Source: Candidatus Saccharibacteria bacterium oral taxon 488 (lineage in GTDB: Bacteria > Patescibacteriota > Saccharimonadia > Saccharimonadales > Saccharimonadaceae). Taken from it: DNA of 32,000 bases. The stretch lies in assembly GCA_010202845.1 (NCBI GenBank), contig CP047921.1, forward strand, positions 630,001 through 662,000, in the 5' to 3' direction. The position numbers and the translations under genes were made by a program. Position 1 is the stretch's first letter, and the number at the start of each line of letters is the position of its first letter. The notes under the pieces were generated by a model. It was not told the origin of the DNA. It saw nothing but the letters and a program-made list of their open reading frames with translations, and searched no databases. Shown piece by piece: positions 1 through 32,000 of the stretch.

Positions 1-127
1 GTAAGCCAAGTGATGAAATAGCTAAAATCGGAAACGTCAAAATAAGCAATAATGTAGCGATGATTATAGCTATAATTTTCTTAATGCTGAAACCAAAATT
101 TGTAAACAAAACTACCGCGCCGTTCAT
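1..127 (-). CDS. Partial CDS (N-terminus only, runs off the left edge): membrane-anchored protein, next gene of the T4SS operon
   Basis: ATG at 127..125 overlaps the VirB4-like stop as ATGA (124-127). Translation MNGAVVLFTNFGFSIKKIIAIIIATLLLILTFPILAISSLGL... stays open to position 1 and has a hydrophobic TM-like segment. Confidence 0.4.
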   Translation of the reverse strand, partial: MNGAVVLFTNFGFSIKKIIAIIIATLLLILTFPILAISSLGL

Positions 128-1902
128 GATGAATACAACTCCGCAGGATTAGTCGTGATGAGCGGGTGTTCTTTTTCGGCTGCCACAACTTTAACGGCGA
201 CATGGTTTTGGTCGGCGATAAGCAAAGCATCGCCTCGCTCGCACATGAGCAGAAAACTTTGTTCATATTCGCTGAGGTTAAATTCGTTAACCACGCCTTT
301 GATAGTCGTCGTATCCTGGCGCATTAAAATCCGCAGTGCGCTTTGCGAAGCAATAGCGCGACCATACTCACTTTTGAGAAAGTCATTAGCTTGTTGCGAT
401 ATAATTGACACGCCGAGATAATATTTGCGTGCCCGACGCACCAGTCCTGCTACAAACCGCGCCGACTCCTCGTGTTGCAACAAAATCCAGCCCTCATCGA
501 TAATCAGCAGCCGCTTTTCTGGCTTAGCCATGACTTGATTTTTCACAAAATTAGAGATAATTAACATCATAATTTGGCGCAGATTTTCTGGTAAATCTTT
601 GATATCGAAAATAACCAAGCGGTTGTCTAATTTAACATTTGTTTGCGCATTGAATACATCCGCCAGCGAGCCGGAAATATATTTTTCTAACTTTTCACAC
701 AATTTTAGCTGACCCAACTTTCGAAGTTCCGCGTATAAATCTTCTAAAAGCGGCGGTTTGGTTTTTGACTTTTTGTAGATTTTCAAAACCGCTTTGTCAA
801 TGGCGGCTTTTTCGCGCGCCGTTAAACTTTCAGCCATCAAACCGATTACGTCCATTAGATCTTGTGCATGCTCAGATAAATCACTAATTTCGTGAACAGT
901 CGTCGCTAGGTCAAAAGGGTTAATTTTCTGCTTACTCTTGGCTGATAATTTTATATACGTGCCTTTTACTGATTCGGCGAGGCGCTTGTATTCACGCTCT
1001 GGGTCGATGACGATGACACGCGTGCCTTGCATGAGTTGGCGTAAAATCTCGACTTTGGTGGTGTAACTTTTGCCAGCACCCGACTGCGCAAATGTGATTG
1101 AGTTAGCATTGTGTAAACTAAACCTGTCCAAAATAACCAGCGAGTTGTTTGATTTGTTGACACCATAAAGGATGCCCGATTCCTGCACCAATTCTGATGA
1201 CATAAACGGAAAAGTCAGAGCGGCGCTGGAACTATCAAGGTTGCGCTTTTGCGCCAATTGGTCTTCGCCGCGTGGCAAAATTGATTGCAGCGCCTCTAAC
1301 TGCTGATAGCGCGCTACTTTTGAGTAAAACAACCGCGCCGACAGATTAGCTTCAAGCAACTTGGTGGTTTTATCAAGTTCTTCTTTGGTCTCAGAACGAA
1401 TGCAAATATAGATCGCCATTTGGAATAATTTTTCCTGACCGCGCTGAATTTTATCGCGCAAATCAATCGCCGACTCAAGCGGGTCGGTAATTTCCGAGCC
1501 AACGATTCGTCCCTCGCGCATCATCGCCCGGCGTGTGGATTCAAGCTCGGTAATTTTACGATTTAGTTTTGGCAGCGCCGCTCGGGCGTCTACTTCATGC
1601 AGATGATAACTAATGTCGATGTCGTGATTAAAATGAATCAAGCTATCCATCCAGTCCGAACTCGCTACGAACGGATATCCAGAAATAAACAACGTGCGCA
1701 TGTACACACCGTCGATGCAAAGATAATCAACGTTTTCTTCCAGCCCAGCGTAGGATAAAATATCCAGCGCGTCTTGTTTGCCAAATGTGATATTGAGCTC
1801 TTTTTGCTGTTCCTCGCGCTGGCGGTCGCGGCGTCGTTTCGGAGCACTAATTGAGTCACTAATTCTTTTGATAAATACTGGTGTGCGCGGTTTTTTAATC
1901 AT
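124..1902 (-). CDS. virB4: T4SS ATPase, VirB4/TraE/PrgJ type: central and ATPase portion
   Basis: Walker A 'AQSGAGKSYTT', Walker B 'RLLIIDEGW', and 'YLCIDGVYMRTLFISGYP' typical of Gram-positive VirB4 proteins. Start placed at ATG 1902 (GGGAG 8 nt upstream; ATGATTAA overlap with the upstream stop). The ORF-track start at 1917 is also possible. Confidence 0.85.
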   Translation of the reverse strand: MIKKPRTPVFIKRISDSISAPKRRRDRQREEQQKELNITFGKQDALDILSYAGLEENVDYLCIDGVYMRTLFISGYPFVASSDWMDSLIHFNHDIDISYHLHEVDARAALPKLNRKITELESTRRAMMREGRIVGSEITDPLESAIDLRDKIQRGQEKLFQMAIYICIRSETKEELDKTTKLLEANLSARLFYSKVARYQQLEALQSILPRGEDQLAQKRNLDSSSAALTFPFMSSELVQESGILYGVNKSNNSLVILDRFSLHNANSITFAQSGAGKSYTTKVEILRQLMQGTRVIVIDPEREYKRLAESVKGTYIKLSAKSKQKINPFDLATTVHEISDLSEHAQDLMDVIGLMAESLTAREKAAIDKAVLKIYKKSKTKPPLLEDLYAELRKLGQLKLCEKLEKYISGSLADVFNAQTNVKLDNRLVIFDIKDLPENLRQIMMLIISNFVKNQVMAKPEKRLLIIDEGWILLQHEESARFVAGLVRRARKYYLGVSIISQQANDFLKSEYGRAIASQSALRILMRQDTTTIKGVVNEFNLSEYEQSFLLMCERGDALLIADQNHVAVKVVAAEKEHPLITTNPAELYSS

Positions 1903-2536
1903 TAATTTTACTCCCATCTCGCATTAACGCGGTGTGAATTGTCTGCAAAGCGCGTTCAGTTAGCGGCTGAATTTTTGCTTGCGCTGGGCTGTAGAAACTG
2001 TAGAACAAATCAAGCACTTCGAGGCTATCTAGCTGATCAGCGCGCATGCCGAGCCGCGCCATACCTTTGGCGATAATATCAATGCGGAGTTTGAGCTGTT
2101 CGCGGATTAAATCAAAATCAGCTTTGTTGTCGGTCGGTCGAAAAGGAATAATGATATAAAAATGCCGTGTCAAAATCTTGTTGTCGGTGATGAGCGAACG
2201 AATAAATTCATCGTAATTTTTCAGTTGAGTTTTGTAAACGGGAATCGTCTCGCTCTGCAATCGGTAGTTCAAATCCTCTAAATATCCGTCCATATCAATT
2301 TCGCGCGTACGTACTAAAATTTGAATCGGCCAACCAATCGAATTGAGAAAACTTTCGTAGGTATCAATGATTGCGTCTTGCTCATCCTCGCTACGCAGCT
2401 CAAAATTCAGCGCCGAAACGGACAAGATTGCCCGATAATTATTCTGTGGCAATAACAAAATTCCGTCGCGCACACCCTTTAGCGCAATCTGCCGCCTGGC
2501 GCTAGATTTAGCGTTTGACTTTCGTAAACCGAACAT
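1895..2536 (-). CDS. VirB4 N-terminal-domain-like protein encoded as a separate ORF
   Basis: 'ALKGVRDGILLLPQNNYRAILSVSALNFELRSEDEQDAIIDTYESFLNSIGWPIQILV' resembles, from memory, the N-terminal domain of Gram-positive VirB4 ATPases (Tn916 Orf16/TcpF type). Start moved to ATG 2536 (GAGGGGG about 6 nt upstream). 213 aa plus 592 aa is about the length of a full VirB4. Confidence 0.6.
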   Translation of the reverse strand: MFGLRKSNAKSSARRQIALKGVRDGILLLPQNNYRAILSVSALNFELRSEDEQDAIIDTYESFLNSIGWPIQILVRTREIDMDGYLEDLNYRLQSETIPVYKTQLKNYDEFIRSLITDNKILTRHFYIIIPFRPTDNKADFDLIREQLKLRIDIIAKGMARLGMRADQLDSLEVLDLFYSFYSPAQAKIQPLTERALQTIHTALMRDGSKIND

Positions 2537-3014
2537 GCAAACCCCCTCTCTTATCAGTTTCAAAACGAACATCAGCGGCTGGGTCGTCTATAATTTGGCG
2601 GGTTTTGATGGTTGATGCGTCATCCAATTTTTCTAGCTTTTGCGGCTTTTTGGTTGGTTGATTTGTGGCTTCTTCGTCTTCAGGTGGAGCACTTTTATAT
2701 TCATCACGAAACGCAGTAGTGTTTTTATTGAACAGATAATATTTTGGTCGCAAATTGTAACGCAGTACCGTCACCAGCCAAAGCGCAATGATTTTACCCC
2801 TAACACGAACCGACAAAACTCCACAAATCATCAAACTTAACGTCATCAAAACGTATTTATAAAGCGCGCCGTTCATAACCGGCGGCAGCAGCGCGAAAAC
2901 TCCCGCGCTAAAGAAAACAGGAATCATCAAGAGCACGATTTGTGAAAAACCGAGCTTGCCGATAATCCGATCTTCTACGGTAGTAACCTGCGCAGGAACG
3001 ACTGTCGTTTTCAT
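2508..3014 (-). CDS. PrgI/VirB3-like small T4SS membrane protein
   Basis: N-terminal 'VPAQVTTVEDRIIGKLGFSQIVLL' followed by two hydrophobic helices. It sits directly upstream of VirB4 and has an ATGA start/stop overlap with the upstream gene (3011-3014). Confidence 0.6.
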   Translation of the reverse strand: MKTTVVPAQVTTVEDRIIGKLGFSQIVLLMIPVFFSAGVFALLPPVMNGALYKYVLMTLSLMICGVLSVRVRGKIIALWLVTVLRYNLRPKYYLFNKNTTAFRDEYKSAPPEDEEATNQPTKKPQKLEKLDDASTIKTRQIIDDPAADVRFETDKRGGLHVRFTKVKR

Positions 3015-4528
3015 GATTTTTTACCTCGCTGTTTAGTCGATTTTATTTTCGATCCGGCACGGTAAGTTGTGCCGGTTTTGAGTGGTTTTGATTCGGGCAT
3101 ATTAACAACGGTTAGATTATTTTTGCTGCGCGGATTTACGGCGTAGGTGATTTCCGCGTCGCCTTTTTTGTTTAGATAACTCACTTTCATCGGCGACTTT
3201 GTTTGACGCGCCACCGTTTCGAGAGTCGAGTGAACCCGGGCTTTTTTGGCGGCGTGAGTGGTATTCTTCACGCGCTGGGTCGTTTTGTGCACCACTTTCG
3301 AGCCAGTGCCTGTCATGTAGCTGACGCCGTTCATAAACTGACCACCCAGCTTCTTTAGATTGCGCGCACCCATACTAACGAAACTAAATTGTATCATCAC
3401 GCCTTGAACTTTTAATAAAGTCAGAATAGTTGCTATGCCTGCTACCATCGCCATCAAGGTGTCGGGAAATGCATTGTTACTGCCGCTAGTCGCCATACCA
3501 GAAAACAGCGACGACGCTAATTGCAATATAACCACATGGACAAACAAAACGAAAATTGTTGATAAGAACGTCTTCATCGAAGTTTCGGCAAAATCACGAA
3601 ACCCCGGCACTAACCACAACATACTCACCAGCGGTGACAGGACAGTGCCGATAAATAAAGTGATTAAACGCATAACATAATACACCAACAATATGACCGA
3701 GCAAATCAGAAAAGCCACCATGATCAGCAGCGCCGCCACGCCCTGACCAGACGTTTTTTCGACAACTTTGATGAGCGTACTCCAGACGGTCGATGCACCC
3801 GAAATTTGGTTGACTGCCGAGATGAGAACGTTGGATAAACTAATGATGCCATCAATCAAAAATATCGAGGTGTTCATCAGCAAAAATATCAGCGCTATGC
3901 GTGGCAGTAGGTGCTTGACTTCAACTTCGTCAAAACCAAAACTCGACGCGCTCATGACCTGAAATCCGACTAGCGCCACAACTAAAATTAACAGCACATC
4001 AGCGATGCCGACAATCGCTAGCCATAGATTAAACACGACTTTATTGCTCGCCATCAACGGCGTCGATTTGGTGAAAAATTCTAGCGCGCTCAAAAATGGC
4101 GAGGCTATGGCGTTAATAATCGACGACAATAGCCCCGTCACAGCTTTGATGATCATCTCGATCAAGCCGTTGTTTTCTGATTTGGGCGTGACTGCCTGTA
4201 GGTTCGGTAGGTTTGCGTCATTTGGATTTTGCACCGCTTGATATGAACCGTTCAAAATAGAAACTATTGTCACAGCGGCTAGTACGACGACTAACCCAAT
4301 CGCTGCTTTTTTAGCGATGTTTTTAGCGTGCTCCATGCGGTCTGGTTTGCCACTGCTGGTCATGTAAATATAGCCAGCATGCGCCAAAAAGAAAGCGCAA
4401 GCCAGCGACGCGATGCCCGATAAGATTTTGGCTGTCGGCAAAACATAATCACGCACGGTTTTTATGGCGCCAGCCGTATCAGCAAATAACACTAAATTGC
4501 TAGTGAAAATATCGACAAAGTCGAACAT
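3011..4528 (-). CDS. VirB6/TrbL/PrgH-like polytopic T4SS membrane protein with an N-terminal VirB2-like module
   Basis: 505 aa with multiple long hydrophobic helices and a basic C-terminal tail. It lies between the VirB2-like and PrgI/VirB4 genes. The call rests on architecture and context only. Confidence 0.55.
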   Translation of the reverse strand: MFDFVDIFTSNLVLFADTAGAIKTVRDYVLPTAKILSGIASLACAFFLAHAGYIYMTSSGKPDRMEHAKNIAKKAAIGLVVVLAAVTIVSILNGSYQAVQNPNDANLPNLQAVTPKSENNGLIEMIIKAVTGLLSSIINAIASPFLSALEFFTKSTPLMASNKVVFNLWLAIVGIADVLLILVVALVGFQVMSASSFGFDEVEVKHLLPRIALIFLLMNTSIFLIDGIISLSNVLISAVNQISGASTVWSTLIKVVEKTSGQGVAALLIMVAFLICSVILLVYYVMRLITLFIGTVLSPLVSMLWLVPGFRDFAETSMKTFLSTIFVLFVHVVILQLASSLFSGMATSGSNNAFPDTLMAMVAGIATILTLLKVQGVMIQFSFVSMGARNLKKLGGQFMNGVSYMTGTGSKVVHKTTQRVKNTTHAAKKARVHSTLETVARQTKSPMKVSYLNKKGDAEITYAVNPRSKNNLTVVNMPESKPLKTGTTYRAGSKIKSTKQRGKKS

Positions 4529-4534
4529 TAGCGT

Positions 4535-4876
4535 TTAACCTCCGAAGGCTTGTCGCGCTAAAGTCGTTACGATGTTCGCTAATACAAACGCCGCAATAAC
4601 AATCGCTAGACCAATTGCCGACCATGTGATAGTGCGCTTTGCTTTGTCTAGTTGCTCAGGATTTCCCGAGCTAGTGATATAGGTAAAGCCGCCAGCAACA
4701 AAAAAGCCGGTTGCTACCAGACCGGCTAGTCCCGCCACCACTTGGATAACGCTTCGTATAAAATTCTCGACATTGCTGACACCAGCGGGTGCAGCTAGGG
4801 CTACGTTCGCCAACACAAATGGCGCTCCAACTGAGATAAATATTGCCGCCAAACAATATGTTTTTCTTGACACCAT
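4535..4876 (-). CDS. TrbC/VirB2-like T4SS pilin-type protein
   Basis: 113 aa. Signal-like N-terminus 'AIFISVGAPFVLANVALA', then two hydrophobic helices separated by 'TSSGNPEQLDKAKR'. An AAGGGAG SD lies upstream, and this is the first gene of the operon. Confidence 0.55.
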   Translation of the reverse strand: MVSRKTYCLAAIFISVGAPFVLANVALAAPAGVSNVENFIRSVIQVVAGLAGLVATGFFVAGGFTYITSSGNPEQLDKAKRTITWSAIGLAIVIAAFVLANIVTTLARQAFGG

Positions 4877-5133
4877 AAACTCCCTTTCACCAGAGCGTAA
4901 ACTTTGTGTTTACCTCCGTTATTTTTACGTTAGCAGGCATTAATTTACTTGGCAAGACGGCACTTGAAAGTCTACTATGGTGGTATCAGTGTGTTAGTTT
5001 CCGGGAGGTTTGTTAAATCTATAGAGGTACAGCTATGTTCTGCTTTGAGCCGAGAATTAAATTAACGAACTTACTAAAAAATATATTTTGTCGCCAACTT
5101 TACACTAATAAAAATTACAAGTAAACTAAAAAC

Positions 5134-5442
5134 ATGAGCAAACTAAAATCTGAAAAGATCGTCATATCTTCGCCGCTATCGTTTAGCGGCTCGGCAAAGC
5201 GCATTTGGAAAATTACGGATGTGGACAATCCAGTGGTGAAAGCGTTGCTTAGTTTGGTGGCTGCCGCGCTCATTATGTTCGCTTGGGTTTTCGTGGCGTT
5301 TTGGTACGTGCTGATTTACGTTGTTTTTGGAATTTTGTTCATTCCGTATCGGCTACTGCGGCGAAGTAGCCGCAAGCAAAAGCAAGCAAAATTGCGGCAT
5401 CGTGAAGTGCTGGAGGCAATAGAGAAAAATCGTAACTTATAA
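5134..5442 (+). CDS. Small membrane protein (two TM helices, basic tail), function unknown
   Basis: 'LLSLVAAALIMFAWVFVAFWYVLIYVVFGILFIPY' followed by 'RRSSRKQKQAKLRHR'. TTTACA-17-TAAACT boxes are present, with the ATG 6 nt after the -10. Confidence 0.5.
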   Translation: MSKLKSEKIVISSPLSFSGSAKRIWKITDVDNPVVKALLSLVAAALIMFAWVFVAFWYVLIYVVFGILFIPYRLLRRSSRKQKQAKLRHREVLEAIEKNRNL

Positions 5443-5823
5443 CCGCCGCAACACGGTCACGCGTTTCTTATCGTAAGTTTTCTGGGATTTGTGCAGAACT
5501 TCAGAATGAGAATCAAACCAAATAGTTATATCATCCGTTAGCTTTGACAACTCGAGACCGGTTTTCGTTAATTTATATTCAACTCGCGGCGGAATCGTCG
5601 GATAGAAAAAGCGCCGGACGATGCCGGCGCGTTCTAGCTGCTTGAGGTGCTCGGTGAGCACTTTTTGAGTCACCCCCGGAAGAGAGCGGTGTAGCGCAGA
5701 ATAGCGCTTAGTCTCAGTGCCAAGCGAAAGAATGATCGCGATAGTCCATTTGCGAAACAGCAGGCTTGTCATGAAATCGCGCGAATCGGCATACTGTTTT
5801 TTGGATACAGTAGTTTTTGTCAT
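5437..5823 (-). CDS. HxlR-family winged-helix transcriptional regulator
   Basis: 'FRKWTIAIILSLGTETKRYSALHRSLPGVTQKVLTEHLKQLERAGIVRRFFYPTIPPRVEYKLTKTG' is the HxlR signature. Start moved to ATG 5823 (GGAGGT SD 4 nt upstream). The longer ORF to 5940 crosses a palindrome and has no SD. Confidence 0.8.
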   Translation of the reverse strand: MTKTTVSKKQYADSRDFMTSLLFRKWTIAIILSLGTETKRYSALHRSLPGVTQKVLTEHLKQLERAGIVRRFFYPTIPPRVEYKLTKTGLELSKLTDDITIWFDSHSEVLHKSQKTYDKKRVTVLRRL

Positions 5824-5877
5824 GGTTACCTCCCGTTGATGTAAATGTATATTTGGCGTAAAAATAGCTGATGAAAA

Positions 5878-5907
5878 AATATCTCTGGAGGGCCCTCCAG
5901 AGATATT
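5878..5907. repeat. 30-bp perfect palindrome AATATCTCTGGAGGG|CCCTCCAGAGATATT, a hairpin or operator
   Basis: Read directly. Both arms are fully complementary with no loop. On the minus strand a T6 run follows it (plus-strand AAAAAA at 5874-5879), giving the geometry of an intrinsic terminator for minus-strand transcripts. Confidence 0.9.
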
Positions 5908-6050
5908 ATGTGGCCCATCCTTAGTTATGTATTGTAACATCGCGCAACCAAGATGTCAAATAACAACTATTATTACACCTCCTTGTCTATTGTTGGTGTT
6001 GTCGCGCACTGGCTTTATATCTGATCTTATTTGTAGTACAATAATCCTAT

Positions 6051-7274
6051 ATGAATGATCGTACGCATAAAATCAATACAAACGAAGGTCTTATTGATGA
6101 GGCATTATCCCGTTCAGTAGCTGAAATTCTACCAAGCAAGAGAGAACTTAAAAAAGAACTACAAAGCGGCAAGCGATTGACGTTTTATCTAGGCATTGAT
6201 CCTACCGCCAGCTACGTTCACCTCGGACATTCGACAAACTATTTAATGCTTGAGCGCTTTCACGCCCTAGGTCATCGAATTATTGTATTGATTGGTGATT
6301 TTACGGCAATGATCGGTGATCCAAGTGATAAAACTTCAATGCGCGTGCAGCTAACGCGCGAACAGGTACTTGATAACTTAAAAACATTTAAACAACAGAT
6401 CGGAAAAATCCTAAACTTTAATGATGCCGATAATCCTATAGAATTTAAATTTAACTCAGAATGGCTTTCAAAGCTAACGTTTGAGGACTCTGTCGAGCTG
6501 GCCTCAAATTTTACGGTTCAGCAGATGCTTGAACGGGATGCATTCAAAAAAAGGGTTGCTGAGGAGAAGCCCCTTTTCGTGCATGAATTCTTCTATCCAT
6601 TAATGCAAGGGTATGATTCTGTGGCCCTAGATGTTGACGTGGAAGTGGGCGGCACTGACCAAACTTTCAATATGCTTGCTGGGCGTACACTGCTGAAACG
6701 TTACAAACAGAAGGAAAAGTTTGTAATTACGACAACTCTATTAGTTAATCCAGATACGGGCGAGAAGTTGATGAGTAAGAGCCTTGGTACTGGTGTAGGA
6801 TTGGACCTTGGCGCCAAAGAGATGTTCTTCAAGATCATGCAAATATCAGACGCCGGCATCTATCAGTGTTTCGTGGACTGTACGCGTCTATCAATGGGCG
6901 AGATTGCCGAAATAAAAAAGCGGCTTGATAGCAATGAAAATCCCCGTGACATTAAAAAAGAGCTTGCTCGAGAAGTGGTGTCTATGTACCACGGCAGTGA
7001 GGCTGCTTTTGATGCCGAAAAGCGATGGGTATCTGAAGTTAGCCATAAGAATTTAGCTCAAGATATTCATACTGTTCAAATTGGTTCTGACGAGTCAATT
7101 GTTGATTTGATAGCTCGTCTAGATATAGTTAAAAGTCGCGGCGAAGCCAGGCGTTTAATCAAGCAAAATGCTGTTAAAATTAACAACAATAGAGTAAACA
7201 ATGAGAACGCAACCCTTATTAATGGCGACATCTTGCATGTTGGGAAAAAGCATGCCTTTAAAGTGTCTGTATAG
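6051..7274 (+). CDS. tyrS: Tyrosyl-tRNA synthetase (canonical-looking copy)
   Basis: HIGH motif 'HLGH', 'GDFTAMIGDPSDK', 'YPLMQGYD', 'GGTDQTFN', KMSKS-type 'LMSKS' and a C-terminal S4-like 'SRGEARRLIKQNAVKINN'. A TACAAT box ends 8 nt before the ATG. Confidence 0.9.
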   Translation: MNDRTHKINTNEGLIDEALSRSVAEILPSKRELKKELQSGKRLTFYLGIDPTASYVHLGHSTNYLMLERFHALGHRIIVLIGDFTAMIGDPSDKTSMRVQLTREQVLDNLKTFKQQIGKILNFNDADNPIEFKFNSEWLSKLTFEDSVELASNFTVQQMLERDAFKKRVAEEKPLFVHEFFYPLMQGYDSVALDVDVEVGGTDQTFNMLAGRTLLKRYKQKEKFVITTTLLVNPDTGEKLMSKSLGTGVGLDLGAKEMFFKIMQISDAGIYQCFVDCTRLSMGEIAEIKKRLDSNENPRDIKKELAREVVSMYHGSEAAFDAEKRWVSEVSHKNLAQDIHTVQIGSDESIVDLIARLDIVKSRGEARRLIKQNAVKINNNRVNNENATLINGDILHVGKKHAFKVSV

Positions 7275-7284
7275 GTAGCTCATT

Positions 7285-7842
7285 ATGAATGAGACTGACA
7301 TCATAAATCTGCTTCGCAGAGACAATGAGTTTATGGAGGTGGCTAGAGGTATAAATTCACAAGTACCACCCGATTGTAGTTGGTGTATATTTTCTGGTTT
7401 CGTGCGCAATAAAGTGTGGGACTATATCCATGGCAATACCACTCCTACTAGAGCATCGGATATTGATGTCGCCCTCTATATGCCAGGCGACAATACGATG
7501 GCGATAAACGTCAAGCAGAAGCTAGAAGAGTTATATCCGACCTATAGTTGGGATGTTTCGAACTTCGCCTATAGCCATACTGAAAACAACGACAGCCCTT
7601 ACGTGAATTTGATCGACGGGTTGAGTAAAGAGCTCGAGACGATCACAAGTGTTGGTTTAACTCTTCGCTCAGACGGCTCTCTAGTAATAATCGCCCCTCA
7701 CGACATTGGTGATCTTGTTAAATGTATTATTCGTCCTACGCCTATCATCTATGCAAATCCAGAAAAACGACAGCTGATCGTTGATCGTATATCAAGAAAA
7801 CGCTTGCTTGAAAAGTGGCCAAAGCTACAGGTTATTATATAG
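7285..7842 (+). CDS. Nucleotidyltransferase-family protein (NTP_transf_6/DUF925-like)
   Basis: 'WCIFSGFVRNKVWDYIHG...SDIDVALY', 'WDVSNFAYSH', 'IRPTP' and 'KWPKLQV' match my recollection of the PF06042 pattern. Confidence 0.55.
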   Translation: MNETDIINLLRRDNEFMEVARGINSQVPPDCSWCIFSGFVRNKVWDYIHGNTTPTRASDIDVALYMPGDNTMAINVKQKLEELYPTYSWDVSNFAYSHTENNDSPYVNLIDGLSKELETITSVGLTLRSDGSLVIIAPHDIGDLVKCIIRPTPIIYANPEKRQLIVDRISRKRLLEKWPKLQVII

Positions 7843-9505
7843 AATTTTCGGTATCAAAAATTTTCTTGGCGTTAATTATGTAATCTATCAAATAGTTAAT
7901 GGTCTCTACAGAGCAGTTCACTCCAAGTAGAACTATACGAAATGCTACAACTGGTTTACCATTGTGGTTATAAAATGATGCCGAGGATTTGCTGAAGGCT
8001 ATCTTTGGGTTTTTTCCTTCACGATCAACAAACCATTCGTAAAAGTTGCTGGTGTATTCTGTATTTGCCGCTAATATGCTGTCATCATATAGTTCCTTAT
8101 GGTGTTCGTTCTGTACGTCGGAACCTGTAACTATGGAACGTAAGAATATGTCTGTGGTCGCGGAGTTTTTATTTTCAATAATCATACCAGCAGCATTAAT
8201 ATCTTTCTCGCGATCAACAAATGCTTCGCGCATCTCAAGTGCATGCCCCAACAGGACCTGATAACCCTCTTTGCCGATAGTTTTTAGCGTTGCCCACGTT
8301 GCGACTATATTGGCGACAGATCTTGATGTTTCAATAGTGTATATACCAGGATTGTATTCATTTTCATCATGAAACAGTGGTGTCATAATATCTTTTTGAC
8401 GCTTCAAAAAATTAAAATCATCTTTATTCTTTAGAATAACCATGCTTGAATTATAGGGCGTGTAGCCTGTCTTGTGAAAATCTACTCCAAGCGAATCAGC
8501 AAAGCAGAACTTTCTCGCCATGTTGGCGTTGTGCTGCGCGCCCTTGAGGACTCGTACACTAAAACCGAGAGGGTTCTTATCAAAATCGTAATCTATAAAA
8601 TTTAGCCACACCCAGCCCAGGACGCTATCAACATGTATGTGCGGCGTGTAGCTTAGGCTATATTCTTTAATTAGTTGTGAACGAAGTTTATATATCTCTT
8701 CTACATCATCCATACCCATGCTGGATGTGGTTCCGCCTACAGCCTCAATGCAGGCGATCTTTTTTCCGCTATCAAGCGCTCGTCGACACACTTTTTCAAG
8801 ATCTGAAAGATCAGTTGTCTGATCAATATTTGTCTTTACTTTCAGATAATTATTCTGACCAATGCCTGTCCAGTTTGCTGAAGTTTGCTGACTATAATGT
8901 GATGCTGCGTTACCTATTACTACAGTATCATTGTCAATTACACCCTCCAATGCATGTTTTGGTTTAGCCTTGGCTAGTCCTATCTTTACTGCGTATAGGT
9001 TTGTGCCTGTTCCTCCAAAAGTAAATACACCTGATGCTTTTGTAGGGTCCATTCCGGCCATCTTAGCAATAGCTGACGCACAAGCTAATTCATCCTTGAG
9101 AGCCTCGCCAGCATCTTCTCCGGTAACCGCATTACCCATATATAACGACGTTGCTACGTAAGCTGCCAAATAAACAAAGTTTGGCTGTGGAATAATATTT
9201 TTTACCATTAAGGGACTGTGTGCCTTGACTGAGCGCTGCATCTCATTGGCTACTTGTTCGACAGTAGTGCTGTGAGAAAAGTTATAACGCTCAGGTATTG
9301 CAGCTGAGCTCATAACGTCGGTTATGGAAGTGTCTGAATCCGAAGGGTAAATTGGACCGTCACCTTGTCGTGCAATCATTGCCGCTACGGCGTTTTCAAC
9401 TAGTGTTATAAGCTTACTGCTGTTGTCTCCGTTTTCGCGTAGAAATAAAGACTCTTGCATGTCTGATAAAATGTCCTGGTATCTATTTGTCATGATTTTA
9501 ACCAT
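7835..9505 (-). CDS. Group II PLP-dependent amino-acid decarboxylase (tyrosine/aromatic decarboxylase-like)
   Basis: 'FTFGGTGTNLYAVKIG', 'HIHVDSVLGW' and the Schiff-base lysine motif 'DFHKTGYTPY'. The start is uncertain (GTG 9535, ATG 9505 or ATG 9493). Confidence 0.8.
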   Translation of the reverse strand: MVKIMTNRYQDILSDMQESLFLRENGDNSSKLITLVENAVAAMIARQGDGPIYPSDSDTSITDVMSSAAIPERYNFSHSTTVEQVANEMQRSVKAHSPLMVKNIIPQPNFVYLAAYVATSLYMGNAVTGEDAGEALKDELACASAIAKMAGMDPTKASGVFTFGGTGTNLYAVKIGLAKAKPKHALEGVIDNDTVVIGNAASHYSQQTSANWTGIGQNNYLKVKTNIDQTTDLSDLEKVCRRALDSGKKIACIEAVGGTTSSMGMDDVEEIYKLRSQLIKEYSLSYTPHIHVDSVLGWVWLNFIDYDFDKNPLGFSVRVLKGAQHNANMARKFCFADSLGVDFHKTGYTPYNSSMVILKNKDDFNFLKRQKDIMTPLFHDENEYNPGIYTIETSRSVANIVATWATLKTIGKEGYQVLLGHALEMREAFVDREKDINAAGMIIENKNSATTDIFLRSIVTGSDVQNEHHKELYDDSILAANTEYTSNFYEWFVDREGKNPKIAFSKSSASFYNHNGKPVVAFRIVLLGVNCSVETINYLIDYIINAKKIFDTENSI

Positions 9506-9593
9506 TAGTTTCTTAATACTATCTAATAATACCACACTGTTATCGTTCTGATGTAGTCAAGCTAATTGTTTACTTTTATGATATAACTATACC

Positions 9594-10334
9594 ATGGTTT
9601 CCTTTTTAAGTTATAATGTTGGCGGTGCACAGCAGTACGACCATGTGCTGGCAATTGCCAGGCTACTCCATACAATAAATACATCTATTGTCTGTTTGCA
9701 AGAAGCTAAATGGGCAAATGATGAATCGTTTGTAAACGATTTTGTCAAAAAATCAGGCTATAACAACTGTCGTATATGTCTTTCGTCTCGCACAGACAAC
9801 CACTCAATCGTTCTTTCTAATCTTCCCGTACTAGGAATGATTCCATTCAACCAAATGGCAAATTCCGGCATTATAGTTGATATAATGGCGAATATGCCAG
9901 TACGTGTCGCGGCTCTTCATCTTGCTCCCTCACCCGAGCAACAACGTGTTATCGAGCTAAATTCTATCCTGGGATACCTAAGCAATGATATGAATGTCGT
10001 AATGGCGGGCGACTTTAATGCGATCGCACCCAATGAGCATGCCCCAGTTCTAGGTTTGTCTAGCTCTGCTAAGCCAGAGTCTGTAAAACATGACGCAATC
10101 CAACTACTTATTAATTCCGGTTTTCATGATATCGGGAGAGAACATACTGTCAGCCCCATAGCCACGGTACCTCTCTCTGCCGATAGGGGTGTTACGTATC
10201 AAAACCTTCGACTAGACTATTTTTTCGTTAATACCAAGCTTGCTCCATTAGTTCGTTTATACCGTGTTATTGACACGTCAAAAACTCAAAATCTATCCGA
10301 CCATCTCCCTGTTTTTATGCAGCTAGGCGATTGA
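9594..10334 (+). CDS. Endonuclease/exonuclease/phosphatase (EEP) family protein
   Basis: 'VCLQEAKW', 'MAGDFNAI' and the C-terminal 'LSDHLPVFMQL' motif. TGATATAAC ends 6 nt before the ATG. Confidence 0.8.
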   Translation: MVSFLSYNVGGAQQYDHVLAIARLLHTINTSIVCLQEAKWANDESFVNDFVKKSGYNNCRICLSSRTDNHSIVLSNLPVLGMIPFNQMANSGIIVDIMANMPVRVAALHLAPSPEQQRVIELNSILGYLSNDMNVVMAGDFNAIAPNEHAPVLGLSSSAKPESVKHDAIQLLINSGFHDIGREHTVSPIATVPLSADRGVTYQNLRLDYFFVNTKLAPLVRLYRVIDTSKTQNLSDHLPVFMQLGD

Positions 10335-10359
10335 CGTAGTGCGGTATTTATATTACAAT
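10331..10359 (+). promoter_or_regulatory. Sigma70-type promoter TTGACG-17-TACAAT for the TyrRS paralog; implies a leaderless mRNA
   Basis: Hexamers at 10331-10336 and 10354-10359 with a 17-nt spacer. The ATG at 10366 lies 6 nt after the -10. Confidence 0.55.
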
Positions 10360-10365
10360 CGGACT

Positions 10366-11616
10366 ATGAGTTTTAGTGAGAAGTGGTTTAATCGTAGCAA
10401 TGAATCTCTTGAGGGTATTTCAACTGATGAATTCATCGGTTACGTTCAACCGAAAACACAAGAAGCAATAACAATGGATGGCATACGTGATCAACTTGAC
10501 TCCGGGCATCCTTTGAATGTTAAGTTTGGCACTGACCCAACTGGGCCAGATTTACACCTAGGTCATGTTGTTCCAATTCGTGTTCTTGATTTGTTTAGTC
10601 GTGCGGGTCATAATATTGACCTTGTATTTGGTGACTTTACAGCAAAGGTCGGTGACCCTAGTGGACGATCTAATGAGCGCCCTTTACTTTCTGATTCAAC
10701 AATCTCTGAAAACGTTTCGACTTTCCGTGATCAAGTAGATAAATATTTCGATACACACACCTCAAATGTAAAAGTTTCCAATAATAGTGCCTGGCTTGAT
10801 GAAATGTCACTATCTGACGTCTTTGAATACTTACAGGAAACGAATTTAAGTGAGGCTATGCAGCGTCGTGATTTCCGCAAGCGCATACTAGCTGGCAAGG
10901 CTATCAGTTTAGCAGAAGCGTTTTATCCAACAATGATGGGTATCGACTCAGTTGAACTCAAAACAGACATTGAGATTGGCGGAATTGACCAGCTATTAAA
11001 CTTTCAACAAACACGTAAGGTTCAACGTAACCAAGGTCAAGTTCCAGAAGATGTTATTATGACTCCAATTCTTGAAGGAACGTCTGGAGGTGGTGTAAAA
11101 ATGAGTAAGTCTCTTGGTAACTACGTACCTCTCAACGCTACGCCAGATGAAGTATATGGCAAGATGATGTCTATTCCTGATGATATCGTATTGAACTATA
11201 TAACAGCTTTTGCGCCCGTGCATACTGACGAGGTTTCCGGGCTGAAGCAAAGCATCGAATCTAGACCACTTGAGATGAAGAAACAACTGGCAACTTATTT
11301 AGCCGCCTTGTCAATTTCTAATATGGATGATGGTCTTGCCGCGAGAGAGCGGTTTGAGCGGCGCTTTGCAAGAAAAGAGTTTGCCGAGGATGATATGGAG
11401 AAACTTGTGAGCGGATCTGCTTTAATTGATTCACTTACCGCGACTGGTAAATATAAGTCGCGTAATGAAATTCGTCGGTTAGCAAAACAGGGTGGAATTA
11501 AGCTCGACGGTACATCTCTTTCAGAAGACGAGGTTATGACGACTACTCCCCCTATCGGATCTATTGTTACTGTTGGCAAGCGAACTATTTTTCGTATTGC
11601 CAAGTCCGAGGAATGA
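10366..11616 (+). CDS. Divergent tyrosyl-tRNA-synthetase paralog with an altered amino-acid pocket
   Basis: 'HLGH', 'GDFTAKVGDPSGR', 'GGIDQLLN', exact 'KMSKS' and S4-like 'SRNEIRRLAKQGGIKLDG'. However, it has 'KFGTDPT' and 'YPTMMGID' where TyrRS has Y...DPT and Y..LQ.YD. Confidence 0.85.
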   Translation: MSFSEKWFNRSNESLEGISTDEFIGYVQPKTQEAITMDGIRDQLDSGHPLNVKFGTDPTGPDLHLGHVVPIRVLDLFSRAGHNIDLVFGDFTAKVGDPSGRSNERPLLSDSTISENVSTFRDQVDKYFDTHTSNVKVSNNSAWLDEMSLSDVFEYLQETNLSEAMQRRDFRKRILAGKAISLAEAFYPTMMGIDSVELKTDIEIGGIDQLLNFQQTRKVQRNQGQVPEDVIMTPILEGTSGGGVKMSKSLGNYVPLNATPDEVYGKMMSIPDDIVLNYITAFAPVHTDEVSGLKQSIESRPLEMKKQLATYLAALSISNMDDGLAARERFERRFARKEFAEDDMEKLVSGSALIDSLTATGKYKSRNEIRRLAKQGGIKLDGTSLSEDEVMTTTPPIGSIVTVGKRTIFRIAKSEE

Positions 11617-11619
11617 TTG

Positions 11620-12501
11620 ATGGAGTTTACGCACCTAACGAAGCGACAGAATGAGGAGTCTATTGCCCCAGAAACTATTGACATTAGCTTAACGGGACGT
11701 TGCCAACTTGATTGTGCGTGGTGTTGGGGTGAAAAGCATACTATAGGTGTTAATCATGAAGCTGATGATTGGAACAATCTTCTTAACAATTTTTCATCTG
11801 AAGGCACCTCCCACGTTGTATTTACCGGAGGTGAACCTCTAATGGTTCCTTTTTTGCCAGATGTAGCGAAACATGCAAAGAATATTGGATTACGCACTAC
11901 TCTTTCGACCAACGGCATATTGTTGCCTAAACGCCATAAATCTATTATGCCGCACATTGATGACTTAGGATTACCTCTTGACGGTCCAACCAGTGGTGTC
12001 AATAAAAATATGCGTAAGGGTCGTATAGATAACTTCCTGAAAGTTATAGAAAGTGCAATGCTGGTCCAGGAAGAATATCCAGACACCTCGCTTACGATTC
12101 GTACTGTTATTGCCCGACCAAATATCAATTCTGTACCAGATATCCCTGAAGTTCTTGAACGGGAGGGGGTCGACCTTAGTAGATTGCGCTATAAAATGTA
12201 TCAAGTGGAACCGATTGGACCTCGCGCTACCGAAACAGCTACTGATTACTGGATGGTTGATGAGGCAGAGTGTTTAGAGGTTGCTAATCAAATCTCTCAA
12301 CGCTACCCAAATCTGCAACACACCCTTCAGCTTTATCGAAACACATCTGGAAGATACTATCAGATAATGCCTCAAGGTAACGCCTATGGAACATATATTG
12401 ATAGCAAAGGTACTCCGCATATGGTAGAGTTGGGGAATCCAATGACAGATTTTCGCAATGCTCTCGGCATGATAGCTACTCGCTACGCGTGCCTGTATTG
12501 A
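11620..12501 (+). CDS. Radical SAM enzyme (compact; single 4Fe-4S CX3CX2C motif)
   Basis: 'GRCQLDCAWCWG', 'VVFTGGEPLM' and 'LSTNG'. A GAGGAA SD lies upstream. The gene starts 4 nt after the TyrRS-paralog stop. Confidence 0.85.
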   Translation: MEFTHLTKRQNEESIAPETIDISLTGRCQLDCAWCWGEKHTIGVNHEADDWNNLLNNFSSEGTSHVVFTGGEPLMVPFLPDVAKHAKNIGLRTTLSTNGILLPKRHKSIMPHIDDLGLPLDGPTSGVNKNMRKGRIDNFLKVIESAMLVQEEYPDTSLTIRTVIARPNINSVPDIPEVLEREGVDLSRLRYKMYQVEPIGPRATETATDYWMVDEAECLEVANQISQRYPNLQHTLQLYRNTSGRYYQIMPQGNAYGTYIDSKGTPHMVELGNPMTDFRNALGMIATRYACLY

Positions 12502-13538
12502 TTCATAGCTTGACGCATATGATCATTGTAATCACGAATCTGCTTATATGTTTCGCTGAATCGTGGGTAAGTATCAAGATACGTCCAAATATCTTTGGAA
12601 TATATGGAAAGTTGACTCGTTAGTTCAGGATTTCGAGGCAGAGGTAATATCCAAAAATGCACACTCGCTGGCTTAAGATATTTTTCGTCGTGGTAAATAT
12701 GCGAGGTCTCGACCCCTAATTCAGCAACGTTTTCCTTAACTCGCTTAGCAATAATCATGCAATGATCAAAGTATTCTTGCGGCATCTTATCAATACTGCG
12801 ATAATGTTTTTTTGGACTAACTATATAGAACCCAGGTATTGCATATTTTGCGTCTTGTCGAACTACTAAATCCTCGTCTTCATACACTGGAGCCAGAACG
12901 TCATCTATTTCATTTGTAAATTTATCTAAAAACTCACCCTTTGACATAGTGTCATCACATAAAAAGGCTTGGAAGTTCTTTGCGCCACCAATACAAACAT
13001 AGTACTTTTTTCCTACCGGTGCCATAGGTAGTTCTAGTTCATCGTCAATTTCAAGGATTTCGTCAATGGTAGTCTCGTGCCATTCCTGGTCATGCTTTTT
13101 GTCGCCACTGGGTTGATAAGGAATTGCGTCATAGCCCCTTGTTTGATCCTCAAAACACCGTTCAGTAGCATTGTCATATTTTATCACATCTTGCAAGTCA
13201 TGGGCGTTATAGCTTTTAATATACGATTCAATGTGCGGCTGATACACTTCTACGTCAAAACGACTTGCCAATCTACCGATATGAAGCGGCAATGTAATAC
13301 TTGTCACGGGTTGTTCTGTATACTCTTCAACATAAAGTCCACACAATGCTATATCAAGACTTTTTAATCCAATGCGTAATTTACGTTGATAAGACGCTAG
13401 CAATCTTACCTCATCGTCAGATAGATCCGTAAATCGCTCTACGCCGCTCACGGGATTAATCGCATACATACCAGGAACATAGCTGTCTTGCGCCTGTTGT
13501 ATGGTAAAATGCTCACCCAGTTTCCTCGTATTACGCAA
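12483..13538 (-). CDS. Tandem degenerate HIT-like (GalT/Apa-like architecture) protein
   Basis: The C-terminal half 'IPGFYIVSPKKHYRSIDKM...ASVHFWILPL' resembles a HIT domain with only the central His of HxHxH. The N-terminal half 'VPGMYAINPVSGVERFTDL...ITLPLHIGRL' repeats the pattern. Confidence 0.45.
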   Translation of the reverse strand: MRNTRKLGEHFTIQQAQDSYVPGMYAINPVSGVERFTDLSDDEVRLLASYQRKLRIGLKSLDIALCGLYVEEYTEQPVTSITLPLHIGRLASRFDVEVYQPHIESYIKSYNAHDLQDVIKYDNATERCFEDQTRGYDAIPYQPSGDKKHDQEWHETTIDEILEIDDELELPMAPVGKKYYVCIGGAKNFQAFLCDDTMSKGEFLDKFTNEIDDVLAPVYEDEDLVVRQDAKYAIPGFYIVSPKKHYRSIDKMPQEYFDHCMIIAKRVKENVAELGVETSHIYHDEKYLKPASVHFWILPLPRNPELTSQLSIYSKDIWTYLDTYPRFSETYKQIRDYNDHMRQAMNQYRHA

Positions 13539-14799
13539 TTTTGTGGTTTCCTTTCTTTTGCAGCTTTACAATTATTTCCGCTGCTTTTGTTTGCAGATCA
13601 GATTCTGACTTTATATTGGTTGCATCGTGTATTATCGTAGCGATATGTTCACGTATATTATTGACATCCAGTTTAGACCTAGTGTATAGAGATATTAAGC
13701 TTGAGGGCGATTGTTCTACGATTGTGTTTATTGCCGCCAAAGGAGTCTGCTGGTGTGAGGCGCTCGCTATGGCATTAGTAGATAAGTTATCATCCATAAG
13801 CGCAAGTAATCCATTCATTACATAATGGTCTATTTTTTCACGATCACCGCTAGACCAACATTGCCTGACAAGTATTGACTCAAAGCGATTGATCACTCGG
13901 TACCTCGCTTCATTACGGCGTCGTACTACACATGCTGAAATGTCATGAAGTATGTCAATTTCGGTTGGATATATATCTGCAATAAGATGTCCTAGATCGT
14001 TTGGGCGAATGCAGTGTTTTTGCATTGATCGTACGGGCATCTCTGCGTCGAATACGATCTGTTCAATAATATTTCGTAAATCGCTATTATCAGTAAGATA
14101 TCCTGTCATATCTTTGAATGTTTGCTCATAACGAACAAGTTGGGGTTCTTCTAACTTATATTCAATTATCTTACTCAATAGTTCTTCAAGGATATGTCTA
14201 TCAAATAAATAGCTCCAGTTTAGCAAGAAGTTCGTGTACCACAAGCGATTGAGTCGAACTGGCATATTTAGCTTGCTAAGCACAACATCCTCGAGGTCTA
14301 GCAAATACATCTCGTTATTAACCTCTATAATATTGCGCGGCAGGAACCCTGAGTGTACAATGCCGCGACCCATTAGGAATTCAATAATTTCAATGTATTG
14401 TTTGGCTTCCAGCTTAGGAAAGGCTGCCTCATAGGATAATGTATTTAAGTCCTTACCTATAAATGGCAAAACTAAGTACGCTTGTTTAATATTTCCCACC
14501 ACATCAATTATATCAGGCACTACTACTCGTAGAGTCATCCCGCAGATATTTGTGCCGTCGATAATCTTACTGGTGCGAGCTGACTTATTTAACTCATCCC
14601 TAGCCTTGATTCGATCGCATCGTTTTGCTATATAGCATATACCGTTATATTCGAATTTACGAAAACGATCTTCTACGTCGTAAAACCAAACACCAGGATT
14701 ATATTGTTCATTATTATTGCTATAGGCTTGTTGTGTACGTTCTTCTAGGGTTAAGGCACGGTTCATGTAAATACGCTTGCTTTTCTTATGGGTGACCAT
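13531..14799 (-). CDS. Protein-kinase-like fold protein lacking the catalytic Asp, with a C-terminal helical domain
   Basis: 'CYIAKR' (beta3 Lys), 'GIVHSGFLPRNII' (HxD..N loop with Asp replaced by Gly) and 'YLLDLEDV' (DFG-equivalent Asp). A TATAAT box ends 7 nt before the ATG at 14799. Confidence 0.45.
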   Translation of the reverse strand: MVTHKKSKRIYMNRALTLEERTQQAYSNNNEQYNPGVWFYDVEDRFRKFEYNGICYIAKRCDRIKARDELNKSARTSKIIDGTNICGMTLRVVVPDIIDVVGNIKQAYLVLPFIGKDLNTLSYEAAFPKLEAKQYIEIIEFLMGRGIVHSGFLPRNIIEVNNEMYLLDLEDVVLSKLNMPVRLNRLWYTNFLLNWSYLFDRHILEELLSKIIEYKLEEPQLVRYEQTFKDMTGYLTDNSDLRNIIEQIVFDAEMPVRSMQKHCIRPNDLGHLIADIYPTEIDILHDISACVVRRRNEARYRVINRFESILVRQCWSSGDREKIDHYVMNGLLALMDDNLSTNAIASASHQQTPLAAINTIVEQSPSSLISLYTRSKLDVNNIREHIATIIHDATNIKSESDLQTKAAEIIVKLQKKGNHKIA

Positions 14800-14849
14800 A
14801 TGGTTTATTATATGGTATTATTTTTTTCTAATATTATCAATAGACAGTA

Positions 14850-15200
14850 GGGGGCGGTCTCATTCAGCCCTTAACTTCTATACTAAATATAGCAACGTCC
14901 ATACTTACCCCGCTCACTCGACATACGCCTTGCTGGCGCAGTCAAGATGAGCGGATGTAAGAATGAACGAGCTTATGTTGGAAGCTGGCAAGATTAGTTG
15001 ATGGATTGTTATCTTATTTCACAAAAAGACAAGCCAGCTAGCGCGTACTGCGCTGGCGCACAAAACGCGCCACCTGTCTATCATTTGCGAAATAAGCCTA
15101 GTCCTAGAAGCTACGCGGCGGCTTTCGTGCGACCATTGCAAGCTCGCCGGAGGGCGCGCCTTGCAACCATCGCACGGCCGATTGACATATACGTATCCTT
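14850..15200. other. GC-rich, hairpin-dense non-coding spacer: candidate structured RNA, attenuator or oriT
   Basis: No convincing ORF. Nested hairpins include CCGCTCA(14909-14915)/TGAGCGG(14948-14954) enclosing GCGCC-AGCAA-GGCGT (minus-strand reading), and TTGCAAG..CGCC-CTCC-GGCG..CTTGCAA around 15135-15165. AT-rich promoter DNA flanks it. Confidence 0.4.
15020..15057 (-). terminator. Intrinsic terminator on the minus strand downstream of the Replic_Relax-like gene
   Basis: The minus strand reads GCCAGCGC-AGTACGC-GC(TA)GCTGGC followed by TTGTCTTTTTGTG. Its 5' arm shares 4 nt with an upstream hairpin TGGCGC-GTTTTGT-GCGCCA (plus 15054-15072). Confidence 0.5.
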
Positions 15201-15208
15201 AGATTATT

Positions 15209-16015
15209 TTACAACTCATCTAATGAAAGAAGCTCACCAGACTCGTCAATATTCGACCAAATAGCAGAACTCTCACGCACCAAGTTCTCAGCCGTCGCTG
15301 TATATACCTCAACTTCATCATCCAAGTCAAACCGACTGCGCACGGCATGAGCAGCGCGCCGCAAGCGGTTTTCTGTGGCTGGATTTTCCAGCAAAAATAA
15401 GAACCTCGGTAGGTTGCTGTTCGTCGCGTCCCAGCCGCCATCATCGAAAAATTCCATATAATTTACCAGACGGCGATTGATGGCGCTAGGCGGCATGTCT
15501 TTAGGTATGACATCAAAGAAAAATCGCCGCAACCCATCGGCTGTTTTGAGCGACAAAAATGCGTCGGGCGGATTAGCCGGAAAATAGCTATAAAGCGCCA
15601 TTTCGCGCCGCAAAAATACTTTTAGCGGTGGATATTGGTGCTGTAGTTTATTGGTGCACGAATACACATTAACTACATGATTAACGAATGATTGACCAAC
15701 GACTTTGTCGCGGTAGCTCGCCTTGATGATGGCGTTGGTAACGCGTTCGCTGCCGTAAATCAATTGCAGTTGCTTAAGTCCTTTTGGTGTCAAATAATAC
15801 GCTGCCGGCACACCCCGCAATTTATAGCTTTTGTCATATCGTCTAGCCACAAAACCATGTTTCATCAGTACATTCAACTTTTCAAACAAATTTGAACCCG
15901 ACTTAATACCCAGACTATCTGCCAACAATTGACGACTACCGAACCGATATTTGTATAACGTTTCCAGGATGTCTATCTGTCCCTGCTTGAGCGCTGAACG
16001 TTTGTCTATTTTCAT
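15209..16015 (-). CDS. Replication-relaxation (Replic_Relax, PF13814-like) family protein
   Basis: N-terminal wHTH pattern 'GQIDILETLYKYRFGSRQLLADSLG...LNVLMKHGFVARR...AAYYLTPKGLKQL', plus 'PDAFLSL' and 'FFDVIP' later in the protein. Start moved to ATG 16015 (GAAAGG 6 nt upstream). Confidence 0.55.
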   Translation of the reverse strand: MKIDKRSALKQGQIDILETLYKYRFGSRQLLADSLGIKSGSNLFEKLNVLMKHGFVARRYDKSYKLRGVPAAYYLTPKGLKQLQLIYGSERVTNAIIKASYRDKVVGQSFVNHVVNVYSCTNKLQHQYPPLKVFLRREMALYSYFPANPPDAFLSLKTADGLRRFFFDVIPKDMPPSAINRRLVNYMEFFDDGGWDATNSNLPRFLFLLENPATENRLRRAAHAVRSRFDLDDEVEVYTATAENLVRESSAIWSNIDESGELLSLDEL

Positions 16016-16156
16016 TATCAGCCTTTCACGATTCCTTTCTAGTATATTTATATAGAAAGAAGAGAAAAATAGCAATATATAACAGTATTTTTATGGATGA
16101 ATTATACTGTATATCGATATTCGGTATATTTTACATCATAAAATTGCTAAAAACTA

Positions 16157-16185
16157 TTGAATATTTGTAGTACAAATAGTACAAT
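16157..16185 (+). promoter_or_regulatory. Promoter TTGAAT-17-TACAAT whose spacer is a perfect 7-1-7 palindrome ATTTGTAgTACAAAT (operator-like)
   Basis: Hexamers at 16157-16162 and 16180-16185; palindrome at 16163-16177. It lies upstream of the RHH gene. Confidence 0.5.
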
Positions 16186-16290
16186 TTAAGTAGAGGTTTA
16201 ATCATAAAACTGGCTCGTTAATAACACGAAAAACTAGGCTTCAAACAGTAGCGCTTTTTGGTTATCATCCCGTGTAGTATACTGGGGTTA

Positions 16291-16503
16291 ATGAGCCAAT
16301 CAAGAATTCAGCTACAAATCGATACATCAAAAGAAGTGCGCAACCGAGCCAAAGCCGTTGCCTATAGCCAAGGCATGAGCCTGACCGAATTGGTGCTTAA
16401 GGCGCTAGCGACGGTTGGCGACAAGGAGCTGAAACAGCTGATTGAAAAGGATTTGCAGGAGCGCTCTGGACGCGGGCGTCCGCAGCAGTTCAAGTCTAGT
16501 TGA
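16291..16503 (+). CDS. Ribbon-helix-helix (CopG/Arc-like) DNA-binding protein with a C-terminal AT-hook (GRGRP)
   Basis: 'SRIQLQIDTSKEVRNRAKAVAYSQGMSLTELVLKALA' fits a beta-alpha-alpha RHH pattern, and the C-terminus reads 'RSGRGRPQQ'. TGTAGTATACT ends 7 nt before the ATG at 16291. Confidence 0.55.
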   Translation: MSQSRIQLQIDTSKEVRNRAKAVAYSQGMSLTELVLKALATVGDKELKQLIEKDLQERSGRGRPQQFKSS

Positions 16504-16532
16504 TGTTATGACGAGTCGCGACAGGAGGGATT

Positions 16533-16715
16533 ATGGCGCGACCAAAAGGAAGTAAAAATAAACCAAAAGCCCCGCTGATGAAGCAATTTTCGTTCACGAC
16601 CGAGCAGCGGATTAGGCTGGTGGCAAATTTAATCGTCGAGAAAATCACCGAAGATGGCGCGTTTGCCAAAAAGCTAATTACGATACTGGAGGATGATAAA
16701 AATGTCTCCAAATAA
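16533..16715 (+). CDS. Small DNA-binding-like protein with an HMGA-type AT-hook N-terminus; possible recombination directionality factor
   Basis: 'MARPKGSKNKPK' nearly matches the HMGA AT-hook core 'GRPKGSKNK'. An AGGAGGGA SD lies upstream. Its 3' end overlaps the recombinase start by 14 nt. Confidence 0.45.
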   Translation: MARPKGSKNKPKAPLMKQFSFTTEQRIRLVANLIVEKITEDGAFAKKLITILEDDKNVSK

Positions 16716-18438
16716 TCAGCCGAGAATTGGTTTGCTGGCGATACGGGTTTCTTCTGACAAGCAAGGTCTTGATGGCGACTCGCCCGAGGCCCAGCGCGAA
16801 CAAGGCGAAGCTTACGCCAAGGCGCACAATATCATAATTACCGAGACGATTATTTTGCTTGAATCGGCGTCACACGAAACGCAGCCGATGCAAAAAGTAA
16901 TCGACGTTTGCAAGGACAAAAGCAAAGGTTTTCAAGTTGTGCTGATTAAGTCAATCGACCGTTTTACGCGCGGTGGCGGAGATTATTATTCGCCGTTGAA
17001 ACGACAGTTGACGCGCCTAGGCATCGCCCTTGAGGATATGTACGGCGTGATTGGCAAGCAGCAAATAAACACGCTGGAGCACACTGGATTTAAGTATTAT
17101 TGGAGCGAGTTTAACCCGACGCAAAAGTCGGAGTATTTGGAGGCAGAGCGCGCCAAAGACGAGATGCGCGACATCATGAGCCGGATGATTGGCGCGGAAA
17201 TTCGCTACACTCAGCTAGGCTATTGGATGCGTCGTCCGCACTATGGTTTTCGTAGTGTCAAGGTGGATACAAAAAATGGTCGACGTACGATCTTGAAGCC
17301 TGATGAGAACGAGGCGAAGTTTATCATCAAGCTTTTTGAAATGCGCGCCGCTCATATTTATACCAATCAGCAAATCGCCGACGAACTAAATTCTATGGGC
17401 TTTCGCTCGCGCGTTACGATTGTGCGCGACAAATACGACCGAACCAAAATTAAGTGGCAAATTGGCGGCAAGCAAATGACCGCCAAAATGATCGACCAGT
17501 ACGCCAGTAAACTGGTTTATTGCGGCATCATCAAAGAAAAATGGACGCATGACCAGCCAGTCAAGGCGCAGTTTGATGGATTGGTTAGCATCGAGCTTTT
17601 TAATGAAGCGAATCGCGGGCGGATTTTTGTGGAGATTGACAGTCGCGACATGATAACCATCAAGCGTAGAGCCGTGCCGGAGCATTTGAAAAATAAACAA
17701 ATTTACAATCCAGAATATCCGTATAAACAGGTCGTTGCTTGTCCGAAGTGCGGCAAAACTCTTTCTGGCAGCGCTTCGCGTGGCAAGATGGGCGCGTATT
17801 ATCCGGCGTATCATTGTAGTCGCAACGGGCATTATTTTCGCGTACCCAAGCCCGAATTCGACAAGACGCTCGAGGATTTTGTACGGACTATTACCGTAAA
17901 GCCGGAGTACGTTGACGACATTATCGCTGCTATTGCCGAGCTGTGGCGCGAACGCCAAGCAAAGCAGCTAGAAGCCAATCAGCAGCGCCTAGAGCACCGC
18001 CAGAGCCTGCAAAACCAAATTCGGGCGACCGTGGACAGAATGCGCGTTGTTACGAGCGAAACGGCACTTGCGTACCTAGAGGAAGACATTATTAGCGCCG
18101 AAAACGAATTAGCAAACCTAGACAAAGAAATCGCCAATCAGCCCAACCTACAAGCCGAATTTGACCAAGTCTTGCAATACGCCAAATATATTTTGGAACA
18201 CCTGCCAGAACTACTGCTTGACCTCTGTAATCCCTTGCGGAAAGCCGCCTTTTTCGCCGCTATCTTCAATAAAGTCCCAACCTATGATGAAATAAAATTT
18301 GGAACTCACAAAAACAGCTCGCTACCAGAGGTAAACGAGCTGTTCCGTATCCGAATGGATGATAAATCCTTTATTGGTGACCTCACGGAGAATCGAACTC
18401 CGATTGCCAGGATGAAAACCTGGTGTCCTGACCGTTAG
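16702..18438 (+). CDS. Large serine recombinase (resolvase/invertase N-domain, recombinase domain, zinc ribbon, coiled coil)
   Basis: 'IGLLAIRVSSDKQG' (catalytic Ser), 'LIKSIDRFTRGG', zinc ribbon 'CPKCGKTLSG...YHCSRNGH' and a coiled coil 'QRLEHRQSLQNQIRATV...'. GGAGGA lies 8 nt before the ATG at 16702. Confidence 0.9.
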   Translation: MSPNNQPRIGLLAIRVSSDKQGLDGDSPEAQREQGEAYAKAHNIIITETIILLESASHETQPMQKVIDVCKDKSKGFQVVLIKSIDRFTRGGGDYYSPLKRQLTRLGIALEDMYGVIGKQQINTLEHTGFKYYWSEFNPTQKSEYLEAERAKDEMRDIMSRMIGAEIRYTQLGYWMRRPHYGFRSVKVDTKNGRRTILKPDENEAKFIIKLFEMRAAHIYTNQQIADELNSMGFRSRVTIVRDKYDRTKIKWQIGGKQMTAKMIDQYASKLVYCGIIKEKWTHDQPVKAQFDGLVSIELFNEANRGRIFVEIDSRDMITIKRRAVPEHLKNKQIYNPEYPYKQVVACPKCGKTLSGSASRGKMGAYYPAYHCSRNGHYFRVPKPEFDKTLEDFVRTITVKPEYVDDIIAAIAELWRERQAKQLEANQQRLEHRQSLQNQIRATVDRMRVVTSETALAYLEEDIISAENELANLDKEIANQPNLQAEFDQVLQYAKYILEHLPELLLDLCNPLRKAAFFAAIFNKVPTYDEIKFGTHKNSSLPEVNELFRIRMDDKSFIGDLTENRTPIARMKTWCPDR

Positions 18439-18449
18439 ACGATGAGGCC
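18375..18449 (-). tRNA. tRNA-Glu (anticodon TTC), CCA encoded
   Basis: The reverse complement GGCCTCATCGTCTAACGGTCAGGACACCAGGTTTTCATCCTGGCAATCGGAGTTCGATTCTCCGTGAGGTCACCA folds as a cloverleaf with a 7-bp acceptor stem, anticodon loop TTTTCAT and a GGAGTTCGATTCTCC T-arm. Confidence 0.9.
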
Positions 18450-18463
18450 ATCAAACAGGTTGT

Positions 18464-18472
18464 ATTGTAGCA
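18464..18472 (-). promoter_or_regulatory. Extended -10 (TGCTACAAT) promoter for tRNA-Glu
   Basis: The minus strand reads TGCTACAAT, 14 nt upstream of the tRNA 5' end. Confidence 0.5.
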
Positions 18473-18585
18473 GATTGGCAATATTTTGTCTAGAGATCAG
18501 CCGCGGTTGTTGGCTGTGGTAAAAATTGACTTTTACAACATTTTGGTGTATGCTACATAGAGTTATGAGGATAAAGGAGGAAGCT

Positions 18586-19818
18586 ATGCGAAACTTATCA
18601 TCACTATTCCGCTCGCTATCGCTGCGTCACTACACTGTTTTAGCGGTAGTCGCAGTTACAGCGGCAGTGCCAACTACATTATGGGCGCTAGATTCTGATC
18701 ACTCCGCCAACACCAATACTCAAGCGCCAACGAATACAAAACCTACGCCAGTTTACAGCTGTAATGCGCTCAGTATTGATCAGTTTTCAGCTACTAGTTT
18801 CAAGTTCTCAGTCAAATATTCCGCTCATGGTGGCGCAACCTATAAGACAACAATTTACAAAGTCTACGACGCCAGCGGCAAAGAAGTATACCGAACTGGT
18901 AACGAATTCAAGGGCTTCGCACCAGGCACGTACACGGTTAAAGCCTTTATCGTCGTTGACGTAAACGGCAAAGAAGAGATGGTGACCAGCGATGCCTGCA
19001 CCAAACAGGCCACAGTCCCTGGCGAAACCCCGGCTCCACAACCAAAGCCTGAGCCAAAACCACAACCAAAACCTGAACCAAAGCCAGATAAACCACCGAA
19101 AATTACTCTAGCGCTTGCCGTCAAGACTACCGTCAATGGTGCGCAACACAAGACAGTCGCCGTCAACGAGGCCTTCACTTACCAGGTAACTATCACCAAC
19201 ACGGGGACGGTTACGCTGCGGGATACGTACGCCACCAATGCCGCACCACAAGGTGTAACCTATCTAAAGGCGTCTGGTGGCACAATTCAGAATAATACCT
19301 GGCAGACATTGATTAGTGAGCTCAAGCCAAATGAGTCAAAAACATTTACTATTGACGCAGTCGTTAAACAATACGTCGCGGGCACATTGACCAGCACAAC
19401 CTGCCTCAAGAGCGAGCAGGCTTCGCTTGAGGGTCATAGCAATTGCAGCAGCGCTACTATAGAGGTGACTAAGCCGCAGGTCCCGGCTCCCCAACCGAAA
19501 CCAGCGCCAACGCCACAGCCAAAGCAACCAAAGCCAGCACCGGCTGACCCAAAACAACCAAACCCAGCCCAACCAGCTCCCCAACCAAAACCTGAGCCAA
19601 AAACGCCAGACCAGTCGAAGCAGCCATCGACCAACGATAATCAGCAGTCACCTTCAGCCTCGGGCGGCACACAAACCACCAACCCACCTGCCGCACCGAC
19701 GACCGTTGGCGAACTGCCACGGACCGGTAACGCCACTGACACGCTCGTTGGTGGGCTGGGCCTTGGCGCCCTACTCACTGCTGGAGTCGCCTACCTCATC
19801 AGTCGACGTCACGTATAA
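18586..19818 (+). CDS. LPXTG-anchored cell-surface protein with Pro/Lys-rich spacers and a DUF11-like repeat domain
   Basis: Signal peptide 'LRHYTVLAVVAVTAAVPTTLWA'; PxK repeats 'PQPKPEPKPQPKPEPKPDKPPK'; 'VNEAFTYQVTITNTGTVTL'; C-terminal 'LPRTG' followed by a hydrophobic stretch and 'RRH'. An AAAGGAGGA SD lies before the ATG at 18586. Confidence 0.8.
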   Translation: MRNLSSLFRSLSLRHYTVLAVVAVTAAVPTTLWALDSDHSANTNTQAPTNTKPTPVYSCNALSIDQFSATSFKFSVKYSAHGGATYKTTIYKVYDASGKEVYRTGNEFKGFAPGTYTVKAFIVVDVNGKEEMVTSDACTKQATVPGETPAPQPKPEPKPQPKPEPKPDKPPKITLALAVKTTVNGAQHKTVAVNEAFTYQVTITNTGTVTLRDTYATNAAPQGVTYLKASGGTIQNNTWQTLISELKPNESKTFTIDAVVKQYVAGTLTSTTCLKSEQASLEGHSNCSSATIEVTKPQVPAPQPKPAPTPQPKQPKPAPADPKQPNPAQPAPQPKPEPKTPDQSKQPSTNDNQQSPSASGGTQTTNPPAAPTTVGELPRTGNATDTLVGGLGLGALLTAGVAYLISRRHV

Positions 19819-19839
19819 TCATAAATTTGGTTGACGTGG

Positions 19840-19868
19840 ATACCCCTCGCACCCCGAGGGGTATTTCA
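19840..19868 (+). terminator. Hairpin terminator after the LPXTG gene
   Basis: ATACCCCTCG-CACCC-CGAGGGGTAT forms a 10-bp perfect stem. It is followed by only TTTC, a weak U-tract. Confidence 0.45.
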
Positions 19869-19877
19869 TGGTACAAT
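19869..19877 (+). promoter_or_regulatory. Extended -10 TGGTACAAT, 6 nt upstream of the ATG at 19884 (leaderless)
   Basis: Read directly from the sequence. Confidence 0.45.
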
Positions 19878-19883
19878 ATTATT

Positions 19884-20099
19884 ATGGCAAAGCAGAAGAA
19901 AAAGCGCTCCAAGAAATACTCTGGTGTTGACGCCGCAACAACTCGGCCCAGTGTCACGCGCATCCAGGCGGTCAGCCGCTCGTCGGCCGGTCAGTGGCTA
20001 TATGAACGCAAAAAATTATTGCGTGGTGTCGGCATCGGCGTAGTAATAGTCATCATCGTTATCGTGATTATCACGGGTATTATTAGTCTGTTCCGATAA
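19884..20099 (+). CDS. Small basic protein with a C-terminal TM anchor
   Basis: 'MAKQKKKRSKKYSG...' followed by 'GVGIGVVIVIIVIVIITGIISLF'. Start chosen at the ATG directly behind the -10 box. Confidence 0.45.
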   Translation: MAKQKKKRSKKYSGVDAATTRPSVTRIQAVSRSSAGQWLYERKKLLRGVGIGVVIVIIVIVIITGIISLFR

Positions 20100-20109
20100 T
20101 CAATATTTC

Positions 20110-22287
20110 TCAGCGACTTGTCACCTTTTTCTTGTTCGCGGCCGTCCTATCAAGTGGCAGACGAAAACCAAACGTGCTGCCCTTGTTTTCTTTCGAGGTA
20201 AAAATCATCGCCCCGCCGTGCTCCAGCACGACTTTACGCGCCAAAAACAAGCCAACGCCCGTGCCGTCAGGACGACGCTTGCGAGCATTTGAAGCGCGAA
20301 AGAATTTACCAAACACGCCAGACTGCTCAGCTTTTGGCACGCCGATACCTTGGTCTTCGACCGTAAACACCACTTCCCGCGTATCACAACAGAGTGACAC
20401 CTTGACCGTCGTTCGTTCTTTAGAATAAAAGATTGCGTTATCAATCATGTTCATGATGACTTGGCGGAGTTTTTCGGCATCAATCGGCAACGTCGGAATA
20501 TCATCGTCAATATGCACCGAAATAGTGATGTTATGCTGCTTGGCCACAATCTTCAGCAGAGCCATTTCACTTTGTACAATATCACCGAGGTTAGCCGGCT
20601 GACGATTCATAGTGAATGTCCCGGTCTGCAAGCGAGAGATACTGAGAAAATCATTAATTAATTGCACCATGCGCTCACTCGAGGAAAAGGCTTCGCGTAG
20701 AACAGCTTTCTGGGTCGGACGAACTGGGCCGAGATCACCCTGGAGTAGCATGTCGAGATAGCCTTTGATGCTGGTTAGCGGTGTCCGCAGCTGATGCGAC
20801 GCCATAGAAATAAATTCATTCTTCGCCTCGTCTAGTCGCTGTAGCTGCTGATTACTCATCCGCAGTTCCTGCGTCGCCGCCTCGACACGCTGCTGCAGCT
20901 CGGCATTCAGCTCATTCACCTCCTCCATCGACTGAGCATTTTTAATCGCAATCGCCAGCTCACCACGCACCGCCCGAAGCATTGAGAGATCGCGCTCGAC
21001 ATAATTATTTTTCTGACTTTCGCCGATCAGCACAAAACCAACGATGTCTTCTTGCAGCGATAATGTCATGACGATAGCCAGTTTTTGTAGTTTCATCGTC
21101 CGCCGTAGCTGCTCTGGCAATGATTCGACCACCGCTACGTCATCAAGTTGTTCAATTTGGTGTTGCACTGCTAGTCCCGTTAGGTCCACTTGCGGCGGAC
21201 GAGTATGTCCACGTGAGCCAAATATCCGAAAGTGCCCGTCATCATAGACCGCAAAGATCACCTGACGAGCCTTGAGGAGCCGCGTCAGGCACGCCGCTAA
21301 TCGAGTCGTCAGCAGCCGCAGCCCCATTGTGTGCAGCAAAATTTGCCCAATCTCGTTGATAAAACTTTCAATGGTATAATCCTGTCGATAAAACAACTTG
21401 TCGGTCAGGCGATCAAAAAACTGCTTGGTCGGTTGAAACAAAAACCCTAAAAACAATGCTGCCAGCACGCCCCAAAAGCCCGGTATCCCACCGATGTCGT
21501 GACCGCTGAGCGCACTGACAATCGCCGAGATAATATACGTCGCCGCGTAATATACGATCGCTAACAAGCTCAACAACATCGCATATGCAATCGTTCGCAC
21601 CGCCGCATCTTTCAGACCAAAGAGACGATGCTTGACAATTGTCAGATACGCCAGCGGTATAAAAATAAAAGTGCTCAGCGGACCGGCCCAAATGAGATCG
21701 TAGCGACCGACAGCTGGTAGCAGCAAATTAAATACCATACCCACGCCACCAGCAATCCCGTACGCATGAGAAATAAGCCGTAGCTGAGAGCGCACCAGAA
21801 GCGCACTGCGACGACGAGCCTGATACGCGAGAATTACCAGTGCCGCCAAAAACAGCAGTATGAAATATGCCATATAAACGAAATAACCGATCGGATGGAT
21901 GACGACGGTATGCTCATCCACTACCACTTGTGCTATCAGCCAATCAACTCGCACAACAATCACCGTAGTGACGATACCAAATAACACCCAAGCAGTGGCC
22001 GGTAACCATTTCATCGTTCGTCGGGAGCCGATATGAGCCGCCACCGAGATCATGGCTACCGCGATCAGCGCTGCTCCGATGTAATATATCCTCAGGTATA
22101 TTAGTGCCGCCACCAGCACATTAGTCGCTAAAAACGCCGCAATACCCAGTGCCCACAGCGCAATGCCAACCGTCAGTACAAAAAAGAATCTGGTCGCCGG
22201 CTGGCGTGGTTGATGAGCCACAACCATAAGGCCAAATACCAGCGACATCACCCCGGCAATGATCAGCCCCGCTATTTCCACGCCCAC
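20110..22287 (-). CDS. Sensor histidine kinase with a multi-TM N-terminal sensor domain
   Basis: H-box 'SMASHQLRTPLTSIKGYLDML', N-box 'MIDNAIFYS', G1 'DQGIGV' and G2 'GTGVGLFLARKVV', with about 7 N-terminal TM helices. The start may be GTG 22281 rather than GTG 22287 (GAGGGAG SD). Confidence 0.9.
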   Translation of the reverse strand: MGVEIAGLIIAGVMSLVFGLMVVAHQPRQPATRFFFVLTVGIALWALGIAAFLATNVLVAALIYLRIYYIGAALIAVAMISVAAHIGSRRTMKWLPATAWVLFGIVTTVIVVRVDWLIAQVVVDEHTVVIHPIGYFVYMAYFILLFLAALVILAYQARRRSALLVRSQLRLISHAYGIAGGVGMVFNLLLPAVGRYDLIWAGPLSTFIFIPLAYLTIVKHRLFGLKDAAVRTIAYAMLLSLLAIVYYAATYIISAIVSALSGHDIGGIPGFWGVLAALFLGFLFQPTKQFFDRLTDKLFYRQDYTIESFINEIGQILLHTMGLRLLTTRLAACLTRLLKARQVIFAVYDDGHFRIFGSRGHTRPPQVDLTGLAVQHQIEQLDDVAVVESLPEQLRRTMKLQKLAIVMTLSLQEDIVGFVLIGESQKNNYVERDLSMLRAVRGELAIAIKNAQSMEEVNELNAELQQRVEAATQELRMSNQQLQRLDEAKNEFISMASHQLRTPLTSIKGYLDMLLQGDLGPVRPTQKAVLREAFSSSERMVQLINDFLSISRLQTGTFTMNRQPANLGDIVQSEMALLKIVAKQHNITISVHIDDDIPTLPIDAEKLRQVIMNMIDNAIFYSKERTTVKVSLCCDTREVVFTVEDQGIGVPKAEQSGVFGKFFRASNARKRRPDGTGVGLFLARKVVLEHGGAMIFTSKENKGSTFGFRLPLDRTAANKKKVTSR

Positions 22288-22294
22288 TCCCTCG

Positions 22295-23449
22295 TCATAT
22301 TTCTAGTGTACCACCAACCTTTGGTCTACGCATAGCATACAGTGCATAGACGCCGTCATCAGGACAATATACATCGACCTGCCAATCACCCAGACACGCC
22401 GCCCCCGCGATCCGCTGTATTGTTTCGATTGACCGAGGCTGGATATGTGGCCACTGCACAACATTAAGCGTAAAGCCTAGCTGTGGATGCGTATCACGCA
22501 TATTACCAACCAGCAGCAACCCGCCGGGTTTCACCAGTTGGACAGCATTAGCTAGAAAAGTTGCGGCATTAACCTGCAACGCCGTCGGACTTTCATCTGA
22601 AAGCACCTCGGACACATACTCCAAAATTCCAACGGCATCGACTGCATCATATGTGGCTGCCTCAAGACCAATCTGCCGCCGCAGTGCTCGAGCTGCCACG
22701 TTCGTTTGCGCGTCTACTGCGGGCAAGGCTAAACCCTGAGGGTGCAGAATATTCATACAGCGAACATCAATAGACTGCTTGACTTTCATTGCCTGAGCAT
22801 ACGTTTTTGCGGCCCTGAGTGCCGACCGGTCAAGATCAACCAGTGTGACTCGCGGCACAGCATGACCATTCTCTTTGATGTGCCGGAGCGCATGACAAAC
22901 CGGCTGAGCAGCGCCGCAAGCTAGACTAACCCACTGCTGCTCTGTGGCGCCCAGAGACGCTTGATCAATAACGTGCCTGGCAAGAATAGCCTGAACAATT
23001 TCACCGCGACTGCGAATACCGTGCGCATCCAAAATATTACAGGCCCAGTCGCGCACCTCTGGCGAGACTGGCTTGCCATTCGCTAATTGCTCAATGCTCG
23101 GATCATATAACAAGTCTAGTGCCGACGCCGTCGGTATCAGTTCCAGCCAATCCTCGACGCCAGGAACCCGAGCGATCAACTCACGTGTCGCTGGATTGGT
23201 ATCATCAATCCTCGTTCGCTGGCGCCCAATCGCTGCGTTAAGATCACAATCACCATGAAAGCCCATACCAGTCAGCTTTTCTAGCTCCACCACTACCTTC
23301 TCGTGGGATTGCGTCTGATATCGGTCATACGTCGGCACTGGATGAATCCGCCACCGATCCATCTCAAGTTCCGCCCTGCGCTCTGACAACTCAACCTGGC
23401 CATACCGCTCTGGCTGAATAGTTACGCTTTCACGCTGCTCTATTGTCAT
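22295..23449 (-). CDS. Putative class I SAM-dependent methyltransferase with an N-terminal extension of about 170 aa of unknown function
   Basis: 'WVSLACGAAQP' (motif I-like), 'LVDLDRSAL', 'YDAVDAVGILEY' and 'LVKPGGLLLVGNM'. An AAGGTGG SD lies before the ATG at 23449. The stop is 7 nt from the kinase start. Confidence 0.5.
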   Translation of the reverse strand: MTIEQRESVTIQPERYGQVELSERRAELEMDRWRIHPVPTYDRYQTQSHEKVVVELEKLTGMGFHGDCDLNAAIGRQRTRIDDTNPATRELIARVPGVEDWLELIPTASALDLLYDPSIEQLANGKPVSPEVRDWACNILDAHGIRSRGEIVQAILARHVIDQASLGATEQQWVSLACGAAQPVCHALRHIKENGHAVPRVTLVDLDRSALRAAKTYAQAMKVKQSIDVRCMNILHPQGLALPAVDAQTNVAARALRRQIGLEAATYDAVDAVGILEYVSEVLSDESPTALQVNAATFLANAVQLVKPGGLLLVGNMRDTHPQLGFTLNVVQWPHIQPRSIETIQRIAGAACLGDWQVDVYCPDDGVYALYAMRRPKVGGTLEI

Positions 23450-23491
23450 CTTGCCCACCTTTTAGTGCTAGTTTTACAATACACCACTGCC

Positions 23492-23500
23492 TGCTATAAT
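23492..23500 (+). promoter_or_regulatory. Extended -10 TGCTATAAT, 6 nt upstream of the receiver-gene ATG (leaderless)
   Basis: Read directly from the sequence. Confidence 0.45.
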
Positions 23501-23506
23501 ACAATT

Positions 23507-23878
23507 ATGGTTAAAATTGCTATCATTGAAGATGACGCGACGATCAGTCAGATGTACCGAATGAAGTTCGAGGCAGACGGGTTTGACGTACGACTAGCGA
23601 GTAATGGCACAATTGGCGTGGCGCTCGTCGAATCGTTTCGTCCAGATGTCATTTTACTTGATATCCAGATGCCAGAGATGGACGGAGCCGAGGCCTTGCG
23701 ACGTATTCGCTCACACGCGTGGGGCAAGACCATACCGGTTATCGTACTGACTAACCTCGGCGAAGAAGAAGCCCCGCGCGAGATGCGCTCACTCGGCATC
23801 CAAGGCTACATTGTCAAGGCCAACCTCACCCCGCGCCAAGTCGTCGCCCAGGTCAAATCAGTCACTACAAAGCCGTGA
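23507..23878 (+). CDS. Stand-alone response-regulator receiver (CheY-like) protein
   Basis: 'IAIIEDD', 'VILLDIQMPEMDG', 'PVIVLTN' and 'YIVKA'. No output domain is present. Confidence 0.85.
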   Translation: MVKIAIIEDDATISQMYRMKFEADGFDVRLASNGTIGVALVESFRPDVILLDIQMPEMDGAEALRRIRSHAWGKTIPVIVLTNLGEEEAPREMRSLGIQGYIVKANLTPRQVVAQVKSVTTKP

Positions 23879-23882
23879 GTTT

Positions 23883-24692
23883 CTACCGGATATTAACCCG
23901 GCGCAGGCACGCCGTAATCACATTATCAAACAATGCGCTCACCGTCAGCGGGCCGACGCCGCCTTTTTCTGGTGTCAAGTGAATGTCGGTGCGCGTCCGA
24001 TTCGCCGGTGCCACGTCACCAACAATCTTACCATCCTCCGAGGCGGTTCCTGCGTCAACCACCACCGCACCAGGTCGGATCATATCTGGCTGAATCAGTC
24101 CTGCCACGCCGGTTGCCGTGACGATGACGTCATATTCGTGTAGTCGCGATAAATCATCGCCTCTACTAAATACCGTTACGTCCAGTCCCGACGCTCGCCA
24201 CATCTGCTCCAGCGGCGCACCGACCAGCCGCCCACGCCCGACAATCGCCAGCTTCTTACCAGCCAGCTCCACGCTATAGCCCGCTAACAGCCAATTAATG
24301 GCCATCGGTGTCGCCGGGTCAAACAGCGTTCGCTCAGAATTGAGGCCATCGACGTCTTTTTCCGGTGCCACCAACCGCACAATTTGCTCGGTCTGCTCTG
24401 GCTCGGCTAGTGGCAGCTGGACGATAATTCCCTGGACGTCATCGCGTTGGTTCAGTGCCGTGATTGTCTCCGGTAGGTGACGAGTCGCCACCCGACAAAT
24501 TTCTACATCAATTAAAATGTCTGCGCCATAGCGCTGCTTGAGGCGCATGTAGGTAGCAATGACTGGATTGTCCGAATCAGTGACGATGGCGAGGCGCGGC
24601 TGGATGTGATGCGCTTGGCGGAGCATGCGCACTTGCTTGGCCTGACGCTGCTTGATAAACGACGCGAGTTCTGCACCATTGAGAGATTTCAT
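23883..24692 (-). CDS. folD: Bifunctional methylenetetrahydrofolate dehydrogenase/cyclohydrolase
   Basis: 'VQLPL', 'PEKDVDGL', 'ATPMAI', 'IVGRGRLVGAPL', 'VVVDAG' and 'TPEKGGVGPLTV'. Start at ATG 24692, 6 nt after a TGCTACAAT box. Confidence 0.9.
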   Translation of the reverse strand: MKSLNGAELASFIKQRQAKQVRMLRQAHHIQPRLAIVTDSDNPVIATYMRLKQRYGADILIDVEICRVATRHLPETITALNQRDDVQGIIVQLPLAEPEQTEQIVRLVAPEKDVDGLNSERTLFDPATPMAINWLLAGYSVELAGKKLAIVGRGRLVGAPLEQMWRASGLDVTVFSRGDDLSRLHEYDVIVTATGVAGLIQPDMIRPGAVVVDAGTASEDGKIVGDVAPANRTRTDIHLTPEKGGVGPLTVSALFDNVITACLRRVNIR

Positions 24693-24698
24693 TGTTTG

Positions 24699-24707
24699 AT
24701 TGTAGCA
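24699..24707 (-). promoter_or_regulatory. Extended -10 TGCTACAAT for folD (leaderless)
   Basis: The minus strand reads TGCTACAAT, followed by CAAACA and then the ATG. Confidence 0.45.
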
Positions 24708-24752
24708 AATCAGCATGGGCGCGTCGAGCGCCTTGAGGATGGTAGCCGCCTG

Positions 24753-24761
24753 TGGTATAAT
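24753..24761 (+). promoter_or_regulatory. Extended -10 TGGTATAAT for tRNA-His
   Basis: Lies 10 nt upstream of the tRNA 5' end. Confidence 0.5.
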
Positions 24762-24771
24762 CGGGAAGCTT

Positions 24772-24849
24772 GGCGGATGTAGCTCAGTTGGTTAGAGCGC
24801 TGGATTGTGGCTCCGGAGGCCGTGGGTTCGAGCCCCATCATTCGCCCCA
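24772..24849 (+). tRNA. tRNA-His (anticodon GTG) with encoded G-1 and CCA
   Basis: GGCGGATGTAGCTCAGTTGGTTAGAGCGCTGGATTGTGGCTCCGGAGGCCGTGGGTTCGAGCCCCATCATTCGCCCCA. The anticodon loop is TTGTGGC, and an extra 5' G pairs with C73, as in bacterial tRNA-His. Confidence 0.9.
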
Positions 24850-24902
24850 AGCATTGTCCGTAGCAAAAGGTGCGACGCTATGTTTACCTTTACCGCTCAT
24901 TA

Positions 24903-24911
24903 TGCTATAAT
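24903..24911 (+). promoter_or_regulatory. Extended -10 TGCTATAAT for tRNA-Lys
   Basis: Lies 11 nt upstream of the tRNA 5' end. Confidence 0.5.
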
Positions 24912-24922
24912 CTGGACTGATT

Positions 24923-24999
24923 GGGCCAGTAGCTCAGCTGGTTAGAGCACCTGCCTCTTAAGCAGGGTGTCGAGGGTTCGAGCCCCTCCTGGCCCTCCA
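24923..24999 (+). tRNA. tRNA-Lys (anticodon CTT), CCA encoded
   Basis: GGGCCAGTAGCTCAGCTGGTTAGAGCACCTGCCTCTTAAGCAGGGTGTCGAGGGTTCGAGCCCCTCCTGGCCCTCCA, with anticodon loop CTCTTAA. Confidence 0.9.
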
Positions 25000-25009
25000 A
25001 GGAATTATC

Positions 25010-25035
25010 AAACCCCAGTTTTTCTGGGGTTTTTA
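25010..25035. terminator. Bidirectional hairpin terminator
   Basis: AAACCCCAG-TTTTT-CTGGGGTTT is followed by TT on the plus strand and by TTTGAT on the minus strand. It sits between tRNA-Lys and the end of the 136-aa ORF. Confidence 0.6.
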
Positions 25036-25058
25036 GTATGCCTGGTAAATCATACTGT

Positions 25059-25469
25059 TTATGAAAATGGGTTATAGCCGCGTGAAGGCGGCTCTTGAAA
25101 TCGAGGCGATGATGGCGACGGACAACCGGTACCGCCCTCGCTAGTGGAGCGAGACGGCGGTGTATTTTGTGCCGATGACGATGGTTCCGCTTGGCGCAGC
25201 GAATTGCCCACAAAGGTACGATTAGAGAGCGGAACGTCGCTAGTCGTGTCATAGTCTTCCGCTATATCGTCGGTGCTTGCCGATGGTACATAACCACGCG
25301 CGCCCAGCGCTGATGACTGATAATTCCCGATCCGCTGGCGATCGCAGTTACGGTCACTCACTCGACGACTTCGACCGGTATTACCAAACGCTGGCTGCGT
25401 CCGTGGCCGATGCGCCATTAACCGCTGAACTAACCGACGCGACATTCGCGGTTTACCACTAGCATCCAT
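25059..25469 (-). CDS. Hypothetical Arg/Ser/Pro-rich protein, probably disordered
   Basis: A strong SD (AAAGGAGGG) lies 5 nt before the ATG at 25469, and a terminator follows. The composition is low-complexity, so coding status is uncertain. Confidence 0.4.
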   Translation of the reverse strand: MDASGKPRMSRRLVQRLMAHRPRTQPAFGNTGRSRRVSDRNCDRQRIGNYQSSALGARGYVPSASTDDIAEDYDTTSDVPLSNRTFVGNSLRQAEPSSSAQNTPPSRSTSEGGTGCPSPSSPRFQEPPSRGYNPFS

Positions 25470-25491
25470 ATGACCCTCCTTTGATCATTCC

Positions 25492-25568
25492 TGGCGCCCC
25501 GAGTAGGATTCGAACCTACGACCTTAGGCTTAGAAGTCCTCTGCTCTATCCAGCTGAGCTATCAGGGC
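25492..25568 (-). tRNA. tRNA-Arg (anticodon TCT), CCA encoded
   Basis: The reverse complement GCCCTGATAGCTCAGCTGGATAGAGCAGAGGACTTCTAAGCCTAAGGTCGTAGGTTCGAATCCTACTCGGGGCGCCA has good acceptor, D and T arms. The anticodon stem GAGGA/GCCTA has two terminal mismatches. Confidence 0.8.
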
Positions 25569-25576
25569 ATGTTCAC

Positions 25577-25585
25577 ATTATAGCA
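25577..25585 (-). promoter_or_regulatory. Extended -10 TGCTATAAT for tRNA-Arg
   Basis: The minus strand reads TGCTATAAT, 8 nt upstream of the tRNA 5' end. Confidence 0.5.
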
Positions 25586-25591
25586 TCTTTC

Positions 25592-25600
25592 TGGTACAAT
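25592..25600 (+). promoter_or_regulatory. Extended -10 TGGTACAAT for tRNA-Gly
   Basis: Lies 11 nt upstream of the tRNA 5' end. Confidence 0.5.
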
Positions 25601-25611
25601 AGTGCAAGCTC

Positions 25612-25686
25612 GCGGGTGTAGTACAGCGGCTAGTATGCAAGTTTTCCAAACTTGAGATGGGAGTTCGATTCTCCCCACCCGCACCA
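25612..25686 (+). tRNA. tRNA-Gly (anticodon TCC), CCA encoded
   Basis: GCGGGTGTAGTACAGCGGCTAGTATGCAAGTTTTCCAAACTTGAGATGGGAGTTCGATTCTCCCCACCCGCACCA, with anticodon loop TTTCCAA. Confidence 0.9.
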
Positions 25687-25721
25687 ATGTAAGATAATTT
25701 CAATCCGCGAAAAAGGGCATC

Positions 25722-27491
25722 ATGGGTTCATATTCATACACAAACACTTCACCATACCAGCCACAGGACATCGAAGACGCCTCCGAATTTTATGACGTGA
25801 TTGAGCGCAGCAGCCTGACGCATCAACTGTCTGAGTCACGGCCGTACGTTTACTGGACAATGGAAATTTATGACAAAGCCAACGGCATTAAGGGCGGCGG
25901 CGGCTTGGGTGTATTGGCGGCAGATACTCGACGGGTGGCCGAAAAGCTAGAAGTGCCATTTGTGGCGGTGACGCCATTTTACCGCAGCGAATCGCACCAA
26001 AAAATTACCGACCTCGCACAAACTGAATACGTTGAGAAGGTCTCGCCCCAGGAGTATGGCTTTCATTATATTGATGAGGTTTCGGTTAGCTCCGCCGGCT
26101 TTCCCGATGCTAGCCTCAGCGTCTTTCGCAAGACACTCGGCTCAACGCAATTTGTTACCATCTCAGAGCCAAACTTTGGGCAATTGTACGAAGGCGAAGG
26201 CTCGGGTGATCACCGGCTGTACCAAGAAGTGGCGCTTGGGTTTGGCGGCTATAAAGCCTTGAAATTACTCGGCATCAAGCCAGCCGTCATCCAGCTCAAT
26301 GAAACCGCAACAATTTTTGCGGCATTGGCCCGGCTGGACGAGCTATGCGCCAACGGCATGAATTTATATGAAGCAATTGTTTACGTCCGCAAACACACGC
26401 TCTACACCAACCACACTCTACTCCAGGCAGCTGAACCGGAGTTCCACCGCTCGCAATTTGAAAAATTGGTACTGCCAAACCTCAAAAGCAATGCTGTGCG
26501 CTGCTGGCTGATGGAGCAATTTCGGGGAGACCACTTGCGACCAAACTTGTTGGCAATTGAGCTGACTGAAGCCAAAAATGGCGTCAGCAAACTGCACGCC
26601 CGCGTGGCAAATTTCCGCGACCGCAACAACGACAAGGTCAAGTTTCACGCCATCACCAACGGCATCGACCTGGAAACATGGGTACTGCCGGAAATCCTGC
26701 AAGCCTATCGTGAGCATACCATTATTGATAAATTCGGCCTACCAACCGAACAGTACCGGGAGGCAATCAGCGGGCTGCCAGCCGCCACTATTCGATCACT
26801 TAAGCGTACTGGTCGGCTGGAATTAAATCGAGTTCTCGCAAAGCGCAAGGATCAATACAACAATCCAGTTCACCTGCCTGAGGACGCGCTAGTATTTGAC
26901 TTCAAACGGCGGTTCGCCAATTACAAGCGACCACACCTGGCATTTGAGCGCCCAGAGACGCTCAAGCAGATTTTGCTCGATAGTAACGCTCACTACATTC
27001 TTGCTGGTAAGGTTCATCAGGGAGATCATGACATGTATCAGCAGCTCCTGACCATCCTCAAACTCGTCGATAGCGACCCTGCACTGCGTGAGCGTGTCCA
27101 CTACATTCAAGATTACGACGAGACCCTGGGACGAGCGCTGGCGATTGGCTCAGACGTTGCTATCAACGTGCCGATCATTGGCCTCGAGGCCTGCGGCACA
27201 TCATGGGAAAAAGACATTGCCAATCTCAAGCTACTTATCTCCACCAGTGACGGTGGTGTTGCCGATATCAAGCCAATCGCTTGTCTCGAGGTGAGCGGTG
27301 TGAGCTCAGAGGACGAGACCACCTCGCTCTATGCTAATATGCGGCGAGCAGCGCAAATCGTCGCTAGTAATGAGCTACTGATGCAGTACATTCATCGCCA
27401 GCTCACGGCCTATCTACCGATCATATCGGGCGCACGGATGCTCAAGGATTACCTCAAGTTTCTGTTTCCCGCCCGCCATACAACCAAATAG
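25722..27491 (+). CDS. glgP: Alpha-glucan (glycogen/maltodextrin) phosphorylase family protein, short form
   Basis: 'GGGGLGVLAADTRR', 'TNHTLLQAAEPEF', 'NGVSKLHARV' and 'ITNGIDLETW' resemble the GT35 alpha-glucan phosphorylase pattern. Confidence 0.75.
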   Translation: MGSYSYTNTSPYQPQDIEDASEFYDVIERSSLTHQLSESRPYVYWTMEIYDKANGIKGGGGLGVLAADTRRVAEKLEVPFVAVTPFYRSESHQKITDLAQTEYVEKVSPQEYGFHYIDEVSVSSAGFPDASLSVFRKTLGSTQFVTISEPNFGQLYEGEGSGDHRLYQEVALGFGGYKALKLLGIKPAVIQLNETATIFAALARLDELCANGMNLYEAIVYVRKHTLYTNHTLLQAAEPEFHRSQFEKLVLPNLKSNAVRCWLMEQFRGDHLRPNLLAIELTEAKNGVSKLHARVANFRDRNNDKVKFHAITNGIDLETWVLPEILQAYREHTIIDKFGLPTEQYREAISGLPAATIRSLKRTGRLELNRVLAKRKDQYNNPVHLPEDALVFDFKRRFANYKRPHLAFERPETLKQILLDSNAHYILAGKVHQGDHDMYQQLLTILKLVDSDPALRERVHYIQDYDETLGRALAIGSDVAINVPIIGLEACGTSWEKDIANLKLLISTSDGGVADIKPIACLEVSGVSSEDETTSLYANMRRAAQIVASNELLMQYIHRQLTAYLPIISGARMLKDYLKFLFPARHTTK

Positions 27492-27515
27492 AGCCGATAG
27501 CAGAACACTCCGTAG

Positions 27516-29060
27516 CTACTCGGTGATAACTTCAATCTCTGCACCCAGCGAATTAAGCCGCTGCGCTAGTTCCTCGTAGCCGCGATTGATTGAATACACA
27601 TCGCGCAAGATTGACACGCCCGGCGCCGCTAACATGGCGAGTAGTACCACAACCGACGGCCGCAGCGCTGGCGGTGCCACGACATCAGCGGGCTTCCACC
27701 TGGTCGGGCCAGTGATATACACCCGATGCGGGTCAACCAGTTCGATCTGTGCGTTCAATTTACTCAGCTCGGTGAAATAAATCGCTCGGTTCTCGTAACT
27801 CCAGTCGTGCACCAATGTCCGGCCTTTAGCGACGGTCGCAATCAGCCCCAAGAACGGCAGGTTGTCCATATTAATCCCCGGAAACGGCAGCGCGTGAATC
27901 TTGTCCTTTGGCGCAACCAACTTGGAGTGTTTCAGCGTGATATCCACCAAGCGAGTACGACCGTTGTTGGCTGCATATTCCTCACTTAACTCATATTGCA
28001 AACCCATCTCAGCCAATGTTGCCAGCTCAATTTCCAGAAACTCAATTGGCGCCCGGCGCACCGTGATTTCTGAATCAGTCACCACGGCCGCCGCGATAAA
28101 GCTCATCGCCTCGATCGGGTCTTCAGACGGGTAATAATCGACTGTCGTATTGATGTGCGACCGGCCCGTGATTTTTAGCGTCGTTGTACCAATTCCTTCA
28201 ATGGTCACGCCCAATTTCTGCAAGAAGAAACACACATCCTGCACCATGTAGTTCGGGCTGGCGTTGCGGATGATGGTGGTGTCTGGCGACAGAGCCGCCG
28301 CCATGATAACGTTTTCCGTCACCGTGTCGCCGCGTTCAGTCAATAAAATTATCCGATCGCCCGTTGTCGGCTCGACGCGCGCATGATAGTACCCACCCTC
28401 AGCCTCTACCTGCATCCCAAAATGCTTCAGGCCCGACAGGTGTGGCTCCACCGTGCGCTTACCGAGATTACAGCCACCGGCAAATGGCAGCCGAAAATCA
28501 TGATATTGATGAAGTAGTGGGCCAAGGAACATGATCACGGTACGCGTGCGCTTAGCGGCAGCGATATCCATATCCTCCAGCCTCAGCCGCGCCGGTGGTA
28601 TAATCTCCAGGTCGTTCTTTCGCAGCCAACGGGTTTTAACGCCAATCGAGTTGAGCACCTCAATGATCCGGTTAACCTCTTCGATACGCGCCACATGACG
28701 CAGCGTCGTTTTTCCCTTGTTAAGCAAGCTGGCACAGAGCAGCCCCACGGCCGCATTCTTGCTCGTTTTGACCAATATATCACCAGAAAGTTTTTTACCG
28801 CCATGCACCCGAAAGTTCATCTTGCCCGAGTGATTGAGCGTAACGATGTTACAGTTAAGTACATCGCTAATCCTCACTAGCATCTCGACACTAATATTCT
28901 GACCGCCGTTCTCAATGCGATTGATGGCACTTTGTGATGTACCAATGGCCTCAGCTAGTTGTGTCTGGGTGAGGCCTTTGCGATTACGATTTTCAGTGAT
29001 AATAACGCCGATTTTTTGGAGATAGTCATTCATGCTCATAGCGTACAATATATCACACAT
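27516..29060 (-). CDS. murA: XRE-type HTH domain fused to UDP-N-acetylglucosamine 1-carboxyvinyltransferase (MurA)
   Basis: The N-terminus 'RKGLTQTQLAEAIGTSQSAINRIENGGQNISVEMLVRISDVL' is an XRE-type HTH. The MurA core follows: 'FRVHGGKKLSGDILVKTSKNAAVGLL' and 'GGCNLGKRTVEPH' (active-site Cys present). The start is ambiguous (ATG 29060, 29039 or 29033). Confidence 0.85.
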   Translation of the reverse strand: MCDILYAMSMNDYLQKIGVIITENRNRKGLTQTQLAEAIGTSQSAINRIENGGQNISVEMLVRISDVLNCNIVTLNHSGKMNFRVHGGKKLSGDILVKTSKNAAVGLLCASLLNKGKTTLRHVARIEEVNRIIEVLNSIGVKTRWLRKNDLEIIPPARLRLEDMDIAAAKRTRTVIMFLGPLLHQYHDFRLPFAGGCNLGKRTVEPHLSGLKHFGMQVEAEGGYYHARVEPTTGDRIILLTERGDTVTENVIMAAALSPDTTIIRNASPNYMVQDVCFFLQKLGVTIEGIGTTTLKITGRSHINTTVDYYPSEDPIEAMSFIAAAVVTDSEITVRRAPIEFLEIELATLAEMGLQYELSEEYAANNGRTRLVDITLKHSKLVAPKDKIHALPFPGINMDNLPFLGLIATVAKGRTLVHDWSYENRAIYFTELSKLNAQIELVDPHRVYITGPTRWKPADVVAPPALRPSVVVLLAMLAAPGVSILRDVYSINRGYEELAQRLNSLGAEIEVITE

Positions 29061-29072
29061 GATATATGTTGT
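29045..29072. promoter_or_regulatory. Inverted repeat ACAATATATCA-caca-TGATATAT(g)TTGT in the murA/glyA divergent region: candidate operator
   Basis: The core arms ATATATCA/TGATATAT are perfect, and the outer ACA/TGT pair has one extra base. It overlaps the candidate murA start at 29060 and lies just upstream of the glyA -10. Confidence 0.45.
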
Positions 29073-29076
29073 AAAG

Positions 29077-29085
29077 TGCTATAAT
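29077..29085 (+). promoter_or_regulatory. Extended -10 TGCTATAAT for glyA (SD-led mRNA)
   Basis: The box is followed by AGAGGAAAAGGAGGGAGTGTC and then the ATG at 29107. Confidence 0.5.
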
Positions 29086-29106
29086 AGAGGAAAAGGAGGG
29101 AGTGTC

Positions 29107-30378
29107 ATGCAAGATACGCAGGTCGCCAATTTAATTGCGGCAGAAATAAAACGGCAACAACGGGGTATTGAACTGATCCCAAGCGAAAATTACGTTTCAA
29201 CTAGTGTACTCAAAGTACTGGGCAGCGTCTTTACCAACAAATATTCTGAGGGTTACCCCGGACGACGCTATTACGGCGGACAAGAAAACACCGACCAAAT
29301 TGAACAGCTGGCGATTGACCGCGCTAAACAGCTATTCGGCGCTGATCACGCCAATGTCCAGCCGCACTCCGGCGCCCAGGCCAACGAGGCGGTGTATTAT
29401 GCGTGGTGCGAGCCGGGCGATACCATTCTGGCGATGGATTTGGCGCACGGCGGACACCTGACGCATGGCGCGCCAGTCACCCGCTCAGCCCGTGAGTATA
29501 CCTTCGTCCGCTACGGCATCAAGGATGTTGAGACTGGCGAAATTGACTATGAAGAAATTCGCCGATTGGCGCTAGAACATCGGCCAAAAATCATCTTGGC
29601 GGGCTTCTCGGCCTATCCGCGCGAGCTGGATTACGCCAAGTTTGCCGAGATTGGCAACGAAGTTGGCGCTATGTTGATGGCGGATATGAGCCACATCGCT
29701 GGATTAATCGTTGGTGGCGTGGCTAAAAATCCGTTTGACTACGGCTTTCATATTATCACCACTACCACACACAAAACCTTGCGCGGTCCGCGTGGCGGCT
29801 TGATTTTGTCAAAAGGTGTGGTCGGCAATCCTTTGAAGCGACCAGAAAAAACTTTGGAAAACTTGCCAACACTGATTGACCGGGCGGTCTTCCCTGGCAC
29901 TCAAGGTGGCCCGCACATGCACACCATCGCTGCCAAAGCAGTCGCCTTTGGCGAGGCGCTACGCCCAGAGTTCACGGAATACGCCCAGCAAATCGTAAAG
30001 AATGCAGCCGTTCTGGCAGATGAATTAAAGCGCGGCGGCCTGAAATTGGTAACAGGTGGCACCAGCAACCATCTAGTGTTGGCAGATATCTATGGCAGCT
30101 TCGGCATTGATGGTAAAATTGCTCAGGAGCGGCTAGAGGCCAGCGGCATCACCGCCAACGCCAATGCCATCCCCAACGACACCCTACCGCCATTCCGTCC
30201 CAGCGGCCTGCGCCTCGGCACGCCAGCGGTGACGACACGCGGCATGACGGAGGCGGAGGTCAAACAGATTGCCAAGTGGATTATCACAGCGATAACCGCA
30301 GAGGACCCGACAGAATACACAAAAATCAGGCAACAAACCACTAGCCTTGCGGCGCGTTTTCCGCTACCATATAACTAA
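29107..30378 (+). CDS. glyA: Serine hydroxymethyltransferase
   Basis: 'ELIPSENY', 'YSEGYPGRRYYGG' and 'TTTTHKTLRGPRGG' (PLP lysine). An AAGGAGGG SD is present. Confidence 0.92.
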   Translation: MQDTQVANLIAAEIKRQQRGIELIPSENYVSTSVLKVLGSVFTNKYSEGYPGRRYYGGQENTDQIEQLAIDRAKQLFGADHANVQPHSGAQANEAVYYAWCEPGDTILAMDLAHGGHLTHGAPVTRSAREYTFVRYGIKDVETGEIDYEEIRRLALEHRPKIILAGFSAYPRELDYAKFAEIGNEVGAMLMADMSHIAGLIVGGVAKNPFDYGFHIITTTTHKTLRGPRGGLILSKGVVGNPLKRPEKTLENLPTLIDRAVFPGTQGGPHMHTIAAKAVAFGEALRPEFTEYAQQIVKNAAVLADELKRGGLKLVTGGTSNHLVLADIYGSFGIDGKIAQERLEASGITANANAIPNDTLPPFRPSGLRLGTPAVTTRGMTEAEVKQIAKWIITAITAEDPTEYTKIRQQTTSLAARFPLPYN

Positions 30379-30392
30379 TACTAAATAACTTG

Positions 30393-30496
30393 GGGGGCAA
30401 ATCAGAAATGATTTCTTCAAACAAAACTAAAGGTTTCACATTGGTTGAGCTCTTGATCGTGATCGTGGTCATCGCTATCTTGGCTGCTATTTCGAT
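30393..30496 (+). repeat. Left arm of a perfect 104-bp inverted repeat (pilin 5'UTR plus the first ~30 codons)
   Basis: This arm is the exact reverse complement of 31262-31365, compared base by base. Identity falls to roughly 65-70% (estimated by eye) immediately inside the arms. Confidence 0.95.
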
Positions 30497-30830
30497 AGCA
30501 GCATACAATGGTGTATCCAACAAAGCTCGAGACGGTGAAAGACTAGCCAGTGCACGCGACATCATCAACGCCGCCGCCGTGTATAACTCAGAAAAGGGTC
30601 ATTGGCCGACAATAGCAGAGCTGGGGTCGTTCAATACCATCAAACTATCCGACCAGATAAAGAGTCGCCTCGGAACCACTGCACCAAGCCCAAGCGACAG
30701 GAGTAAGTATAAGTACGAGCTATGTGGAACTGCGCCGGGCTTTACTGGCGCAAAAGTTACCTACTGGAAAGAGGTAATTGATGGACACGAGACTCACGAG
30801 AAAACAGTAAGTAGTGGTAGCGGCTGTTAA
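30408..30830 (+). CDS. Type IV pilin (prepilin with N-terminal methylation motif), copy 1
   Basis: 'MISSNKTKG/FTLVELLIVIVVIAILAAI' is a class III signal. A C-terminal Cys pair ('LCGTAPG...SGSGC') is also present. Confidence 0.85.
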   Translation: MISSNKTKGFTLVELLIVIVVIAILAAISIAAYNGVSNKARDGERLASARDIINAAAVYNSEKGHWPTIAELGSFNTIKLSDQIKSRLGTTAPSPSDRSKYKYELCGTAPGFTGAKVTYWKEVIDGHETHEKTVSSGSGC

Positions 30831-30848
30831 GAAAGTAACATGACACAG

Positions 30849-30878
30849 AATAAACCCCGGAACTAGCCGGGGTTTATT
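30849..30878. terminator. Bidirectional terminator between the convergent pilin genes
   Basis: AATAAACCCCGG-AACTAG-CCGGGGTTTATT forms a 12-bp stem, with A/T runs on both sides. Confidence 0.6.
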
Positions 30879-30909
30879 TATGTCCTTCCTATTTCCTAGT
30901 ATAGGGATA

Positions 30910-31350
30910 TTATGAACACTTACCGCTTGTTACTTCTTGGACGTGGTTTGTGCCGTAGTCAACATCTTTCCAGTACTTAACCCGAACACCAGTCGCCTCG
31001 TTCTGATTGGTCGTAGTACCACCACCATCTTTACAGAATTCATATCCATAATGATTCTTGTCGGTTTCACTTGGAGCGTTAGCATCAGTTGCCGAAATCA
31101 CAGTACCCGGAACCTTAATGGTGTTAAACGAGCCAACCTCAGAGACAGTTGGCCACTTGTCTTTCTCTGAATTATATGATGCAGCCGCATTCACAAGGTT
31201 GCGCGCATTTGATTGACGCTCATCGTCACGTGCTTTTTGTGTCACACCATTGTACGCCACAATCGAAATAGCAGCCAAGATAGCGATGACCACGATCACG
31301 ATCAAGAGCTCAACCAATGTGAAACCTTTAGTTTTGTTTGAAGAAATCAT
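30910..31350 (-). CDS. Type IV pilin, copy 2
   Basis: It has the same N-terminal 30 aa as copy 1 and a divergent C-terminal domain with a Cys pair ('FCKDGGG...SGKCS'). TGCTACAAT and TTTTATAAT boxes lie upstream at 31395-31425. Confidence 0.85.
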   Translation of the reverse strand: MISSNKTKGFTLVELLIVIVVIAILAAISIVAYNGVTQKARDDERQSNARNLVNAAASYNSEKDKWPTVSEVGSFNTIKVPGTVISATDANAPSETDKNHYGYEFCKDGGGTTTNQNEATGVRVKYWKDVDYGTNHVQEVTSGKCS

Positions 31351-31365
31351 TTCTGATTTGCCCCC
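31262..31365 (-). repeat. Right arm of the perfect 104-bp inverted repeat
   Basis: Exact reverse complement of 30393-30496. Confidence 0.95.
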
Positions 31366-31537
31366 TATTTTTAGTTAGTTATTATTGTAACTTGATTGTA
31401 GCAAAGCGATTATAAAAGCGCAAGCATTTTATGAATAATTCCCTGATTCGACTCACGTTGGCCATAAAAACAGAGGTAGTACCTCAAAGCACTTCCTGCT
31501 CGGAACAGGCGTTATCCACACGACCCACCCGAACCCG

Positions 31538-32000
31538 CTATGGACACGAGGCGCCGGCAGTGCCGTTTGCAGGAACATTGATTGACTTGATGAGGCGCTG
31601 GCTGGAGTACTGAATGTTTTCACCAGCAACGGTCTTGGTCACCCCGAGGCTGACCTTGAGTGTGCCGTCGTTGATCTTGCAGACCTTGAAATTAAGCACC
31701 GTACTCGTGTCGATAATCGTTTCGACTGCGCCGTTCAACTGCCAAATACGATCACTAGCGCTCGGGCATGAGCCGTCATACATTGTCTTGCGCTTGAGTT
31801 CCGAGCCGCTCTGGAAATACTCAGTGGTATAGGTCTTGGCATCAGCGATAGCAACCGCTCCCCACGCCACACCGCAATCACTTTTTTGGATCAGACGCCG
31901 CGTCGGGCTGTAGGGGTTGTCGCTAGTAGCGAGACTATGCATGCGTACATATGATGAGGTTGTTCCCTCAAGCGTAGTACTGAGCCGCACGTCCGCCTCA
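31538..32000 (-). CDS. Partial CDS (C-terminal part; open to the right edge): Cys-containing secreted or pilin-associated protein
   Basis: The frame stays open upstream of the GTG at 31990 to the window edge. It contains 4 Cys and lies directly upstream of, and on the same strand as, pilin copy 2. No family was recognised. Confidence 0.3.
   Translation of the reverse strand, partial: EADVRLSTTLEGTTSSYVRMHSLATSDNPYSPTRRLIQKSDCGVAWGAVAIADAKTYTTEYFQSGSELKRKTMYDGSCPSASDRIWQLNGAVETIIDTSTVLNFKVCKINDGTLKVSLGVTKTVAGENIQYSSQRLIKSINVPANGTAGASCP

Follow-up and report, generated by a model that had tools for sequence, protein, structure and literature searches.

Gene organization of the locus

The window (the whole stretch of 32,000 nt analysed here) carries type IV secretion system (T4SS) genes, a variable gene block, and a recombination module that ends at a tRNA-Glu gene. 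The features, with the evidence for each, are as follows (L numbers denote related loci).

1-127, minus: N-terminal codons of a CHAP gene (VirB1-like cell-wall hydrolase); translation resembles the L002 CHAP N-terminus
124-1917, minus: VirB4-like T4SS ATPase; Pfam P-loop_TraG, AAA_10, DUF87
1895-2572, minus: TraC-like T4SS component; PF26593 (TraC-like) on homologs; 97% identical to L010
2508-3014, minus: PrgI/VirB3-like protein; Pfam PrgI; 97% identical to L010
3011-4528, minus: channel protein of the VirB6/TrbL type, pilin-like domain at the N-terminus; Pfam T4SS_pilin, TrbL
4535-4876, minus: VirB2/TrbC-type T4SS pilin; Pfam T4SS_pilin, TrbC
5134-5442, plus: orf102, conserved small membrane ORF of the backbone; same place in L002, L010, L029-L032
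5437-5940, minus: HxlR-type regulator at the T4SS/cargo border; Pfam HxlR; position kept in relatives
6051-14799: low-GC variable cargo; Pfam; GC 0.39-0.43
15209-16075, minus: Replic_Relax protein (PF13814, MOB_C-like), candidate relaxase or replication initiator; Pfam, fold
16258-16503, plus: small RHH-like protein; weak ParD/RHH match; beside the recombinase in all relatives
16533-16715, plus: small conserved ORF overlapping the recombinase start; 72-80% conserved in L001-L011 and L034
16702-18438, plus: large serine recombinase (LSR), 578 aa; Pfam Resolvase
18375-18380: attR core TGGTGA, right boundary of the element; junction quartet, in-silico inversion
18375-18449, minus: tRNA-Glu(UUC), attB target; ARAGORN
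18464-18492, minus: tRNA-Glu promoter, host side; TAGACA, 17 nt, TG-TACAAT; 10/12 matches

Pfam matches of the window ORFs (VirB4-like ATPase, PrgI, VirB6/TrbL, T4SS pilin, HxlR, Replic_Relax, and a Resolvase-domain recombinase) agreed with the T4SS operon, Replic_Relax, and serine recombinase named in a first-pass annotation. The GC content was about 0.39-0.48 to the left of 18.4 kb and 0.50-0.56 to the right, the lower values spanning the whole element part of the window. Because positions 1-127 correspond to the start of the CHAP gene, the operon and the element run on past the left window edge, as had been expected. CHAP also follows VirB4 in L002, L013, L015, L016, L021, L028-L033, and L045. 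The VirB4-like ATPase was 96% identical to that of L010 over the part available from L010, and the true start of the TraC-like gene is probably an internal Met, since its homologs are 211-218 aa.

The cargo genes (two TyrRS paralogs, NTP_transf_6, PLP decarboxylase, EEP, radical SAM, HIT, and a 422-aa unknown) are replaced by unrelated genes in L010, L001, L003, L035, and L153. The block differs in every relative, which bears out the earlier idea that the low-GC island is cargo. The RHH-like protein upstream of the recombinase may be a regulator or a directionality factor.

The Replic_Relax protein scored 31.6 bits against a Pfam cut-off of 25.3, and its homologs begin at an internal Met (16015). 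Its AF2 model (pLDDT 84.6) gave Foldseek matches to FokI, PaqCI, and MarR, and the protein is predicted to be a winged helix plus a PD-(D/E)XK nuclease. A PDB sequence search gave no match for this very divergent protein. PF13814 equals MobC in Coluzzi 2017; by family and fold, the protein is a candidate relaxase.

Overlap of the recombinase gene with tRNA-Glu

ARAGORN called an intact tRNA-Glu(ttc) with an encoded CCA at 18375-18449 on the minus strand. The recombinase ORF (16693/16702-18438, plus strand) terminates at a TAG at 18436-18438 and therefore overlaps the tRNA gene by 64 nt (18375-18438), exactly the coordinates proposed at first reading. The tRNA was also said to have its own promoter on the far side, and an extended -10 promoter was indeed located at 18492-18464 of the minus strand. 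As the recombinase homologs are nearly all 578 aa and begin with MSP, 16702 is the real start. An antisense-tRNA tail forms the C-terminus in about 112 of the 120 closest homologs, and all homolog tails part ways directly after a conserved YG(D/E). On this sequence evidence, the overlap is not a chance event. A terminator hairpin abuts the tRNA 3' end at empty sites, and no terminator was found 3' of tRNA-Glu in the window; the insertion parts this tRNA from its terminator.

The LSR family has an invariant Ser17 and a CxxC..HC..H motif, and its C-terminal tails vary with the host tRNA. Recombinases P0026 and P0100 are the same protein (557/557 residues), yet stand in attR and attP-like states, and recombinases at least 97% identical to them bear at least six different tRNA tails.

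Attachment core and junctions

The core TGGTGA is the complement of tRNA nt 71-76 (TCACCA). The 37.9-kb contig L002 contains a 92-nt exact inversion, and the junction reconstructed from it in silico matches 119 of 119 nt only if the exchange took place at GA. We infer from this that the crossover dinucleotide is GA in TGGTGA, at 18379-18380 (tRNA nt 71-72). With the crossover there, 18381-18438, comprising the last 19 recombinase codons and the stop, would be host tRNA read in antisense, and the codons up to about 18380 are element DNA. This fits the earlier expectation that excision would change the recombinase C-terminus.

A sister element located at this tRNA-Glu yielded the full set of junction types (attB, attL, attP-like, and attR), at loci L100, L042, L041, and L087/L095. 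Both element ends lie on a single contig in L012, where the site is a tRNA-Lys and the shared core has 8 nt. The attL signature, namely a terminator hairpin, the core, a conserved arm, a PLD gene, and then coupling protein (T4CP) and T4SS, was present in 13 of the 15 reference-genome loci. The gene order in these loci and in many metagenome contigs is host terminator, att core, arm of about 125 nt, PLD, orf79, T4CP, CHAP, VirB4, TraC-like, PrgI, VirB6, pilin, and HxlR. Furthermore, in L001/L002 the LSR 3' end is joined through the core to the end carrying PLD, orf79, T4CP, and T4SS. Since attL in relatives lies just beyond the PLD-like gene and the VirD4-type T4CP, which follow VirB4/CHAP, the T4SS is within the att-bounded unit. 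The suggestion that the T4SS belongs to the element is thereby upheld, and the coupling protein to be looked for leftwards is found in relatives between CHAP and attL. Judging from the attL of relatives, the left end of the window's element probably lies about 4-6 kb to the left of the window. The attP-like junctions occurred in tandem arrays (L027, L148, L028-30), rearranged loci (L001/2/4/151/152), and short contigs (L041); an unambiguous free circle was not among the recovered junctions.

Empty sites and spread between hosts

Among 80 metagenome loci with an identical tRNA-Glu half, about 26 were empty, with the tRNA followed by the terminator, whereas LSR1 filled 4 and LSR2 filled 3-4. Conservation of the region without any empty site would have spoken against an insertion, and such sites exist. 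One and the same element end (99.4-100% identical over 700 nt) is found next to six host flanks that are unrelated (about 59% identity) and next to one LSR2 3' end. Between the window and its closest relative, L010, the T4SS was 97% and the LSR 95% identical, whereas the flanking housekeeping genes were 67-89% identical. Separate histories of T4SS and recombinase had been named as a counter-indication; instead, the two share a history younger than that of the host. The internal modules are mosaic, as the Replic_Relax protein of the window was 55% identical to that of L010 but 94% to that of L001.

Proposed element and mechanism

Taken together, these findings make it probable that window positions 1-18380 form the rightmost 18.4 kb of a Saccharibacteria (Saccharimonadia) integrative conjugative element (ICE), inserted at the 3' end of tRNA-Glu. 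We regard its boundaries (the left one as seen in relatives), its site, its presence or absence at that site, its recent spread between hosts, and its inclusion of the T4SS as demonstrated.

The backbone of the family reads, from left to right in window orientation, attL, an arm of about 125 nt that encodes a conserved peptide, PLD/Nuc-like, orf79, VirD4-type coupling protein, CHAP, VirB4, TraC-like, PrgI, VirB6, pilin, orf102, HxlR, variable cargo, Replic_Relax (MOB_C-like), RHH protein, small ORF, LSR, and attR. The LSR would exchange strands at the dinucleotide GA inside TGGTGA. As the core lies about 20 codons before the end of the LSR frame, the integrated ORF finishes in the antisense tRNA, and as the element supplies the last nucleotides of the tRNA, the tRNA stays intact. 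Excision would restore attB (tRNA plus terminator), rejoin the LSR 3' end with the PLD-side arm to give a different LSR C-terminus, and put PLD/orf79 downstream of the LSR. We infer that the LSR catalyses these events and that the T4SS would move the element, with Replic_Relax as the relaxase.

Alternative explanations

The first-pass annotation also offered the alternative that mobility is confined to the recombination module (Replic_Relax, RHH, and LSR, about 15.2-18.4 kb), next to an unrelated, vertically inherited chromosomal T4SS. Almost all Saccharimonadia have the T4SS, which is described as chromosomal, and the window is mosaic, with an L001-like Replic_Relax/RHH but an L010-like T4SS. 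However, this alternative is contradicted by the left att junction that encloses the T4SS beyond PLD and T4CP, by the joined ends in L002, by the higher identity of T4SS proteins than of host genes between the window and L010, and by T4SS-deleted derivatives that retain both ends (L035, L012, L001). Nor was any att-like core or tRNA fragment found between T4SS and LSR in the window, and we consider this alternative very improbable. A prophage or an integrated plasmid is scarcely credible: many prophages carry large serine recombinases, Replic_Relax proteins are found on plasmids and phages, and an L002-type contig could be a plasmid, but a complete MPF_FATA-type T4SS plus T4CP is present, capsid, terminase, portal, and tail genes were found neither in the window nor in the element of any relative, and an IMG/VR scan for the arm gave no match. 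A real, though minority, possibility is a former ICE that is now fixed, its T4SS co-opted for epibiotic life (macromolecule uptake or delivery) in the absence of conjugation and its recombinase a relic or rarely acting. S. epibionticum is reported to need the T4SS for growth on its host, canonical relaxases are largely missing, at least one genome (L045) has PLD and T4SS but no LSR within the available 2 kb or so beyond the pilin gene, decayed and tandem relics are common (L015, L028-30, L148), and the missing free circle points the same way. Against fixation, the present copy has kept its LSR ORF, both kinds of att arm, and the tRNA intact; near-identical elements are seen in various flanks and beside host tRNAs of differing sequence; empty sites are many; the window and L010 resemble each other more in element genes than in host genes; and the family backbone conserves both the MOB_C-like protein and the T4CP. 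Dual use of the T4SS also fits with an active ICE.

Within the ICE interpretation, the alternative LSR C-termini might constitute a functional switch, the integrated form with its tRNA tail and the excised form fused to the conserved arm peptide of about 40 aa differing in activity or directionality; Mx8 IntP/IntX is a precedent. In every subfamily, the arm has an open frame all the way from the core to the start of PLD; the frame is that of LSR1 in 8 loci, and that of the recombinase in the window's clade. Codon differences indicate purifying selection in the LSR1 frame (314 synonymous vs 276 non-synonymous, against 68:533 and 66:534 in the other two frames), nucleotide differences by codon position were 211/157/455, and in P0113 an LSR continues in frame into the peptide. 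However, other LSR subfamilies (LSR2; L079, L110, and L121) read through the core in a different frame and meet a stop 7-13 codons later, short of the peptide; P0113 stems from a tandem array rather than a canonical attP; and the peptide might be encoded by a small gene of its own that is coupled to PLD. Moreover, the tRNA tail comes from the host and differs from host to host, which leaves the element no means of selecting it, and the conserved feature just before the core is DNA, not protein. We consider a switch unlikely; the tRNA-encoded tail is most likely a tolerated by-product of the core position.

Comparison with known systems

In Tn5397 (TndX), Tn4451 (TnpX), and SCCmec (Ccr) of Firmicutes, as in the window, a conjugative or mobilisable element relies on an LSR as its only integrase and has no long direct repeats. 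Their targets are protein-coding genes or GA-type dinucleotides, whereas the present element uses a tRNA 3' end, and none among them is reported to have an att core inside the recombinase ORF. The sequence similarity to Firmicutes LSRs is remote, the family profile matching only the TP901-1 integrase catalytic domain (3bvp, E=1e-5).

The myxophage Mx8, whose target is likewise the 3' end of a tRNA gene, exchanges 112 C-terminal residues of its Int for 13. As in the window, its attP lies inside the integrase coding sequence (intP), and integration gives the gene a new 3' end, so that the prophage encodes a different C-terminus (PMC6070905; Tojo 1996; Magrini 1999). Mx8 Int is a phage tyrosine recombinase, whereas the present enzyme is a serine recombinase of a conjugative element with about 20 codons swapped.

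MPF_FATA ICEs of monoderms, such as ICEBs1 (tRNA-Leu) and TnSmu1, also insert at a tRNA 3' end and keep the tRNA intact (PMC10098952, PMC3715440). They share VirB4, VirB6, PrgI/VirB3, a CHAP hydrolase, a coupling protein, variable cargo, and a recombinase at one end. However, their integrases are tyrosine recombinases, their direct repeats are longer, and their relaxases are of the MOB_T or MOB_P class, in contrast to the LSR, 2-nt crossover, 6-8-nt shared core, and MOB_C-like candidate found here; VirB2-type pilins and a CPR/Patescibacteria host further set the present element apart. Like the MOB_C relaxases (pAD1 TraX, CloDF13 MobC; PF13814), the candidate scores above the PF13814 gathering threshold and has a predicted winged helix plus restriction-endonuclease-like PD-(D/E)XK fold, but it is very divergent.

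The Saccharibacteria T4SS is reported to be indispensable for epibiotic growth and is considered a chromosomal, non-conjugative system (PMC12102498, PMC12857230). In Quinonero-Coronel 2025 (PMC12102498) and in Wang 2023 as cited in PMC12857230, the Patescibacteria T4SS has the same gene set and order (VirB4, TrsD/TraC-like, PrgI, VirB6, VirB2-like pilins, CHAP, and VirD4-like, in Saccharimonadia), and is presented as fixed in the chromosome, lacking a relaxase, and taken over for roles other than conjugation. In contrast, the T4SS of the window's family is enclosed by LSR att sites beside a MOB_C-like gene, is absent from many orthologous tRNA sites, and is more conserved between hosts than housekeeping genes. 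The element carries the T4SS that published work treats as chromosomal, fixed, and non-conjugative.

Recombinase gene and its overlap with tRNA-Glu

The end of the element that lies in the window is formed by the following features.

16702-18438, + strand: recombinase ORF (large serine recombinase, LSR), stop codon TAG at 18436-18438
18375-18449, - strand: tRNA-Glu(ttc), found with ARAGORN, CCA encoded
18492-18464, - strand: extended -10 promoter of tRNA-Glu on its far side (TAGACA, 17 nt, TG-TACAAT)

ARAGORN and the end of the ORF confirmed a 64-nt overlap between the recombinase ORF and the antisense strand of tRNA-Glu (18375-18438), exactly as the first-pass annotation had placed it. The start was set at 16702 because the 120 closest homologs were nearly all 578 aa long and began with MSP. 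This site-specific recombinase adjoins attR and occupies one end of the element, and no partial second copy of tRNA-Glu that could be attL was found in the window; attL of this element is located outside it. Pfam analysis of the window indicated a VirB4-like ATPase, PrgI, VirB6/TrbL, a VirB2-type pilin, HxlR, a cargo block, Replic_Relax, a small RHH-like ORF, and the Resolvase-domain protein, and the GC content was 0.50-0.56 to the right of tRNA-Glu versus 0.39-0.48 to the left. On the host side, the stretch from tRNA-Glu to FolD (18526-23458) was variable in comparison with two related loci (L010 and L011); the window carries a DUF11 surface protein and a 7TM histidine kinase, and L010 a different HisKA protein and a response regulator. 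At another locus (L148), a (CTGA)n repeat and a reverse-transcriptase fragment lay beside the tRNA.

The catalytic domain of the LSR was assigned to Pfam Resolvase (30.6 bits; cut-off, 23.3). PDB searches with the single sequences of the LSR and the Replic_Relax protein gave no useful matches, and it was the LSR family profile that matched the catalytic domain of the TP901-1 integrase (3bvp, E = 1.1e-5). The serine nucleophile of the N-terminal resolvase-type domain, Ser17 in RVS(S/T)xKQ, was invariant across the family. Pfam Recombinase (19.1 bits) and Zn_ribbon_recom (18.1 bits) both scored under their cut-offs; C347, C350, H371, C372, and H377 (CxxC..HC..H) were invariant in the family, and a coiled-coil-like stretch was observed at residues 392-483.

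The C-termini of the 120 closest homologs were the same through ...YG(D/E) and then split into classes, namely, several tails antisense to tRNA-Glu, one from another tRNA, and a few of non-tRNA origin. LSRs at least 97% identical over 557 residues bore at least six different tRNA-derived tails, and two homologs with 100% identity, P0026 and P0100, ended in a tRNA-antisense tail and in GEPHHLQ*, respectively. Because near-identical LSRs bear differing tRNA tails, the recombination core is considered to lie inside the LSR ORF, the end of which is not element DNA.

Left end of the element and enclosure of the T4SS

In one related locus (L002), the 3' end of the LSR leads through the core to a 155-aa PLD-like gene, orf79, an 874-aa VirD4-type coupling protein (T4CP), CHAP, VirB4, a TraC-like gene, PrgI, VirB6, a pilin, orf102, and HxlR, a gene order that is a circular permutation of that in the window. 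When reference genomes were queried with the PLD (PLD/Nuc-like) protein, 15 Saccharibacteria loci were obtained, 13 of which had, upstream of PLD, a terminator hairpin with a T-run followed by the core TGGTGA (18375-18380 in the window), a conserved arm of ~125 nt, and PLD itself. Sub-family variants of the core at this position were TGGAGG, TGGTGC, and TGGCTG. T4CP and the entire T4SS came after PLD where the contig extended far enough. In L012, a locus with both ends on one contig, attL was found upstream of PLD, the recombinase reached 58 nt into antisense tRNA-Lys, and the 8-nt TGGAGGGC was common to both ends.

The window holds VirB4, the TraC-like gene, PrgI, VirB6, the pilin, and the start of CHAP, i.e., a mating-pair-formation T4SS with VirB4. 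Positions 1-127 (- strand) encode the N-terminus of CHAP, so the operon runs on leftward as predicted. A T4CP of 826-874 aa (TrwB_AAD_bind, TraG-D_C) lay between CHAP and PLD in L002, L013, L015, L016, L021, L028-33, and L045; it was absent from the window itself, and the T4CP of the window element is expected just beyond the left edge.

The first-pass annotation had proposed a possible ICE at tRNA-Glu, together with the alternative that only 15.2-18.4 kb is mobile and the T4SS is chromosomal. The latter agrees with the literature, in which the T4SS of Patescibacteria is chromosomal, without a relaxase, and probably co-opted (Quinonero-Coronel et al. 2025, PMC12102498); that study makes no reference to att junctions, recombinases, or tRNA sites. 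Because attL lies beyond PLD and T4CP in relatives and CHAP starts at 1-127 of the window, the T4SS is placed inside the att-bounded unit, which contradicts the alternative. The T4SS is instead part of the element: it is enclosed by att ends in relatives, and in L002 the LSR end is joined to the PLD/T4CP/T4SS end. A locus with PLD and T4SS (L045) showed no recombinase in ~2 kb beyond the pilin gene; since genomes such as this one have PLD and T4SS without a recombinase in the available sequence, the element is likely to be fixed in some lineages, and the T4SS plausibly serves two roles. Decayed second copies of the recombinase 3' end and arm peptide were seen ~3.5 kb outside the current attL in L015 (~5929-6350) and L045 (~6739), and resemble remnants of insertions that took place earlier at this site.

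Occupancy of the tRNA-Glu site

Metagenome contigs were scanned for the exact 40-nt 3' half of the window tRNA-Glu, and the occupancy of the 80 loci obtained was determined by tblastn, with the antisense-tRNA tail removed from the query, and by a hairpin test. As the ICE proposal had required, empty tRNA-Glu sites exist, with the terminator straight after the tRNA, and the same site is filled at other loci.

State of the 80 metagenome loci carrying the tRNA-Glu 3' half
Empty attB: ~26 loci; terminator hairpin at the tRNA 3' end
Filled, LSR1 (the family of the window): 4 loci; full-length LSR1, 45-49% identical to that of the window
Filled, LSR2 (second family): 3-4 loci; full-length LSR2
Relic: 1 locus; LSR1 fragment
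Remaining: 42 unclassified loci; various sequences at the tRNA 3' end

The terminators of two loci (L100 and L103) resembled the attL flanks of L042, L016, and L038. With attR in the window, relatives supplied a set of attB, attL, attP-like, and attR junctions at the same tRNA-Glu. For the elements with LSR2 and the P0126-type PLD end, this quartet consisted of attB in L100, attL in L042 (near-identical terminator hairpin), an attP-like junction in L041, and attR in L087 and L095, and it fitted attP x attB exactly, with the exchange within TGGTGACC; each of the attP-like junctions can be explained by accretion in tandem, by rearrangement, or by the shortness of a contig. The window also carries tRNA-Lys(ctt) at 24923-24999, which ends ...TGGAGGGCC (complement) and abuts a terminator hairpin (25000-25050). 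This gene is, by its sequence, an empty copy of the target of the L012-type sister element.

Other recurrent sequences were present at the same tRNA-Glu 3' end (L059, L064, L069, L086, L111, and L120, as well as L051, L066, L073, L090, L094, L118, and L126). One class had a ~66-aa relic of a recombinase C-terminus with a CHAP gene 2 kb off, and another had a TATCTGTAA motif ~12 nt from the tRNA. Several element families seem to share the tRNA-Glu 3' end as a hotspot. Outside attL in L043 (~470-640), L037 (~460-700), and L045 (~9700-9880), a ~130-nt module was located between two cores of the terminator-plus-TGGTGA type; its first 19 nt were the tRNA-Glu 3' end, followed by divergent sequence, and L124 had a similar 19-nt partial duplicate. 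The module gave no tRNA with ARAGORN and no Rfam match, and may represent a small RNA resembling a tRNA, a degenerated copy of a tRNA, or a miniature element flanked by att sites.

Core and position of the crossover

The core common to both ends was only 6-8 nt, i.e., the att sites are short and lack long repeats. When the arm of L002 was compared with the canonical arm of L149, the PLDs being 99% identical, the difference was a 92-nt inversion. We simulated a serine-recombinase inversion with exchange at the GA of TGGT-GA and at the inverted GA (top-strand TC) in GATGGTGAGGT-TC-GCC, and it recreated L002 over 119 of 119 nt. For this reason, we infer that the crossover takes place at GA, 18379-18380, which corresponds to nt 71-72 of the tRNA. 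Exchange at AC, or at CC, to which the dyad symmetry of attB pointed, shifted the inversion reconstruction by 1 nt and was rejected. With the crossover at 18379-18380, the element would end there, the 3' terminal nucleotides of the tRNA would be donated by the element, and positions 18381-18438 of the recombinase ORF would be host DNA.

The GEPHHLQ* junction of L002 was also considered as the canonical excised attP. However, exact inversion of 92 nt in the canonical arm yields this junction, and the internal site involved is also joined to LSR1 elsewhere (L004, and L151/L152, whose LSR is ~80% identical). The GEPHHLQ* tail is a rearrangement product and not the canonical excised form.

Coding capacity of the arm

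In every sub-family, the arm had no stop codon between the core and a point shortly beyond the start of PLD in one frame, that of a conserved peptide (..LEHLFDDLFxLRDRFKxLGMxIKDGKVYLPDLE and variants). Among eight arms, 314 synonymous versus 276 non-synonymous codon differences were counted in this frame, compared with 68:533 and 66:534 in the other frames, and nucleotide differences by codon position were 211, 157, and 455. The peptide frame was the LSR1 frame in eight loci, so the canonical excised LSR1 would gain ~45 residues. In other sub-families, the core was crossed in another frame with a stop after 7-13 codons, and the sequence conserved just 5' of the core, TCxCTT(T)ATGGTGA, was conserved as DNA and not as protein. 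Because of these two observations, we consider the tRNA-encoded tail a by-product of the core position. A functional switch between isoforms, of the Mx8 kind, with which the shared frame of arm and LSR1 would agree, is a minority possibility.

Two readings of such fusions were rejected. A 601-aa protein (P0113), in which an LSR is fused to the arm peptide, comes from a tandem array with a degenerate element between recombinase and tRNA, and it was not taken as the canonical excised-form recombinase. A -1 frameshift fusing LSR2 to the arm peptide was considered for the 7-T run ending at the LSR2 stop codon in the L018, L028, L035, and L149 arms (GTATTTTTTTAG); it is not general, since the run is missing in L027. 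The LSR segment ILEHLPELLLDL (~18190-18230, residues ~497-510) resembled the arm peptide FLEHLFDDLFEL of relatives, also at the DNA level (TTAGAACACCT), and the arm may be derived by partial duplication of the recombinase 3' region. A scan of IMG/VR for the PLD-side arm gave no matches.

Replic_Relax as a candidate relaxase

The Replic_Relax protein scored above the Pfam cut-off, and its AlphaFold model (pLDDT 84.6, pTM 0.81) consisted of a MarR-like winged helix and an alpha/beta domain, the best Foldseek matches of which were the nucleases FokI and PaqCI with low TM-scores (0.34). The call of a winged helix plus PD-(D/E)XK fold, the fold of MOB_C relaxases, was based mainly on Pfam together with these top matches. 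PF13814 has been placed within the PD-(D/E)XK superfamily (PMC3424549) and constitutes the MOB_C relaxase class (Coluzzi et al. 2017, PMC5357655). Replic_Relax answers the argument that a relaxase is lacking only as a candidate, and no oriT was identified. A complete oral genome, TM7 phylum sp. oral taxon 349 (1.02-Mb contig), had two different Replic_Relax genes (P0268 and P0299), which suggests two elements in a possibly cultivable strain.

Spread, mosaicism, and cargo

Seven contigs shared the P0126-type PLD end at 99.4-100% identity over 700 nt, and the 200 nt across the core from it were at the background similarity of ~59%; the seven flanks comprised six different terminators/host flanks and one LSR2 3' end. 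In comparison with L010, the closest relative of the window, identities were 97% for T4SS proteins (92% at the nucleotide level) and 95% for the recombinase, versus 67% for FolD, 82% for the phosphorylase, 84% for EPSP synthase, and 89% for SHMT among flanking housekeeping proteins (79-85% at the nucleotide level). Near-identical elements in differing host backgrounds point, indirectly, to transfer between hosts. Replic_Relax and RHH of the window were 94-95% identical to those of L001, and since they are nearer this other lineage, the elements are mosaic. Derivatives without the T4SS (L035, L012, and L001) retained both ends. In L035 (8900-12955), PLD and orf79 fused to an HxlR remnant were followed by a P-type ATPase and ArsR, and in L012 (10001-18851), only a 50-aa relic of T4CP was left; both look like mobilisable, non-autonomous relatives.

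The cargo differed between relatives and consisted of unrelated genes. The low-GC cargo of the window (6051-14799) includes two divergent TyrRS paralogs (407 and 425 aa), a PLP-dependent decarboxylase, radical SAM, HIT, EEP, NTP_transf_6, and a 422-aa kinase-like protein of unknown function, and may specify a tyrosine-derived antimetabolite or an aminoacyl-tRNA-dependent pathway with a resistance synthetase. The cargo of L036 likewise has radical SAM and EEP, plus NUDIX and dTMP kinase. One 51-kb Logan contig (L027 and L034) had, in tandem, LSR2, core, PLD, orf78, an HlyD-like gene, a C39 ABC exporter, a 3451-aa RTX-like giant protein, the T4SS in the reverse of the usual orientation, a Replic_Relax-like gene, LSR1, and tRNA-Glu(ctc). 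This element carries a secreted giant protein together with the exporter for it, and a similar 3831-aa protein was present in L001. In the window, a 251-nt inverted repeat (30390-31365, 80% complementary) represents two oppositely oriented 146-aa paralogs, whose L010 homolog has an N_methyl (type IV pilin-like) domain.

Discussion

The att ends, the empty sites, the enclosure of the T4SS, and the higher similarity of element genes than of host genes support the interpretation as an ICE. The T4SS of Patescibacteria is viewed as chromosomal, relaxase-less, and repurposed (Microb Genom 2025; FEMS Microbiol Rev 2025), a December 2025 review describes it as the first T4SS essential for its bearer, no other T4SS has been reported as essential in this way, and no earlier description was found in the literature on Saccharibacteria with serine recombinases or conjugative elements. 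Taken together, comparison at the sequence level supports a new ICE family in a phylum whose T4SS was thought to be non-mobile, with the core of its serine integrase within the ORF at the last nucleotides of the tRNA. In the mechanism that we infer, the T4SS would move the element, Replic_Relax would be the relaxase, and directionality factors would take part.

A far-reaching version combines two statements, and we consider it rather unlikely that both hold. The T4SS essential for the epibiotic lifestyle would be, rather than an organelle fixed in the chromosome, the conjugation machine of widespread, still-mobile, tRNA-targeting serine-recombinase ICEs, with a divergent MOB_C-type relaxase missed by standard screens, and the core within the ORF would give state-specific recombinase isoforms as well as an excision-dependent operon (LSR-peptide-PLD-orf79) controlling directionality. 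If the T4SS of Saccharimonadia lies in a mobile, att-bounded element with T4CP and a MOB_C-like nuclease, conjugation among ultra-small epibionts becomes a testable hypothesis, and the "essential" apparatus may pass horizontally along with cargo such as a tyrosine-related biosynthetic or resistance cluster here and metal resistance, sugar modification, or giant adhesins elsewhere. The recombinase and its 6-8-nt tRNA core would then provide a natural means of site-specific integration in organisms whose genetic manipulation is very difficult.

As far as could be found, no serine integrase with the core in its own ORF has been described before. The arrangement resembles that of Mx8, in which the att core is likewise within the integrase ORF and the C-terminus is altered by integration. 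However, Mx8 uses the tyrosine recombinase of a temperate phage, whereas the present element has a serine recombinase without phage genes and is not a member of that system.

Follow-up and report, generated by a model that had tools for sequence, protein, structure and literature searches.

Extra aminoacyl-tRNA synthetase genes serve as self-resistance or supply genes for albomycin (SerRS), mupirocin (IleRS), agrocin 84 (LeuRS), indolmycin (TrpRS) and valanimycin (SerRS). In the locus considered here the extra synthetase is a TyrRS, and no paper and no Pfam, NCBIfam or PADLOC model describing the cassette in which it resides was found. The cassette lies in the window, that is the whole stretch of 32,000 nucleotides analysed, the host of which is a human oral Saccharibacterium; relatives of the cassette are found in unrelated gut and environmental bacteria. 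An earlier note had proposed an undescribed multi-gene system tied to TyrRS, and this view is upheld by the recurrence of the core genes with a TyrRS gene across phyla. It is a self-contained, horizontally mobile enzyme cassette.

Recurrence of the gene set

The core consists of a protein-kinase-like fold without the catalytic Asp, a GalT-like tandem-HIT protein, a PLP decarboxylase of ~550 aa, a phosphohydrolase (EEP or HD) and a viperin-like radical SAM enzyme. It is accompanied by a TyrRS gene in 14 of the 15 informative loci (the window, L019, L011, L013, L014, L021/L036, L037, L015, L022, L024, L027, L028, L029 and L038), the sole exception being L017/L018/L023, where TyrRS is lacking within 8 kb. 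The records are labelled Saccharibacteria, Alphaproteobacteria, 'Mycoplasma sp. CAG:472', Clostridia/Lachnospiraceae and Muribaculaceae, and the loci span Saccharibacteria, other small-genome bacteria, Alphaproteobacteria, Firmicutes and Bacteroidota. By record label, at least six lineages have the gene set, with proteins 22-68% identical and with rearranged order, fusions and fissions. The earlier note had asked whether these genes keep together in other genomes, and core genes and TyrRS indeed co-occur across phyla; the five- to six-enzyme core is co-inherited with the TyrRS gene.

Outside the small-genome bacteria the slot of the EEP protein is taken by an HD-domain protein (seen in L015, L017, L022, L027 and L029) and in L038 by a HAD protein, and one distant variant has a TPP enzyme in place of the PLP decarboxylase. 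These swaps (EEP to HD to HAD, and PLP to TPP) are non-orthologous replacements that keep the step. The radical SAM gene is fused to NDK in L015 and to a HIT-C domain in L024 and L027, and the partners in the variants include NT5C::HIT, HD, Nudix, nucleoside hydrolase and a short Rel-like HD-SYNTH-TGS gene. The nucleotide chemistry suspected in the earlier note is borne out by these fusions and by the NT5C, HD, Nudix and Rel-like partners. In addition, an MFS gene and a convergent GNAT gene adjoin both alphaproteobacterial versions, L038 has an MFS gene, and genes for carrier proteins (PCP) and AMP-binding proteins occur in cassette variants. In L014, L024 and L027 the cassette is located among housekeeping genes.

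Setting of the cassette

An element of conjugative type carries the region 5866-15524 of the window as cargo. It has T4SS genes (124..4876, minus strand; VirB4/TraG-like ATPase, PrgI, TrbL/VirB6 and pilin), a Replic_Relax (replication-relaxation) protein (15209..16075, minus; PF13814, 31.6 bits, cutoff 25.3), a large serine recombinase at its right end (16693..18438, plus; Resolvase, Recombinase and Zn_ribbon_recom domains) and a boundary at tRNA-Glu(UUC) (18375..18449, minus), the element/chromosome junction. An HxlR-family regulator (5437..5823, minus; PF01638, 84 bits), called as 128 aa in L001-L008, is divergent from tyrS1. The earlier note had stated that the island has no transporter, phage or transposase gene; phage and transposase genes and an exporter are indeed lacking from the island, but its status as element cargo had been missed.

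Between 2483 and 18474 the element is 99.86% identical to the L001-L004 contigs, the flanks of which are just 67% identical, and the match stops at 18474. The cargo block (5865..15524) is 96.5% identical to L019, an oral Saccharibacteria MAG in which ~2 kb of the relaxase and recombinase region is deleted; the similarity ends at 5865. Although the mobility genes of L019 have decayed, its cargo is intact, with all eight genes free of indels, and the dN/dS between window and L019 is 0.07-0.34 over all eight cargo genes. Hence, all eight cassette genes are under purifying selection. To judge by the rarity of its families, its place as element cargo and the presence of a 99.86% identical element in a host with 67% identical flanks, the cassette is accessory and mobile in character.

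The GC argument for the island is weak. The 60-nt lines on which a sharp drop had been based were counted correctly (35, 32, 35, 50 and 67%), but they are unrepresentative and the real drop is modest: the cargo has 41.5% GC, the flanking element backbone 44.7% and 45.8%, and the chromosome beyond 18475 51.7% (cargo versus backbone, Mann-Whitney p = 0.0015). The sharp GC step is found near 18.47 kb, at the element/chromosome junction, and not at the island edges where it had been placed. The two non-coding structures reported for these edges are real. At the left junction of the cargo, in the gap separating the HxlR gene from tyrS1, is a perfect palindrome of 30 bp (5878..5907). On one side it has a promoter-like site (5959-5931, minus strand) and on the other the HxlR start, and a T-run comes after it on the minus strand. 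The GC-rich spacer that separates Replic_Relax from the kinase-fold gene (14850..15200, minus) is strongly structured, with a minus-strand fold of -158 kcal/mol (z = -7.3; 0 of 100 shuffles as good) and a plus-strand z of -4.8. It is ~95% conserved in L019, gave no match in an Rfam search, and is a candidate oriT or structured RNA.

The encoded proteins

Eight genes were found where nine had been claimed. The open reading frames are located as described before and the family assignments hold; the tight packing is real, and the ORF coordinates yield the overlaps 7835-7842, 12483-12501 and 13531-13538. Except for the two TyrRS genes, no cassette gene reaches an NCBIfam equivalog cutoff for a housekeeping function.

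The earlier note had called the two TyrRS paralogs and had counted vertical inheritance of both as an argument against its reading; the two genes part ways on this point. The complete TyrRS encoded by tyrS1 (6051..7274, plus; TIGR00234, 341.7 bits, cutoff 113.8; S4 and SYY_C domains) has intact HLGH and KLMSKS motifs and a dN/dS versus L019 of 0.08. Its identity of 63-84% to hundreds of Saccharibacteria TyrRS, one of them in a plain chromosomal context, marks it as the ordinary, vertically inherited type of the lineage. In contrast, tyrS2 (10339..11616, plus; TIGR00234, 257.5 bits), which forms one operon with the EEP and radical SAM genes and has intact HLGH and KMSKS motifs, is by sequence comparison a rare, divergent paralog. 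It shares 30% identity with tyrS1 and 68% with the L011 copy, and the closest representatives of 50%-identity clusters are no more than 51, 49 and 46% identical to it. In every case the TyrRS within the operon is a specialised paralog. In L024 and L027, for instance, a T-box is absent from the operon copy and present at the neighbouring one, and the cassette TyrRS of Simiaoa and the Alphaproteobacteria are 62% identical across phyla. The TyrRS of L013, L021 and L036 carry HIGR and KMSTS/KMSTT motifs that are rare in the background, which hints that adenylation by some of the cassette TyrRS may be poor.

The group II PLP decarboxylase-like enzyme (7835..9535, minus; PF00282; 556-566 aa) retains the HK motif with the PLP-lysine ('DFHKTGY'). 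Its identity is 58-68% within the loci of small-genome bacteria and 31-33% in those of Alphaproteobacteria, Firmicutes and Bacteroidota. In the PDB the enzyme is closest to aromatic amino-acid and diaminobutyrate decarboxylases. None of its NCBIfam matches attains an equivalog cutoff, the best of them (PanP, MfnA, DABA decarboxylase and TDC) staying far below, and the link to tyrosine is drawn solely from the adjacency of TyrRS. The EEP-family phosphoesterase (9594..10334, plus; PF03372, 46 bits) has weak ExoIII matches. A nucleotidyltransferase-fold protein (7285..7842, plus; NTP_transf_6, PF06042, 117 bits) is encoded 10 nt after tyrS1; the gene is confined to the Saccharibacteria versions of the cassette, with an orthologue in L011 at 46% identity, and the sole solved relative is the uncharacterised 2LA3.

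The kinase-fold protein (13531..14799, minus; 422 aa), in which a helical C-terminal domain follows the fold, gave no match in Pfam and NCBIfam searches and belongs to a family of 17 proteins (17 clusters among 5.8 billion), three of which have weak APH matches. The lack of the catalytic Asp is confirmed by a PDB profile match to p38 MAPK that pairs rGFLPRN with RDLKPSN, by the invariance of K59, E69, N156 and D168, and by G151 at the position of the HRD-Asp; with the AF2 model (pLDDT 90) Foldseek finds kinase domains. The tandem-HIT protein (12483..13538, minus) is covered by Pfam HIT over residues 218-273 only, and its alignment contains a single invariant histidine, H294, in 'VHFWILP'. Its family comprises 37 clusters among 5.8 billion, and the two halves are encoded as separate genes in other phyla. 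The tandem arrangement is confirmed by the AF2 model (pLDDT 89), for which the top Foldseek matches are GalT, uridylyltransferase and ADP-glucose phosphorylase (E about 3e-5, TM 0.42-0.49); by this model it would be a nucleotidyl transferase or phosphorylase of the GalT type. Relatives have been annotated by JGI as Ap4A HIT hydrolases.

What the cassette may produce

With slightly less than even confidence, we favour the view that the cassette makes or processes a nucleotide or nucleoside that is related to tyrosine and modified on its sugar, and that it brings along a dedicated or resistant TyrRS. We infer the chemistry as follows. The radical SAM enzyme (11617..12501, plus; PF04055; cluster motif CQLDCAWC) is distantly viperin-, MoaA- and BlsE-like (in the PDB, BlsE 40 bits and viperin 25 bits), and since these closest relatives act on nucleotides or nucleosides it would alter the ribose of an NTP, which the NDK fusions would furnish. 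The GalT-like HIT protein would transfer the resulting NMP via His294 to a phosphate- or amine-bearing acceptor, and the decarboxylase, or the TPP decarboxylase of the distant variant, would give an aromatic unit that has lost its carboxyl group, for example tyramine or 4-hydroxyphenylacetaldehyde. The kinase fold would bind ATP and, lacking a general base, would therefore probably phosphorylate an already anionic group, whereas the EEP, HD or HAD enzyme would trim phosphates. The product would resemble a tyrosyl-adenylate or tyrosyl-nucleoside and target TyrRS, and may possibly be an antibiotic aimed at the cassette-linked TyrRS. In that case tyrS2 would be an insensitive copy or a supplier of Tyr-tRNA, and the buffering of the target would fall to tyrS1 or, in Firmicutes, to the copy under T-box control. 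The MFS and convergent GNAT genes of the variants, of an export/immunity type, are in line with such a product. However, an exporter is missing from the window cassette, both TyrRS genes ride on the element where a model with one resistant copy needs no second, the HIGR/KMSTS motifs hint at poor adenylation by some cassette TyrRS, several hosts are tiny-genome symbionts and not classical antibiotic producers, the radical SAM enzyme scores 65 bits against a viperin cutoff of 180, and L014, L024 and L027 have the housekeeping setting.

The radical SAM enzyme also invites an anti-phage or anti-element function, in which it would make a chain-terminating or toxic nucleotide that is activated or detoxified by the HIT protein, kinase fold and phosphatase, with TyrRS keeping translation going or acting as sensor or decoy. 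The PADLOC pVip models match it with 76 and 72 bits, viperin_w_prok is the best or near-best NCBIfam match for all cassette radical SAM proteins, and the NDK fusion mirrors known pVip-kinase fusions; moreover, the cassette is patchily distributed cargo of a mobile element, and DarT/NADAR and IS110 genes lie close by in the Simiaoa locus. Nevertheless, we consider defence unlikely. The top NCBIfam match (viperin_w_prok, 64.8 bits) does not come close to the curated cutoff of 180, and apart from the radical SAM enzyme nothing in the cassette matches a PADLOC model. The HIT family was not found in phage, plasmid and IMG/VR collections, and the MFS, GNAT, carrier-protein and AMP-binding genes of the variants look biosynthetic. 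To our knowledge, no defence system with a PLP decarboxylase or TyrRS is known.

Equally doubtful is a non-antagonistic alarmone or cofactor pathway that ties tyrosine or Tyr-tRNA status to growth, for instance through an Ap4A-type compound made by TyrRS and cleaved by the HIT phosphorylase, or a (p)ppGpp-like one. In L026, L027 and L029 the Rel-like gene immediately precedes the kinase-fold gene, and the GalT branch of the HIT superfamily includes Ap4A and ADP-glucose phosphorylases; the JGI annotation of relatives, the Nudix, NDK and NT5C partners, the housekeeping setting and the adjoining T-box tyrS point the same way. Yet extreme rarity and horizontal spread set the cassette apart from core regulatory metabolism, such a pathway has no role for the decarboxylase or radical SAM enzyme, and the variants have MFS/GNAT and PCP/AMP-binding partners.

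Far less probable is the modification or repair of the 3' end or a nucleoside of tRNA-Tyr, with the NTase, EEP, kinase fold and HIT protein acting on RNA ends and a dedicated TyrRS charging the altered tRNA. The two full-length TyrRS with tRNA-binding S4-type domains, the weak ExoIII similarity of EEP, the TGS domain of the Rel-like partner (TGS binds the CCA end) and a queuosine-salvage gene after the decarboxylase in L021 and L036 would suit this function, but no tRNA gene was found in any cassette, Pfam showed no RNA ligase or Pnkp/Hen1-type protein among the cassette proteins, and the decarboxylase, MFS, GNAT, PCP and AMP-binding genes misfit RNA repair. Finally, a chance juxtaposition of unrelated genes in a low-GC patch, to which the ordinary tyrS1 and the small GC shift might point, is refuted because the same set recurs across lineages, with purifying selection on all genes and only TyrRS reaching an equivalog cutoff.

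Comparison with known systems

Among its precedents the earlier note had named MccH of microcin C immunity. The tandem-HIT protein of the cassette does not look like a small hydrolase of the MccH type; by Foldseek it resembles a GalT-type nucleotidyl transferase or phosphorylase.

Gene content and composition

The ORF map, read together with the Pfam and NCBIfam scans, places eight tightly packed genes at 6051-14799, where the earlier note had counted nine; the three gene overlaps that it listed agree with the confirmed ORF coordinates. The plus strand carries the genes of two tyrosyl-tRNA synthetases (TyrRS), tyrS1 (6051-7274; TIGR00234, 342 bits) and tyrS2 (10339-11616; TIGR00234, 258 bits), and those of an NTP_transf_6 protein (7285-7842), the sole solved relative of which is an uncharacterised structure, of an EEP phosphoesterase (9594-10334) and of a radical SAM enzyme (11617-12501). 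On the minus strand lie the genes of a group II PLP decarboxylase-like protein (7835-9535), a 351-aa HIT-containing protein (12483-13538) and a 422-aa kinase-fold protein without a family match in Pfam or NCBIfam (13531-14799). A search of the window cassette for an exporter or other self-protection genes yielded none, and neither tRNA genes nor T-box leaders were found in the island. In fact, the only tRNA genes of the window are tRNA-Glu at 18375 and four chromosomal ones (His, Lys, Arg and Gly, on both strands, 24773-25686).

The island had been described as a sharply bounded region of low GC. The cargo is indeed lower in GC (mean 41.5%) and the lines counted by hand were counted correctly, but those lines were unrepresentative and there is no sharp step at the island edges. 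The flanking backbone has a mean GC of 44.7% on the left and 45.8% on the right, the chromosome beyond 18.47 kb one of 51.7%, and the sharp step marks the end of the mobile element described in the next section. The 30-bp perfect palindrome reported at 5878-5907 is real. It lies between the start of an HxlR gene and a minus-strand site strongly resembling a promoter (5931-5959; TTGACA-17-TACAAT, with TG), has a T-run after it, and may act as an HxlR operator or form a leader hairpin. The similarity to an oral Saccharibacteria MAG (L019) stops exactly at this palindrome.

The cassette is cargo of a conjugative-type element

Genes for a VirB4/TraG-like ATPase, PrgI, TrbL/VirB6 and a T4SS pilin were found to the left of the cassette, and genes for a Replic_Relax protein (31.6 bits, cutoff 25.3) and a large serine recombinase to the right, so that T4SS, relaxase-type gene and recombinase lie in one block, as in integrative conjugative elements. 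The 3' end of the recombinase gene abuts tRNA-Glu (18375-18449). Human oral metagenome contigs encode an identical HIT protein in an unchanged gene order. More specifically, the stretch from the T4SS through the cargo to relaxase and recombinase (2483-18474) is 99.86% identical to three of these contigs (L001-L003) and to L004; this identity ends 25 nt past the tRNA-Glu, and beyond 18474 it is 67% over homologous chromosomal genes. The left end of the element lies outside the window. Thus, Saccharibacteria hosts that clearly differ from one another have this element at one and the same tRNA-Glu site, which implies recent horizontal transfer. Judged from sequence, these data indicate that the block is a recently transferred conjugative-type element. 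Directly outside it, a gene for a DUF11/CLIPPER-type surface protein (18526-19818) shows a GC content of up to 0.58, with an AT skew of about 0.3 at 19001-20000; its counterpart in L001 is of another size (535 aa versus 430 aa).

The T4SS clusters of Patescibacteria are reported to lack relaxases as a rule, these having been found beside virB4 in only a few CPR genomes (10.1101/2025.01.22.634366); an element with Replic_Relax is therefore unusual in itself. Like the monoderm-type ICEs of this phylum (with an MPF_FATA-like T4SS; 10.1101/2025.01.22.634366) it combines VirB4, PrgI, TrbL, pilin and a serine recombinase at a tRNA gene, but it differs from them in having Replic_Relax and in occurring as near-identical copies in divergent hosts.

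Positions 1-10323 of L019 align with window positions 5865-18196. A deletion of about 2 kb has taken the N-terminal parts of Replic_Relax and of the serine recombinase, and on the HxlR/T4SS side other sequence is found, with a 584-aa Pro/Thr/Ser-rich protein; only the cargo block 5865-15524 is shared, at 96.5%. All eight cargo genes are intact and without indels, and they are under purifying selection (dN/dS 0.07-0.34). This locus looks like a decaying element that has retained its cargo.

The GC-rich spacer of 350 nt that separates the kinase-fold gene from Replic_Relax (14850-15200) is conserved at about 95% in L019. An inverted-repeat search of 14750-15300 reported none, yet folding of the spacer predicted several long, imperfect hairpins (minus strand -158 kcal/mol, z = -7.3; plus strand z = -4.8). 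It has no match in Rfam and is a candidate for an oriT or a structured RNA that belongs to the element. Three unrelated lineages, represented by L013 (7532-7606), L022 (18303-18377) and the window, have a tRNA-Glu(UUC) gene no more than a few kb from the cassette, which may reflect integration of such islands at tRNA-Glu.

Conservation and variation in other lineages

We looked up the neighbourhoods of distant homologues, scanned the GTDB species genomes with the HIT alignment and compared the window proteins with all ORFs of the retrieved loci by BLASTP. The claim had been made to depend on co-localisation of these genes in other genomes, and such co-localisation was found: a core of kinase fold, HIT-N, HIT-C, PLP decarboxylase, phosphohydrolase and radical SAM enzyme recurs across lineages at 22-68% identity. 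A Saccharibacteria MAG (L011) has all eight genes in a chromosomal setting. The core is present in other small-genome bacteria (L013, L014, L021/L036, L037), in gut Alphaproteobacteria (L017, L022), in 'Mycoplasma sp. CAG:472' and a Clostridium-labelled MAG (L024, L027), in Lachnospiraceae and Clostridia (L015, L028, L029) and in Muribaculaceae (L026). This recurrence in the loci of other lineages refutes a chance juxtaposition of the genes. Moreover, 14 of the 15 informative loci have a TyrRS gene within the cassette or next to it, the sole exception being L017/L018/L023, with no TyrRS within 8 kb. The HIT family had no match in the plasmid, phage and IMG/VR collections.

The cassettes differ in gene order, in fusions and in the types of enzyme, while the steps are preserved. 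Outside the small-genome bacteria, HD proteins take the slot of the EEP phosphoesterase, and in several phyla the two HIT halves are separate genes. In Simiaoa, NDK and the radical SAM enzyme form one fusion protein; in L024 and L027 the fusion partner is an extra HIT-C domain. L038 (3279-12962), a distant variant from Alphaproteobacteria, encodes a TPP-dependent enzyme in place of the PLP decarboxylase and a HAD protein in place of the phosphatase, next to HIT-C, the radical SAM enzyme, an alpha/beta hydrolase, an MFS protein, an aldo-keto reductase and TyrRS; here, enzymes from unrelated families apparently serve for the decarboxylation and phosphatase steps. Both alphaproteobacterial versions of the core (L017, L022) have an MFS gene and a convergent GNAT gene. 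The accessory genes in Simiaoa code for a carrier protein, an AMP-binding enzyme and NTP_transf_5. In two loci of small-genome bacteria, genes for queuosine salvage (PF10343) and NIF3/DUF34 follow the decarboxylase in the same direction (L021, 9069-10990; L036, 12057-13939).

The TyrRS genes

By family membership, both tyrS products are assigned as TyrRS (TIGR00234; 341.7 and 257.5 bits, cutoff 113.8). The HIGH and KMSKS motifs and the tyrosine pocket are kept, as HLGH, KLMSKS and YPLMQGYD in tyrS1 and as HLGH, KMSKS and YPTMMGID in tyrS2; the Q-to-M change in the pocket of the latter is found in 24 of 130 background TyrRS. The C-terminal domain of tyrS1 scores over cutoff for both S4 (32.3 bits) and SYY_C (36.5 bits), and the S4 domain of tyrS2 remains under it (18.3 bits, cutoff 22.8).

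Hundreds of relatives of tyrS1, at about 63-83% identity, are named Saccharibacteria TyrRS, and one of them (83%) comes from a 1.02-Mb genome, where it has ordinary chromosomal neighbours and no cassette around it. Thus, tyrS1 is the lineage-typical enzyme. The product of tyrS2, a divergent copy inside the operon of EEP, tyrS2 and radical SAM gene, shares 30% identity with that of tyrS1, and its best matches among representatives of 50%-identity clusters reach only 51, 49 and 46%.

In L024 and L027 the in-operon TyrRS gene has no T-box and the adjacent next TyrRS gene, just downstream of the cassette, is preceded by a T-box leader (16235-16425 and 16303-16493, respectively). The cassette-linked TyrRS of L013 (8689-9942), L021 (719-2023) and L036 (3665-4969) have HIGR for HIGH and KMSTT or KMSTS for KMSKS, variants that occur in only 2-3 of the 130 background enzymes. 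The cassette TyrRS of Simiaoa and of the Alphaproteobacteria are 62% identical across phyla. The specialised TyrRS in the cassette is a different one in each lineage, and the link to TyrRS is therefore recurrent and not explained by a single shared ancestor gene.

The radical SAM enzyme and the decarboxylase

Prokaryotic viperins convert NTPs to 3'-deoxy-3',4'-didehydro-NTPs. The radical SAM enzyme of the cassette has the cluster motif CxxxCxxC (CQLDCAWC, residues 29-36; PF04055, 59 bits), and the prokaryotic viperins (pVips) are its best-scoring family. Moreover, it matches the PADLOC pVip models (76 bits), the only match of any of the proteins in PADLOC, and the NDK fusion of one variant resembles the pVip-kinase fusions. 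Nevertheless, its score is far under the cutoff (NF038283, 64.8 bits versus 180), which holds for its homologues in the other cassettes as well (44-79 bits), and it is embedded in a cassette of seven to eight genes that has never been described for pVips. Its relatives in the PDB are BlsE (40 bits), PqqE and viperin (24.7 bits). Going by these scores the enzyme is viperin-like, not a viperin. We consider it improbable that the cassette is a viperin-type defence system.

The decarboxylase keeps the PLP-lysine motif and resembles both aromatic amino-acid and diaminobutyrate decarboxylases, and it reaches no equivalog cutoff. Its adjacency to TyrRS suggests that tyrosine would be the substrate. 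The tdc operon of lactic acid bacteria (tyrS-tdcA-tyrP-nhaC) likewise couples TyrRS with a group II PLP decarboxylase. However, the window enzyme is not an orthologue of TdcA (TIGR03811, 52.5 bits, cutoff 905.3), no transporter, including the tyrosine/tyramine antiporter TyrP, was found among the eight cassette genes, and five further enzymes are conserved. A tdc-type tyramine operon was rejected on the low TdcA score and the lack of TyrP.

The HIT protein and the kinase-fold protein

The HIT family comprises 37 clusters. The AF2 model (pLDDT 89) has two tandem HIT-like half-domains in one fold, and its top 14 Foldseek matches are GalT, uridylyltransferase and ADP-glucose phosphorylase (E 3e-5 to 2.5e-4), such two-domain GalT-type folds ranking ahead of any small HIT hydrolase. 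The family shares the architecture of two half-domains with the GalT branch (GalT, ADP-glucose phosphorylase and Ap4A phosphorylase), the folds of which are its best matches, but identity is only 8-11%. It is without the HxHxQ/HxHxH active-site motif: the sole invariant His is H294, in the 'VHFWILP' segment of the C-terminal half, and the N-terminal half reads 'PFHIDRL'. Since the modelled fold is two-domain and GalT-like, a small hydrolase of the MccH type, the precedent named in the earlier note, was rejected.

The kinase-fold family consists of only 17 sequence clusters. K59, E69, N156 and D168 are invariant in the 17 sequences and correspond to the ATP-site Lys, the alphaC Glu, the catalytic-loop Asn and the DFG-type Asp, and an invariant Gly151 ('GFLPRN') takes the position of the catalytic-base Asp of HRD/HxD, which is absent. 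The description as an Asp-less kinase fold proved correct: in a PDB profile search the 'GFLPRN' segment aligns with 'RDLKPSN' of p38 MAPK (E 7e-5), the Gly replaces the Asp throughout, and the Foldseek matches of the model (pLDDT 90) are kinase domains. The APH family is weakly matched by 3 of the 17 members. By fold, the kinase domain is matched best by class III lanthipeptide synthetases; a RiPP reading was rejected because TM-scores were low and no convincing precursor-peptide ORF was found.

A putative pathway and its alternatives

The cassette is a rare, mobile and selected set of enzymes, in which nucleotide enzymes are accompanied by a dedicated TyrRS. The most economical reading would be a pathway that yields a modified nucleotide or nucleoside related to tyrosine. 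In such a pathway, the ribose of an NTP would be modified by radical chemistry, a nucleotidyl group would be moved via His294, a decarboxylated aromatic unit would be supplied, and the Asp-less kinase fold would handle the phosphates together with the phosphatase. The TyrRS of the cassette might then be a resistant copy or the source of Tyr-tRNA. We hold this reading, including the role of the TyrRS, tentatively, at slightly less than even confidence. A more specific version is possible, though rather doubtful: a new class of horizontally traded pathway, in which the radical SAM enzyme, the GalT-like His nucleotidyl-transferase, the kinase fold and the decarboxylase would together produce an antimetabolite against TyrRS, either a tyrosyl-nucleoside or a compound like tyrosyl-adenylate, with an insensitive TyrRS per cassette.

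An alarmone, cofactor or Ap4A-type metabolism linked to Tyr-tRNA status has as little probability as viperin-type defence. In three lineages, belonging to Bacteroidota and Firmicutes, a short Rel-like gene (about 470-480 aa; HD_4, RelA_SpoT, TGS) lies directly upstream of the kinase-fold gene (L026, 7311-8762; L027, 7338-8713; L029, 5730-7163). It consists of two ORFs in L027, and its synthetase domain went undetected in L029. Accessory genes of the variants include NT5C::HIT, Nudix and nucleoside hydrolase. Chemistry at the end of tRNA-Tyr is very improbable; the search for tRNA genes in the cassettes found none encoded.

If the antimetabolite reading is true, the product would be the first natural nucleotide-type TyrRS inhibitor, originating from ultra-small oral symbionts and gut anaerobes rather than from actinomycetes, and TyrRS would become one of the few aminoacyl-tRNA synthetases (aaRS) that have both a resistance paralog and a natural nucleotide-type inhibitor dedicated to them. 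Two uncharacterised families, the single-His GalT-like HIT and the Asp-less kinase fold, would gain a first role, and viperin-like radical chemistry would extend past antiviral ddhNTPs. In addition, reduced-genome bacteria of the human mouth and gut would be trading such chemistry via conjugative elements. Even if the product is no antibiotic, the cassette is a clean experimental target: it is short, has many natural variants, and offers informative fusions and enzyme swaps.

Comparison with known systems

Pfam, NCBIfam and PADLOC hold no model for the gene set, and a full-text literature search for it found no paper, the only relevant one being the preprint on Patescibacteria T4SS (10.1101/2025.01.22.634366). 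A literature search for a natural-product cluster directed at TyrRS likewise turned up none.

The albomycin (abm) cluster of Streptomyces specifies a seryl-thionucleoside inhibitor of SerRS and contains a resistant SerRS copy. The likeness lies in a nucleoside-centred chemistry, in radical SAM and PLP enzymes, and in an extra divergent aaRS in the cluster. The differences are that the target of the window cassette would be TyrRS, that there is no abm-type enzyme in common, that the kinase-fold and GalT-like HIT families are uncharacterised and that the hosts are symbionts and gut anaerobes.

In the microcin C (mcc) system, MccC is an MFS protein, MccE combines a PLP-decarboxylase domain with GNAT, MccF is an S66 peptidase and MccH a HIT protein. 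The setting of an aminoacyl-adenylate mimic is shared, and HIT, PLP decarboxylase, GNAT and MFS occur together in the alphaproteobacterial variants. On the other hand, the HIT protein of the window is two-domain and GalT-like, not a small hydrolase, and a radical SAM enzyme and TyrRS are present. A domain scan of the eight window proteins found no MccB/ThiF-type adenylyltransferase, and the small ORFs in the spacers were unconvincing as precursor peptides. In L017 an S66 peptidase is encoded nearby, as MccF is in microcin C.

In its putative role, the cassette TyrRS would follow the logic of the resistant-aaRS precedents albomycin, mupirocin, agrocin 84 and indolmycin, and the combination of MFS, GNAT and HIT is like the immunity toolkit of microcin C. 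The enzyme set, the putative target, the hosts and two of the protein families are undescribed, whereas enzyme clusters that include an aaRS paralog are a known kind.

What the first reader, a model, noticed from the sequence alone, without database searches (positions are those of the whole stretch)
10366..11616. Second TyrRS keeps its catalytic motifs but has a remodelled tyrosine pocket (Tyr34->Phe and Gln173->Met equivalents)
I aligned this protein by eye to TyrRS-1 in this window and to Bacillus stearothermophilus TyrRS numbering. TyrRS-1 keeps 'FYLGIDPT' (Tyr34), 'GDPS' (Asp78) and 'YPLMQGYD' (Tyr169/Gln173/Asp176). The paralog has 'KFGTDPT' and 'YPTMMGID'. It retains HLGH, an exact KMSKS, GGxDQ and the C-terminal S4-like tRNA-binding domain. 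In established TyrRS structures Tyr34 and Asp176 bind the phenol OH, and Gln173 binds the alpha-amino group. The enzyme therefore looks catalytically alive but with altered substrate recognition. It could be a resistance allele, a synthetase for a Tyr/Phe analogue, or an adenylate-forming biosynthetic enzyme. It has its own near-consensus promoter and appears leaderless.
Basis: partly seen in the sequence, partly recalled or inferred. Interest (0 to 1): 0.65.

Follow-up and report, generated by a model that had tools for sequence, protein, structure and literature searches.

The report
Accessory tyrosyl-tRNA synthetase in a mobile module
The gene is an intact second tyrosyl-tRNA synthetase from a little-studied subfamily with one changed substrate-contact residue, and it sits in a conserved gene module of unknown product next to a decarboxylase and the ordinary synthetase.

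Summary
The ORF at 10366..11616 is a full-length, three-domain TyrRS of the Thermus-like type. Half of the reported remodelling is a register error. The residue aligned with Tyr34 is Lys53, not Phe, and Lys is the documented alternative phenol-OH reader (Lys41 in T. thermophilus TyrRS). Gln173->Met (Met191) is real and comes with Tyr175->Ile.

This is a subfamily trait, not a private change. 101 of the 120 nearest homologues have Met, as do 32 of 150 representatives clustered at 50% identity. Every other catalytic, tyrosine-binding and anticodon-binding residue checked is kept.

TyrRS-1 is the ordinary Saccharibacteria type. TyrRS-2 is accessory. It belongs to an 8-gene module (6051..14799): TyrRS-1, a nucleotidyltransferase, a PLP decarboxylase, an EEP phosphoesterase, TyrRS-2, a viperin/BlsE-like radical-SAM enzyme, a HIT-like protein and a kinase-like protein. 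The module recurs at about 66% identity in other Saccharibacteria with different flanks. The trio of Met-type TyrRS, decarboxylase and canonical TyrRS recurs in a distant Patescibacterium.

The conserved promoter and leaderless start are supported.

The likeliest role is a pathway-dedicated TyrRS paralogue. Altered amino-acid specificity is not shown. I found no description in the literature I could search.

The parts
10366..11616 (+). TyrRS-2: a 416-aa type-2 (Lys41-type) tyrosyl-tRNA synthetase paralogue of the 'Met-191' subfamily
   Evidence: ORF. Pfam and NCBIfam hits. PDB hits to 6bqy, 6byq and 1h3e at about 1e-58. AF2 model plus Foldseek match to TyrRS-tRNA complexes.
10331..10359 (+). 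Promoter-like TTGACG-17-TACAAT, 6 nt upstream of the ATG (leaderless layout). The -35 box overlaps the EEP stop codon.
   Evidence: The layout is conserved in L041, L001, L003 and L005 despite divergent spacers.
10522..10524 (+). Lys53, the equivalent of Bst Tyr34 and Tth Lys41 (phenol-OH reader).
   Evidence: PMC1934993.
10555..10566 (+). HIGH motif (HLGH)
   Evidence: Invariant in 120/120 homologues.
10936..10947 (+). Met191-Gly-Ile193-Asp194. Met replaces the alpha-ammonium-binding Gln173 and Ile replaces Tyr175. The phenol-binding Asp176 equivalent is kept.
11098..11112 (+). KMSKS loop
   Evidence: Invariant in 120/120.
11179..11181 (+). Asp272, the equivalent of T. thermophilus Asp259 that reads anticodon base G34
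   Evidence: PMC1934993.
11398..11601 (+). C-terminal S4-like tRNA-binding domain (residues ~345-412). Differences among near-identical relatives cluster at residues 384-414.
   Evidence: Pfam S4 is weak at 0.0019. The model and Foldseek match cover the full length. Variation is shown.
6051..7274 (+). TyrRS-1: the canonical Saccharibacteria-type TyrRS (Tyr34, Gln173), linked to the module
7285..7842 (+). NTP_transf_6 nucleotidyltransferase (module gene)
   Evidence: PF06042 at 7.7e-34. Conserved in L001 and L003.
7835..9535 (-). Group-II PLP-dependent amino-acid decarboxylase (DFHK PLP-lysine motif). It is the most constant partner of Met-type TyrRS.
   Evidence: Found next to a Met-type TyrRS in window, L001, L003, L005, L007 and L043.
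9594..10334 (+). Endonuclease/exonuclease/phosphatase-family protein (module gene)
   Evidence: PF03372 at 5.4e-12. Conserved in L001 and L003.
11620..12501 (+). Small radical-SAM enzyme (CQLDCAWC), viperin/BlsE/MoaA-like. Its ATG is 3 nt after the TyrRS-2 stop.
12483..13538 (-). 351-aa HIT-superfamily-like protein with a degenerate triad (PAS-x-H294-F-W)
   Evidence: PF01230 at 1.3e-5..
13531..14799 (-). 422-aa protein with weak protein-kinase-like features (K59, E69, H149-x-G-F-L-P-R-N, D168). No family hit.
16693..18449 (.). Serine recombinase (16693..18438, +) abutting tRNA-Glu (18375..18449, -). The GC content shifts here, so this is the probable edge of a mobile island.

Best explanation
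TyrRS-2 is a catalytically competent accessory paralogue of the Thermus-like (type-2, Lys41-type) TyrRS family. Its subfamily is marked by Met in place of the alpha-ammonium-binding Gln173, by Ile in place of Tyr175, and by about six co-varying positions. It is not the cell's ordinary TyrRS, which is the TyrRS-1 type.

It is a fixed component of an accessory, probably mobile, 8-gene module. The constant core of that module is this paralogue plus a group-II PLP amino-acid decarboxylase, often with a canonical TyrRS alongside. Nucleotide-handling enzymes surround the core.

Most likely it still binds tyrosine or a very close analogue (Lys53/Asp194), makes the adenylate (HIGH/KMSKS) and docks tRNA-Tyr (Asp272, S4-like domain). 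It would then feed activated tyrosine, as Tyr-AMP or Tyr-tRNA-Tyr, into the module's pathway towards a tyrosine-derived, nucleotide-linked product. The neighbouring canonical TyrRS would keep, or insulate, translation. This is the logic of the ascamycin AcmD/AcmF pair and of SbzA.

Shown: the fold, the motifs, the subfamily signature, the module conservation and the accessory status. Inferred: the substrate, tRNA use, the product and the division of labour between the two enzymes.
For: Intact TyrRS.
- Searches support this.
- The Lys alternative for phenol recognition and Asp259 as the G34 reader come from PMC1934993.

Subfamily signature.
- define it.

Accessory status.
- TyrRS-1-type proteins form protein clusters of 508, 218 and 169 members. 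They occur without the module on 1.02-Mb, 0.83-Mb and 0.22-Mb contigs.
- Met-type clusters are small.
- Paenactinomyces carries a Met-type copy in a transposase/Imm6/HNH region.

Module conservation.
- The module is conserved at 57-70% identity in L001 and L003 with unrelated flanks.
- The decarboxylase is adjacent in four independent arrangements.
- A canonical TyrRS is adjacent in window, L001, L003, L005 and the distant L043.

Nucleotide-type neighbours.
- The window has NTP_transf_6, a HIT-like protein, an EEP protein and a radical-SAM enzyme. The radical-SAM enzyme's best solved match is BlsE, from blasticidin S biosynthesis (2.8e-9). It also hits pVip models.
- Other loci carry NUDIX, SAM_HAT, NT5C, 2H-phosphoesterase, ADK and NDK-like proteins.

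Tyrosine-metabolism neighbours elsewhere.
- These include prephenate dehydrogenase, an amine oxidase and an aminotransferase.

Precedent.
- Clusters with an aaRS paralogue plus an extra canonical aaRS copy are known: ascamycin AcmF/AcmD, and SbzA (PMC12945691).

Operon structure.
- TyrRS-2 has its own conserved promoter.
- The radical-SAM ATG lies 3 nt after the TyrRS-2 stop.
Against: - No product, no recognisable aminoacyl-tRNA-dependent transferase and no exporter is present in the window module.
- Patescibacteria are not known for such pathways.
- Canonical TyrRS copies linked to the module are not a separate clade from unlinked ones. TyrRS-1 may therefore simply be the native housekeeping gene rather than an immunity copy.
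- A distant Met-type member (L097) lies between trpS, LeuRS, ksgA and glyA. It may be an ordinary sole TyrRS.
- The module partners other than the decarboxylase vary between lineages.
- PADLOC, PHROGs and the literature searches gave no functional handle.
Confidence: 0.4

Rival explanations
1. Back-up or insulated isozyme. TyrRS-2 is a genuine Tyr-tRNA-Tyr synthetase with different kinetics or selectivity. It keeps translation supplied while the adjacent decarboxylase pathway drains tyrosine, or while a tyrosine analogue or TyrRS inhibitor is present. This is the same logic as tyrS in the lactic-acid-bacteria tyramine clusters, B. subtilis TyrZ, or a self-resistance aaRS copy.
For: - All TyrRS determinants are kept.
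- The Met variant occurs in a housekeeping-like context in L097.
- Gln-type members of the same clade sit in the same context in L007.
- Met and Gln both occur at the homologous position of TrpRS-like genes: YPILMAAD in L023, and YPILQAAD in the verified trpS of L097.
- aaRS genes beside the decarboxylase for the same amino acid are described as 'a general feature' of tyramine and histamine clusters (PMC3315439).
- TyrZ is a more selective second TyrRS (PMC9437257).
Against: - It does not explain why a canonical TyrRS is also linked.
- It does not explain why radical-SAM, HIT, nucleotidyltransferase, kinase-like and EEP genes travel with it.
- There is no Tyr/tyramine antiporter and no T-box.
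- The decarboxylase is far below the tyrosine-decarboxylase equivalog cutoff: 52.5 bits against 905.
Confidence: 0.3
2. Changed amino-acid specificity. The Met191/Ile193 pocket activates something other than L-tyrosine. Candidates are a Tyr analogue altered at the alpha position (D-Tyr, beta-Tyr, N-methyl-Tyr, 4-hydroxyphenyl-lactate) or another polar aromatic amino acid.
For: - Gln173 is one of the three alpha-ammonium ligands and is Gln in all 112 Q-type representatives.
- The substitution is accompanied by co-varying changes at Q166, A183, L211, 216, 220 and E228.
- The YPxLMGID motif resembles the TrpRS motif YPxLMAAD.
- Neighbours that could make an analogue occur in related loci: prephenate dehydrogenase, an aminotransferase, radical-SAM enzymes and a methyltransferase.
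Against: - The side-chain readers Lys53 and Asp194 are unchanged. So are the second-shell Asn140, Trp143, Thr92 and Asp97, and Tyr187 and Gln209.
- Gln- and Thr-containing members share the clade and the context.
- No dedicated tRNA is present.
- Half of the claimed remodelling (Tyr34->Phe) is an alignment error.
Confidence: 0.12
3. No special role. This is a redundant, horizontally acquired second TyrRS of another subtype, carried as cargo. Its neighbours are coincidental.
For: - The region is low in GC: 41% against 52% for the housekeeping flank.
- It lies between type IV secretion genes, a Replic_Relax protein and a serine recombinase next to tRNA-Glu.
- aaRS duplicates are common (PMC9437257).
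Against: - Gene order is conserved at about 66% protein identity in unrelated flanks.
- The trio recurs in a distant Patescibacterium at 46% identity.
- The promoter is conserved and the radical-SAM ATG lies 3 nt after the TyrRS-2 stop.
Confidence: 0.1
4. Non-catalytic use. The protein acts as a tRNA-Tyr- or tyrosine-binding sensor or regulator of the module, or as a heterodimer partner of TyrRS-1.
For: - A sensor role was once proposed for tyrS in tyramine clusters (PMC3315439).
- TyrRS is an obligate dimer and two paralogues are co-encoded. This is my own inference.
Against: - Every catalytic residue is invariant over 120 homologues, which argues for catalysis.
- The sensor idea was not borne out in Enterococcus.
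Confidence: 0.05

Closest known systems
Type-2 bacterial TyrRS (T. thermophilus TyrRS 1H3E; H. pylori 6BYQ; A. baumannii 6BQY; B. subtilis TyrZ type)
   Same: - These are the best sequence and structure matches.
- Lys occupies the Tyr34 position.
- HIGH, KMSKS, Asp78, Tyr169, Asp176, Gln195 and the anticodon-reading Asp are shared.
- The three-domain build with an S4-like C-terminal domain is shared.
   Different: - Gln173 is Met and Tyr175 is Ile, with about six co-varying signature positions.
- The gene is encoded in an accessory module rather than as the housekeeping gene.
tyrS of the tyramine (TDC) clusters of Enterococcus and Lactobacillus
   Same: A TyrRS gene sits beside a PLP-dependent aromatic amino-acid-type decarboxylase. 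The linked canonical copy may be the cell's own tyrS (PMC3315439).
   Different: - There is no T-box leader.
- There is no tyrP antiporter or nhaC in the module.
- The decarboxylase is not a member of the TDC equivalog.
- Two different TyrRS genes and five further enzymes are present.
aaRS paralogue plus extra canonical aaRS in aminoacyl-nucleoside clusters (ascamycin AcmF/AcmD; SbzA of SB-203208)
   Same: Two homologues of the same aaRS lie in one accessory cluster together with nucleoside or nucleotide-type enzymes. The divergent copy keeps aaRS motifs (PMC12945691).
   Different: - Those are Streptomyces AlaRS and IleRS cases with known products.
- Here no product or sulfamate chemistry is evident.
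- The host is a Patescibacterium.
- The linked canonical TyrRS is not a distinct 'resistant' clade.
Bacterial TrpRS specificity motif YPxLMAAD
   Same: Met-type TyrRS has Y-[GP]-x-L-M-G-I-D, with Met at the homologous position.
   Different: - The overall family, the Lys/Asp phenol readers and the S4-like domain are those of TyrRS. The trpS model scores only 21 bits.
- TrpRS itself alternates Met and Gln at this position.
Prokaryotic viperins (pVip) and BlsE, for the radical-SAM gene immediately downstream of TyrRS-2
   Same: It is a small radical-SAM enzyme with a CxxxCxxC motif. It hits PADLOC pVip models at 76 bits. Its best solved relative is BlsE.
   Different: It is far below the NCBIfam viperin cutoff (64.8 bits against 180). 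It is not filed as a viperin.

Membership tests
Bacterial tyrosyl-tRNA synthetase (TIGR00234 / PF00579, type 2) | Whole-protein score above the curated cutoff | tested here: met
   TIGR00234 scores 257.6 bits against a cutoff of 113.8. PF00579 hits at 1.6e-52.
Bacterial tyrosyl-tRNA synthetase (TIGR00234 / PF00579, type 2) | Class I signature motifs HIGH and KMSKS, plus GGxDQ | tested here: met
   HLGH, KMSKS and GGIDQ are present. They are invariant in 120/120 homologues.
Bacterial tyrosyl-tRNA synthetase (TIGR00234 / PF00579, type 2) | Phenol-OH readers: universal Asp (Bst Asp176) plus Tyr34 or Lys (Tth Lys41) | tested here: met
   Asp194 and Lys53 are present. The rule is stated in PMC1934993.
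Bacterial tyrosyl-tRNA synthetase (TIGR00234 / PF00579, type 2) | Alpha-ammonium ligands Asp78, Tyr169 and Gln173 | tested here: not met
   Asp97 and Tyr187 are kept, but Gln173 is replaced by Met191. This is why I call it a variant subfamily rather than a standard member.
Bacterial tyrosyl-tRNA synthetase (TIGR00234 / PF00579, type 2) | Three-domain architecture with an anticodon-binding domain (Asp reading G34) and a C-terminal S4-like domain | tested here: met
   Asp272 is kept in 120/120. The AF2 model has pLDDT 89.4 and pTM 0.86. Foldseek gives TM 0.77-0.84 to 9sfq, 9sdf and 1h3e over about 435 columns.
Bacterial tyrosyl-tRNA synthetase (TIGR00234 / PF00579, type 2) | Tyrosine activation and tRNA-Tyr charging | not testable with these tools
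   This needs ATP-PPi exchange and aminoacylation assays.
TDC-cluster tyrS (lactic acid bacteria) | Adjacent tyrosine decarboxylase of the TdcA family | tested here: inconclusive
   A group-II PLP decarboxylase lies in the same module, separated from TyrRS-2 only by the EEP gene, and recurs with it. It scores 52.5 bits against a cutoff of 905 for TIGR03811.
TDC-cluster tyrS (lactic acid bacteria) | T-box leader, tyrP antiporter and nhaC | tested here: not met
   Rfam finds no T-box in the window. There is no transporter among the module genes.
aaRS-paralogue / resistant-aaRS biosynthetic clusters (AcmD/AcmF, SbzA) | Two homologues of the same aaRS in one accessory cluster | tested here: met
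   Seen in window, L001, L003, L005 and L043.
aaRS-paralogue / resistant-aaRS biosynthetic clusters (AcmD/AcmF, SbzA) | An aminoacyl-nucleoside product, with the extra canonical copy resistant to it | not testable with these tools
   Linked canonical copies do not form their own clade, which does not favour a specialised resistant allele.
Prokaryotic viperin defence (neighbouring radical-SAM gene) | Score above the curated viperin cutoff | tested here: not met
   NF038283 scores 64.8 bits against 180. PADLOC pVip scores 76 bits. The best PDB match is BlsE.
Pyrrolysine-like genetic-code-expansion cassette | A dedicated tRNA gene next to the aaRS and the biosynthetic genes | tested here: not met
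   There is no tRNA inside the module in the window or in 8 related loci.

The most novel reading that the evidence does not exclude
Episymbiotic Saccharibacteria and other Patescibacteria carry a mobile module in which a specialised TyrRS paralogue works with a PLP decarboxylase, a viperin/BlsE-like radical-SAM enzyme, a HIT-like transferase, a nucleotidyltransferase, a phosphoesterase and a pseudokinase-like protein. Together they would build a tyrosine-derived aminoacyl-nucleotide or nucleoside. This could be a TyrRS-directed toxin used against hosts or competitors, or a signalling nucleotide. The co-encoded canonical TyrRS would act as supplier and/or immunity factor.
Probability: 0.25. 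Interest if true: 0.8.

Novelty: new variant of a known kind. Interest (0 to 1): 0.5.

Why it matters
If the module makes a tyrosine-derived nucleotide-linked compound, it would be a rare case of secondary or offensive metabolism in ultra-small episymbiotic bacteria. It would also extend the AcmF/SbzA theme, in which aaRS paralogues are re-used as pathway enzymes, to class Ic TyrRS.

Even the conservative reading has value. It defines a sizeable natural TyrRS subfamily that dispenses with the otherwise near-universal alpha-ammonium-binding Gln173. That is of interest for TyrRS enzymology, for D-Tyr and analogue discrimination, and for engineering orthogonal TyrRS variants.

It also corrects an annotation habit. 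Both genes are simply called 'tyrosine--tRNA ligase' in public records.

Tried and rejected
- **GTDB genome scan with the Met-type alignment.** The derived patterns (GGxDQLLN, KMSKS) were too generic. No census of TyrRS copy number per genome was therefore possible.
- **Metagenome scan with the single protein.** It returned only three near-identical copies of the same island.
- **IMG/VR scans.** There is no Met-type TyrRS in viral contigs. Phage TyrRS-like genes keep Gln.
- **PADLOC and PHROGs.** TyrRS-2 and its partners are not in known defence or phage families. The only exceptions are the weak pVip-like hit of the radical-SAM gene and TyrRS-2's own hit to the PHROGs tyrosyl-tRNA synthetase family.
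- **Rfam.** There is no T-box or other leader RNA.
- **Pyl-like code-expansion cassette.** Rejected because no dedicated tRNA is present.
- **Single-sequence prediction of the HIT-like protein.** The model was unusable at pLDDT 31, so the 'GalT/Ap4A-phosphorylase-like two-lobed HIT' idea stays untested.
- **Unknown 170-216-aa family next to Met-type TyrRS in L005, L009, L011 and L042.** hhalign against three window module proteins (the NTP_transf_6, HIT-like and kinase-like proteins), and a search against the PDB, found no relation.
- **Literature searches.** I looked for this subfamily, for a TyrRS/viperin link and for a Saccharibacteria tyrosine decarboxylase. Nothing specific turned up.
- **T4SS genes as proof of an ICE.** Downgraded, because Patescibacteria T4SS loci are mostly resident and lack relaxases (PMC12102498).
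Full report
**1. What is at the coordinates**

An ORF runs from ATG 10366 to TGA 11614-11616 and encodes 416 aa. An in-frame GTG at 10339 would add 9 residues. The N-termini of homologues support 10366.

The protein hits Pfam tRNA-synt_1b at 1.6e-52. It scores 257.6 bits on the NCBIfam tyrS equivalog TIGR00234, whose cutoff is 113.8. Its best solved relatives are the type-2 TyrRS of A. baumannii (6bqy), H. pylori (6byq) and T. thermophilus (1h3e), at E about 1e-58.

An AlphaFold2 model built on a 32-sequence alignment has pLDDT 89.4 and pTM 0.86. It superposes over its whole length on T. thermophilus TyrRS-tRNA complexes with TM 0.77-0.84. The catalytic, helical anticodon-binding and C-terminal S4-like domains are therefore all present.

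The quoted motifs are real. KFGTDPTGPDLHLGH lies at 10522-10566, YPTMMGIDS at 10924-10950 and KMSKS at 11098-11112.

**2. The two claimed substitutions**

BLASTP against TyrRS-1, HMMER against solved structures, and a 244-sequence MAFFT alignment all agree. Lys53 lies opposite Bst Tyr34, and Phe54 lies opposite Cys35. 'Tyr34->Phe' is therefore a one-residue register error.

The Lys is not a remodelling either. Solved type-2 enzymes have it: VKLGADPT in T. thermophilus, IKAGFDPT in 6bqy and VKAGFDPT in 6byq. PMC1934993 states that the tyrosine hydroxyl is read by a universal Asp plus 'either tyrosine ... or lysine (Lys41 in TthTyrRS)'.

It is in fact TyrRS-1 that departs from its closest solved relatives, by having Tyr at this position.

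The second substitution is real. Met191 stands where every solved TyrRS shown and all 120 TyrRS-1-type proteins have Gln173. The neighbouring Tyr175 is Ile193.

The Tth sequence agrees with the alignment printed.

**3. A subfamily trait, not a private change**

Among the 120 nearest homologues, the position is Met in 101, Gln in 15 and Thr in 4. These homologues are 45-96% identical. The named ones are mostly Saccharibacteria and other Patescibacteria, plus Paenactinomyces and a Fervidobacterium MAG.

Position 175 is Ile, Leu or Met in all 120, and position 34 is Lys in all 120. The following are all invariant or nearly so:
- Asp38, Thr40, His45, His48, Thr73, Asp78, Arg86
- Asn123, Trp126, Tyr169, Asp176, Gly192, Asp194, Gln195
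- KMSKS
- the G34-reading Asp (Tth Asp259)

In a HMMER search of 1.84 billion representatives clustered at 50% identity, 901 proteins match at E<=1e-30. Of the best 150, 32 have Met and 112 have Gln. Met co-varies with Q166, A183, L211, position 216, position 220 and E228.

The motif Y-[GP]-x-L-M-G-I-D resembles the TrpRS motif YPxLMAAD. TrpRS-like genes themselves alternate Met and Gln at this position. L023 has YPILMAAD, and the verified trpS of L097 has YPILQAAD. So the exchange need not change the amino acid recognised.

**4. Which of the two is the ordinary enzyme**

TyrRS-1-type proteins are the common Saccharibacteria TyrRS. Their protein clusters have 508, 218 and 169 members. They occur without any of the module genes on 1.02-Mb, 0.83-Mb and 0.22-Mb contigs.

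Met-type clusters are small. In an isolate genome of Paenactinomyces the Met-type gene sits among transposase, HNH and Imm6 genes. Several other Patescibacteria genomes carry canonical Tyr34/Gln173 enzymes. TyrRS-2 is therefore the accessory copy.

One caveat remains. A distant Met-type member (P0393, 38% identical) lies between trpS, LeuRS, ksgA, glyA and rpmG. It may be that organism's only TyrRS.

**5. The module**

The genes from 6051 to 14799 are:
- TyrRS-1
- NTP_transf_6
- a 566-aa group-II PLP decarboxylase (minus strand)
- an EEP phosphoesterase
- TyrRS-2
- a 294-aa radical-SAM enzyme
- a 351-aa HIT-like protein (minus strand)
- a 422-aa kinase-like protein (minus strand)

The same eight genes, in the same order but with TyrRS-1 on the opposite strand, occur at 35-70% protein identity in two other Saccharibacteria (L001 on a 695-kb contig, and L003). 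Their outer flanks are unrelated.

Three more distant loci tell the same story.
- In L005, a Met-type TyrRS sits beside a decarboxylase, a prephenate dehydrogenase, SAM_HAT, NT5C, a canonical TyrRS and a NUDIX-2H fusion.
- In L007, a Gln-type member of the clade is followed by the decarboxylase, a cupin and a 2H phosphoesterase.
- In L043, from a non-Saccharibacteria Patescibacterium (46% identity), the order is B12-radical-SAM, Met-type TyrRS, decarboxylase, canonical TyrRS, amine oxidase, APH kinase.

An all-against-all comparison of ten contexts finds the decarboxylase family in six loci. It finds NUDIX in six and a canonical TyrRS in five. An unknown family of 170-216 aa lies directly beside the Met-type gene in four.

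No tRNA gene lies inside any module.

The radical-SAM enzyme is viperin-like by PADLOC (76 bits). It is far below the NCBIfam viperin cutoff (64.8 bits against 180). Its best solved relative is BlsE, from blasticidin S biosynthesis.

The decarboxylase resembles aromatic amino-acid, diaminobutyrate and tyrosine decarboxylases, but it belongs to none of the curated equivalogs.

**6. Transcription**

TTGACG-17-TACAAT lies at 10331-10359 and ends 6 nt before the ATG. Such sites are no more frequent in the region than chance.

However, the same -35/-10/6-nt/ATG layout is preserved before the orthologues in L041, L001, L003 and L005, while the spacers differ. The non-Saccharibacteria loci L042 and L043 show Shine-Dalgarno-like sequences instead.

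The radical-SAM ATG (11620) follows the TyrRS-2 stop by 3 nt and is preceded by GAGGAA. This suggests the two genes are translated from one transcript.

**7. Mobility**

The module is 41% GC, while the housekeeping flank (folD, murA, glyA) is 52-56% GC. The following genes surround it:
- T4SS genes (a VirB4-like ATPase, PrgI, a pilin/VirB6 fusion) upstream
- a Replic_Relax protein downstream
- a serine recombinase whose 3' end abuts tRNA-Glu at 18375-18449

This looks like an integrated element. However, T4SS loci in Patescibacteria are mostly resident and lack relaxases (PMC12102498), so I treat mobility as probable, not proven.

Canonical TyrRS copies linked to the module do not form their own clade. 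Unlinked P0143 is 85-87% identical to linked copies, and unlinked P0122 is 82% identical to TyrRS-1. Identities among linked canonical copies track those among their Met-type partners. This fits co-inheritance and argues against a specialised 'resistant' lineage of TyrRS-1.

**8. Interpretation**

Some things are shown. TyrRS-2 is an intact TyrRS of a distinct Met-191 subfamily. It is accessory, and it is embedded in a conserved module whose steady partners are a PLP decarboxylase and, often, a canonical TyrRS.

The rest is inferred. TyrRS-2 most likely still activates tyrosine and binds tRNA-Tyr. The substrate, tRNA use and product are not established.

I rank the roles as follows.
- **A pathway-dedicated supplier or transferase of activated tyrosine (0.40).** This is the only reading that accounts for both the second TyrRS and the nucleotide-handling enzymes. 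It has direct precedent in AcmD/AcmF and SbzA (PMC12945691).
- **A back-up or insulated isozyme (0.30).** The precedents are tyrS in tyramine clusters (PMC3315439) and TyrZ (PMC9437257).
The side-chain readers and second shell are untouched, and Gln-type members share the clade and the context.
- **Coincidental cargo (0.10).**
- **A non-catalytic role (0.05).**

**9. Novelty**

In the searchable literature I found nothing on this subfamily or module. Public records call both genes 'tyrosine--tRNA ligase'.

I rate it a new variant of a known kind with moderate interest. The headline claim of a remodelled tyrosine pocket is largely deflated. The conserved two-TyrRS module is a real lead, and it can be tested.

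Noticed in passing
window 6051..7274 (TyrRS-1), KMSKS region: TyrRS-1 and all 120 of its nearest relatives have K-[LM]-M-S-K-S. The first Lys of the KMSKS loop is replaced by Leu or Met, and a Lys sits one residue upstream. The 'canonical' Saccharibacteria TyrRS therefore has the less canonical loop, while TyrRS-2 has an exact KMSKS.
   Followed up: partly
window 16693..18449: The 3' end of a serine recombinase gene abuts or overlaps tRNA-Glu(TTC) on the opposite strand, exactly where GC rises from about 41-46% to about 52%. Together with Replic_Relax (15209..16075) and the T4SS genes (124..4528), this suggests an integrated mobile element of at least 18 kb. Its left end lies outside the window.
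   Followed up: partly
window 6051..14799 compared with L040: Between the window and a 94-98% identical relative, synonymous divergence is 0.40 for TyrRS-1 and 0.22 for the radical-SAM gene. For the other module genes it is only 0.02-0.06. This points to recombination or mosaicism inside the module.
   Followed up: no
window 11515..11607 (TyrRS-2 residues 384-414): Amino-acid differences between the window and its three near-identical relatives cluster in the last 30 residues of the S4-like domain. The catalytic domain is almost unchanged.
   Followed up: no
L005:9245-9760, L009:9262-9825, L011:7097-7726(-), L042:11263-11913: An uncharacterised protein family of 170-216 aa lies directly beside Met-type TyrRS in four non-window loci. 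Its conserved features are W..R..PKPY, VDDV and LP..K. It has no Pfam, NCBIfam or PDB match and no detectable relation to the three window module proteins I compared it with.
   Followed up: partly
L011:9810-11468(-), L042:13131-14363(-): NUDIX-EPSP-synthase (enolpyruvyl-transferase) fusion proteins, together with a protein of about 255 aa, recur next to Met-type TyrRS in a Paenactinomyces genome and in a second genome assembly whose taxon I did not identify (L042, GCA_054013255.1). This is a second type of neighbourhood for the subfamily.
   Followed up: no
window 12483..13538 (-) and 13531..14799 (-): The HIT-like protein keeps only one His of the triad (PAS-x-H294-F-W) and has a long conserved N-terminal half. 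The kinase-like protein keeps a Lys, a Glu, an Asn and an Asp (K59, E69, N156, D168) that resemble kinase catalytic residues. However, it has Gly where the catalytic Asp of the HRD motif would be (H149-x-G-F-L-P-R-N). Both look like atypical enzymes.
   Followed up: partly
IMG/VR loci L046, L049-L062, L079: Many phage or jumbo-phage contigs encode shortened TyrRS-like proteins (about 360-390 aa). They keep Lys34 and Gln173 but have Val in place of the alpha-ammonium ligand Tyr169 (VPILQGWDS).
   Followed up: no
window 30390..30830 (+) and 30910..31350 (-): Two convergently oriented paralogous type IV pilin genes have near-identical N-terminal prepilin segments.
   Followed up: no
window 5437..5940 (-): An HxlR-family winged-helix regulator is divergently placed upstream of TyrRS-1. 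An HxlR gene also lies about 5 kb from the unlinked TyrRS-1 orthologue in L016.
   Followed up: no

Follow-up and report, generated by a model that had tools for sequence, protein, structure and literature searches.

Inverted type IV pilin paralogues of oral Saccharibacteria probably share their 5' ends through recurrent gene conversion in a fixed orientation

Two convergent type IV pilin genes of Candidatus Saccharibacteria bacterium oral taxon 488 begin with a perfect inverted repeat. We analyzed them within a window of 32,000 nt (CP047921.1, positions 630,001-662,000, assembly GCA_010202845.1) and compared this window with approximately 100 related loci from assemblies of oral Saccharibacteria. 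The two genes are probably ancient paralogues whose 5' ends have been kept identical by recurrent gene conversion, with a fixed orientation and no programmed switch. The locus is a case of ordinary concerted evolution that involves no new mechanism. It is unlikely to be a flip-switch, because nearly all of the approximately 100 related assemblies show one orientation. Our literature searches returned no description of the repeat and no report that Saccharibacteria pilins undergo gene conversion or phase variation. The features of the locus, in window coordinates, are the following:

29107-30378, + strand: glyA, serine hydroxymethyltransferase (PF00464 SHMT, E 1e-155; 423-aa product in related contigs)
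30393-30496, + strand: left arm of the 104-nt inverted repeat, spanning the ribosome binding site (RBS), the ATG and the first 30 codons of pilin A; reverse-complementary to 31262-31365 at every position
30408-30830, + strand: pilin A, the glyA-side type IVa pilin, 140 aa (PF07963; G/FTLVE prepilin site; two conserved Cys)
30842-30884, both strands: predicted bidirectional intrinsic-terminator hairpin between the genes (folding of both strands)
30910-31350, - strand: pilin B, the promoter-side, probably major, type IVa pilin, 146 aa (PF07963; matches to the N-termini of PilE and PilA in the PDB; synteny)
31262-31365, - strand: right arm of the 104-nt inverted repeat; exact reverse complement of 30393-30496
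31395-31423, - strand: putative sigma-70-like promoter of B, composed of TTGCGC, a 17-nt spacer and a TG-extended TACAAT (cross-species alignment)
31538-32000, - strand: 3' part of p221, a 221-aa pilin-like gene cut by the end of the window (tblastn; GFTLIE N-terminus)

The two arms are exact reverse complements over 104 nt, the bases directly outside and directly inside both arms are mismatched, and the distance between the copies is 765 nt. Each arm comprises 15 nt of 5'UTR (GGGGGCAAATCAGAA, with a Shine-Dalgarno-like G run), the ATG and 29 2/3 codons, and the arm codons encode MISSNKTKGFTLVELLIVIVVIAILAAISI. A 47-mer of the arm has only two sites in the window, both within the arms (chance expectation 0), and a repeat search carries the pairing on to 251 nt, with 80% complementarity. 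Immediately inside the arms, identity falls to 64% over 90 nt. The preliminary description of this DNA had recognized both the extent of the arms and the drop in identity, which it estimated by eye at about 65-70%. While none of the 29 codons in the arm interior differs between the two genes, 32 of the 54 codons for identical residues beyond the arm do so, compared to 33.1 expected under random codon choice. Synonymous sites outside the arms are saturated between the two genes. Selection against homology was also considered, given an apparent synonymous excess (Nei-Gojobori pS of 0.88) just past the inner arm edge, and was dropped because the codon count corresponds to plain saturation.

The length of the exact tract is not the same in all genomes. 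Its outer edge lies at -15 in 13 out of 13 two-pilin genomes, and its inner end varies between +2 and +133, for a run length of 18-149 nt. The arm sequence occurs at this locus only: dispersed copies of the arm or of the pilin peptide were found nowhere else in the window, in 42 genome loci or in 14 metagenome loci. The dispersed, non-inverted paralogues with the same N-terminus, which the preliminary description had named as an alternative that would refute its proposal, were thus not found.

Both pilin genes are complete, each with its own RBS, start codon and full reading frame, and both products contain the PF07963 N_methyl motif (E 8e-9 and 1e-8). The features of a class III signal peptide are present, namely MISSNKTKG followed by FTLVELLIVIVVIAILAAISI, a short basic leader, G(-1)/F(+1), Glu at +5 and a hydrophobic alpha1-N. 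In phmmer alignments, the mature N-terminus of PilE, PilA and geopilin (residue 1) falls on pilin residue 10. At least 90% of 30 homologues keep a pair of Cys, which are C106 and C145 in B; this pair is predicted to form a disulfide and would correspond to the C-terminal D-region of type IVa pilins. The AF2 model of B (pLDDT 79) has a helix at residues 12-63 and three strands in a beta-sheet, and a fold search with this model returned weak matches, the top PDB entries being PilE (5vxx, 1ay2) and PilA4 (6xxd), with E 0.014-0.5 and TM 0.38-0.52. The bodies of A and B both have orthologues at 84-99% identity in other species, and those of A (84-99%) are adjacent to glyA in every case. A is an extra, inverted paralogue of a pilA2-like gene and is found in only about one-third of the related species. 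Its dN/dS is 0.01-0.07, that within a body type is around 0.05, and that across both genes is 0.01-0.11. Judged by the latter values, A and B are both functional genes.

The surroundings of the two genes differ. The ATG of A lies 29 nt after the glyA stop, and this spacer is kept in 10 species without any promoter-like box. Since the gap leaves no room for one, the glyA side would lack a promoter of its own, and A is probably co-transcribed with glyA. On the other side, the promoter boxes of B are kept in 17 species from three clades amid divergent surroundings, and this conservation suggests that 31395-31423 functions as a promoter; the TGCTACAAT box is present on this flank. The contrast between a 29-nt gap with no box and a -35/extended -10 pair conserved across clades agrees with the asymmetric expression sites proposed in the preliminary description, as does the hairpin with the bidirectional terminator that it had placed between the pilins. 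Folding gave the hairpin a dG of -24.9 kcal/mol (z -5.6) on one strand and of -29.9 kcal/mol (z -5.4) on the other, and U-rich tails follow it. Simple and strict consensus scans of the window listed neither this hairpin nor the promoter of B, which were recovered by folding and by cross-species alignment, respectively.

B is the last gene of a minor-pilin cluster, with the upstream order murB-p204-p137-p221. In tblastn, the part of p221 inside the window is 99% identical to residues 69-221 of the 221-aa product of a related locus (L003), with a weak N_methyl match. The neighboring genes, both in the window and in the flanking 5-6 kb at related loci, comprise glyA, a MurA-like/HTH gene, a phosphorylase gene, p221, p137, p204, murB, the gene for a 462-aa protein and ClpB. 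We attempted to name the locus by the proteins of the cluster and abandoned this approach, as the 462-aa upstream protein is neither a pilin nor a beta-propeller and the label 'pilA1' on P0027 is uninformative.

The inverted layout was searched for in three ways. Exact-protein look-ups covered the two pilins of the window together with four homologues, one genome of each species was scanned with protein anchors, and metagenome contigs were scanned with the 59-nt arm core. Evidence on orientation consists of junctions in assemblies, that is, in assembled contigs. An A-type body lies behind glyA in 63 junctions (36 distinct sequences), which span more than 13 species, dozens of independent human oral samples and one closed genome. 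Promoter-side body types lie behind glyA in 0 out of 69 junctions, and the A body lies behind the other flank in a single junction (L062). The orientation is therefore fixed across these strains and species, save for L062. In this 1260-bp contig of assembly ERZ773213, with 2x coverage, p221 and the promoter flank lead into a body of the A type (residues 1-95 at 92-94% amino-acid identity), and its flank and its body are each approximately 93% identical to the nearest comparison sequence. The junction could be a de Bruijn chimera formed across the collapsed repeat, or it could stem from a horizontally replaced allele.

These counts bear on the proposal, made in the preliminary description, that the locus is an inversion or shufflon-like switch of C-terminal domains. 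Recombination between the arms would flip 30497-31261, the domains of A and B would be exchanged between the site with the strong promoter and the weak site that depends on read-through from glyA, and the dominant pilin would change. The geometry permits such a flip, which would leave the proteins unchanged, the arms demonstrably recombine, and the two sites are unlike in promoter content. L062 also links the p221/promoter flank with an A-type body; however, it is a short contig of ambiguous origin set against a 63:1 ratio in favor of the canonical junctions. No reciprocal junction accompanies it, and no gene of the Piv, Hin or Rci type was found in the window or within the flanks (up to 5-6 kb) of related loci. 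As already remarked in the preliminary description, no invertase is adjacent and the only recombinase of the window is around 12 kb away. It is a large serine recombinase of 581 aa (16693-18438; Resolvase, Recombinase and Zn_ribbon domains), of the integrase kind, which adjoins tRNA-Glu and a Replic_Relax (relaxase-like) gene. Fixed short recombination sites are absent from the locus, as the exact repeat varies in length and inner end between genomes, and so is a single expression site with promoterless alternatives, as both genes possess an RBS, a start and a full frame. We therefore consider a phase-variation switch unlikely. Rare RecA-type inversion across the arms within populations, at which L062 hints, is in our view just as unlikely; it would bring the A domain behind the strong, conserved pilA2 promoter. 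If this were true, oral Saccharibacteria would possess an invertase-free, low-frequency switch of the surface of a thin host-binding pilus, and gene conversion would keep such a switch competent.

The 5' ends of the two genes evolve in concert. We compared the first 90 nt pairwise in 12 two-pilin species: paralogues within a genome differ at a mean of 2.25 nt, while between genomes there are 9.5 differences for genes at the same position and 9.6 for genes at the opposite position. Since the last two values are nearly equal, positional orthology has been erased in the first 90 nt. Codon changes follow the same pattern. In three loci (L016, L017 and L038), an extra codon and approximately 12 synonymous changes (MVSSKNKVK) are found in both copies alike, and at the strain level L005 and L008 have common arm variants in both copies. 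Relative to the window, around 13 synonymous sites in the first 100 nt are changed in the single-pilin clade. This evolutionary footprint points to gene conversion. Purifying selection is insufficient, because the synonymous sites of the arm vary between species and yet co-vary within genomes, and the earlier suggestion that recombination maintains the repeat thus holds.

The same comparison weighs against nucleotide-level selection for translation initiation, mRNA structure or codon optimization in a gene of very high expression, acting with no recombination between the copies. The segment from RBS to ATG (GGGGGCAAATCAGAAATG) is indeed invariant in almost all species, including those with a single pilin, and the N-terminal protein sequence is near-invariant among homologues. 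However, selection of this kind accounts neither for synonymous sites in codons 1-30 that diverge between species far more than within genomes, nor for a codon insertion common to both copies, and we regard it as highly improbable. There is equally little probability that the duplication is recent, with C-terminal domains that positive selection has driven apart very quickly and the arms as the part yet to diverge. Diversifying selection typically acts on the globular domains of pilins, and many body types exist at the locus. Against this reading, synonymous sites past the arm are saturated, both bodies have cross-species orthologues with a low within-type dN/dS, and the arms track the genome. 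Because of this saturation and of the body orthologues across species, the duplication must predate speciation. Finally, the chance that the repeat is an artefact, collapsed or mis-joined in a metagenome-assembled genome, is negligible: several contigs terminate inside the arm (L051 and L052 at +84, L053 at approximately +81) or just past its inner edge (L057 and L060, at approximately +123), so assemblers do struggle at the repeat, but different assemblers gave the two-gene layout in dozens of independent assemblies, and the complete genome CP128407.1 of oral taxon 488 strain 106.1.1 has it too. Assemblies and annotation transfers that cross this repeat should be treated with caution, as they break or become chimeric there.

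Under recurrent gene conversion, an inverted duplication at the end of the minor-pilin cluster (murB-p204-p137-p221-pilin) would have produced two copies of a type IVa major pilin. Non-reciprocal homologous recombination between these copies would then have repeatedly homogenized the segment from the RBS to approximately codons 30-45. This process may depend on RecA; TM7x and relatives are reported to possess RecA, encoded in a RecAX operon, and to be naturally competent (PMC11623550). The converted tract would be bounded on the outer side by the end of homology at -15 and on the inner side by the strongly diverged DNA of the globular domain, which would block extension of the heteroduplex, and these bounds would explain the sharp step in identity. 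The outcome would be two pilins with an identical leader peptide and alpha1-N assembly helix and unlike exposed surfaces, one under a conserved dedicated promoter and the other probably read through from glyA. The two pilins may co-assemble. The constant segment also serves as a homology anchor for the replacement of whole alleles between strains and species.

A close parallel is with tufA and tufB of Salmonella, inverse paralogues that undergo RecA-dependent gene conversion. Both systems have inverted copies on one chromosome whose likeness within a genome exceeds that of orthologues from different genomes, variable tract ends, no dedicated recombinase and a stable orientation. A related reference for the general subject of conversion between paralogues is 'The processive kinetics of gene conversion in bacteria' (PMC5485169). 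The pilin locus differs from tuf in that only the first 100-150 nt or so are homogenized, with the remainder of the gene saturated, and in that its copies are separated by less than 1 kb rather than by hundreds of kb. In Moraxella bovis and Moraxella lacunata, the invertase Piv, whose gene is adjacent, inverts tfpQ/tfpI at short fixed recombination sites. That system has a single expression site and a partial alternative that lacks a promoter, and both orientations occur. Opposed alternative pilin C-terminal regions with common N-terminal coding, which an inversion would exchange, are features of Moraxella and of our locus alike; in contrast to Moraxella, we find two complete genes with an RBS, no invertase, a repeat of variable length and one orientation. 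In Neisseria, the variable part of the pilin is copied from silent, 5'-truncated pilS cassettes into the one expressed gene, pilE. Again, the two systems share non-reciprocal homologous recombination among pilin copies, together with an N-terminus that is constant and a globular domain that varies. A further reference whose subject is pilE/pilS antigenic variation is PMC13321361. In the Saccharibacteria, however, it would be the constant part that is copied, between two full-length and presumably both expressed genes, and two full-length copies with no silent 5'-truncated cassettes are what we found in the window, the 42 genome loci and the 14 metagenome loci.

Synteny and the sequences of TM7x primers suggest that B is the probable orthologue of pilA2 of Nanosynbacter lyticus TM7x. 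With 3 mismatches each, primer PilA2_Up_F aligns to 29938-29955 in glyA (AVAFGE) and the tail of PilX2_Dwn_F to 31408-31429. Type IV pilus (T4P) locus three of TM7x occupies the same genomic position, with a pilin convergent to glyA and downstream of the minor-pilin cluster, and shares the AAATGCTTGCGCTTTT motif in the promoter region. PilA2 (TM7x_02975) is 141 aa long, with a pilin match from residue 9 (PMC12206443 / PMC11623550). Unlike the window, TM7x has an apparent single-pilin layout, as seen from the geometry of the primers, and four upstream pilin genes including that for the beta-propeller PilX2, rather than three small ones. The TM7x T4P papers (PMC12206443 / PMC11623550; ISME J 2025) make no mention of gene conversion or phase variation. 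The thin T4P-2 pilus of TM7x, whose major subunit is the product of pilA2, is required for efficient binding to the host and for competition among Saccharibacteria (PMC11623550). Deletion of pilA2 leads to the loss of the thin pili. By way of this probable orthology, B is probably the main pilus subunit.

Among the Saccharibacteria of the human mouth, this locus is a hotspot of variation. At the syntenic site there are at least 10 types of globular domain, with less than 70% identity to one another and a near-identical 5' constant region, and the second paralogue is present or absent according to species. Whole pilin alleles are also transferred between species whose neighboring genes are strongly different. 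In particular, L048 matches the clade of the window up to approximately +45 and, from +47 to around 100 nt into glyA, matches an otherwise distant clade at approximately 100%; by this pattern it is a recombinant with the crossover inside the constant region. All of this variation hinges on a constant segment of around 100-150 nt that recombines within and between genomes, which offers a concrete and testable entry point to host range, to competition and possibly to the evasion of immunity or phages by these epibionts. The pilA groups of Pseudomonas aeruginosa are likewise exchanged alleles with conserved ends and hypervariable cores. The same holds for flagellin diversity (PMC7018530). Like those alleles, the Saccharibacteria pilins combine many unrelated bodies with a conserved 5' region at one syntenic site; unlike them, some species add a second, inverted copy alongside.

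Over 104 nt, positions 30393-30496 match the reverse complement of 31262-31365 base for base; the bordering bases mismatch at both ends, and at 80% complementarity the pairing reaches 251 nt. In the window, a 47-mer taken from the arm has just two occurrences, one in each arm (chance expectation 0). Each arm is composed of GGGGGCAAATCAGAA (15 nt, including a Shine-Dalgarno-like G run), the ATG and codons 1-30 of one of two convergent pilin genes, A on the glyA side and B on the promoter side, and PF07963 (prepilin N-methylation motif) is found in each:

30408-30830, plus strand: pilin ORF A, 140 aa, PF07963 match
30910-31350, minus strand: pilin ORF B, 146 aa, PF07963 match

Over the 90 nt past the arm A and B share 64% identity, and between the two genes lies a strong hairpin that can fold on each strand (dG -24.9 / -29.9 kcal/mol, z ~-5.5). 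We re-examined the repeat, the convergent pilins, the identity step and the hairpin, and all factual elements of the preliminary description proved correct.

The mature N-terminus (FTLVELL..., following a G) can be aligned to residue 1 of solved PilE, PilA and geopilin chains, and the leader, Glu+5, the hydrophobic helix and two cysteines close to the C-terminus are kept across 30 homologues. The AlphaFold model of B (pLDDT 79) is composed of an N-terminal helix of 52 residues and a small sheet; its top PDB fold matches are gonococcal PilE and Thermus PilA4, with weak statistics. Within-type dN/dS is 0.01-0.11 for both genes, which indicates purifying selection; A and B are not pseudogenes.

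The search for related loci combined exact-protein look-ups, a scan of one genome per species and a scan of metagenomes; it yielded 106, all from Candidatus Saccharibacteria. The named sample sources are all human mouth (for example, 'human.oral.metagenome'), and the set includes the complete genome of oral taxon 488 strain 106.1.1 and Nanosynbacter MAGs. The gene order is conserved: ClpB, a 462-aa protein, murB, p204, p137 and p221 (products named by length in aa, all three with pilin-type N-termini), a pilin, in some loci a second, inverted pilin, glyA, a MurA-like/HTH gene and a phosphorylase gene. The single-pilin layout, with the pilin on the strand of the cluster, was found in 25 sampled species; the two-pilin layout, with the extra pilin convergent and adjoining glyA, in 13 (window counted). 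The gene next to glyA in all related loci encodes in the window (27516-29060, minus strand) a 514-aa fusion of an N-terminal Cro/C1-type HTH with a full EPSP-synthase/MurA-family domain, which is an unusual pairing.

Primer sequences were taken from the supplement of the type IV pilus paper on Nanosynbacter lyticus TM7x. PilA2_Up_F maps to glyA at 29938-29955 (AVAFGE) and the tail of PilX2_Dwn_F to the promoter region at 31408-31429, each with 3 mismatches. Because of these matches we link the locus to 'T4P locus three' of TM7x (PMC12206443 / PMC11623550), which makes B the probable orthologue of pilA2, as judged from primer positions. The TM7x pilA2 product is the major subunit of the thin T4P-2 pilus and is required for efficient host binding and competition (PMC11623550). 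By primer geometry, TM7x seems to have a single pilin.

Among codons for the same residue, 32 of 54 differ between A and B outside the arm, where 33.1 are expected under random codon choice, and none of 29 differs inside it. This random codon choice, together with the presence of orthologues of both A-type and B-type bodies (the gene parts inside the arms) in several species, indicates that the duplication is old. The synonymous sites of the arm are free to vary, since ~13 sites within the first 100 nt distinguish the single-pilin clade from the window. In 12 two-pilin species, the copies within a genome differ by 2.25 nt per 90; between genomes the figure is 9.5 for copies in the same position and 9.6 for copies in opposite positions, and positional orthology is therefore erased in the arm. 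In three loci (L016, L017 and L038) both copies contain an additional codon and roughly a dozen synonymous changes (MVSSKNKVK...), and arm variants are likewise present in both copies of L005 and L008, which are strains of the window's species. In other strains of this species the arms mismatch at one or two bases, which shows the tract to be dynamic and the perfect 104-nt match to be one of its states. The exact run always starts at -15 from the ATG, where homology ends, and stops anywhere from +2 to +133.

This pattern reads as the footprint of recurrent gene conversion, and the earlier proposal that recombination keeps up the repeat is borne out by the old duplication, the variable synonymous sites and the within-genome agreement. 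The tract is confined on one side because homology ends there and on the other because the sequence has diverged, and conversion would presumably depend on RecA; RecA and natural competence have been reported in Saccharibacteria (PMC11623550). We consider it likely that the locus holds two pilA2-type paralogues in fixed orientation that undergo concerted evolution driven by gene conversion.

The preliminary description had instead proposed an invertible switch. For all loci, we sorted each junction by upstream flank and downstream body type; the junctions represent >13 species, dozens of independent samples and several assemblers. Frequent flipping would put both orientations among consensus assemblies. 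However, A-type bodies have the glyA flank upstream in 63 junctions, which comprise 36 distinct sequences, and the promoter flank in one, and none of the 69 glyA-side junctions leads into a promoter-side body type. The exception is L062 (ERZ773213 NODE_25598, 1260 bp, coverage 2x (1.99)), the sole contig in which an A-type body follows p221 and the promoter region, connected to them by the arm. Its flank and body each have a best identity of ~93% to any other compared sequence, and it may stem from genuine inversion, from horizontal replacement of the allele or from a de Bruijn chimera via the collapsed repeat. Several other contigs (L051, L052, L053, L057 and L060) break inside or just inside the arm, as expected from the repeat length. 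Moreover, repeat length varies among genomes, and both pilin genes are complete, so that inversion would merely exchange promoters; neither the window nor the flanks of the related loci (5-6 kb) contained an invertase gene. The recombinase 12 kb from the repeat (Resolvase+Recombinase+Zn-ribbon) sits in the following context:

15209-16075: Replic_Relax protein, beside the large serine recombinase
16693-18438: large serine recombinase, 581 aa, 3' end overlapping tRNA-Glu
18375-18449, minus strand: tRNA-Glu

Because of the overlap with tRNA-Glu and the adjoining Replic_Relax gene, its sequence context indicates a mobile-element integrase. Rare inversion across the arms without an invertase, at which L062 hints, is quite unlikely.

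The asymmetry in expression sites suggested earlier is supported. Upstream of B, a promoter-like TTGCGC - 17 nt - TG-extended TACAAT (31423-31395, minus strand) has been kept in 17 species belonging to three clades, and the neighbouring sequence has not. As A is preceded by just a conserved 29-nt spacer after the glyA stop, it is likely co-transcribed with glyA. The switch drawn from this asymmetry was not observed.

Concerted evolution by gene conversion coexists with exchange between genomes. At least ten unrelated globular-domain types (<70% identity) share one syntenic pilin position (L013-L050, L055-L106), identical A alleles occur with differing promoter-side partners (142, 143 or 144 aa), and strains of the window's species differ at 28 mostly synonymous sites in gene A and at only ~5 in gene B. 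When set against L036 and L045, L048 (4900-5650) appears as a clean recombinant. It is identical to the window's clade from the upstream flank to ~+45 of the pilin, and ~100% identical to a second clade from +47, across the gene, to ~100 nt inside glyA, which places the 5' crossover in the constant N-terminal coding segment. The upstream genes of the donor clade are 36-66% identical at the protein level (neighbouring pilin-cluster proteins, 36-46%), and the recombinant lacks the second pilin. Between the window and L014, dS is 0.03-0.06 over codons 1-45 and ~1.3 in the bodies. The L048 crossover and this difference in dS argue that the constant region recombines within and between genomes, doubling as an inter-genomic crossover site, and that the bodies act as old, exchangeable alleles.

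The closest mechanistic match is tufA/tufB, also inverted paralogues under concerted evolution via gene conversion, although at the pilin locus conversion is confined to the 5' ~100-150 nt. Moraxella tfpQ/I and shufflons are alike in geometry only, as their four defining features (invertase, both orientations, fixed sites and single expression site) are missed here. Unlike in Neisseria pilE/pilS, it is the constant part that is converted, between two full-length genes. Allele diversity is similar to that of Pseudomonas pilA groups and flagellin. Neither gene conversion nor phase variation comes up in the Saccharibacteria pilus papers (PMC12206443 / PMC11623550), and searches of the literature turned up no earlier description of this pilin repeat. 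These data would mark the locus of the thin-pilus major subunit as a recombination hotspot in oral epibionts.

Elsewhere in the window, G+C rises from ~0.41 (1-15 kb) to ~0.52 (19-32 kb) across 15209-18449. This step suggests an integrated element or a boundary of regions differing in origin. A type IV secretion cluster (124-4876, minus strand) encodes a VirB4/TraG-like ATPase, a PrgI-family protein, a VirB6/TrbL-like protein with a T4SS-pilin domain and a VirB2/TrbC-like pilin, and fits the Patescibacteria T4SS, described as a homologue of the monoderm conjugation machinery. Two class-Ib aminoacyl-tRNA synthetase genes of the TyrRS/TrpRS family (6051-7274 and 10339-11616) lie <5 kb apart, with nucleotidyltransferase, PLP-decarboxylase-like and endonuclease/exonuclease/phosphatase-family genes between them. 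The DUF11-domain protein encoded at 18526-19818 (plus strand), likely a surface protein, has five proline-rich 30-nt repeats at 19030-19602 (P-x-P-K-P-E-P-K-like), and its gene region shows strong AT skew and a G+C of 0.55. Finally, a stand-alone response-regulator receiver gene (23465-23878) is divergent from two others: one (20110-22287) encodes a histidine kinase whose N-terminal region is 7TM, the other (22295-23458) a protein of 387 aa that matches methyltransferases weakly.
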